Source of the DNA: Hydrolagus affinis
Lineage: Eukaryota
Reading direction: 5' to 3'
Assembly: GCA_012026655.1 (NCBI GenBank)
Contig: JAAILG010001723.1
Coordinates: forward strand, 1 to 62,460
DNA length: 62,460 bases
Shown here: positions 1 through 62,460 of the stretch, one piece after another
How the letters are laid out: every line of letters starts with the position of its first letter
How positions within the stretch are numbered: the stretch's first letter is position 1
Made by a program: the position numbers and the translations under genes
Notes under the pieces: generated by a model
What the model saw: only the letters and a program-made list of their open reading frames with translations
What the model was told of the DNA's origin: nothing
Database searches by the model: none

Positions 1-139
1 TCTCTCTCACCCCCCACCCCTTGCATACCTGTATATTGTATTCGAGGACTGTGAATACAATATGGCGGCTTTGCACCTCGGTCTGTGCATTGTGTATAGA
101 GATGAGCATTGTGGGTCTTGTAGTTCAGTGTGCTCGCAT

Positions 140-264
140 ACCGATTTTTACCTCGATATATCGTTTTTTCGGTTTATCGATATTTTTAAAATGTCTATAT
201 CGGCATATCGATATGAAATTCATACCGGGATTTTAGCGATATATCGATATATCGCCGGACCCTA
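140..264. mobile_element. End of a non-autonomous DNA transposon (hAT-like MITE)
   Basis: CpG-rich run of subterminal ATCGAT/GATATATCG repeats ending ...CGCCGGACCCTA (TAGGG on the other strand). The partner end was not seen. Confidence 0.5.
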
Positions 265-420
265 GTAACAATGCACAGGAACACTATACAACAGCGGCCC
301 TGCACCCGCAAAGTAGAGTGGGATCTTTCTGTCTCTAGACATTTTCTATTCCCCTATTAAGTACCAACCTACACACACAGCGGTCTACGCAACCAACCGA
401 GTGCCATCTGATCAAAGTTC

Positions 421-720
421 AACAACAACAAAATGACATTTGTAAAATGCCTTTCACGTTGGGGGGACATCCCAAGGCACTGGACAATCAGTGTTTCGGA
501 CCTGAGAGTGGCTGAAGGCCCACCGCCCAATGGTGAATGTGAACCAGGCCAGAACCTGCTGGATGGAGAGAGCAGGCGGGGTGATAGGGGATTAGGAGGT
601 CGCAGAACTAGTGGGGATGCAAGGCCATGGAGGGCTTTGAAAGTGAGGAGCAGGATCTGGAACCTGTCCTTTGGGTGCCTTTGAGTATGTGCCACTAACA
701 ATCAGGTGCTGTAAGAAGAA
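421..720 (-). mobile_element. L2-clade LINE 3' fragment
   Basis: Minus-strand ORF contains FQILLLTFKALHGLA, typical of the L2 ORF2 C-terminus, followed by a 3' tail ending in (TTG)n. Confidence 0.7.
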
Positions 721-894
721 ATAAAAATTTATATGTAGTTTCACATTAAGAGGATGTCCCAACAATATCTGCTTATAGATTTTCCTCAACCTCTCTCCTT
801 TTTATTTGTCCAAAGTGCTTGCATTCAGAGCTGGTTCCTTGGTGCAGGGTTAACATGGTAATGTTAAATGAAACTGTTGCCGTGTTTGTACCAG

Positions 895-3800
895 ATTCAG
901 TTTGACATCACGCGAATAAAACAGAAGATGAAGGAACTCGCCAGCCTACATGACAAGTACCTAAACAGGCCTACACTGGACGACAGTAGTGAGGAAGAGC
1001 ATGCCATCGAAATCACCACACAGGAAATCACACAGGTGAGCCATAGATCTTTACAGCACAAAAGAAGGCCATTTAGTCTATCATGTCTCTTCCCCTTTCT
1101 CTGTGTGGATGTGTCTGGTGGCCAGCTCCTCAGACAGTTGTTGAATGAACCCTTGTCACTATTTGAGTTGTTAGTTTATCCTACTCGATCAACTTTTCAC
1201 ATGAGAATCCAATTAATCAACTGGGTTCCAGATCTTCAGGATGAAACTCACGGAAAACAGAAATGGCTGGGCAGGTCCCGCAGTGACGGAGCGCCATTGA
1301 TTAATTGCCTTTGTTTCTCCTCCCATCAGATGTTCCACAGGTGTCAGCGGGCTGTACAGACCCTGCAGAGTAGATGGCGAAGTTGCACAGAGCAAGAGGA
1401 ACGAGTGCTCCGAAACGTCGTCTCGTCCTTAGCTCAGTCTCTACAGGACCAATCGACCCAGTTCCGACATGCTCAGTCCAGCTATCTTAAACGTAAGCAC
1501 CTGAGGACAGCGACTGTTCTGAATGGAATAGTGTTTAGGTTTAGAAAAACTGTGGGAAGGGCAAGGTTGGTGTTATTAATAATAATAATAATCCTTGCAT
1601 TTGATATAGCATCTTATCATGTTGGTGAGATGTCACAAAGGACTTCACGGAATCTACTGTAAAGTAAATTGACTATGTATTTTGTGTGCAAAATTTGAAA
1701 GAAGGGGTGACTTTACTACGCCACTGAAGTAGAATAGAGAGACTTCCTTGATGCAAGATGTTGAAGGGTGACTGAGGAATGAGGAAGTCTCTGAGGATTG
1801 AGCAATCTTTTGTTCCATTTCCAAGCAACTGTCTCTCGCACACCTTGACAATTGTCCTCCCTCCTGCTTTGAGCTTCAAATGTTTCTCAAGTAAAAATTT
1901 ATGATACCGATAAATTGGTCTGTTCAATTATGCAGAGTTTTTTGCATTCCTGCACAATGCACCTGTCACCACGTCTCAAAGCTCATGCCAGCTCATCCTG
2001 AGCAGAACATTTGGAGGAATCTACATCTCATTACATTTCCGCTTCAGTCAACTCCTTTCAGTCTCTTATTTCATGTACGTTCTGCATGGACAAAGAGTGC
2101 AATTCATGTGTATGCTGTGGAGTGTTTTGAGATGGCTCAATGATGTGATAAATCGCTTTATCAAAGGCAAGAATTATTATTATTATTATAAAGCTTGCAG
2201 CCATGTGGCCGTTCTCCAGAGGAGCCTAAATAAACATTTTTGTAGGTTATTAAAACGAACAAAATCCTTTCTGTTGTGTGACTGGAATTTCTTGCCTAAA
2301 CTTGGCGATCTAATTGAGCAAGAACCTTGGAAAACATTGAATACACTCCTTAACCTTTCGGGCTAAATGCAGTTCGTTTCTCTCACAGGCATGAAGAACA
2401 GAGAAGAAAGATCCAAACACTTTTTTGATACGTCAGTGCCGCTGATGGACGATGGGGAAGATGCCGGCCTTTATGATAAGGTGGGGATTCTTTCCTTCAG
2501 TTTGGACGACGAGAGATGGGACGGGATGGGAATCAAGATCACATTGCAGCAAGGTTATCCAAAGATCCAAATTCCTTGTGTTTTATGGAAAAGACGTATT
2601 TTTGCAGAGCAGAGATAATTACTTTGTAAATTTTGTAGCGAAGGTAAGAGATGGTGTGTATTAGCTAACAGCCATTGGATAATGGTCTAACAAGTGACAG
2701 TAGTAGCACAAAAGAGTCAGCTTCTGTTAGCGTAGAATTGCATGGAATGACACGGCACAATTTAGCCCAACTAGTCCTTACTGGTGTTTACACTCCATGC
2801 TGGGAATCAAACCCATGTCTCTCGCTTACGAGGCGAGTGCTCTAACCACCGAGCTACAGGTCTCCACATGTAGTTCACAGTCGTGGATTGAGTGACCAAT
2901 TTATAATTTTTAAAATTTCTGTTTGAAGGGATTATTCCCACCGGGAAAGCAATCCACCAACCGACTAGTTCCCTAACATAGTTCCTACTTACTGCTAAGT
3001 AAACAGAGGTCTGTGAAGGAAGGAAGTTTGCCTAAGGTTTTGCTCTGCCTGGGTCCTCTGTTTTGTGAGGCGAGTGCTCTAAGGCGAGTGCTCTAACTGA
3101 TACATGACAGGACTCCACAATTGACAGACACTGAATGTTTCTTGGTTGTGTTGCAGGGTTTCTCCAATGACCAGTTGCTGTTGGTGGAGCAGAACTCCCT
3201 GATGGTGGAGGAGCGGGAAAAGGAGATCAGGCAGATCGTGCAGTCAATCTCAGACTTGAACGAAATATTTAGAGAATTGGCCACAATGATTGTGGAACAG
3301 GTAAGTTTGGATTTGGTTCATTTCTTTTTAAATAGTGACACATGCCTACACACCCAATGTCATCCCATCTCCAGGAGGCAGGCCAGCTGGTGGGTTGTAT
3401 GTACAGTGTACAAGCAGCACAAAAACGCATTAAAATATTTTATACCATTTACTCATTCTGTGTAAAATATGAATGTTGAATCTGATGACACAAATGTTGT
3501 AGACATTTATGTATATTATTTCATGTTATTATTGTATATTATTTATATTATAGACATTGGGAAGTCAGAAAACAGAAACAGGAGTGGTTCATCAGGCAAA
3601 TCTCTTGATCCTAGTACCCTACTCTTTCACCATCCCTTAATACCTCTACTACCCAAGTATCTATCTCTCTTTTAAACATCTATTGATTTCAGCTACATCT
3701 TTGGTTCCTCATCTTCACAACCCTCTGTGTGAACGATTGCTTCCTAGCTATCCCTTTGAGTTTACGGCTATTTGTTCCCACTTATAATTGGGAACTCAGC

Positions 3801-5319
3801 TATTTCTCCTGTCTTACTCCCCAGGGAACCATTTTGGACAGGATTGACTACAATGTTGAACAGTCTTGTGTTAAAACCGAAGAGGGCTTACAACAATTAC
3901 AGAAGGTAAGAGCGACATAGATGTGACATTGTGAACCCTATTTGTCAAATATTTTACATGCAACGTTTCTGTACAGAATGAGTCACAGCACTGTAGATAC
4001 ATCATTTTTTGTTGTTGCTTTGTGCCTTTTGTACAGTTTATACCACTGTGGGATGGATAATTCTGTGGGGTAATTTGCCATTGTTTCAATACATGTTTAG
4101 GAATACTGGTCAACCTACTGGTTAGTCTGTCAAAATTATCCTTAAAAGGGTGCTTTTGGGGTCTGAAATATGGCATTATCAGCTGCATTTGCATACTTTG
4201 CAACTAGATATGTTTCTCACTGACCCTTGGGAACCCTTGGGGTTGCTAAGCCAGTCATCTGGTCACTGAGGAGTTGTTTTTTACAGATCTGTTGAGAATA
4301 TTGAATATTAACCAACTCTGCCAGCACCACAGCAAAGCCCTGTGTGAGGGTCTTTGCAGGGAGCGAGGTCTGGAACTGGGTGAGCAGTGGGTTGGAGTGC
4401 AGTACAGTATGTGTAGTTGGAATAGAAGGATGTATAACACTATTGAATGCATTGATTGATATCCTGTATACAGTACCTGATTGATTAGTTCAGCAAAAAA
4501 CAAGCAGCCATTCCCATGGCATACAGTTTCTAGTGTGTACTGCTGTCTGGATTTAATTCCTCTCTTTACTAGTTGAATTAGATTGACCTAGTGGTTGCAA
4601 TGTAGTTTAAATATGATATTGTTCGGTTCACCCCAGCTTTGAACTAATAATAATAATATTCCTTACAACTGAAATAGAACCTTATGGTGTCTTTGAGATG
4701 TCTCAAACCGCTTCACTGAATATACAGTAAAAGCCCGTTTATCTGTGACCCAATCAACTGGAGTGTCCGTATAACTGGCACCTTAAAAAAAAGGTCCTCA
4801 TTCGATTAACCGGAATTTATCCGGCACAATATTATTTTTTAAAAAGTTTTTTTTTGTGTGTGTGTGTGTTTTCGGCCGAATATCCGGCAGGCGCTTTAAC
4901 CGGTATTGGCTAGGTCCCGAGGGTGCCGGATAAACAGGTTTTTACTGTACTCTAAAGTGAATTGATTGTATAATTTGTGGGTGAAACTGTGCACAGCAGT
5001 GTCCCACAGTCATGGAGCAGCTATCACTCCCATCAGCTATCGCAGTGCACACCAATGCCGGGAGTGCTCTGGCTCACAGGACAGACTGTCTCAGCTTCGT
5101 GACTGAAACACGATGGCAAAGGAGGCTATGAACCTCAAAAGAGGGGAGAGTGGTGAAGGAGAGAGGGATTTCTGCAACTAAAGATAATAACTTTCTGTTT
5201 TGTTTCTGTTCCAGGCAGAACACTATCAGAAGAAGAATCGGAAGATGCTGGTCATTTTAATTCTGTTTGTCATTGTGGTTGTTCTCATTATCGTGTTAAT
5301 CGGCGTGAAATCCAGGTGA
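895..5319 (+). CDS. STX16: Syntaxin-16 (Qa-SNARE), 5'-partial; last six coding exons: 895-1035, 1330-1492, 2389-2480, 3157-3300, 3825-3905, 5215-5319
   Basis: All exons have AG/GT boundaries with consistent phases. Translation: [47 protein letters not shown]..., SNARE motif [43 protein letters not shown], and C-terminal TM anchor [29 protein letters not shown]. Upstream exons lie left of the window. Confidence 0.97.
2798..3118 (-). mobile_element. Two tandem tRNA-headed SINE 5' portions
   Basis: Reverse complements of GTGGAG..CTGTAGCTC.GTGGTTAGAGCACTCGCC at about 2830-2867 and 3068-3118, matching the head of the copy at 48440. Confidence 0.7.
4725..4947. mobile_element. Tc1/mariner-pogo (Tigger-like) MITE nested in a SINE
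   Basis: TIRs CAGTAAAAGCCCGTTTATCTG and CAGTAAAAACCTGTTTATCCG (reverse complement of the right end), 18/21 identical; TA duplicated at 4723-4724 and 4948-4949; host SINE tail continues on both sides. Confidence 0.85.
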
Positions 5320-7449
5320 TCTGCAGGAAAGCCACCACTTGAGGAAACTGGATGCCGTCCGACGGGTTGGGGGTGAAATCATGTCTGCTTAAAATGGGGA
5401 TGGGATCGGACGGATGGACTCTTGGCGTTATTACAGAAAATCAGGAAAATGTTTTGATTGCAGTGTTGTCGTGTGCAGGGTGGGTGTGCGGTCTCGTGTG
5501 CTGTGGGCAGCACTTGGATCTGTGTCTGCCGCTTGCTGCCTCTCTGAGTCATTGTGCCAGTGATTGTACGCATTTGTATCCCCTCATTTAAAGGGCCACT
5601 TCACCCTCTTGTTACCACTGAAAGGAGCTTTGCCCAACTCTTAACCTAAGGGGTGCGGGTATGAGGGCACTTGGCTTGCATGCAGGAAGTTCCTCCTTGT
5701 GCTACTGTTCTCCCACAGGAAGTTAGGTGTTATTCAAGGTGAAACCTGGCTGCTGAGCAATATGTTTTTAAAAGGCTCAAAAGACTTTATAGCCAGACTT
5801 TGCGCATTGTCATGTAACCGGCTATTAATCAGAAAACATTAAGGAGTATTTATTAGAATCACATTCGCTGTCAGTGGTTCTCGTTTCAGCTCCACCTGAA
5901 TATGTAGCAACTGCAGTGTGCGTATGGTGCAGTGCATTCAACAACAATAATAAATTATATTTGTGTAGCGCCTTTCACGTCAGGAAGACGTCACGAGGTT
6001 CTCGTACCCGGCACTAGAGAGCAGTGAGGTTTCTTATTGGTTTTTTGCTGAAGTCAACAGTGCCCCTGTGGAGAGGAGCCACACAAGGAACTGGGGAACT
6101 ACAGAGCTTGTCTCTAGCTGGCAAACTAAATCCATTGGAAGAGTCCTGGGAGCACCAATCTCTGGGCTGCAGATGTGAGAGGGGTGTGATTTGGGGGGTG
6201 GTGGGTGGACATAGACCAACTAGGTAAGCAACTAGAATCCTTTTAAAATAGTGATCAGGCTTAGCTTGAACTGACAGAAAACGGTGACAAAGAAACCTCC
6301 TGGGTTCTACCATGAAGGTGACGCAATGATGCGACCCTGGGTTCGCCTCAGAGGCTCGTCCTTATTTTCTGACGCTGGTGACATTCCCGCTGGGCCCTTA
6401 GGCTTCACATAATGGTACGAAACCTTCAGCTTCCCCCTCCCCCTCTCCCTCCCCCCCCCCCCCCTGCGATGTGAACAGGAAGTGAGAGAATCTGCTGGTG
6501 AAATTAGAACTTGAGCTTTGTTTATGATGTGTTTGTGAATCATGGGTCAGAACGATGAACTGCGTGTAATTGACTGGATTTTGGAATTGTGTATTTGTGA
6601 CTGGGTAGACTGCGCCAGGCCTCACCAAGATGGGAGAATATTGAGAGTTTGGGAAAATGTTGCTTCTGTGGGGAACTTGCTTTTATGCTATGGATGTGTG
6701 GGGTGTGCATTCAGGTGATAAACGTGTGTAATTATGTCATATACTTGCAACCTGTAGTCTGTGTCCTGCGTTCAGTAATGAAGAGTTCATTACTGTACCA
6801 TGATACCAGCTGAGACGTGGCAAGTCTCTTTTAAAACGTTTCTGAATAATACCAATTTGCGGTTGAATTTTGCCAGCATTCTGAATGCAGCCCTCTCAAC
6901 CCAGAGTGGTCAGAGCCAGGCACTCCTTCCTTGTGATATACATTTGCGCCCTGTTGTGGATCCTTTATACCCGCTGGCTTACACTGTATTGTAAGGTTAT
7001 TCGGGATATTCAGAGAACAACGCTGGTCAGAAAAAAATATTTGCCACAACTCCATACACAGAAGTGAACAATAGATAATACTGTAATAATAAGCTTTGCA
7101 TTTGGTATAGCGCCGTATCATGTCTTTGAGAAGTCTTAAAGCCCTTCACAGAATATACTGTAAAGTGAATTGACCGCGTATGTTGAGGGAGATCTGCAAA
7201 AATATTCTGTAGATCTCAGACTTCCACCAACACAAGTGATAAGATTTAATGTTAGTCACAAAGTTAGAATTCCATCATTTATTTCAACAATATTTTCAAA
7301 ACATTACACTTAAATTCCCAGAAAGTATAAAGTATCCTTCCACAAATTTTGTAATTAACCCATTTAGGTCATTTGCGGTTTGTCTGCAACTAGATCATGG
7401 ACAGCTGGTACTATTGTGGACACTAATGGATTATTTTATTAATCCTTAT

Positions 7450-7810
7450 TAAGATAACACCATACTATGTCGTTGAAATGTCTCAAAACATTTTGCAAGA
7501 TTTATCACTGAGTGCAGTAAATATCTATTTTTGTAGGTGAACATGGCAGCCAGTTTGCACACAGCAGTGTCCCATCAATAATCATGAAGTGAACGGCAAT
7601 GGTGAATTGTTGACCAGGAGAAACTCGCTTCTCTTATTCAGTAACGACATTGGATTTGTAAAGTCCATGTAGGCAGAAGTGACGATGGTTTAATGTCTCT
7701 ACTAAAAGTCAGCACCTGTGATAATGCAGCACTCTGGCCCTGGAGTGTCAGGCTGCACTGTGAGTTCAATCTCAATGTGGGGCTTGACAGACTTGCCATT
7801 GTGTTGGACA
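7450..7810 (-). mobile_element. Degenerate Deu-domain SINE
   Basis: Reverse-complement similarity to the copy at 39205-39592 (Deu core and shared tail). Boundaries approximate. Confidence 0.6.
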
Positions 7811-10800
7811 GTAAGCCTGCTGCAACTAAAGCAACCGCTAGAGTTATTTTTGTTAAAAAAGGAAAACAAAAAGGAAATGAAAAAATAATAATCCTTGCAG
7901 TGAATATGGTGAAATGTCTCAAAGAGCTTCACAGTGTATATTGTAAATTGACTATGTGTTACATTGGAGGTAAAGAGTGATGGATGGCCTTGTAATCATG
8001 ATACTGTACATCCTTGAGAATCTAGCAATGAGGCTGGTAGTTGATTCTGTATTGTGCAGCGATGTATTATTCGGTGTCTGTCTAGTTTTAAGTTGCTTTT
8101 GACTATGCCCTTTTTACTATCAACAAATGAGGTGTTGAATCTTATGTAGAGTTCCTCACCATTACTGTGAGGCATTGGTAATACTGTACATTTGTAATTT
8201 TGTGTTATTATTTGAATTCTGTTTTGGAGCTTTGAGTTCATGCCGTGCAAAGTTGAGGTTGAATCCCTTAAATTCTCTCATTGTACGTGAGGAAAGAGCG
8301 CTCTGGGACACAACCCTGCATGAGGGGGCTATATGAATGCGAGTCGTTCTACATCTGAACTGACCCACTCACTAGCTAATTCTTTCTCTCTGTAAAATAT
8401 AAATTCTTAGAATGTGTTCTCATCTCCTCAGAGCAGAACAAATACCTTTTGAAATGAACCTATTAGAAAAACCAATTGTAGGCGGGCAGCAATAATCAGA
8501 CCGGAATTCTAATAGTGCTGTGAACTGTGTTTAGTGTCCAATCATGTAAAGTGAATCAGATTTGTGTAACTCAACTATCTCTATCCCGCTGGGTAGTGGA
8601 ATGAGAGGGGGGAACTTCTGGAGCCTTATGTCCATTTATTAAAGTCTTACAATTTCCAGATGCTCGCTCTAGGTTGGCACAACCGCAGTCAAATTACACA
8701 GCAGATTTGACAGCCATCGCTCTGTGGTCACTTTGAAGTAGTTTTGAAATGGGAACAATGTAAGAAATCATGGTATAATTTGTTGGTGTTTTATGAGCTT
8801 GTGTAAAGCTTGACATCTTTAAGCTATTGAATACTGATTTACATTAGGATTTCACACGGTTGCAATGGAGTATTTTACATACTGTCCACTAAATAAGAGG
8901 ATGGAGGGATGTTGTTAAGTTTGGTTTTGGGGAACTTGGGATCAGAGAGCATCAATGTAGAATTTTATCCTAGAAGATAGTACTGTACATGCATGTGGAA
9001 GGCCATGAGAAGCTGAATTATCTTTTCTCATTCCGGGCTTTATTTTTAGAGATTCGCTATGGAGGAACAGAGCTTGCATTTAATCACACTGCTGTGTTTA
9101 CAGTGCAGGGGGCACATCAGACTTTAACTCTCTCCCAGTGCTGTCGGTATTGGGTTGGGTGGCTGTGTCTGAACATCAACACCCCCCACTCAATTCACAC
9201 AGCAAATCTGCTCAGTGAATCACAGCAAAATATTCAGTATAAACAAACCAAAATACACTCCTTGAGATTGACTGAAATGAGCCGTTTGCCTGAATCATTT
9301 TGCTGTTACCCCATTATTCCCCCCATTCTACACAACCGGGTGTAAACTGGTATTGCAAAATAGACTCAGGCAGCTAATGCACTGATCATTGCCTCTAACA
9401 AACAATACATTAGTAAGCGATGGAAGGTTCTAGGGTTAGTTTTTGATCAAATACTCAACACATTTGCCCATTCTTGAGGTGATGAGACTGTTCTGCACTG
9501 AGGGAAAGATCAGTGCTGAGTAATGTTAAATGAAAGTTAGATTTGCTGATGTTATGCTCAGGTGGCCTTTGGAAGGCAGGCAGAACCTTTCCGCAGAGCA
9601 ATGGGTATGTTAGAGTCTGTAATGTGTATATGTCTGTGGAAAGAAAGGGCTCCCATGGGTCAAATAGCATCTATAGGATCTCATTATAGCTCAGTTCATA
9701 CCTCAAATGTTAAGGATTAAGTATTGCAGTCCAATTAAGGAAATGCGCACCTATTTGTTTGACTACTGTAGAAATTAATATGGTTTGTTGCGTATTTTGC
9801 AAAACACTAACTAGTAGTAAAGCTAAGGCAATGCCATTGCTTTGGGTTGGAACTATTGAAACCCACGATGAGTATATGGTGTAAGGATGAAGCTATGTCT
9901 TGAGTACCCCTGAGCTAATTTGGAGCTAAGAAAATAGCAAGTGTTTTGTTAACTGTGAGATTAGACGTAATAATACAGTACTTGCATTTGATATAGCACC
10001 TTATCAGGTCTTCGAGGCGTTTCAAAGCGCTTCACAGAATATATTGGAATTGAATTGACTGTATATAAGTAAATATCCTTGTATGTTTCCGTGGGCCTAG
10101 GTCTGTTGCAGCACCTTAACGGTTAACTTGTGCCTAGCGGTGTGTAGAGTCCAAACATCCACACTCATGTAAATTACCATAAACTCATTTGTTGGCTTTT
10201 TAAAAAAAATGTGATCAGCAGACTCAGGCACATTCCCACTGGCTACTCAGCCGGGCAGCCAGTAAATGGCCAATATTCAGAATGACACCCATCTGTGGCT
10301 CCTCATTGCCTGCTTTCCAAAGTTGGCCAACTCCATCGCTGGTCTGTGAGAGCCAAGCAGTTGAGTGATGCTGCCTCACTAACAATGCACTGCAATTGAC
10401 AACACTGCGAAATTGACAATTGACAACAGTGCTAACTCTCGTGTCATCCACGTGCTCTGATGTGTCTGGCAAAGCTAACTGAGACTAATCAAATAAAGGT
10501 TATTTTGATGTAAGAATCCTTTTATTATCTTGAAATGCAACTTGTCCGAACAGATGTATTTAAGTCTATTGTAAGATATGAATTTCATTCATTTGTACGT
10601 ATAGTTCTGGCTAACCATTTTGTTTATTTAGGATCGTGCTGCTTTATGCTACATGTGGATCAACACTCCTGCCATTACTACAGTTTTAGACTGTGAAGAA
10701 TTATTTTGTGAATATCTGTTCTTGTGCATGTGCTGTGCAATAGGAAAATGGCAAACCACCAACCAAAATGTGCTCTTTGTGTGGGTTTTTCTGTCTGTCT

Positions 10801-11683
10801 CTATGTATGTGTCTGTCTGTGTGTGTGTGTGTGGCACAGAGGAAGGGGGGTGGGGGAGAAAGAATTGCTGTGTGCTGGATTCAGATTGGGAAATTTTGGA
10901 AATGCGTTGGTTAACTGAGCACAGGCATTGGAGAACATGGGACTGTCTGCCATTGCATGGCCTGTGCACATCACGGAGTGACTCCCTGTGCATGTTCAGA
11001 GCCCACTGGGTGAAAGGCACCTGTACACACTCCCTGCTGGGACCTGCATGTGAACCAGCAAATGCAAGTTCCCCACACAGTAAAGGAGCCTCTGCTGTGG
11101 GCAGCTGTGTGTGTGTGTGGATGGCGTCACGTCTTGTGCGAGATACATCTTGTGTATACCATGGGACCTGTTTTTTTTAATGAATGAAACGGATGTAAGC
11201 ACGCGTACACTTTGGCTCATCTTTTGTGTATGTAGATTATGTAAAAAAAAATTAAAATTTTGAAAGCCTCAAGGTGGATTTGACACCGTCATTGCACAAA
11301 CCTCCATGTTTTGCATGTTAGATAGACACGTGAAAACCACTGGTGGCATTGCACACACAAGCTGCTCACCTCAGTGTGTGTGCTGCACATGTGCTGGTCC
11401 ACAAACACCAGCCTCTCGGGGGCAGCTGCCATCAGCGGCTTGAAATTTCACATCAAAAATGCTTCATAACAAGACTTTACATTGATCCGGGACAGAATTT
11501 GTTAGAAACTGGAGCAGATTAAAATGTATATCTTATTTTAATTTAAAGATAACAGACCCCGGTGCTGGCTGCCAGGCTGGGGATGTTTGTACCCGGAACC
11601 TTTGTTCACTATTTGCGCAGCGAGGGGACATGTTTGGTAGCGGGACATCAGTGGCGGGCGGACCCGGCTGCGTGGGCAAGAAA

Positions 11684-20075
<8,392 letters not shown>

Positions 20076-20509
20076 AGAGCGGAGGGCGTGCACATGGTCT
20101 GATCACTGATCTAATAATCAATCAATAATTGAACAGTTGAGGTAGAATCGCTCTCGGTTTCGTTCATTCAAAGGGTCAGGCCTACACAACCAGGGAGGTG
20201 ATCGCTTGTCACTGTGAGAGGTGGGAGCTGAAAGCCTCATCTCTAAATGCACTCCAACCGAGAATACAATTTAGGATAAAGTTGAGAGATGTTTCATATA
20301 TTAGGTGTTGTGTCCCATTGACAGTTAAATTTGCCTATCTGTAAATTTATTTGTGTGACTACTAAAATAGGTGAGGGCTCTACTAACATTGGGTGCGATG
20401 CAGTGGCTGAGTGGGGCATGGATTGGGGTGGCACATGTCGATTTGAATGTATCCCAGACTGATATCATGAAAATCTCCTTTGTATTTCGGAGGGTGGGTT
20501 TCCAGGAGC

Positions 20510-20515
20510 AATAAA
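20510..20515 (+). terminator. Candidate NPEPL1 polyadenylation signal
   Basis: AATAAA 435 nt after the stop, followed by T-rich sequence; further AATAAA at 20900 and 22103. Confidence 0.5.
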
Positions 20516-21368
20516 ATGCTGTTTTTCATCATTCAGTCCATCTCTCATGAAAGATTGTCGGTGAAAGCAGAACCTTGCTTGACAAGCTACATTGGATAAG
20601 TTCTATTCATACCTGATCACTCAGTGTCTGAATTGCAGGCACTGTCTGGTGTCTATAATCACCACCTGTCATTTTTCAAATACACCTTTCTCTGCCTTCA
20701 AAACCTCTTGGAAGTGGCTTTTTTTGTTAGATGGTGTAACCTTTTGTGGGGAGTACTGCTGTCCGTCACCCAGGAGAGTGAGAAGCCCCCACTCCATCCC
20801 CAGCCACTTCTGCCAGAGTAACCGAGAACATTGTCCCAAACTGTTTGGCTGCATGTTTATATTGAACAGATCGGAGTTGATGATTATGTTGATGACTTTA
20901 ATAAATAATTTTTCACAGTTGGTCATTGGTGATCTGTTTACTTCCCACAAACAATCACTTTCCGTGTTACCACATCCTGCACATTCTTGCGGGACGCTAA
21001 CCCGTGCGGAGGGCGTTATATAAATGCAAGTTGCATATCTTCATCGCAGAAAAACCCAGTGAGAAAAATATGAGTGAGGCAACCAATAGTTTTTAAATGA
21101 ACTAAATTAACAGGGCAGTGAATGGAAAGTATCCCTCAGCTGAGCCTCTCAAGAACTTATATTTATTTTTGGTCAAACAGGTGACTGATGTGGGTGGAAA
21201 CCCATTACCTGACTTAAAAGCATCCAAACCGAACATGCCATTTCCATCTTCCATCCCACTTACACATGGAAATTTCAGAGTTGTACATTGGAATAGTTGC
21301 TGCTGGGACGCAACCTGCTTACCTCAAGAAATTCACACTTCACGTTCAGTTTAATACTCTTCCTATTG

Positions 21369-21374
21369 TTTATT
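21369..21374 (-). terminator. Candidate polyadenylation signal of the Piezo gene
   Basis: TTTATT on + (AATAAA on -) about 1.5 kb past the stop at 22852; a second copy at 21162-21167. Confidence 0.35.
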
Positions 21375-22851
21375 CAATATTGGTGCTACAAAACCATTGG
21401 TTTGGACAGTTAAACTTCCTGATGTTAGAACCTTTGCAACAGGTGCTCAGATGTTTCTGAACATCACCCATTTTATGTTTGTTCCAACAACAACAAAATT
21501 ACATTTGTGTAGCACAATTCTATGTCTAAGTCCAGGAACAGTGAGGGCTCAGAGGTTGAAGAATTGAGCTGGGAAAAGTTCCCTAAAGACAACCTGGGAC
21601 AATCCAGAGCCCATCAGACCAGCACATAGGAGCTGTGCTGCCCACGGATCTCCAGACCCATCCAAGTTGCTCCCAGCCCTGGGAGACAGAGAGGCCACCC
21701 TCATTCAGAGCAGTCTTTCAATTCTATTACAGAGAACAGTTACATATTTCTTTCAGTAAAGTATTCACCCTGAACATAATCAAAGGGAGAGCGAGCGGAT
21801 TCTTCAATTAAATCTGAGAGGATTATAGAATCTGTGTTGGGCAGGAAACTGCTGGTTTGACTTGGGAAAGTCTTCGATAATAATAATGCTTGCATTTGAT
21901 ATAGCGCTTTTCATGTCTTCTAGATGTCTCAAAGTGCTTCACAGAATGTACTGTCAAATGCAACACGATTAACGCAACAAGATTTCACTGGTTCTTTACG
22001 GGCCAAAATATGCAGCGGTCTCCAAAATCCTATTAAAAGCCCCTTTTCATTGCCTCACATCCTCCATTCTCCAGTTACTTCTGTGGCTGGTGATTAGAAG
22101 CCAATAAATATTAAAGATTTTCAATGGCTTTCAGTTGTCAAACTATTAAACCTCTTTTCTAATGATGATTTTTAAACCACAGTAGCTCAGTCGGCCTCAG
22201 GTTGGTGAGTCCCAAGTGAGCTGGATGTGGAGTAGAGGCCATTTGCTAGTACATAACATTTTATGTGAAACCATTGCTCTTAGCATAATCCCTTTTAAGA
22301 CAATTATTGTACAAGGCTTTCTCCACACTCTTGGGATCAAGATGTTTTCACCACTGTGTGATACATTATGTATAAATAGATTTAAAAGCTTTGATTCCAA
22401 GGCATTCGGGAAGTGAGAGACATGCAGCCTTTTGTTATCAAGGGCAAGACAGCTAATTAGAGTTTGCAGGAATCCACAATATTATAATTACATCAATACA
22501 ACGAGGAATTCTCCAATCTCCCCCTTTAGACTGCAATTTAAACAGTTGTGGGGAAAGCGCAGGGAATTGGCATCAATAACTTGATTTACATAGTGCCCCT
22601 CACACAGAGTATCGTCCACTGCGCTTGACACTGGGTAGTTGGGAAAGGAGTTATATCAATGCAGGTTGTTGGGATCAGTATAATAGCATATTTAGCTACA
22701 TTGGAGGAGAGAGCACCAGCATTGACACGAATGGCCAAATGCCATCCAGGACTGCGATTTCTATGATTATAGTCAGGCTTTCTGAGCTGAATCTCTGAAG
22801 TAAACAGTCCCTTTGTGTGAGGAAAAGAATCTGATCGCTGACCTCAGTTCC

Positions 22852-25800
22852 TCACTCCTTGCTCTCGCGAGTCCACTTGATCATGGTCTCGGGTGACCTG
22901 TAGAGGAAGATGAGTTTGGCGAATAGCTGTTCCTCCAGTCCCAGCTCCCCGGTCTCACGGACCAGAAAGATGTCCGTGCAGAGCTTCAGAATTCTGTCCG
23001 TGTTCGGCAGTTCCTCAAACATTATGGAGCGAGAGATCCCGTTGAAGAACTCGCGGACAAACTTGCCGATGACCAGCACTACAGACATGTACAGACCCAC
23101 AATCCTGGAACACAGAGGCACAGGGAAGATGAAGGGGGAAGGTTACGTTGTGGAGTCGTGTAACTCAGTGGTTACAGCGCGTGCCTCATAAGCAAGAGTC
23201 CTAGGATTGATTCCCGGCAGGAAAGTTTCCGTATTTTACATGCCTGGTAATAGTCCCTCGAGAAAAAAAATAGTATCAATCCACAACTGTTTGTGGGTCA
23301 CTACTGTGCGCAATTGACTGCCGCATTTCGCCCACAAATATACAGTCAATTTAGTTTACAGTGAGTGTATTCTGTGAAGCGCTTATAGAATCAAACAGCA
23401 CAGAAGTACTGTAAACCAAATGTACTGTATTACGGTACATTTGGAGATTACAAACACCCAAATAATACAAAGTGTTGGTGTCTCTACCCATATCCAGCCA
23501 AGAAGCTCAGGCTCGAGGGGCTGACTTTGTCACTGAAGATAGTGAGTTGCAGATTGCTGCAGTCCTGGCCTGCACACTCCTGGACATTCCACCACTTTAT
23601 CTTCCCGCTCGTGGCATTGCCTGGGTTCTCCTCCAGCCTCAGAGAGATGTTCCTGTAGAAGGCCAGGCTCCGATAATTCTCTGTCTTGGAAACATCTGCT
23701 CCCATCGTAAAGCAAAACATACAGCCATCATTTCAATGTTTCGCCCACAAACTATGCAGTGATCCACTTTAAAGTGTATCCTAAGAAGCACTTTGAGACT
23801 TGATAAGCTGCTATATCAAGTATAAGGATTATTATTAATAATAATATTATTCAATATTATTCTTCTCCCTTAGAATCCTCACTAGGTTCTCCAGCTCTAT
23901 TCCACGTGGCCCTGCATTGACCGAGGTTGTCTATGTGACATTCTGTTCTAGAATGTTTATTATTTATTTCCACGCTGTTGTCCTTTTTTTGGTTTCGTAC
24001 TAACTCAGATTCCATCTGGTTTTCCCTCAGGTGTTACAAAGAAACAGGAGGAGTTTCTCCTCTTATCTAGTTTGTGTTCCCTCCTTATCCAAGTTCATTC
24101 CCAAACATCTGATTGATGTGTTGCTTGAAAGAAACTTTTCAGCATTTGGTTGTGTAGGACCAATGGACTACCCTGGCTGTAATCATTATGTGAGGTTGCC
24201 AGAGTTATACAGTAGGGGTAATGGGAACAGAAGGGGAATCTACAGTGTTTTTGCCACATTGCCTTTGGGGTTCAGGGCTTGCATGTGCAGAGCTTCCCTT
24301 TGGGAGAGAGCGTTTTGGGTGAAGTTGAGTAGGAACTTTGACAGGCCAAATGGCTTTTTCTGACTTTACATTCATAATATCCACGCAAATCAAGAACAAG
24401 TAACTTGCATTTATGTTTAAATAATCCCTAAAAAAAGTAAAAATTGGTCATCTCATTCCATGACAGTTTATGGGACACTGTTGTGCACAATTGGCTGCCA
24501 CCCACAAAATATAGTCAATTCATTTTACGCTATATTCTGTGAAGCGTTTGGGGACATCTAGAAGACATGAAAAGTGTCATATGAAATGCAAGGATTATTA
24601 TTAAAGCCACAAACCACATCCTCTCATGTCATCCTCAGCTCATTCCCTGATCTCCAATGGGAATATGTCCGTTCCTTATTCCCAACACCCAGTAGGATGC
24701 AAGTTATTAGAAAGAACTTACAGTTGCTCACTTGTCCAGTTACTCACCCACTTTCAGCCGTCTGGCTTCCTTGGCTTCAAGTCCACCAGGTGCTCGGATG
24801 TACTGTGGGACCAGCCCCTGGATCACTCTGAGAGGAGAGACAATTAAACCAGATGTCACTCCTTAATCCACAACATCTGTGGCAATGATTTAGCTGGAGC
24901 AAAGCTAATTCACTTCCATCAGTGGAGCACTATGCGGCAGGAGCCAGATTTAGAATTCCTACTCCACTTTTGAGTCACATTGTAGCTGTTAAACTTCAGC
25001 CTGGCTCAGTGAGTGGTGCTCTGGCCTGTGGGCTCATACCACACATCTGGACTTTGAACTCACGGTAATATACAGTCATTCACTTCTGTGAAGCGCGTTG
25101 AGATATCTCAAAGGCATGACAAGGCGCTACAGTAAAACCTCGATAATCTGGCACGGTTGGGACCACGCACCTCCCGGCTTTCGGTGTTTGCTGGTATTTA
25201 GAACCTATCCTAGAGATGGTTGGGGAAGCACTGTCTTTATGCACCATGTGTGCTGTAAACACAGCACTGAAGCCGAGAAGGATGGAGTTCCAGAGGGTCG
25301 GGGCAGAAACGCTGAAGGCCCAACCTCCAATGACATATTTCAAGTATTATAGGTTCTGTATCAAATGAGAGGACTATTAAGTTGTTAAGATAATGTGGCC
25401 TTGGGACATCCTCCTGAAGGGCTCTTTACAACTGTAATATTGTTGTTGTGAGTTAATGTGGCCTTGCATGCCAGGAAACTGAGAGACAAACAGCATGCCA
25501 CGTACACAGGCTTCTTCTGGGTTCCTTCTAACAGCTGCACTAGTCCGTCCCTGATATCTCGATCTCTGCAGAGTAGTGTGTTCTTGCCGGTTATCTCCGG
25601 GTTATTTGTAAGAGAAACATTCCTGGAGAAAGACAAAGAGTCAGGCACACGTAGGGACACGGGCAACACCAGCCTGGAGTGGAGACAGCAAACAGCAATG
25701 TGTTTCCCTTTCCCACACTTTTCCCTGCTGGTCAGTTCAGTTTTCTTGCACATTTTCCTTCATAAAGTACAGCCAATGCAACAGACTTCGAGGACACCAT

Positions 25801-28800
25801 ACCAGCTGTGAACTCGTGGATTGAAATTCCGCCTGGTCTTAGCCTGCGAGGCCACTCTGCTTTAACATTTACGATCTTGCAGAATTACACACCAAAAAAA
25901 CTTGAATTCAGACTTAACCTGGGAGCCGGTTATAAACAATTCTTAAAGAGCAATGGACTGTAAGATTACGATTAAAATCAGTGTTTGATATCCAGAGTGC
26001 GTGTAGGAACTGGGACAATCTTGATTGATCTTAAGGAATGTGAGAGAGAGAATTTGATGGATGTTGTTTCTTTCCTTATTTGGAAGACTGGGGTCTAGCA
26101 ATAATGTGTGATATCCCTTGGATAGGACATTGTCCTGATTAATTGAACTCCTGGTGCCGTCCAGTCTGCTTGGACGGGATCTTGAAAGGACTTTACGACA
26201 TGAAGATGTCAAGGAAGGACAATTAACTTGTTAACTTGAATTTTTCACACTTTGTATCAGAGGAACTCTCACGTTCCCGAGATTAAACCTTGATAACTTT
26301 TGTGAGGGGTGCCCGGTGCAAGGTAATGTGATTGGATGAACCAGTCTGGGGATATTTGGTTGCAAGTGTCATTATGGGCTAAAATGGAGTTAGAAACATA
26401 CAAAAGAAAGAGGTAACTTTGGTATAGTTGGGATCATCGTAGGAGGAACAATGAGGCAGCTGGTGGTCAGCGACTTCCACAATAGAATCGGGTAATATCA
26501 GTTTTGTTGAATTTTACTGTTTTAATGTAACAATGATATAATAATTGCATGTGTTAAAGCATTAACCTTTGAATTGTGTTTGATATTAAAAGATTCGTAA
26601 TCCACACCACCTGTATTGGGTAAAGTCTCCTTCTTGAAAAGTTACAGGACTTCAAAATTAAGATTAGAATCATAGAATTATACAACACAGAAAGGGGCCA
26701 TTGGGTGCATCGTGTCTGTGCTGGCTCTTTGAAAAGAGCTGTCCAAATCAATCCCACTCCCCAACTCTCTCCCCACATCCCTGTAAACGTGTCCTCTACA
26801 AATAACTATCTATATCTCTCTTAAAAGTTATTATTGAATCGGCCTCCACTACCCTTTCAGGCAATGCATTCCAGAATCAAACGACTCGCTATATGAAAAA
26901 ATGTCCTTTTAAAATTGCGGTGACCAGAACTGTACACAGCATTCTAAATCACTGATGAGACCATAGTTATACAGTGGCAGGATTACCTCTCTATTTTGAC
27001 TTGCTATTGATCTTTTGATGCATCCCAACATTTTGGTTTGCCTTACTCGCTCTTGTTACGTCTCTGGCCTCCGTCTCTCTTTACTGCTCTTGATCTGTTC
27101 TTTTTCTCTCATTTTCTTGCACTCTGTCTTTTTCCTCTCTGGGTCTTTCTCATTCTTGTTTATCTATCTCGCCATTTTCCTTCCTCTCGCTTTATTGCTA
27201 CATAACATTCACTGAACTGTAAATTAGCTCTTTCTACCAAGCACTTTAGGATGTGTCAGGACATTGGATTCCAATAAGAAACAGTTTGAAGTTAATAGGA
27301 AGTTGGCGGATGTGGGATTAAATCAATGGATATGTTTCATTCCTTATCCATCTTTTGATCTTGTACTGTCGGGGTGACCAGACTGATCAATGCTTCCCTA
27401 ACCTCAACACACTGAGAACTTTTCCATTCTCAAGTACCTCAGGATGGTCCAATAGAGATGGATATAGATGTGGGTCGAGTTAGCAATCTCCTCTCTCATG
27501 GCTTTGAGGCTTGCTGGGCTGATGCTCCACAGTAGATTAGCGTCACTCTTTATGTGAGCTACCATGATGTCCTCTGGCTGATAGTTCACTAAAAACTGCA
27601 TGGCCGACTATGAAGAAGAAAGGGAGTATTTAGCTGACAGTTTTCCAAGACTTTTAACTCTAAATCTATCAGGAACCATATAGCTTATTGGTTAGAGCGC
27701 TCGCCTCGCAAGAGAGAGGACCTGGGTTCAATTACTGCGCGAGGCAAAATTTTAGGGAAATTTCCTTACTCAAGATGACTGTTTACCTAGCAGTAAGTAG
27801 GAACCCGGTTAGTAGTTGATTAGTGGATTGCTTTTCAGAGGGTAAATAATTCCTTAATTAAAAAAAATGTGGTCACTCAAACCACGACTGTTTGTGAGAC
27901 ATTGCTATGTACAATTGGCTGCCGTATTTCACCCACAAATTCTACCAAGCAATTCATTTGATAGTGTATTTTGTGAAACTCTTTGAGATGTCTCAACTAG
28001 GTAATAATGCGCAAGACTAAATACTGTACAAGGATTATTATAATCATCTTCACTCAGGCGGACAATGTGAAACTCACCGGAAATTGAGTGTACCAACTCG
28101 TCAGTTGGTCATACTCCGCGTGGGAGAATGGCCTCAGGTTCTGTTGCTGGGCACTCATTGTAAACAGAGGCTGCACACAAAGAAGCCAAGAGGTTAGCAA
28201 TGATTGAATGAATGTTTTCCCCTCTCAAACACCCCTTATATCTCCCGAAATTCTATCTCCTTTGGGGTACAGCTCTGGGCACCAGGACTGAATAGGCACT
28301 CCATGGTCAGACAGTGTCTTTACCAGTGTAACCTTGCAGCAAGATAAGAAGTATTTTAAAGTTCATATTGCAGCAAAGTGTTCGAGCTGCATTAACAATG
28401 ACAACAAATTACATTTGTACAGCGCCTTTTGTCAGGAGGATTATCCTAAGGCACTGCGTTATAGAGGTTTGTTGGTAAGTGACAGCCACAAAACATCTTC
28501 CCTTTCCTATTCCCCAGACCCTCATTTCAATATCCTTCTTCCCTTAAGGGTTGGTTGGGACTGATTGCTGGCAGAACTTTTGACTGTGGGCAGTCTTACA
28601 GCCAAGAGAACAAAGAAGGTTCAAGAAGTCAGGAGGTTACATTGAGATGTGGTCAGATACCAGCCTAAGAAATATCCCTTGATAGAGATGTGCTTTACCT
28701 CGTATCCACTGATGCTGATTTCAACAGAGACATCCAGAGGTTGGTTGGTCACTCCAGCCACTGACTTAATCAGTGACATGAAGAGCAATGGGAACCATAT

Positions 28801-31800
28801 GATGCAGATCAGCGAGAAGATAATGAGACCACCCATTCCATACTTCACCACCATGTTCTTCTTCTGCCCCGAAGGCTGAGGATACCTCTGAGAATGGACA
28901 AGAATGTATAAATGTAATTTTCCAGTTCTCCATAAATCCATGATGTTCAACACTTCCTCCCCTCAGATATCCACCCCAGCCCTTGCCTCAGAATGGGCCT
29001 TGGTTTGATGAGCACTGCCCAATCCTTGGCAGTTTGTCAATCTATTACCCTGTACAGTGAGTCCTGGTCTATTATGCCAGCCTGGCTCAGTTGGTAACAC
29101 TCACTCCTCTGAGTCAGGAGGTTGTGGATTCAATCCTCCACATTAGGACGTAAACCTCATAATGTCTAAGCTGACATTTTCCTTCAGATGAGACATTAAA
29201 CAAAGGCCCTTTTGGGTGGATGTTAAAGATTCCATTTTCTCTTTTCTAACGGCACTATTAGAAGAGTGTCCCAAATAATTACGTTGTTTTTTTGACATTA
29301 CTGTGCACAAATGTGTCCACAGAACACACAGGCAGTATGCTTGTTGCTCAAATCCATGTTGGCTCTTATCAACACCAGACATCTTGCTGCTCACCTTCTC
29401 CGATTCCCTCCAGCATTTCATGATGAAAATGTTAGCGTAGATATCCTCTACACAAATCCAGCTCGAAATGCTGAGCGTGGTGTCCGTCCACACCCAGTCC
29501 ATCACTGCCCTCAGCTCTGTCAAGAAGGGAATCATCCGAAATCTATGGGAGAAATCTAGATTTATCTCTGTTAATGAAATAACACGTTAGCATTGCCTGC
29601 TAGAGTAAGCTTTGGATTATTTCGTTTTTTAAGATTCTAAAGGGACAGGGTCATGTGGACCACAATAATCTGTTTTATCATCATAGATTTTTGTGGGACG
29701 TTACTTGGATGCAACTGAGCTGCTGCATTTGATTTCAACCATGTAACTAAATGTTACAGTAAATCCTCAGAAGCGCTTTGAGGCATCTCGACAATGTGAT
29801 AAGGGTGCTTTATCAAATGCAAGCATTATTATTATGATTACTCCTACATTTGGCACTGCCCAGCCCTTTCCTCACACAGCTGGTTCTTTCGCATCATTTC
29901 AACTTACCCTTGAAACAGGAACAGGTTGAGGTAGTTGTAACTCTTGGTCAGAAAGTTGCCGAGCACACGGTTTGGGTAGCCACATTTGATCTGATATGCG
30001 GAGAGGCCAAAGTAAACACATTTGAAAAAGTACCAAAGTTGAGCCACAGAGTTCTGGTTGAACCTCCTGGAATTGGAGATCACAGAAGCGATTAGACATG
30101 GTCTCACATCCACTGCTGCACAGCTTCCCAGCACACCTACATACTGAATCCCCAAATCCACTACACTGTCTTTGGTGAAAATGTTTTAAAGCCTAAAAAC
30201 AAACAAGGGAACAAAGTATTTTAAGATCTCAGAATCACCCCCTGAACAGACAATGGGGTAGATGAAATTCCACTTGGGTCTAATTTTACTCTGTTAACAG
30301 CATTTTGGAAGGTACAGAATTTTGCCTATTCTTAAATAAAGTCTTACATCTTGTCATCAAGACATCTCAGTTCAACACTGTATCAAATATAAGGATTATC
30401 GTCAACTAAATATCATCGATTAAAAAAATAGTAATAATAATTTGGTCACTCAATCCCCGACTGTTTGTGGAACACTGCTGAGCGCAATTAGCTGCTGTGT
30501 TTTGCCCACAAAATATTCAGTCAATTCATTTTGTAGTGTATTCCGTGAAGCTTGAGATGCCTTGAAGATATGATAAGGCGCTCTAACAAACACTAGGATG
30601 ATTCTTATAAGAAGTGCTTCCCCAGTTGAGATCAGCCAAGTTAGCACATAGTGGGATTGGAAACTGCAATATTTTGGTCTATGTCACTCAATGCTGGTCC
30701 TATCAGAGCATTGGATGAATCCAGCGATTTCCCCCAATTTACGATGAAACATCTGGAGCTATGTGCTGATATATGTCACCTCTCGGTCACTCCAGGGAGG
30801 ATGAAGAACATCCAGAAATGGATGCCAAACACCAAGATGACTTGGAAGACGACCTTTCCAAGGACAGTTTTACGGAGGTACAGAGCCCTGTCCACAATCA
30901 TGGTGGCAAACTGAATCAGCAGCATCACCAGGAAGGCTTGGGGAACTTGATCCTCGGAGAGAGACTCTGTGATGTCTGCAGCAGCAGAATGCTTCTAAAC
31001 AAGAGAAATATTTCATCGTTAGCCACTTGTGGTCGAGTCCCTTCTCAACCAATCGCCTGTTTCTCAAATTAGTCCATCTATTTTCTATTATATATATATA
31101 ATACATATACACACATATATATATAAATATGTGTGTGTGTTACTATATCTACTCAGAAAGGTGTCGACACATGCAGAAACCCATCACTGTAATTAAGAAT
31201 ATCCAAACCAAACTTGAGAATTCCATGCATCCCATCTACACAAGGACATTCCAGCGATAGATTGTTGGAAATGAAGTGCACAGTCCTTCCCTGGAGGGAT
31301 GCACCTGGATTACCTTATTCCGAAAAAGTATTAGGCTAGGGCAGGTTGGCAAGAGCCGAGTTGTGGAGCCCCCAAAGTGAGAATTGTGGTAACTTCTGGA
31401 GTCTAACCAGCTAAAACCGTATAGATTGTCATTGAGGGAACTGTCTCCACCCACTTACCCCAAAAGCCCAGTAACCAAACACGATGACAATGAAGTTAAT
31501 AACATCCACGAGGAACATCAATACGTAGACGTCACAGACGGCATTGTAGTCGGGATGGATGATGTTGTAGAAGAACTGTCTGATCGGCAGAGAGACCTGG
31601 AGAGCTCTGCGGGAAGGAAAAGATGTTAAACCGAGACCTCAGCGGCCTGAGTGGGTGGATGTTAAAGATCCCATGGTGCTATTTGAAAAGACAAGGGATC
31701 CATCCTAATGAGGAGATGCAGAGAGAATGTGATACAGTGTGTCCTGTGAAGCGCTTGAGATGTCTCAATGACTTGATAAAGCACTATATCAAATGCAAGG

Positions 31801-34800
31801 ATTATTATTATTAAAGAAACAGGACACTGCACTGAATGTTTCCATATATTTTCCCACAACATTCTTCCTGCATCTTCTCATTAGCTGCACAGTTCTTCTG
31901 CCCTCACTCCAATGCCATTCTCTATGTGTGAGCCTGGATGGTGCACAATTGAGTTCTCGATATGAACAGTGTGAACGGGGAAGGGAGGTATAATCGAGTG
32001 TTGTTAGGCTGTTTGACTGTGAACAGCCTGGGAGCTGAGCTCCACTTGTTCTCACCCGATTCCTGCACGTTCCAGCAGAAATCACTGCCACTGAGATTTG
32101 GTCTATCCCAGCACCTTATGACATCTTCCCGCTGTGAAAGGCACTACACAAACGTAATTTATTGTTGTTATGAGGCCATTTTGTCTCTGGATTTAAGATG
32201 ACATGGACTTGTAGAGCTGTGTAAAGAGCTACAGCTGTGTAAAGAGCTTTGAGATATCCTCCCGCATGAAATGTCTCAAACCGTTATATTCTAGACTAGG
32301 GTTAGTTTGCAAAGCGATGGCAGCGAGCGAGGTGACACAGGCACAGATAGGCAGCGAGCAAGCACTTCTTACACAACTGTGGCATATCCTTTTGCCGCAT
32401 TCATCTTTTCCTTCACCGTCTCTTTTAAGAGCCCCCTTTTCAGCTTTGGTAATCGACAGCCTTTCCTCTTCTTTGTTGATTTCTTCTTTGGAGGCTTTGT
32501 CCCGCCTGAGAACGAGGTAATAGACTGGATATTAATCTGACTGTCACTGACAGCAAACACCTCACTGGGCTCTGTCACTAATCCAACACAATGTAATTTT
32601 ACGTTCACATCATGATTTCAGTGTCTTGGGACGTCTTACCGACGTGAAAGGCGTTCTATAAATGTAATTATAAATGTTGTTGTTGATTTTCACATCGGAA
32701 AGACATCTCAAATGCTTTACATAATTGACTGGAAGCCTGAGTGGGGGGACGGGGAGAAAAAGGTGGTTGAAGAGATCGGTCTTACAGGTTTAAAAGAGGA
32801 GAGAGGAGGTGGAGGGACTCCAGGGAGCCAATGTTATTGACTGTGTTTCACCGTGATTAAAGTGAGAGATCAACCCATTACAATTCTAATGTGACTTTAG
32901 AATTCGTGTCTTTAGTAGCATTGACCAGGCTGGTGAGAATTGGGGATGTGTGAACCAGATTCCTGCACCCATTGACTTTCTGTCATAGAAACACAACATT
33001 AATAAAACTCCTGTGTTATGAGGATTTGGAGTCTGAGGCGCACAGACTTACCCTCATCACCTGATGGGCGCGATGCTCGCCTGCGACCCTTCCTGCTGCC
33101 AGGGGATTTCAGCTCGTCCTGCAGGTTGATGGTTTGCATGGTCTCCTCTTGGCAATGGACTAAGTCTTCTTCATTCTCTCCCGTTTGCTTTCCATTCTCT
33201 GTACAGTCTTTCTCCTTCACATCATCCTGAGAGTCCCACAGCCCATGACACTGACAGCCCACGGAGAGGAGAGAAAATGGATCATGAAACAAACATCACT
33301 TTCCCAGCAGAGAGAAAGCCTCTTGTGAAAACAACAAGAACAACAACAAACAACAAAACTTACATTTATCCAGCGCCTTTAACATTGGGAGGCTATCTCA
33401 AGGTGCTGGACATTCAGGGATTTGGACTCAAGTTGGGGTTTGGAATCAGGAGAGGTAGAGGATAGGAAGAGTGGGGGTACAAGGGTGACCAAAGGCATGG
33501 TTGGAAGGGAACGTTTTGCGATGGGCCTTGAAGGAGGAAGGGGTGGGGGCAAGGTGCAGGGATTCCAGGATGGAGTTCTAAAAGGTGGCAGTGGATAGAA
33601 ATACTGAGGCCGGACTGCCGATAGCGGAGTAGGCAGGGGACATGGAGCAAAGACAGGTTGCTGAAGTTTTAATAGGTCCTCAAAAGCATGCCTGTATCTG
33701 TGTGTATTTACCTTGAGAATTGATCTGTGCAGGAATAGTGCGAGGAGCTGGATGAGGTCATAGTGCACATAGCCGGCCTTCTTCTCAACTCCCACTATGT
33801 TTGGGAGGTAAAAGGGCCGGTCGGAATTCATGACCCGAGCGGTGGAGGTAGTCCAGGGAAAGAAGCCAAACTGAAAGCAATACTTCACGACCACGGTGAC
33901 CTGTGGGAAGTGGGGGGCGACTGTCATTCCTAATCTCCATGGCACAGCGGTAGACCATGCAGTCCATTTGAGCTACATCTGGACAGTGCTGAGACAATCC
34001 AAAGTGCTTCACAGTATAGATTATAAATTGAATGTATATTTGCGTATACTTGTGGATGAACCATGGAAACCAATTGCATACATCAGTGTCCCACAAACAG
34101 TCATGGGTTGATTGAACCAATTAATTTTTTTTTAAAAAAAGGATTATTATTCATGGAAAGTGAAGTGCCAATCAACTAACAACCACTGTTTGGTAGCAGA
34201 GGTGTGTGGACTAACAAAAGTTGCCTAAAATTTCACCCTACACAGGAGTCGAACCCAGGTATAAAGATATGATGTTTGTGAGTGTATTAACCCCTATGCT
34301 ATGGGACTCCACAGTTACTGCAGGACAGCATGTCATTCAGTGTACATTGCCAACACTGTAATGTATGGGTTTGTACCTCTGTGTACAGGATGGCCAGCAT
34401 CCAGAAGCGTTTCTTGGGCCGAGGCACAGAGAGCATTCCCCAGAGGAAGACCAGGATGGGCAGAACCAAGGTGAGCACCGAGGCCGAGATGATGTGGTTG
34501 AGGATGATGACAAAGTAGCACAGCATATCCGACTGGGACGCCATTGTGTCGTACAAGGCAAACAGCAGCTTCAGCAAGCGCGGCAACCTGTGGTAGAACC
34601 TCTCAGACTCTTCCAGGTCTGAATCGTGAAACAACCTGATTTAGGACAAGATTCCATTAGATATACAACCAACTGGTATTTTTACAGCATCACACCTCAA
34701 CAATCTCAATCACACCTAATTGCTCTCAATGAAATTTACATTTTACAGCACCTTTCATGTCGGACACACCATTTGCACTAAGATGTACAACATGAATCTC

Positions 34801-37800
34801 CGATTTTTATCTGGGGGGGAAATTGTTGGCTAAAACATTGGGAGGGAGAAACTCACTTCTCTTTTCAAATAGTTCCAACATAAGGTTTGAACATCCAAAC
34901 ATTCTGTCTCAGAGATGAGCATGGTACCCAATGCTACTTTGCACAGTGACCGAGCCAGGCTGGGGCACAGCAATCAAGCTAGGCTGGCACCTGTCCCGAA
35001 ACCAACAGAAAAGATCTCTTACTTGTTGAGGAGCAGATCGCTGGCTGTGAGCAAGCGACTGTGAGGAGTGAGAGGCACCAGTTGGTCAATCTCTGACAAC
35101 TTCTGCTCAAGCTCCTCGGAAGACACCTCTGTTGGGAAGTCAAGACTGTGGCTGACGTGGCCGTAAGTGGGCAGGATATCCGGGGTGCGACCCATCACAG
35201 CTTCATCCTCTTCCTCATCTCCCACCTCCTCAATGGTGTCTCTTTTACCCGGCCATAGACTAAGGCAGCTGGACTGAGTTGGCGAACTGGATAGAGAAGA
35301 AAAGTAATTAACTTAAATCAAGCCAGAGAAGAGGCTTGGCCACATACAGCCAACAATCCATTTCAGGTACATGGAGGCAGCAGGGCATGGGGTTACAGGT
35401 TTAGGACAGTGAGAAGCAACTTTAGGACATACACCACGTGAATCAACAGATTGGAAAGGGTTACCAGGAAGAGTGGGTGAGGCCAGGACTCTGTAGCTGT
35501 GACTATTATTATTATTATGATTATGATAAAGTTGGCGTCTCTAACCAGAATCTGTGGCTACCTGGGGAGGACATTTTCTGTTGAAGAGGAAAGATCAACA
35601 TTGGCCGTCTTTTGGAGTTTCCATTTCACTCGAGTACTCGACTTTGGGACCCCCGAGCCGGCCTCCTCCAGGTCTTCCAGAAACTCCAGGGTTGTCTGCC
35701 TCGAGAACAATATGGTGCCTTCAGTGGTACAACTAGAGAAGAAATCCAAACAAGAAAATCACAGGACCTACCTCTTTCTTATCATAGACAATAAAACACA
35801 TTTAAGATCTAGTCCACTGTCACTCAATTTCAGGACAGGCAGTAAGTTTGACTTTCATTCACAACTGAAACTGATTGTTGGAAAGAGTGGTTGAGGCCAA
35901 AATTCGATGTAGAAACAGCTTGATGCTGTGATGGGAGGATAGTAAGGTGGGTGTTCTGAAGGGATGAGATCAGATAGGCTGAAAGGTCAAACCACAACTG
36001 TTTGTGGAACTCTGCTGTGCACAATTAGCTGATGTGTTTCAGTCAATCCAATTTACTGTGTATTCTGTAATGTACTTTAATACATCTCAGCGGCTTGTTA
36101 AGGCACTATAATAAATGAAAGGATTACTATTATAATTATAATGGCATTTTTCATCTGAACCAATCTTGTTGTCTACAGTGCCTTTGACATAAAGTAAAGG
36201 ACATAGGGCATGGTCTTATGTTATTAATTAAGCAGTGCTGGAATCGGCTGGGAGAGTGAGCAGAGGTCTCCTCACCCCCAAAGCGATGAGTGGATTATCA
36301 AACACCCACATTACCCGTAGGGCTATGGCTGTAGAGTCACAGCTCTATGTGTCTATGTGAATTCATTGTGAACGGTCTATTCACTTCCCCTTTTCTGACT
36401 CCATGCAGGAGTCCTAAATCCATGCAGATTTGTAGATATTCTAACCCATTATCTACATGTTGCTGCAGTACCTGGACAAACTGCTCTCTCTAGAGAAGAT
36501 GGAATCAGAACTGGCCATCTTCCGGAAGCCTGGGGATCGGGTTGTCTCTCGTCCATATGTTATCTCCTCATCCGCAGCCTCAACACAATCGGAAGAAGCT
36601 TGTCTACTCAGTCTGTTGTTGTAAAAGCAATAGATGCTGTCCTGGGTCAGTGATTTACCCTAAACAGTAAGGACAGGTTTTATTATCATTATGAGATGTA
36701 ACCAGCTCCTTTGTTTCACTTTGTTCTATTGTCGGAGGTCTCATCTTTCAGATTAGGTGTGAAACCTAGTCCTGTCTGCCTGTTCAAGTAGGCCATACAG
36801 ATCCCATGACACTGGTCGAAACGAGAAATGAATTTCTTTAACCGATGCCCTGACTGACAATCCCCCAAATAAAATTGGTCGCTCACTTCATTGCTGTTTG
36901 TGGTAGATTAGCATGTGTTTGCCTACAAACACTTCACTACATTTCATGGTACATCTTGTAAAGTGCTTTGAGATGTCCTCCTAAAATGAAAGAAGCTATA
37001 GGAAAGATTACTATTCCAGTATTGTTAGTTATATAGTGTCCTTCACACAGGGGAGCACCTTGGAGCCCTGACCTCCTACAGCAGTGTCGGACTGAGGATA
37101 CGAAAGGCAAGTAATGCCTCGAAATTGACCCAGTCTTTCCGAGTGAGTGTTTTATTGGATTAAATGTGAGAAGGTGTAAAGCTGCGAATGCATGGGGAAT
37201 TGGCTTTGCAGGAGAGAAATACCCGTTTCAATTCGCTCCTTAAAATGGTTCTCTCAATCTTCAGCACAGTGGAGATGTCCGTATAATCCTTGGAAATGGA
37301 CTTGAGCAGCTCAATCAGGCTGTCCAGCAGAGCTTGGACAAACATCCAGGCAAAGGTCAGGATATTCAGCCCTCTTTGGAGCAGGTTATCTGTCAGAAGA
37401 TGTAACAAGAGGACATGCCATGAATGAGAAACATCTAAAGATCAGTTTAGGAACACAAGCATTTCGCCCACCCAAAAAAAATCAATCAATTTGACCATAT
37501 ATGCTGTGAAGTGTTTCAGACATCTCAAGGATGTTATATCAATAGCAAGAATTTATTATTGTTGGAAGACAGGAATTGCTAAACAAAAATAGATCATAGT
37601 CCATCTAGTTCACCTTGTACCATTCCTGGTTGTTGCATAATGGAGATGTTGATAGTAATTACTAATGCATGGATTAGTCTACAGTTTAGACCCAAAATGT
37701 TTCCCAGCTCTCTACGTTTTGATACAATTGTGTTAACTTTTAAGATAACATGACTTTTTTGAAAATTCCTAACTTCAATCTAAATTTTGAGCCACAGACC

Positions 37801-40800
37801 TTGAAACGATAGACTTAAGCTTAAACCTGTTAGGATTTCACCCTTGAACCCTGTGATGCACTTTAAAGTGTCTTGACGATGTGAGAAGCCTCTATATCAA
37901 ATACAAGAATTATTATTTACAATCAGCCTCAGTTCTATCTGATTCTTGTATTCTTTACAAACACATGTTATACTCCAGTGCCAGGTTACAGTTTGATAAT
38001 AGGTTAGTAGAGACCTCATTTGCATATGAAATTGACCTGGACTTGCTTCTTACCTCGTTCAGCTGGGCTGTCGTCAATGATACTGGATGTGTCCAATTCA
38101 TCCTCACTGGAGTCTGCTCTATCAATGCCTGAATCAGTTGCAGACACACACAGTCAGTCTCTTGTTAGCTCAGTACTCAGATTCAAAGAGTAAATGTTTC
38201 AGCCTGGTTTAGTTGGTGTCTCTGAGGCAGAAGGCTATGGGTTGCAAGCCCCACTTTTGGACAATTTATGGTCCAACATAAATTTATGGTCCAACAGCTG
38301 ATGGTCCAACATTTTGTCTGCCGAGTGCCACCTTGCCCTCCACCCCTCTCTGATCACAAACTCCTCATTGTCCAGCACCTTGTGTCGTCCTCCCAACATA
38401 AAAGGCGCTATATAAATATAATTTATTGTTATTGTTGTCGTCAACTTCCCCTCTTCCTCACCCCCCTACCCCCCCGCTCTCTCTCTCTCTCTCCTATTAA
38501 GCTTCCCAATCTAGGCTCCATTGAGCTATGTTTACTCCAGTGGAGCTGTTGAGAGCTCATATTGCCGTAGAGTCCGGGTTAGAATTATCAGAAATATTAC
38601 CTTGCTGCCTCCTCCTCTCCAGCTTCTCCTTCTTCCGTTGGGCTCTCTTCAGCTGCTTGAGCTCTTTGTCCCTTTCTTTGACGGCAGCTTTCGAGTCTTT
38701 GATTAAGGCGATATAAGCCAACTGCAATCAGGGAAAATAGGTGTCGACTATACAGCCCCTTGAGCCTGTTCCTCCATTCTATTAAATAATGGCTGATTTG
38801 TAATCAGCTACATTTGTTTGCCTTTGCTCCATATCCCCTGTTACCCTGACATAACAATCTGGAATTTCCATGTGTCAGGGAGGACAGGCAGGATGAGGCG
38901 GGGCATAGGAGGGTATGGAAGGGAAGGGAAACAGCCACACACCTGAAATGCTGAGGATTTCTTGGCCTCATCTTTGACCACTTCTTCTTCCTCTTCCTTA
39001 CCCTCATCCTCACTGTCTGTGTCGAACAGGTAATAACTCCCACTTTGAATCACTGATGAAAAAAAAAGGAACATAAACAAGAGGTTTGTACATTATACAC
39101 TGCCAAACAGTGAGAACTATTGCATATAATATAGTAATAATAATATTATTACTCAATAGTAATTACACAATGTGGTATTGTACTGTACAGTAACAGCCCA
39201 TGCGGTTGTCAGTCTAGTTCAGTTGGTAGCACCCTTGCTTCTGAGTCAGAAGCTTGTGGGTTCAAGCCCCATGTTGGTATTTTGAATGCACGGTCTAGGC
39301 TGACACTACTGCACAGTGCTGGGGGAGCTCTTCATTGTTGGAGGTGCTGTCCATTGGATGAGACATTAAACTATGGCCTTGTCTGCCTGTTCAGGTGGAC
39401 GTTAAAGATTCCATGGCACTATTCGAAAAGAGAAGGTAGTTTCTCTCTCCTGTTGTCCTGGCCAACTATCCTTCAACTAAAATTGATCACTTGGTTCATG
39501 GCTATCTGTGGAACACTACGGTGTGCAAATTGTCTGCCGCATTTTCTCACAAATTACATCCTTTACAGTAAATTCCTGTGAACCATTTTGAGCCAGGAAA
39601 GATTCTATATCAACTGTAAAGATGATTATTGTTGTCATATGCAGTGGCTGATTGGGCGTTCCCCGTCTGGTTGGAAAGCCTGTTGATGGGATTGAAGGCT
39701 GAGCTAACATCACTCACTGCTGCAGTGTGTATTCCACGGTTGCCACCACTTCTTTTCACCTTTGTCGTCACCTGTGGAAAATTGATGCTCAGAATCATAC
39801 GGGAAAATATTGTCAACAACAAAATTACATTAATACAGTGTCTTTCATGTCAAGAGGATATCTCAACATGCTAGATAGGTATGTGTTTTCAGCTGGGAAT
39901 TGCAGTCAAAAGAGGTGGTGAGGGGAGATGGAAAGGTGGCCAAACGCACAATCAAAGAGGAAGGTCTTGAGATAGACCTTGAAGGAGGTGAAGGAGGGGG
40001 CACAGTGGAGGGAAGGGGCAGAAAGGCTGAAGGCCTGATCACTAAGGGTGGGCAGGCAGGGGACCAGCACTTCTACCAAAGAAGTTTCTCTCTCCTGCTG
40101 TCCTGGCCAACAATCCCCTCAATAAAATTGGTCACTCATTTCATAGTTATTTGTGTGCAACTAGTTTGCTATGTTTTGCCCATAAAATACACAGCCATTC
40201 CACTTTACAGTATATCCCATGAAGCGCTTTAAGATGTGTCAACGATGTGGTAAAGTATTGTATGAAAATGGAAGGATTATTATTAGGCCTCTCTGCTCCT
40301 GGTCAGACCTCCTCTGTCTGGGTTGCAGTTCCCCATTGTGCTGGTTGCCCTCCGTTTCCTCCCCCACCCCCTCCGCCCCCACATACACATGGACGCAAAT
40401 GTTCACGTGTGCACCTTGACAGTGAGTTTTGTGAGGCCACTTGACTATACAGCAAAGCACTGGCAGCCAGGTATGAGCGCCCCAGACAGACTCTATTAGA
40501 AATAGTGTCACAGTCACACTTACACCCCAGAGAAAGAGACCTGCCTGGTTGGTGAGCTTCACTCTGCTGTTGCTCCCCATCCAGCAAATATTCAGAATCG
40601 TTGTTGGGTTTCGGAAGCTTGGCTTTTGACGCCTGGTATTTCTCCTGTCTCGCCTTAATCTGCTCCATCCTAGGTTGGAGGCAAACATGTGAAGCAACAA
40701 CAACAACAATATGCATTCACATAGTGCCCTCACATAGTGTCCTAGAGTGCTTGAATCAAACTAGCAGACCAGCAGGAAACACATTGTTGTTTGTCACATG

Positions 40801-43800
40801 CGGTTTGTAAGGCACTGTCTATTTGGTGCAGTTGTAGGGCTCTGTATGTAAACATTTAACTCGTCAGTGTGGATGAGGCTAATCTTACTGTTTCTTGAGC
40901 TGCTCCATGGATTTCTTCTCTTCGTCCAGCCGGGCAGAGACTCCTTTCTTAATCTTGGCTTCAAATAATTCAGCTCCTCTGTGGAGAAAGAAGAACTTAA
41001 CTCCACTGTGGAAAGAGAACACAATGTCTGGCAAAATTGATATGGTAGGGTCACCGAGACTGACTGCCAATGGTGGAGAGGGCTGGACTGGCTGTGGGAG
41101 TCCTTACCTGGCTGCCAGGATCTTGGAGGTATTCAGGTCCGCCACTACATATAGGAAATAGTAACTGAGAAAGACCCTCCTCTGGACGAGCAGGAAGAGG
41201 AAACAGGTGCTGTCCCACATAATACCAGCTTCTTCCTCCGGGACCTCACACCCCCTTTTCAGGCTCTCCGTGTCCGCTAGTAACATATACACAAAAAAAT
41301 CATACAGTGAGACATTCCCGCAAAATCATCGTAGAGCCTCACTTGAAGAAGCCCATTCGATCTCATCCCTCCTTGATCCCATGACAGTATCGATCTGTTT
41401 CTGAAACATGTGTGCTGGTCTCATTCCCTCACTGACTAAACTGTCTCATTCTGAATTACTCACCCGCACTGGCAGTCCAAAACACTGACTGTCCAGCGAC
41501 TTGGGACGTCCTCCCGACATGAAAGGTACTAAGCAAATGTAATTTTGTTGTTGTTACTCGCTGTATAAAAAAATATTTCCTGCTATCCTAAAATTGCCCT
41601 CTTATACTGTGGTATTGATGTTTGTAAGTATTGCTCTATCCCATTTAGACTCTCATATACTGTAATATTCTTACATATACATATTGTATTCTTATATATG
41701 ATCATACTATATATTCTTATGTAGGCTTACATACTTGCTCCCCAAACACCTTAATATTTCACCCCATCAACCATCAACTTGGGCGAATCTACAACTTAGA
41801 TGATTGTACGATTTATAAAGGGAAGACTTGTGTGAGTTTTACTCTGTCGGATCCCTTGAAAGTCCTCTGCCAGATCAAGCTGTAACTTTATTAGCTCCAG
41901 TGAGAAATTTCTGAGAAAGTTCCCTAAAACCAGATCAAGAAGTAAAGGCTCTGTACTACATAGTTTTATGGACAAACTGGCTGCCATGCACACCTACAAA
42001 TGCACAGTCTTTCCATTTTACACTGTATCTTGTGAAGTGCTTTAAGACCTATTGACATGATAAAACGCGACATCAAATGGCAGGATTGTTGTTGATACTT
42101 ACGCAGCTCATACTCCTTGATGGTGCAGGCCATGCCGAGGGTCTGCACCAGCCAGCAGTGATTCTCCAGCAACAGCTTCAGGTACACACAGGAGCCAATC
42201 TGCCCACACAGCAAGTAACACACTGCTTAATTGTTTCCCTCAAACGATCATCGGATAGTCACTACATTTTATAATTTGAGACGTCTCAACAACGTATCAA
42301 ATGCAAGGATTGTTCTCAACTTTCAACATTCGTGGGGCAGACACTGTGAGCGGTACCTACCGAAAGGAAATTCTTCAGTGTGATAACAAGAATGGTGTAG
42401 CCGATGAGGTAGTCCCAGTGCCTGAGGATGACTTTGACCGGCTTCAGGAGGAGCTCTGCCCCCGAGAGCAGGAAGTAGAAACAGGCCACCAGGTACCCCA
42501 TACAGAAGATGTTGATCCTGGTTGTCCCGGTGATGAAGATCAAACAGAGAACAAACCAGAACAAGTAGCTGAAGACAATCACTTTCAGCATGTCTAAGTA
42601 CGACCTAGAGGAAAGCCAGAATAAAGATCAAACACGTCTGTAATAAACCCAGGAACCAAGAGGCAATAATAATAATAATCCTTGCATTTGATATAGCGGC
42701 CTTATCACATCGCTGAGAAGTCTCAAAACACTGCACAGAATATACCATAAGGGTAGGTGACTGTATATTTTGTGGATGAATCGTGGCAGCAAATTGCGCA
42801 CAGCAGTGTTTCACAAACAGTCACGGATTAAGTGACCAAATGTGTTTTTTGGGGAGGGATCTGCCAATCAACTAACGACTAAGTTCCTACTTACTGCTAG
42901 GTAAATAGAGGCATGTGGAGTCGGGAAGCTGGCTTAGGTTTGCCCACCCGGGAATCAAACCCTTTCACTTGTGAGGTGAGCACGCTAACCACTATGCACT
43001 TACATTATGCCTTTCGCTGTGATTTTGCTGGTAACTACTGATTCCTAATTTTTTAAACAAAATAACAGAGCCCATGGGATACTTGTAATTTTACACCATG
43101 GTTCTTAACCCCACACCAGATCTTTGGATGAAGAAGGCTTTTGTCTCAGTTGATCTCTTACCTACAATGGAGGAAGTTAGGCACAGGGTTATATTGGTTG
43201 ATGGTGGCTGGGTCTAAACTGCGGCTGATTTCCACGTTGTCCCCCGCTATCATCCGAACGGATGCAGTGTTCTCATCCTCAAACACCTGCCACTGTCTTG
43301 ATGCGCATAACAGGAGCATGAAGTCATCTAGAGGAACAAAAGTTATAAATTCTCACCACAGTGTTAGAAAGGTAGAAATGACCCACACCATGATGATGCT
43401 AATAATAATCCTTGCATTTGATCACAACGCCTTTGATTTTGGATGGACGACGTGCAGCATTTCACAGAATTTACTGTAATTTGTAGCGATTGTGTCTTGT
43501 GCATATTACAGAGTCACTACATTTCACAATTAATCCTGTAAAACATTTTGAGACATCCTCCAGACATGAAAGTCACTGTATCAAAATTTTAAGAATCCAA
43601 ATCCCAAACTGAATCCAAATCCCGGACTAAATCCAAATGTTGTTTATTACTTACACATCAGGAACAGTGGGCTGGGTCTCTTTGTGAAGTCTGGCAGATA
43701 CAACCACTTAATAAGATTTAAGATCAGACTGCTGTCTGTCCGCCAAGGATAGTCTGTAAAGAGAATACGAACATGTATAAAACAGGTCAACCTGGGAGCC

Positions 43801-46800
43801 AAGACTTTCCTCAAACCTGCCAGCATTCTATCGCTCAAACTTAAGTCAATAAAATCTGACTTCAACACTATTACACATCTGTTAAATCCCTGGCCAACAA
43901 ACATCAAAATAAAATTGGTAATTCATTTTACGGCTGTTTGTGGGATGCTGCTATGTGTAAATTAGCTGCCATGTTCACCCACAAAACAGTTCATCTAGTC
44001 CAGATCACTTAACATGAGCTGGACTACATTAACGCTAAACTAAAAAGGAATTTAAATAAGTGCAGGATGCATTACAACAACAAACAACACCAAAATTATA
44101 TTTATAGAACGCCTTTCAAGTCAGAGGGATGTCCCAAGGAGCTGAACAGTCAAGTCAGGACCCGAGCGAGGCGCAGGGTAGGTGGGAGGGGACGGAGTTG
44201 TGGCTTAGAGTGAAAATATTTGTAAAGTAAGAACTCACAAGAGGTTCAATACAGTCTCATCTCATCTTGTAAAATCATTGAAGCTTAGAATTACATCGTG
44301 TGATACTGAATGGACACTGGCCGTCAGCCCTAGTCCTTCTAGTGTTTATACTCCATAAAGGGCTCTTTACCTCTTCCATTCCCTATACAGTAAAACTATA
44401 CAGTGTAGATAGAGTTTGGGACAATTCATATGATTTTATTCCCCTTGAGATAAGCAATTGAAAAATGAGCCCTAACTACCCAAACATCAACAATTCAAAA
44501 CCTTTTAATCTGTCCTCACTTAGCTCCCTATGCCCTCCATGGCATTGCTGGGCTGGTTTGGGGTTTGGGGGCTGTACCTTTGCAGAGCACCGGAGGGATC
44601 CCGATGCACAACAGATACTGGAACACAATGATGCAGGCCATGAAGCAGCAGTACTTTGGCCAAATCTCAGCGATGGCTTTCCTCCGGCGCCGATAGAGCA
44701 CAGCCACCAACCACAGGGCGTGGATGCCTGAGTACATGTCCATGCGCTGTCCAATGAGGTTTACAGCCATCATGAAGCAGAACTGAGAAATGAGGAACAC
44801 AAGGTAATGTCACCAACAACATCCACCATATGCCAACCTCACCCCCACACACCGTCCTCCAATAATAATAATATTATTATCCTTGCATTTAATATAGTGC
44901 CCTATGATATCGTTGAGTATATTCTATGAGCTGTTATTGAGACAGCACTTTGCTACGCGTGAGCAGTGTAAAGATAACAGCTTGGTGCAACCTGTTAACA
45001 TGGTTCATGAACCTGAAATCATTCTTGAACCAGTCAGCCTGGGAGGCGAGTTTCCCTCAACCTGCCATCCATCTAAGGTTCAATATCACGTCACGCGTAC
45101 ATTCATATTCAAATTTGGCTTCAGCACTATTATGCACACTGAGTATAAAGCAGCAACAATCATGTGACAGTCGTGCTGTGTCCACTCCAGGCTCTCATAG
45201 AGACTGGGGTCCATCAGAAACCAATCACTAAAATCAGACATTTCACATCAAATTCCCCAACATTTTTAGGATCATAGAAAGATAAATTGACTGTTCAGCC
45301 TCTCGAGTCTATTGGATCATAGCTGATGATATTCTTTCACCATTGAACAATTTACAAAGCTTGAGAGAAACATGCAAGTCCATCTCACACATACACACAC
45401 GTGTACTACTCTTGCTGAATGTCAATATTATTTTACCCCGATAAATATGACACAACTTTACACGCTCCAAACAGCATTGAGTGAAATGTGAAGTAGTTTC
45501 AGAGCTCCCTGGTAGAGAGCAGCTGTACCTCCATCCCAAATTTGTAGAATAGGTAGTTCACGAAATATCGGATGCAGTTCATTAGCCCATCGTCCAGGTG
45601 AAACCGGGTGATGTTCCCAAAAAGGGTTCCTGTCAAAGGGGATTTAAGCCCATTGTGCAGCCTGTAGTACAGCTGGTGACGATAGACTGTGGCCTCGAAG
45701 GCCAACAACCCGAGGATGCAGAGATGGTTCTAAACAGGACAAGAAACAGCACATCAACAACAACAACAAAAATAATCCTTACATTTGATATAGCACGTTA
45801 TCAAGTCTACGAGATGTCTCAAAGCGCTTCACAGAATATACTGTAAACTGAATTGCCTCCAATTCCTTAGATTCCATTGTCTTGAAAAGGTAAGATTGAG
45901 TTGGACTTTTGGAATTTAAGACAAAATCTTTTGGAGGCCAATTTTCTGCTGAACTGCCTAAGAACTGTAGAAAATTGCCTTCCAAATTAAGGCTAGTTGC
46001 CAAAATAATGCATGATCTTAAATATTAAAGTAACAGACTTAAGGTTAAGGCTGTATCGAATTTCGGGCCTCAGCACTATTGCAAATCTTCCAAGACACAT
46101 ATTGAAGTGTGGAGCTACTGGCCCAGATCATCACATTAATAGACTGGCAATCAAAGAGCCTAAAATAGGCTGCTAATGTGTCCTAACCACGGAATACAAT
46201 CTGAGCAGAGTAACGTCAAAGCCAGGGTTGTGCTGTGCACAAAGCATGGACTCAATGCCAGGGGTTTAGTGCACACTTAAAGTCAAAGTATGTGTGTAAT
46301 CAATGGATTGTGTTGATTTTGAGAGGATGAGTATTTTATAAACTGAATGAAAGCTTTCTGTACCTTCAGGCAGGGCAAGACATTGCTCTCACACTTCCTC
46401 AGCGCCCCAAACCAGAAGGCAGGGTCAATGGGGCCAGAGTACAGGGAGGATGTATTCACCAGGGCCTGGGTTCCATTCTGAGCAGGGAAAAGGACACAGT
46501 CTTAGTTACAGTCAACCTGAAATGTGGGGGAGTGGCGGCGAGATTCATTACAACAATAGCAACAGCTTACATTTATATAGTGTCGTTTCACATTGGGAGG
46601 ACATACAGCTACACTGCCAATTGCTACTGTTCTTTTTCTTTTCAAACTCTGTGAAGGGCCAAGCTTCACAATGCAGGATCGCAGTCAGACTGCATTTATA
46701 TAGTACCGGTCACGCGGGACAGCATCTCAGAGTGCCTGTACATGGTGATGGGGTACTGCTCGTGTCAGACAATAGTATTGTTAAACATGACCCATTGGGC

Positions 46801-49800
46801 ACTGTAGCTGGGTTAATAGATGTCCCCAAGTCTAGGTGGATGTTGTCTCTGTGGGTAGGTGTCTATCTAGGTAGGACTGTGTCTAGGTTTGTTTAAAGGG
46901 AAGATGTGAGGAATTTCAGGGGTTGACCAGCTTACCAGGGTACAGTTTGCTGAATACTCAGCTGGGTTGATAAACTTGAGCTGGTACATCATCTTACACA
47001 GGATGATGACGCAGGTCCACACGGTAGAGATGCTGGAGGCCAGTGGACGGAATGAGGAATAAGGCAAGGCAAACACCCATAGGATAAGGAGCACATAGTT
47101 CATCAGAGAGACCTGAAAAGTAATCAGGCACACTCAGCGAGATGTCCCGAACTATCGAGCTACCAATGAGTGGGAACAAATTTAACCAGCTTCCAGGAAT
47201 GTATCGCACCCACCCATACCCTCCTCCACTAGCTCCCATCCCCCCAGATGATAGAGTTCAAATCCTCACCTTCAAACTTCTCCATGGCTCTGTGATCTGC
47301 TAACCCCCTGACCAGTCTGTCCACTTCCACTATTAGTGAGCTCCAGCCAGCTCCAGGTAACCTCTCCTTCCCCACCATTGGTGGTCTAACATTCAGCTTC
47401 TCTGCCCACAACCTCTGGAACTACAACACATACTCACCCCAGTTGACTTCACTCCCTATCTTGCTTCTTTCAAGGTCCGTCTCAAGACCCTCTTCATCAA
47501 CCGTGCCATTGTTCATTTTACCTTCCCTTTGACCCCACTAATTGGACTATACAAAAGTCACTGATCTGACCTTTCACTCAATGTGACCCCTCACTGCAAG
47601 ATTAAACATGAAATTTTTATTGAGGAACATGGCCTAGGGAAGGGAATTAAACCCTGGCCCTCGACCTTCTTGCTCACCTCTCTGAGTGTGGTCCAGATGA
47701 TACAGGAGGAGACTATCTTGATGATGTGAAGCTCCAGGAGTCTCCACACCAGGACTTGAGCTTTATGGGTCAGCTCCAAGAATCTCAGCAACAGGGAAGT
47801 CACTCGGTCAACCACCATGCTCCATGGCCTTGGGCATTCTGCTGCAACTGTGAGGAGAGGAAACAATCAAAATCCAAGAGAGAAACACACTTCAAAACAA
47901 TGTTGGGTTATGATGAGTTCATGAGCTCACCACAACCAATCCCTCATGAGCAGCACATGTAATACAATGACAGGCACTTGTTATATCTATAGTAAAACTC
48001 ACGTAAGTTGTAACAATCATTTAATATGACTTACACAAAGTCTGATTTGGAGGCAAACTGTTTAAATGATAGAAAATATGATTTAATTTACACCACAAGT
48101 GTATAATTCAATGCAGCCAGTAAGGCCACATGAGGTAACGGATCAAGACAACATTTCCCTCAATTCAATGCACCTTCACTCATCATCGCATGCGCACTTC
48201 CTGGCAAATTTTGGAGTCGCATTGAATCACTGGAAGTGAAGTACTTCTGTGCATGCAGCGACGGATCAAGACTTCCTTCGATTCAATGGAGCCGGTAAAT
48301 GCATGAGTAATGGAGGGTAGGGGGAGTGACATTACGAGTTAGGAGATGATTAATGTGAGTCGAGCATAGAAATCCAAGTGGTTTTGATAGGAATGGGACT
48401 TAAGTGTGACTTAGGCGGTTGTACAATTTTAAAGTACTGGTGGAGTCCTGTAGCTCAGTGGTTAGAGCACTCGCCTTACAAGCAAGAAACCTGGTTTTGA
48501 TTCTGGGCAGGGTGAAACCTTGGACAAGTTTCTTTATCCCACACATCTGATAATAATCCCTAAAAAAAAAGAAATTGATCATTTCAATCCACGTCTGTTT
48601 GTGGGACACTGCTGTGCGCAGTTGGCTGCCGCTTTTCGCCCACATATTTATAGTCAATTCACTTTCTAGTATATTCTGGTAAGCGCTTTGAGATGTCTAG
48701 AAGACAGGAAAAATGCAATGTCAAATGAAAGGATTATTATTAAAGATACAACATATAGGAGTTTTGCTGTATAACTAATACCACTGATGAGAGTGCAATT
48801 TCTGGCCTTTTATTGGACTGGATTTGACTGAAATTATGTGAATGACTGGATTTGAGTGACTGCAGTGAATGATTGCAGTTTGAGTGCTCTTGGACAGCCC
48901 AGCAACCAACCTGAGATCTTTGGCCCCTCTTCCTGGTCCAAATTTGGTTCCTTGTCTTGAAAGTCCAGGTTGTTTAAGGTATCGTTGCTGGACATTTTAA
49001 CATCATTCCTGTGGTTGGAGGCCACCCTGTGAATAGAAACCAGAAAAATGAAGAACAAGAGCAAAGGTTTGTTTTATTATCATTTGCAAGACTTATGGAT
49101 GGGGATTGTGCATAAACCTTGTATTTGGTATAACCCTTTCATATCAGGGGGATGTTACATAGGGATCCACACAAATTACTGTGTACTGTAGTGACTGTGT
49201 TTTTATAGGCGAACGTGGCAGCACATTTTGCCACAGCAATGCCCCCAAACAGCTACGAAGTGAATGACCAATTTTATTTGGGGGAATGGAAGAAAATGGC
49301 TACAACAGGGTTGTGCTGCTAAAGCTGGAGTTAAAGGATATTGTTGTGACAGCGGGAGTCTGTGCTGCTCTGGATAGTGCAGGGAACAGTTACCGTTGGC
49401 TGGAACATACTCAACAGAACCATCCTGGAACAAGGTCAAGTCACCAACTCTTTGGAAGCAGGGCTGGGGTTCTCCCTGTTCCTGGCTCAGGTTGAGCCTC
49501 CTGCACAGGCTCTGGCAGCTCTGATTGCACAAGGCCCAGGTCTGCTCCTCACTCACAGGCTGCTCCTGGACAATCAGCACAGCCTTCAGTGACCCAGAGT
49601 GTAGGAACCTCTCCCAGGCTTGGCCTGCACTCACCTGACAGACATTTATAGATTATATACATTTCAGTGGGTGTATGTGTGGAGGCAAATAGCTCAATTA
49701 GGCAATGTCCCACAAACAGCCATGGAGTGAGTGTCCAATATTTAGAAAGTCCTAATGTGTTTTTACAAAACTCACTTCAGCTGCACTTTCTCAATACTGG

Positions 49801-52800
49801 CTTTGATGCTGAAAACAAAAAAAAGACAGAATTAAATATTGAACTAACTCCAGTCAACATATTTTTGTGCGCATGATTAATTGGCACCATTTAATCCAGC
49901 TCGTTACAGGTAAACACCCAAATAAATAACTACAACATTAATTGAAATATTTAAAAGGGAGATGGGGATGCATCAGGAGTTGAATGTTACATAGTCCAGG
50001 CAATCTACATTTCACAACTTTGTATGTGAGGATTTCACTTCAAACTGGCTGTGCTCTATTGAATTACGGAGAAAAGTCGGGGAAATGAGTTGCAGAATTA
50101 TAAAGGACAATTTCAGGACAAACCCTCGGAAGTTTTTCTTTGCTTAGAAGTTAACTGACGACTGGAGTAAAGTTGGGAGGAAGGATGTTTGAGACTAGGA
50201 TACTGGACTAATTTAAGAAGCAACTTGATGCAGTGATGGGGAATGGTAGGGTGGATGTTCTGGAGGGATCAGTTCAGATGAGCCCAAGGACTTTCTTCAG
50301 CTGAACCAATCTTGTGAACTTGTGAGGAGATTAAAAGATCTTTCATGTCACAGTCTAATAAAATGGAGGAACAAGCTTGATAAGATGAACAGCTCCTAAA
50401 TACTTAAAATAACAACAATTTGTATTTATTTATTTAGTTCTCTTTACACAGGGTAGGCCTCTCTGAGCACTGTATAGAGGAGTGGGGACAGGATCCCTCA
50501 AATAGAAAGGAAGCCATGCTTTAAAAAGCAAATCGATTTCATTATTTTAAGCACCTCAATCAGATCAGAAACAGAGACTATCAGCCCAGGGAAACCCAAC
50601 TTCTCACCTACACCAATCTTCTGTACTCGGTGAAAGGGTGAGTCTATATGATTGACTTCAGACGTGTGAGCGAACACTTACCTCTGGGATAGGATGGTAA
50701 TACGACTCTGCACTTTGAGGTAGCTGAAAGAGGAGAGAAAAGAAATCGACATTAAAAAGGGAGAGAGGAGCACACAGCCTCACACTGATTTTCCCACTCG
50801 AAGTCACTGATGGTCAACCGGTGGGCCAATTTGTATCGTCCCTCTCTGACTTCCTCATCCACCAATCCACAACCTGGAGTGTCTGCTTGACTGGCACCGG
50901 CCTCCTCCTTATCGTTCACACTCTTCACTCCACCATTGGAGGTCACACATTTAGCCACTATGAGAGGGGTGACACAGCATCAAAGGAGGCCATTTGGATA
51001 ACCGAGTGTAATGGAATGCCGGGTGACTTTACCTGTACACAGTGTTGTCCTCCCGGGGAGTGATGTTCTTGCTGTCTGTGAGGCTGAGAAAATCCTCGTG
51101 AAAGTAATGGAGCTGCAGTATACAGGCCAGCAGGAAGGCTGAGGGCAGCAGGATTCTGGTGAAGAGCTCTGTTGTGTCATACTGCTCGAGGCCCATGTCA
51201 TTCAGACTACAAATGGCAGGTAAACACAACAACAAATTACATTTATACAGCGTCTTATCACATCATTGGCATACCTCAAAGCGCTTGACGGAGTACACTG
51301 TAAAGTAGAGTGACTGTGCATCTTGTAGGCAAACGCAGCAGTCAATTGCACTCAGCAGTGCCCCACAAATAGCCATAGAGTAAGTGACCAATTTTATTTG
51401 GGAGGGATTGTTGGCCAGGACACTGGGAAAGAGAAACTCCCTTCTCTTTTGGGATTTGAGCAACCAATTTCTACACGGCAACTTGCCACAAACAGCCAGA
51501 CGAATGGGGGAAACTCCTTTTCGAAAGGGGGCCATGAGATTTTTACCATCCAGCTGAACAGGCAGATGGGATCTCAGTTTAACGTCTCATCCGAAGAACA
51601 GATTTTTATTTTAATTGATCCTCGTGAACGTAGTTTAACACATTCCAAACATGTCGGTTTCAATGCTTGCATTCAAATCTAAACTCAGATAAGTCACTGC
51701 AGTTGACAGTGATCACGTGTGAGGTGCTCTGGCCACTGTTTTAACGTGACAAGGTGACGTGAAAACTCAGAGATTGTTTACCATCTTGCCGACCCTTCCC
51801 TTAAAACACAAAGCAATCCAGGCGCATGCGTACCTGTCCTGAGATATTCCCATTATTTGCTGGAGGAGACCAGAGACTGTTTTAAACTGATAAGCGTAGA
51901 TAGAGATAAGCACTCCCATTGAGTAAGAAACCACCGTGATCCAGAAATACTTCAGGATTCGTCGCCACCACTCGTAATGTATCTGGAAGCAGACAAACGG
52001 GAGTGGGCTGAGTGAGCTCTATGCAAAGGCTGGTTAGAGATCCTCAAACTCCTTGAAATTTGATACAGCGCTTTCACTTAAAAGAACTTGTCTCAAAGTG
52101 CTTTCACTGTGATTTTACTGTAAAGTGCAGTGACTGTGCATTTTGTATGCGAATGCCTACGGAAGAGATGTCAATAGGATCTGAATGTCCCACTTTTTAC
52201 CCCTCTTCTCATATCTTCAATGGATTGTGATTACTTGGTGCTATACAAATGTAATTTTTTTTTGTTATTGTTATATCCCAGTTGGCAGTAAATCAGCCTC
52301 CGAATTCCAAAGCTGTGTATCATTTGTGGATTGTCAATACACAAGGAATCCACTTTACAATATATTGAAGCTGTGAAGCACTTTGAGACATTTCAATGAC
52401 ATGGTGATACTCTATATCCAATGCAAGGATTACTATTATTATTTATAAGTGAGGAATCTCATTAACATCAGTAGAGGGTGATATTACTTCCTGTATTTAA
52501 CTCCCAATAACCTTCACCACTATGTTGAGCATTTACCTGGTACAGGGCCACACAGAAGAGGAAAAGCACGATGTAAAGGATCTTGTAGACCACCACTCTC
52601 CCATTGAAGCTAACAATGAAGAACATTGCACCACAGCAGTACATCCAGTACTTTACCAACAACCCTTTCACAAAGGAGCCCAACACTGAGATGAGTTCCC
52701 CTTCCTTCTGTGTGTTGTCTGCAGAGGAACAGAAAATGGGAAAGAGTTTATCCTGAAGTTTTGAATTGTTCAGATCTGCAATTCACAATTTTTCAAAGGG

Positions 52801-55800
52801 TGGGGTGGTGGGGATGTGGGGCTTTGCTCTTTGAGGACTTTAGTCTGGGAGTGTAAGTGCTAAGTTTACATTCACTACGTGTGGAGGGTTTTAGTCTGAC
52901 AGTGAATATTCCTTCAATCAAAGGAAGGATAGAGATATTGACAATCAGCGTTGCTTTTGTGATACTTTATAAACAGAACCGATTGCCATTATAGGAATCC
53001 AGCCAAAAAAATGAGATGGTCATTCAATTCATGTCAGTTTATGGGATACTGCTGTGCACAATTGGCTGCTGCACTTTGTCCAAAAAATATACAGTCAATC
53101 CACTTTACAATATATTCTGTGCAGCATTTTGAGATATCTCAATGATGTGATGATAAGATGCTATATCAAAACAAAGGATTATTATGATAGTGCCAGTGAG
53201 TCAAAATCCTAATGGGATAAAAAGAGTATTTGACACAGTAAATTAAAATGGATGAAGGATGCAATGTATGCACATTTTCTACAGTTTTTTCTCACCTGTC
53301 TCTTGCATGCTGACCTCACTGAGAGATGCCTGTGGCTGTGTTCTCATTTCCTCCTTTTCAGTCAAGTGCTGACGGAGTAACAGCCAGAAGATGAATGTAT
53401 AGAAAATCTGTAATACAACATGTGTAGAGCATTCCAAACTGGAATCCAATCCAGGAGTCCTTCACTCCCTCCTTCCTTCCTTCCTTCCTTCACTCCCTCC
53501 TTCCTTCCTTCCTTCCCTCCCTCCTTCCATCCCTCCCCTCTTTCAAGGTACTGTACATCGCAAACATACACTTTGACCATGAATTTGGTCATTTATTCCC
53601 TCAGTACCCATCTGCAGCTCGGGCACTCACAGTAATAATAATAATAATAATAATAAACTAGGAACAAAACATCTGAGTTTTCAGCAATCGACACTTGACG
53701 GTCACTTTTGCCAAATGTTGAAGTTAAGGTTAAAGTAACTAGAGTCATTAACATGCTGACTGTTGCTTCTTACAGACCTTGGCTCCCAAATCCACACAGG
53801 GTGCATAAGACCTCTTCAGGTCAAAGTCAATGAGGACAGCGTTGGTCACATCAGGGAACAGCTCAGCCTCATTCAGCTGTAAGCCAACAAAGAACTGTTG
53901 GGCAACAAGGAGGTTGCCATAGACCACCAGAAATGGAGAGCTCAGCTTTGCGTATCGCTGGCGGTCACGCAACATCCAAATAATACAGGACCAGATGAGC
54001 AGAGCGAAGGTCAGCCAGCTGTTGTAAGTGATGCTCCAGACCTGAGAAGAAACAGATTATTATTAATACAGATTCACAAACCAATTCTGATATGTGAACA
54101 TCTGTGAATATGATTCAGATTTTGGTACCAGTCAGGGTGTTTGTGCCAGTATCAGTGAGACGCACATCTGAGTTGCAAGTTATTGTGTTTATTGAGTTGC
54201 TTTTCACAATATTTTGGTGAGATTACACAGGAAGATTGAAATGGACAGAAGGAAGGAAACACAGAAACACTCACCATCATGGTTATCAGGGCACAGATAT
54301 AGCTTTGCTTCATGATGAATTGGCCAATTATCACTAAGCTGCTGGGCTTGTCACTCCCATCCTCCTTCAAGATCTCTGACTCAGTGTAGTCCTCTGTGGG
54401 AAGCCAAAGGAGAGAGAAGTGAATGCATAATCCAATCTCATCTGTGGAATACTTGTGTTTCCTATTCTTGCATCCTATATGTAGCACTGAGACCGAGGTA
54501 CTCCTGATTGGCCCTTGCCAACACCTCCGCACCTCAGGTACTGGCAGCATCAACATCCAGGGATGCTCACTCCACCTCACTAAGCCAGTCGGGAACCTGG
54601 GCATCTTGTTCAACTCTCAACTGTCCTTTCTCCTCCATACCCATGCCATGACCCACTCTGCCATTCCCCACCTTTGCAACATTGCCTAATTCTGCCACTT
54701 CCTCACATCTCAGGCTGCCGATATCCTTGCATTGAATGTCTCTCCAGATATATATCCAACAGATGAGATAACTCTCAGATGTGTTATGAGCACAGTAGGA
54801 AACATTGTTACTCAATTACTAAGTGCGTTTCCTGCCACTTACCCATGCTGTGTGTTACTTCTGTAATCTTATCCGAGTGGGAGGGATGTTGAGGGTTCAT
54901 CGGCGAGGAGAATATTTCTCCCGGCAGACAGTTATTGTTCCTCTGGGGCTTGTCGTGTGGAATGATGAGTTCTATTGTATTTCCACTTACAGGGTAAATC
55001 AATGGTTGCTGTGAATTAAATGTAATTTTAAAATCAAGGCACAATAGCCTTTAATAGCTGTACGTTTCAAGAGTTGTACTGAAAATCTATCCATTAAACC
55101 CCAACTTTAGGATTGAATATTGAAATAATATTATTATTGCAATAATAATTCTTGCATTTGATATAGCACCGCCTCACATTATTGAGACATCCCAAAGCGC
55201 TTCACAGGGTATATTGCAAAGTGGATTGAATGTGTAATTTGTAGACAAAGCACGGCAGCCAATTGAGCACAGCTGTGTCCTACAAACAGTCGTGGAGAAG
55301 ACATTTTGGTTCATCAACTAACTGTCTTCTCTCACAACTTGTGGAAAAATACCTGAACTTAGAGCCCACTTGAAAAGACTATCTGAAGGAGAGTGCCTAA
55401 AGACGCTTATTTTACGTGAATAGTAATAATCCTTGCATTTGATATAGTGCCTTATTGTTGAAATGTCTCAAAGTACTTTACAGATTTATTGTAAAGTACT
55501 TTGAGACATTTCAACAATAAGGCACTATATCAAACACAAGGATTATTATTACTCATTTATTTATATGGTTCTGTGTCTGAGTTGCCACTGAAAGCAATCC
55601 ATTGAATTCCATTTAGCTGCCTGCCAATTACTTGCTTTTAGGTATCTATCTGGTACCCGTTTGAAAGGTATTGCTACTGCTGGTGACATTATAAATTTCC
55701 AGATCAGGGAAATTAGCTCAGTTCATTCACACGCTCACCTTTTTCCCATCTGTTTCCACAATCCACAAATCTCTTTCTACATCAATATATTTTGACATGG

Positions 55801-58800
55801 AGTCTGCGCATTCAGGTTCCTCGTCTGGGGGATCAACCAGCTGTGGATTAGGGGAGGATTTAATAGACAGATAATCTTTGTTCATAACAACACAACAACC
55901 TGGATTCCATCTGACTCGGTCACGGCCACTCCGAGCTATAGTTGTACTAAGTGATGGCAAATATCCCACTACTGAACAACTGCTTTGTGTACAGTTATAG
56001 TAAAAGTAGTAACCCTTTCATTCGATGCATCATTTCACCAAGTTGGCAAGACATTGGAAAGAGATTCATAGGAGCCATTGTGAAAGTGCAGTCACTGAGC
56101 ATTTGTGGGCAAACGCCGCAGAATCTGGGTCCGCTCCCTTATGAGGCGAGCGCACCAGCCACTATGCTACAGGACTCCACCTGTGCCTTACCTGTGATTG
56201 AGTACTGAGTGCTAGGTGTCGGATGACGGTGGCCAGGGTGTAGTACAGCAGGAGCAGGCTGGCGAGGTTCAGGAGGACGGGCCAAGGCTGCGTCCCATGC
56301 GTCTGCAGTCTCCACGGCTCGGTGTCATTGGTGCTGATCAGCGCTGACATACCAAACAACCTGCAGCCAGAGGCATTCATCATGGACAAAGCAATCACAC
56401 GCCATTGTTCAAATTGGTTACAATAATAACTCGCAATCTTCTGACTAGGGGGCGAGAGCGCTACCACTATGCCAAGCTAACGTATCCCATTGAGCATCTT
56501 CCTGACATGATTGCTATGGTGTAAAGGTAAATTGTTACTGTCATTTGTACTGTATCGTGTTCTCTCCAAAATGCTGAGATCTTACCTGGCAACGAGGTGC
56601 TGGGGCGGCAGCACAGCCTGGATGGCGTGGAGCTGGTACAGGTAGAGGACGGTCAGATGTGTTGCGCTGATGATGGCCATGGTTACACACAGACAGCAGA
56701 AGAAGGTCAGACTGAATGCCCGTCGGCAAGCCCACCAGGACCCCAGTCCCAGGAATGTGAGGAAGTACACAGCCGAGGGCAGGGAAGGGAGGACGATACC
56801 TGGAGAGAACGAGGACTCACAGTCAAGGGCACAAAAGGACTTGTTTCTCTCCTCACTGAGAAGCGTATTGTGGTTACTGAGGGTGAGGAAGCGCTTGTTC
56901 CCTCCTTAAAGTACATGTAGAGGAGAATGGTCTTTATACATTTTTGTAGACATCTCAATGACATGATAAGGCACTATATCAAATGCAAGGATTATTATTA
57001 TATATCACTATTATTATTAAAGATTTTGCCTTTCTCTTGCCAAAGTCACTGACCTGCTAAACATAAGAGGAGTGTCACAAGAAGGGTCCCCGCTGTCGTC
57101 ACCAATGCTCCCACCATCTCTTTAAGGCCCAACATGATCAGCGTCACCTTCTCAACTAAGGTCGGCTTCTTTTCCTTTGGTTCTTCTGGCTCCTCCTCTT
57201 TATCTGCCTCATCATCTCCCTTCTCACTCTCCGCCTCCTCCTCAGAGCTGATCTCAGACTCTTCGTCACATTCAGCGTCGTCCATGTCTTCCTGAATGGT
57301 AGAAATGTTCCATTTGAACCTGTGCAAATTATCTTTTTAAGCATTTTGAGGTGGGGGGTGGGGGGGCGGTGGTCAGTCAGGTGTCTGGCACATGCAGAAA
57401 TCCATCACCGTGCTGAGAATTCCATGCATCCCACATGGAATTTCTATTCACAATTTCTATTCCTAGATGCATCCTATCTAGGAATAGAAATTATTGTAAT
57501 AATACTAATAGTTTTTGCATTTGGCACAGCACCTTACCACATCACAGAGATGTCTCAAATCACTTCACAGGATACAGTACACTGTAAAGTGAAGTGATTG
57601 TATTTTGTGGGTGAAAGAAGGCAGGCAGTTAGGTGCACAGCATTGTCCCACAACAGTCATGGAGTAAGTGATCAATTCTATTGGGGGGATTGTTGGCCAG
57701 GATACTGGGAAAGAGAAACTCCCTTCTCTTTTTGGACTGTGACATGGGATCCTTAACTGGCTAGTGGCTTCCATCTAAGTTGCTGAACCTTTTCCGCCTT
57801 TTCCTACGTACCTCTCGCTCTGGCTGATCCTGGGATGATTTTCCTCGGTCTGGCTTTGACGCTAGTCTTCTGCACATGGTGAGAAACGCCAAGCTTCCGA
57901 TCAGCATCCAGACATCCGGTGCAATCAGCCTGATGGCATTCCCGGGATCTGCCTCACTCAGTCTGTGCAGACACAAACTACTTACTTTTAAAGGTAACAT
58001 TCAGCTACAGCATTTCCGTACAAATCCCTTCACACCCTGGCACCTCCCTGTCTCTCCAACTTCCTTAATCCACATTCCACCACCTGTCACCTTCACTCAT
58101 CTGGCTTTGGGTTCCTGCTTGTCCCTTGTCTTCTCCACTCCACCATCGGTGGCCGTGCTTTATGCCAAAAAACTTTTGGAACTCTCTCGCTCAGCACGTC
58201 TGCCTGCCCCCTCTTTTCCTATTTTCAGAGCACGCCTGAAGACCTTCCTCTTCAACCATGCTTAGGGTCACCATCACTCACCTTGTTGTCGCCTCCCCCC
58301 ACCCAATGTGCCCTGAGATACAGGAACCATCAATTAATATTCAGCAGTGAACAGAGTATGTATTCTGCATGATGACTTGCTGTTGAGGCTTACCGCGTGA
58401 CTCCAATGTGCCAGAGTGCTGTCTCCCAGTCTGTTCCTGTCAGAAGAGAATTGAATAGATTAGATGATGAGATAGCATGTTGAGATGTTCATATGAATAA
58501 ATGTTTGAAGGTGGCAGGACAGGTAGTTAAAGCTATTTAAAAAAAATGCGTATAGAATACTAGGCTTTGAATTAGGGGCATAGAATACAAAAGTCAGGAA
58601 GTTATGATAAGCCTTCATAAAACACTGGTCAGGCTTCATCTAGACTAGAGTACTGTGTTCAGTTCTGGGCACTGCACTTTAGGAAGGATGTCAAGGCATT
58701 GGAGAGGATGCAAAGGAGATTTACCAGGATAGTACCAGGATTGAGGGACTTCAGTTATCAGGAAGAGGCTAGAGAAGCCAGGATTATTCTCCTTGGAACA

Positions 58801-59817
58801 GAGAACATTAAGATGAGACTTAATAGAAGTTTTGTAAATTATGACTGGATTTGATAGGGTGAACAAGGAGAAACTATTTCTACTGATGGGTGGGTCAGTA
58901 ACTCAAGGACACTGATTTTAAATAGTTGTTGAAAAAAACACAGGAATTTTTTTTTCACACAGTGAGTTGCTCGAATCTGGAATGTATTGCCTGAAAGGGT
59001 GGTGGAAGCCAATTTGATAACAACTTTTAAGAGAGAAGTAGATAGTCATTTGGGGAGGACGGGTTTGCAGGACTATGGGAAGAGAGTGGGGGAGTGGGAG
59101 TGATTTGGACAGCTCTTTTCAAAGACACATACACTATGGGCTGAATGGCCTCCTTCTTTGCTGTATAATTCTATGATTGCCTGTTATCCTATGTCAATCT
59201 GGAGTTCATTAATTGTTACAGTCAATCAAGATTTTGCTGATTTTTAAAATTCAAAATCTTCCTTTATTTCAACTGTATAATTTTTGGATATTTTTCAATG
59301 TTTCATATATTGTAACATTAATTTACTGTATATTTTATGGGTGAAACTGTATATTTTGGGGGCCAATTATGCACAACATCGTGGATTGAGTGACCAAATT
59401 TTTTTTTGAGGGAGTAATATCCCTGGAATGCGATCCGCCAATTGACTAAAAATGGGTTCCTACTTACTGTTAGGTGAACAGAGATGTGTGAGTTCAGTAA
59501 GGAAACTTGCCTAAAGTTTTGCCCTATCTGGGAATCGCGCCCGGTTCCTCTTGCTTGCCAAGGCAAGTGCTCTAACCACTGTACTACAGGAATCCACATG
59601 TAGCTTTGACATATTCGCCCAACTTGACTGGCACTAAATGTAAACTTGTATTGTGTTCTGGAGGAGGAATAATAAAGTGATCACTGAGTTCACTGTGAGG
59701 CTGGCATTGACTTACCATTATTTGGGACATAGAGAAATGTTATTTGAAATCCCAGCTGCACCAATAAGAAGACGAAGCTGATCAGACAGAGAGCGTTGAG
59801 TAACCGTCCAGTGTGCC
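22852..59817 (-). CDS. PIEZO3: Piezo-type mechanosensitive cation channel, PIEZO2-like paralogue (piezo3); 5'-partial, 52 coding exons, about 2,655 aa in window
   Basis: Exons in transcript order: 59817-59716, 58436-58394, 57962-57812, 57291-57054, 56799-56586, 56360-56192, 55840-55739, 54942-54843, 54393-54275, 54041-53778, 53407-53296, 52718-52537, 51982-51834, 51206-51033, 50723-50682, 49808-49776, 49026-48911, 47847-47678, 47112-46936, 46477-46364, 45729-45529, 44782-44578, 43753-43655, 43327-43162, 42604-42361, 42199-42103, 41276-41108, 40978-40889, 40669-40524, 39771-39718, 39052-38943, 38721-38601, 38128-38054, 37389-37223, 36659-36472, 35732-35562, 35286-35023, 34635-34377, 33900-33712, 33250-33052, 32577-32373, 31606-31459, 30994-30780, 30066-29908, 29542-29395, 28887-28699, 28170-28078, 27607-27438, 25622-25506, 24827-24748, 23695-23488, 23104-22852 (7970 nt, phases consistent, no stop). 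Piezo hallmarks: [21 protein letters not shown] (latch), [19 protein letters not shown] (anchor), [10 protein letters not shown]...[11 protein letters not shown] (outer helix), SIMFEELP...[19 protein letters not shown]. The family call is secure. The paralogue name rests on recalled synteny, and a few boundaries in low-complexity loops are best guesses. Confidence 0.9.
23150..23385 (+). mobile_element. tRNA-derived SINE
   Basis: Head GTGGAGTCGTGTAACTCAGTGGTTACAGCG..., B-box-like GATTGATTCCC, shared 3' body TGTGCGCAATTGACTGCC...GTGAAGCGCTT. Confidence 0.75.
26665..26990 (-). mobile_element. CR1 LINE 3' end fragment
   Basis: Begins with AGAATCATAGAAT (reverse complement of the CR1 ATTCTATG tail) and matches the CR1 3' end at 58495-59180. 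Confidence 0.7.
27679..28040 (+). mobile_element. tRNA-derived SINE, near full length
   Basis: TAGCTTATTGGTTAGAGCGCTCGCC head, GGTTCAATT B-box, shared tail ending AAGGATTATTA. Confidence 0.75.
31088..31140. repeat. (TA)n/(TG)n microsatellite
   Basis: Direct reading. Other (GT)n tracts at about 4855, 10815, 11106 and 18890. Confidence 0.85.
39205..39592 (+). mobile_element. Deu-domain SINE (SacSINE1/AmnSINE-related) with tRNA-like head
   Basis: Head AGTTCAGTTGGTAGCAC...GGGTTCAAGCCCC; central GGAGGTGCTGTCCATTGGATGAGACATTAAAC...CAGGTGGACGTTAAAGATTCCATGGCACTATT resembles the Deu consensus as recalled. Related pieces near 19495, 25000, 29080, 31620, 36735, 51300-51600, 57510-57760 and 61680-61940. 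Confidence 0.75.
42664..42995 (-). mobile_element. tRNA-derived SINE, near full length
   Basis: (TAA)n-CCTTGCATTTGATATAGC tail at left, tRNA-like head (reverse complement) at right. Confidence 0.75.
48440..48742 (+). mobile_element. tRNA-derived SINE, full-length representative of the commonest repeat in the window
   Basis: A-box TAGCTCAGTGG, B-box-like GTTTTGATTCT, body GTGGGACACTGCTGTGCGCAGTTGGCTGCC, tail AAGCGCTTTGAGATGTCT...AAGGATTATTATT. Many tail-only fragments occur throughout (e.g. near 1580, 7085, 9980, 21880, 45770, 55140). Confidence 0.8.
53459..53530. repeat. (CCTT/CCCT)n microsatellite
   Basis: Direct reading; a (TAA)n run follows at about 53633-53655. Confidence 0.9.
54480..54740 (+). 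mobile_element. L2-clade LINE reverse-transcriptase remnant
   Basis: Translates to TEVLLIGP...[14 protein letters not shown], matching the KTE..L..G / V.NLGV..D..LSF pattern of L2/CR1 RT. Similar remnants at about 47200-47520, 58020-58270 and 60495-60810. Confidence 0.65.
55422..55553. repeat. Near-perfect inverted repeat (hairpin) made of SINE tail sequence
   Basis: 55438-55482 is the exact reverse complement of 55490-55534 (45 bp) around a 7-nt loop; imperfect pairing extends about 16 bp further. Confidence 0.92.
58495..59180 (+). mobile_element. CR1 LINE 3' portion, decayed
   Basis: Degenerate ORF2 C-terminus ([36 protein letters not shown]) with indels, then a 3' end GGGCTGAATGGCCTCC...ATTCTATGATT. 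Confidence 0.85.
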
Positions 59818-61318
59818 CTGAAATACAGGAACCATCCATTAACACTCAGCGGGGTTTATGTTGTTGGTCTTGCTCAGCCCATTGAGCTCTTGCCTCTGAC
59901 TATGAGGAGTGCCTGGCTGAATAGCTCTTTCAAAGAAACGGCTCAGGTACGATGGGCTAAATGGCCTCGTTATGTACTGTATGATTCTATGAGTCTGCCT
60001 GATCTCTGCCAATGACTCTCTAAACAGCCTTGATCTCTGGACTTATTGAATGTTTCGCTTGTGTATTTAACATTGATTTTGTCTATGGTATTCATTTTGC
60101 AATAAAACCTTTAAAGTTTAGCATCTGTAAGTAAGCAATCTTTGAGGTCTGAATGAGATACTTAAGAGCACATTTCACATCCTCTTGAGCAAAAATACCT
60201 CAATATATTTTGGCTCAGTGAAACTCCAGAAGATCTTCTCTCCCAAAGGCTCAGAGTGGAAAAATATTTAATGAATGTTAAAATCCACCACTTTAACCAC
60301 AGAATATTCTCCAAATTTTACCCACAAAATACAGTCAATTCACTTTATAATATATTCTCTGCAGCACTTTGAGACGTCTTGAAGACTTGAAAGGGCACTC
60401 TATCAACTGCATGAATTATTATATTATTATTTAACATCCAAGCTTTGAGTTTTTTTTTTTTACAGACACCAATCCTTATCCTTTCTACCCCACATCTGTG
60501 CTGTCACTCGCTCTGCCTTCACCCCACCTCCGCAACATTGTTCGGCTCTGCCATGTCTCACATCGCCGGTTGCCGAAACCCACACACACAAATTCATAAC
60601 GTCCAGGCTTGACTATGCAAACTCCCTGCTTGTCTGCCTTCCCAATGCCTCCCTCCATAGATTGCAGATCATCCAGAACTCTGCAGCCCGTGTCCCCTCC
60701 TGCACCAGGCTCTGTGACCCTTCACAGAGAGGATACTGTTGAAGATCATGGTCCTCACCTTCAAAGCCCTCTATGGTCTTGCTCCCCCTTACATCTATGA
60801 CCTACTGTTAACCCTCAACAATAGCATTTAAAATTCTGCACAGATTCTCAGGTTTGTTGTTCAAGTGCTATAAAATATGAATTGCTAGATCAGGTGGCTG
60901 GGACCTTGCTTTAACCATAGGACAGCACCACTGGCAGCGCGCGCTCTCTCTTTCACAGCAGTGCGTGCCTGGGTTATAACCTTCGCTGGTGGTGTAATAC
61001 TTCCTAATGGACCTGATGTCTATCAGGCGAGGCTGCTGAACTAGACACTTTACATCTGTATTAATTGTAAAAGGATCGGCTAAGAGGTTTGTGTCACTTA
61101 GCACAGAGGGAGGACGGAAAAGGTCGATAGGGCACAGCATATTGACTGTCTTTGATGAAACAGCTCGACAACAGAATGGACAATTAAGGAAGATTTTAAT
61201 TGATAAATAGTTGAATGCGTTCCTTAACAGACTGCACTCTCTAACTCACTCAAAATCAACATGGTTCAACTGTATAATGTAACACCAAGACTGCTTCTCT
61301 CAGAGGAGTTATATATAT

Positions 61319-61638
61319 AATAATAATCCTTGCATTTGATATAGCGCTTTTCACATCTTATTGACATCCCAAAGCACTTCACAGAATATACTGTAAAGTA
61401 TTTGTGGGCAAATCATGGCAGCCAATTGCGCACAGCAGTGTCCCACTAACTGTCGTGGATTGAAATGACCAATTTTATTACTGTGGTTCTCTTTGGAGGG
61501 ATTATTATTAGGCGTGTGGAGTAAGGAAACTTGCCCAAGGTTTCGCCCTGACCTGCCTGAATTCGAACACAGGTCTCCCCATCTTGGTCTCCCCAGCTTG
61601 CAAGACAAGTGCTCTAACCACTGAGCCACAGGAGCTCT
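61319..61638 (-). mobile_element. tRNA-derived SINE, full length
   Basis: Tail (TAA)nTCCTTGCATTTGATATAGCGC at left; head CTCTAACCACTGAGCCACAGGAG (reverse complement) at right. Further copies at about 61945-62260 and 59320-59600. Confidence 0.8.
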
Positions 61639-62460
61639 TGAGTTAATAAGCCTTTTGCAAAATGAGACATAATAGTAATCCTTGTATTTGATACAGTGCC
61701 TTATCACACCTTTGAGACCTCTCAAAGCACTTTTGATTCAGAAGTCTTCAGATACAATCAGGACTCTTCTTGATTGTCAAGAGTAAGCACAGCAGCCAGT
61801 TAATGTCCCACAACAGTCACACAGTGAGTGACCAATTTTATCTGGATTTCTTTTTGAATACAGTAGTGCCAATCGATCTTTAACAGCCACTTGAACAAGC
61901 AGGCTGGTCCTCAGTTTAACATCTCATCTGAAGGACAGGTCTTATAATAATAATAATAATAATCCTTGTGTTTGATATGGTGCTTTTCATGTCTTCTAAA
62001 CGTGTCAAAACGCTTTGCAGAATATACTGTATAACGAATTGACTGTATATTTTGTGGGCGAAACACAACAATCAATTGCGTACAAACAGAACTAGATTGA
62101 AATTACCAATTTAAAAAATTCTCCTTTAATAATAATTTAGTATTATTTTTTGAGGGACTATTATCAGGTGTGTGGAGTAAGGAAACTTGCCCAAGGTTTC
62201 GTCCTGCCTGCAATCGAACTGCTTGCAAGTGCTCTAACCACTGAGCTAAATGACTCCACTGAGCTACAGGGGTCTTATAAAGATAATACTTATGTGGATT
62301 TTACTATAGTTTTGACAATACTTTGCATAGATAGGATTACTCTTCTCTCTCTCTTTCCTTCTCATTTAAATTGAACATTAGGAACTACGACAAGCATGCC
62401 AGAACACATACTGTATGGGCGCAAAAATCGCAAGAGCTTTTGCATCATATGTGCTACATA

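Follow-up and report, generated by a model that had tools for sequence, protein, structure and literature searches.

Does the stretch of Hydrolagus affinis DNA analyzed here (the window; 62,460 nucleotides of contig JAAILG010001723.1) carry an intact third Piezo gene, distinct from PIEZO1 and PIEZO2, as a sequence-only reading had proposed? Touch, proprioception and the sensing of vascular forces depend on Piezo channels, a family that has been held to have two members in vertebrates (PMC6776524). A third, Piezo3 (zebrafish si:dkey-11f4.7), was named by Dong et al. (bioRxiv, May 2026; PMC13228305), whose text covers Piezo3 in cartilaginous fish, piezo3 synteny, PIEZO1P2, calcium imaging of zebrafish Piezo3 and knockouts in zebrafish. 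The reading had mentioned a piezo3 in other vertebrates, this synteny and PIEZO1P2, and that text covers all three. Because the family, the synteny and PIEZO1P2 are already described there, the Hydrolagus gene is not a discovery in its own right but one more member of a family that was described recently and has been little studied. Neither “Callorhinchus” nor “chimaera” occurs in the main or supplement text of PMC13228305 (figures and Table S1 being outside that scope). Among the matches listed in title searches (subscription journals outside coverage), one paper on Piezo3 was found under “piezo3”, namely PMC13228305, and none on this gene under Piezo with cartilaginous fish. Judged from its sequence, the locus is very probably the vertebrate piezo3 of a chimaera, intact and separate from both PIEZO1 and PIEZO2, and would encode a trimeric mechanically gated cation channel.

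The piezo3 gene of H. affinis is complete, and its reading frame is intact. When a protein profile of 24 orthologues was aligned to the genome with splicing allowed, 52 exons were placed on the minus strand (59817-22852), with no stops and no frameshifts; the path was unchanged when both were permitted at low penalty. The coding sequence in the window is 7,955 nt including the stop codon (59817 to the TGA at 22852; ~2,650 codons). This matches the 52 exons, uninterrupted frame and about 2,655 aa first read from the sequence, and the motifs quoted at that time (23 protein letters) are present in the translation. The frame was thus correctly read as unbroken, but it is not wholly contained in those exons. 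The first piezo3 exon in the window starts at a splice acceptor and is exon 3, so that the window carries exons 3-54 (22852..59817, minus strand). Exons 1 and 2 had no match within 59818-62460; they and the ATG were located on contig C3929 (41182-41245 and 42255-42350) in matching phase, and the end of this contig overlaps that of the window by 171 identical bases. Over the two overlapping contigs, the full gene has 54 exons and an open frame of 8,115 nt from ATG to stop, encoding 2,704 aa; the zebrafish Piezo3 proteins have 2,605 and 2,651 aa (PMC13228305). Two other exon-2 candidates were ruled out: C15626, the top-scoring match, is PIEZO2-type, and C35674 is PIEZO1-type. After three exon boundaries had been corrected by hand, all 51 introns between the exons in the window were GT-AG (129-1815 nt, median 528). 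A GC donor for exon 31 was dropped for a GT donor 21 bases further, and the acceptor of exon 53 is a tandem site at which either choice is in frame. Alignment support was weaker for loop exons 7-10, 17-19, 31-39 and 42-43. Four AATAAA/ATTAAA hexamers (20897..21374, minus strand; starts at 21374, 21355, 21167 and 20902) are candidate poly(A) signals.

The neighbor on the plus strand, an M17 aminopeptidase-like gene (11684..20075; PF18295, PF00883 and exon motifs; stop at 20073-20075), is from its motifs presumably NPEPL1, and it converges on the minus-strand piezo3 as had been read. Exon translations located the 3' exons of a second plus-strand gene (880..5319, start approximate), which we take from its motifs to be STX16; there was no Pfam match in the two frames sent. 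Both are adjacent to piezo3. The left end of the window is a high-copy repeat. Upstream of piezo3, contig C3929 carries a Spire-like gene, PIGT and a beta-tubulin gene. GNAS, which had been expected on this side, is absent from the 41 kb that precede exon 1, so that it is not the next gene upstream here; it lies together with NELFCD on contig C13178. A search for ATP5F1E gave nothing significant, and no overlap partner was found for the far end of C3929. Unlike that of Hydrolagus, the shark gene order includes an adjacent GNAS, a difference that counts against the assignment to piezo3; in gar and teleosts the order around piezo3 is shifted (PMC13228305), and adjacency to GNAS was not taken as defining for Piezo3.

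Piezo Pfam matches were obtained in 23 of the 32 exons scanned (out of 52), in the expected order PF24871, PF15917, PF23188, PF24874, PF12166. The ordered modules are TM1-24, TM25-28, THU8, THU9/anchor, cap, and inner helix with C-terminal domain (CTD), and the blade, anchor, cap and pore named from sequence were recovered, with a presumable beam. All features below are on the minus strand. Exons 3-16 (51033..59817) encode the distal blade (Piezo_TM1-24; PF24871 in 10 of 10 exons sent). The middle blade, exons 17-26 (43162..50723), was assigned by tblastn and profile alignment to orthologues and the PIEZO2 locus, with a Pfam match in none of the six exons sent. Exons 27-31 (40524..42604; PF15917 in all three sent) encode TM25-28 and a following charged helix, presumably the beam. 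The helical unit THU8, with G1918, is in exons 40-41 (33712..34635; PF23188 and mapping to PDB 5z10), and THU9, the anchor and the outer helix are in exons 44-48 (28699..31606; PF24874). The extracellular cap, exons 49-53 (23488..28170; PF12166 in two of four exons sent, and alignment), is the most divergent portion of the pore module. Residue alignment placed the inner helix, the CTD and the stop codon in exon 54 (22852..23104). A simple hydropathy scan, too crude to count 38 helices, gave 22 segments, compared to 21-30 in four reference Piezos. By analogy with mouse Piezo1 and Piezo2, three subunits would form a curved propeller, membrane tension would flatten its blades, the beam and anchor would relay the force to the pore, and this would let in calcium and sodium.

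The residues of the pore and gate, whose roles were drawn from parts of PMC6349400 and PMC8105709, are kept. E2295 (exons 44-48) corresponds to mouse Piezo1 E2133; L2631/V2632, K2635 and R2638 to L2475/V2476, K2479 and R2482; and M2649-F2650 and P2692-E2693 to M2493/F2494 and P2536/E2537. Because the LV gate and the K2479 equivalent are kept, fast, voltage-modulated inactivation is predicted. The inner helix and CTD also have PIEZO2-type residues (glutamate at the G2483 site, glycine at that of E2487, and LCTDIF). Mouse PIEZO1 has three Yoda1-pocket alanines, whereas Hydrolagus Piezo3 has glycine at two of the three: G1918 at the A1718 site and G2253 at the A2091 site, with A2256 equivalent to A2094. 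Glycine at the A2091 site is common to PIEZO2 and Hydrolagus Piezo3; at the A1718 site, it occurs in 0 of 110 other Piezo3 clade members scored. A weak response to Yoda1 is predicted from these residues. Directly before the MF constriction, Hydrolagus Piezo3 has N-G-I-S-R-S and PIEZO2 has S-G-I-S-H-S; the arginine (R2646) is present in at least 118 of 120 Piezo3 clade members, and histidine in 118 of 120 PIEZO2 sequences. All eight clade-specific C-terminal residues of Piezo3 are present in the Hydrolagus gene.

What the channel does can be read in more than one way. One reading, which we hold to be less likely than not, is that Piezo3 is no redundant PIEZO2 copy but differs in permeation and pharmacology and has been retained throughout the jawed vertebrates. 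R2646, shared across the clade, and the divergent cap would then alter conductance, calcium selectivity or gating, and a rearrangement in chimaeras that moved GNAS and put piezo3 head to head with SPIRE3 would have given lineage-specific expression, for which sense organs of the lateral line or the skin are possible sites. Rather unlikely is a reading with the same gene and orthology in which Piezo3 acts mainly as a modulator or a weak channel, for instance by dampening Piezo1/2 signalling or co-assembling with them, and not as a primary force sensor; to our knowledge, no Piezo heteromer has been shown, which counts against it. The arginine in place of histidine before the constriction would suit such a role, but all gate and conductance residues tested are kept. 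Zebrafish that lack piezo3 are viable, with a raised sensitivity to tapping, and a repressive role was suggested by the authors; however, zebrafish Piezo3 in HEK293T cells gave poke-evoked calcium signals (calcium imaging, not currents; PMC13228305).

A further reading is that piezo3 has been recently silenced or is decaying with its frame still open, on the way to the loss seen in birds and most mammals; we consider this very improbable. Zebrafish can do without the gene and several lineages have lost it (PMC13228305), and the upstream neighborhood is apparently rearranged, so that regulatory elements could be lost. Against decay stand the 8,115-nt frame with canonical splice sites and the likeness to the nearest sequence, a Callorhinchus milii “PIEZO2-like” record (UniRef100_A0A4W3J759; identical in 90% of 508 columns; its sister in a 48-row quick tree, 99 SH-aLRT). 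The terminal branch of Hydrolagus Piezo3 is short in the quick tree, unlike the long mammalian branches (0.44 stem), and is not lengthened in the careful tree described below (0.13, versus 0.15 and 0.24 for PIEZO1 and PIEZO2 of the same genome). Judged from sequence, the intact orthologue likely encodes a functional Piezo3 channel.

A careful tree (22 rows, C-terminal 551 columns, one outgroup) placed the gene in a third Piezo clade with 100/100 support, as had been proposed, and AU tests rejected nesting in PIEZO2 (p 1.08e-5) and in PIEZO1 (p 3.84e-5). The 48-row quick tree, with 26 further rows that included hagfish, Callorhinchus and two distant outgroups, had the same three clades, the third spanning sharks, ray-finned fish (cyprinid and other teleost members included), lungfish, amphibians, reptiles and some mammals. 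Because zebrafish si:dkey-11f4.7 was not identified among the sequences, the tie to the clade of PMC13228305 is made by synteny and taxon spread. Like that Piezo3, the Hydrolagus copy is a chondrichthyan member of a third clade, nearer PIEZO2 and beside NPEPL1 and a syntaxin gene; it differs in being holocephalan and in having the Spire-like, PIGT and beta-tubulin genes upstream instead of GNAS. Three exon queries each found exactly three loci in the genome, and the other two, which the reading had anticipated, group with PIEZO1 (beside CTU2) and PIEZO2 (beside NAPG), matching PMC13228305. That the gene is PIEZO2 itself or a lineage-specific duplicate of it, as the best PDB matches (PIEZO2 for five of five exons searched) and the database names of orthologues (PIEZO2 or PIEZO2-like, as the reading had foreseen) might suggest, deserves next to no credence: both forms are refuted by the AU test and the separate PIEZO2 locus, and the spread of the clade also speaks against them.

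Full-length identity of Piezo3 is 65-71% to three shark orthologues, 53-55% to three PIEZO2 and 48% to two PIEZO1 sequences; the mouse reference structures are PDB 6kg7 for PIEZO2 and 5z10 for PIEZO1. Exon lengths are shared with PIEZO2, but Hydrolagus Piezo3 has a separate locus and clade, a divergent cap and very compact introns; PIEZO1 has the same architecture and gate residues, but its locus is separate. The proposed origin as a genomic-duplication sister of PIEZO2 stands in part. The last ten exons have the same or nearly the same lengths as in both paralogues; the sister grouping of Piezo3 with PIEZO2 is favored but supported at 93/94 (C-terminal 551 columns, one outgroup), and of the alternatives PIEZO1+PIEZO2 was not rejected (p 0.051; PIEZO1+Piezo3, p 0.021). 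Piezo3 and PIEZO2 may descend from one ancestor through early vertebrate genome duplications.

A complete piezo3 in the earliest-branching jawed-vertebrate lineage shows that PIEZO1, PIEZO2 and Piezo3 were all present at the gnathostome base. Human PIEZO1P2, between NPEPL1 and GNAS, has been read as a PIEZO3 remnant (PMC13228305); it is non-coding, whereas the Hydrolagus gene is open-framed. The Callorhinchus model is a 571-aa C-terminal fragment with cap exons apparently missing or mis-joined, and the complete Hydrolagus gene provides a full-length template in its place. It also points out R2646 and G1918 as testable residues. Taken alone, the gene resolves no standing question, and public databases already contain shark orthologues under PIEZO2-like names.

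A partial duplicate of exon 1 from the Spire-like gene lies in intron 18 of piezo3 (49381..49696, minus strand); it gives a KIND match and is 82% identical, over 348 columns with a 29-base gap, to C3929:32188-32532. The addition of a KIND domain to Piezo3 was ruled out, because the phases disagree (2 for intron 18, but 1 for the donor of the piece when read in the KIND frame). The piece has no ATG and is likely dead.

The window comprises all of its contig, in an assembly of 1.11 Gb and 245,464 contigs. Colinear matches from three orthologues were obtained on the minus strand with tblastn. A custom spliced aligner (profile built from 24 proteins) was used to delineate 52 piezo3 exons with no stops or frameshifts, and the exon path was identical when both were permitted at a penalty of 25. 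Three boundaries were fixed by inspection; boundaries are least certain in the variable loops. All 51 introns are GT-AG, bearing out the open Piezo frame that had been read from the joined exons. On the minus strand, exons 3-10 lie at 59817-59716, 58436-58394, 57962-57812, 57291-57054, 56799-56586, 56360-56192, 55840-55739 and 55008-54843; exons 11-18 at 54393-54275, 54041-53778, 53407-53296, 52718-52537, 51982-51834, 51206-51033, 50723-50682 and 49808-49776; exons 19-26 at 49026-48911, 47838-47678, 47112-46936, 46477-46364, 45729-45529, 44782-44578, 43753-43655 and 43327-43162; exons 27-34 at 42604-42361, 42199-42103, 41276-41108, 40978-40889, 40669-40524, 39771-39718, 39052-38943 and 38721-38601; exons 35-42 at 38128-38054, 37389-37223, 36659-36472, 35732-35562, 35286-35023, 34635-34377, 33900-33712 and 33250-33052; exons 43-50 at 32505-32373, 31606-31459, 30994-30780, 30066-29908, 29542-29395, 28887-28699, 28170-28078 and 27607-27438; and exons 51-54 at 25622-25506, 24827-24748, 23695-23488 and 23104-22852.

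The first exon in the window leaves the protein about 54 N-terminal residues short. A genome search with shark exon 2 returned three loci, of which C15626 (a PIEZO2 match) and C35674 (a PIEZO1 match) were rejected. The third contig, C3929, contains exon 1 with its ATG and exon 2, both within 2.5 kb of the contig end. That end is identical to the right end of the window over 171 bases, an overlap with no other match among six contigs compared, and the splice phases are compatible. The whole gene has 54 exons (8,115 nt; 2,704 aa).

Two trees, a quick one with 48 rows and a careful one with 22, were calculated from the C-terminal 550 columns; the groups had first been labelled by order of search results and by their names in databases, and the topology agreed. 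Both trees contained three Piezo clades. The window gene fell in the third (support 100/100), with fishes (sharks, rays, sturgeon, bowfin, gar, teleosts, lungfish) and tetrapods (amphibians, reptiles, mole, tree shrew, deer). Joining it to PIEZO1 (p = 3.84e-5) or to PIEZO2 (p = 1.08e-5) was rejected by the AU test, so the sequence-only reading of a Piezo apart from both held. Its proposal of a PIEZO2 sister fared less firmly: this pairing received 93/94 support and PIEZO1+Piezo3 was rejected (p = 0.021), but PIEZO1+PIEZO2 was not (p = 0.051). Three separate exon queries each found three loci in the genome, counts that are lower bounds. The expected separate paralogues were present, C14978 grouping with PIEZO1 and C3768 and C12285 with PIEZO2; the latter two were paired through complementary exons, with no sequence overlap between them. 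Exon lengths of 159, 148, 189 and 93 are common to all three paralogues, which points to genomic duplication rather than retroposition. A hagfish protein (P0127) formed a long branch beside PIEZO2 and Piezo3 in the quick tree, its placement not settled; its position bears on when the duplications took place.

The closest named protein to a cap exon was a Callorhinchus milii "PIEZO2-like" fragment (85% identity), followed by a catshark protein; these matches point to a chimaera-type cartilaginous fish as the source. Over the full length, identity was 65-71% to three sharks, 58-59% to the orthologues from bowfin and frog, 53-55% to three PIEZO2 proteins and 48% to two PIEZO1 proteins. Identity to Callorhinchus was 90% over 508 columns, and the end branch was not lengthened in the careful tree; the evidence for constraint consists of these two features and the open frame, which suggest it. 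Judged by its sequence, the gene is a real, intact piezo3 orthologue of a recently named family.

That family was named in a preprint (PMC13228305; bioRxiv, 18 May 2026), which already holds nearly all of what the sequence-only reading had inferred. It describes piezo3 in chondrichthyans, holosteans, teleosts, amphibians, reptiles and a few mammals; a gnas-piezo3-npepl1-"stx6"-apcdd1l-vapb block (the printed "stx6" presumably being STX16); human PIEZO1P2 as a piezo3 remnant; poke-evoked calcium signals when Piezo3 was expressed in HEK293T cells; and zebrafish knockouts that are viable and react more strongly to tapping.

Piezo Pfam families were matched, in order, by 23 of the 32 exons scanned. 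Mapping onto mouse Piezo1 was gap-free, and E2133 (with a role in conductance; PMC8105709), the L2475/V2476 inactivation gate, K2479 and the MF and PE constrictions (PMC6349400), and R2482 are kept. A tension-gated trimer with fast inactivation is predicted. Of the three alanines of the Yoda1 pocket (PMC6776524), A2094 is kept and A2091 and A1718 are Gly. The former Gly occurs in 120/120 PIEZO2 and 117/120 Piezo3-clade members; the latter, in 0/110 clade members and 0/119 PIEZO2 scored, could be a lineage-specific change, a polymorphism or an erroneous base. A weak Yoda1 response is tentatively predicted, softly since mouse A1718G is still partly sensitive.

The clearest near-pore mark of the clade lies three residues ahead of the MF constriction, where at least 118 of 120 clade proteins from the database search have Arg and 118/120 PIEZO2 have His; ISRS versus ISHS offers a simple marker to tell the two apart. 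Most of those 120 proteins are named PIEZO2 or PIEZO2-like, as had been anticipated, and none piezo3; Piezo3 proteins are broadly mis-annotated. Placental members (P0133 mole, P0134 tree shrew, P0136 deer) shared a long stem (0.44, quick tree), and the deer protein has changes within the otherwise invariant MFEELP stretch; selection looks relaxed where piezo3 survives in mammals.

STX16 and NPEPL1 are plus-strand genes, and the end of NPEPL1 is 2.8 kb away from the Piezo stop codon. Window positions 1-260 consist of a high-copy repeat: of 1,400 candidate sites in the genome, at least 40 are nearly identical to it (96-98%), many of them at contig ends. The genes that we take to be CTU2, NAPG, GNAS and NELFCD were named from sequence motifs. 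CTU2 is on the PIEZO1 contig and NAPG on the PIEZO2 3' contig, as PMC13228305 describes. GNAS had been expected beside piezo3; no G-alpha match was found within 41 kb upstream on C3929, and it is C13178 that carries the 3' exons of GNAS and, after them in the same orientation, NELFCD. The upstream genes are Spire-like (KIND matches), PIGT (Gpi16) and beta-tubulin, the last two (C3929:4411-21099) in the expected place of GNAS, which suggests local rearrangement in the lineage of this fish. Human SPIRE1 and TUBB6 are close to PIEZO2, and SPIRE2 and TUBB3 to PIEZO1; Spire and tubulin genes mark the paralogous blocks. Gene order is kept in sharks according to the preprint (PMC13228305), unlike here within 41 kb.

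The Spire-like gene (C3929:27497-32400, minus strand), divergent and head to head with piezo3, has KIND and WH2-like exons. It is probably SPIRE3, because KIND matches on three other contigs resemble two further Spire genes. SPIRE3 is already known, Callorhinchus included (PMC11231147; bioRxiv 10.1101/591974), and most mammals are described in the cited papers as having lost both it and piezo3. A copy of the Spire 5' region and exon 1 lies inside piezo3 intron 18 (window 49381-49696, minus strand), with 82% identity to the neighbour and a near-identical KIND-coding part. A 29-base deletion takes out its ATG. With a donor phase that is incompatible with the surrounding intron, this local duplicate is probably dead.
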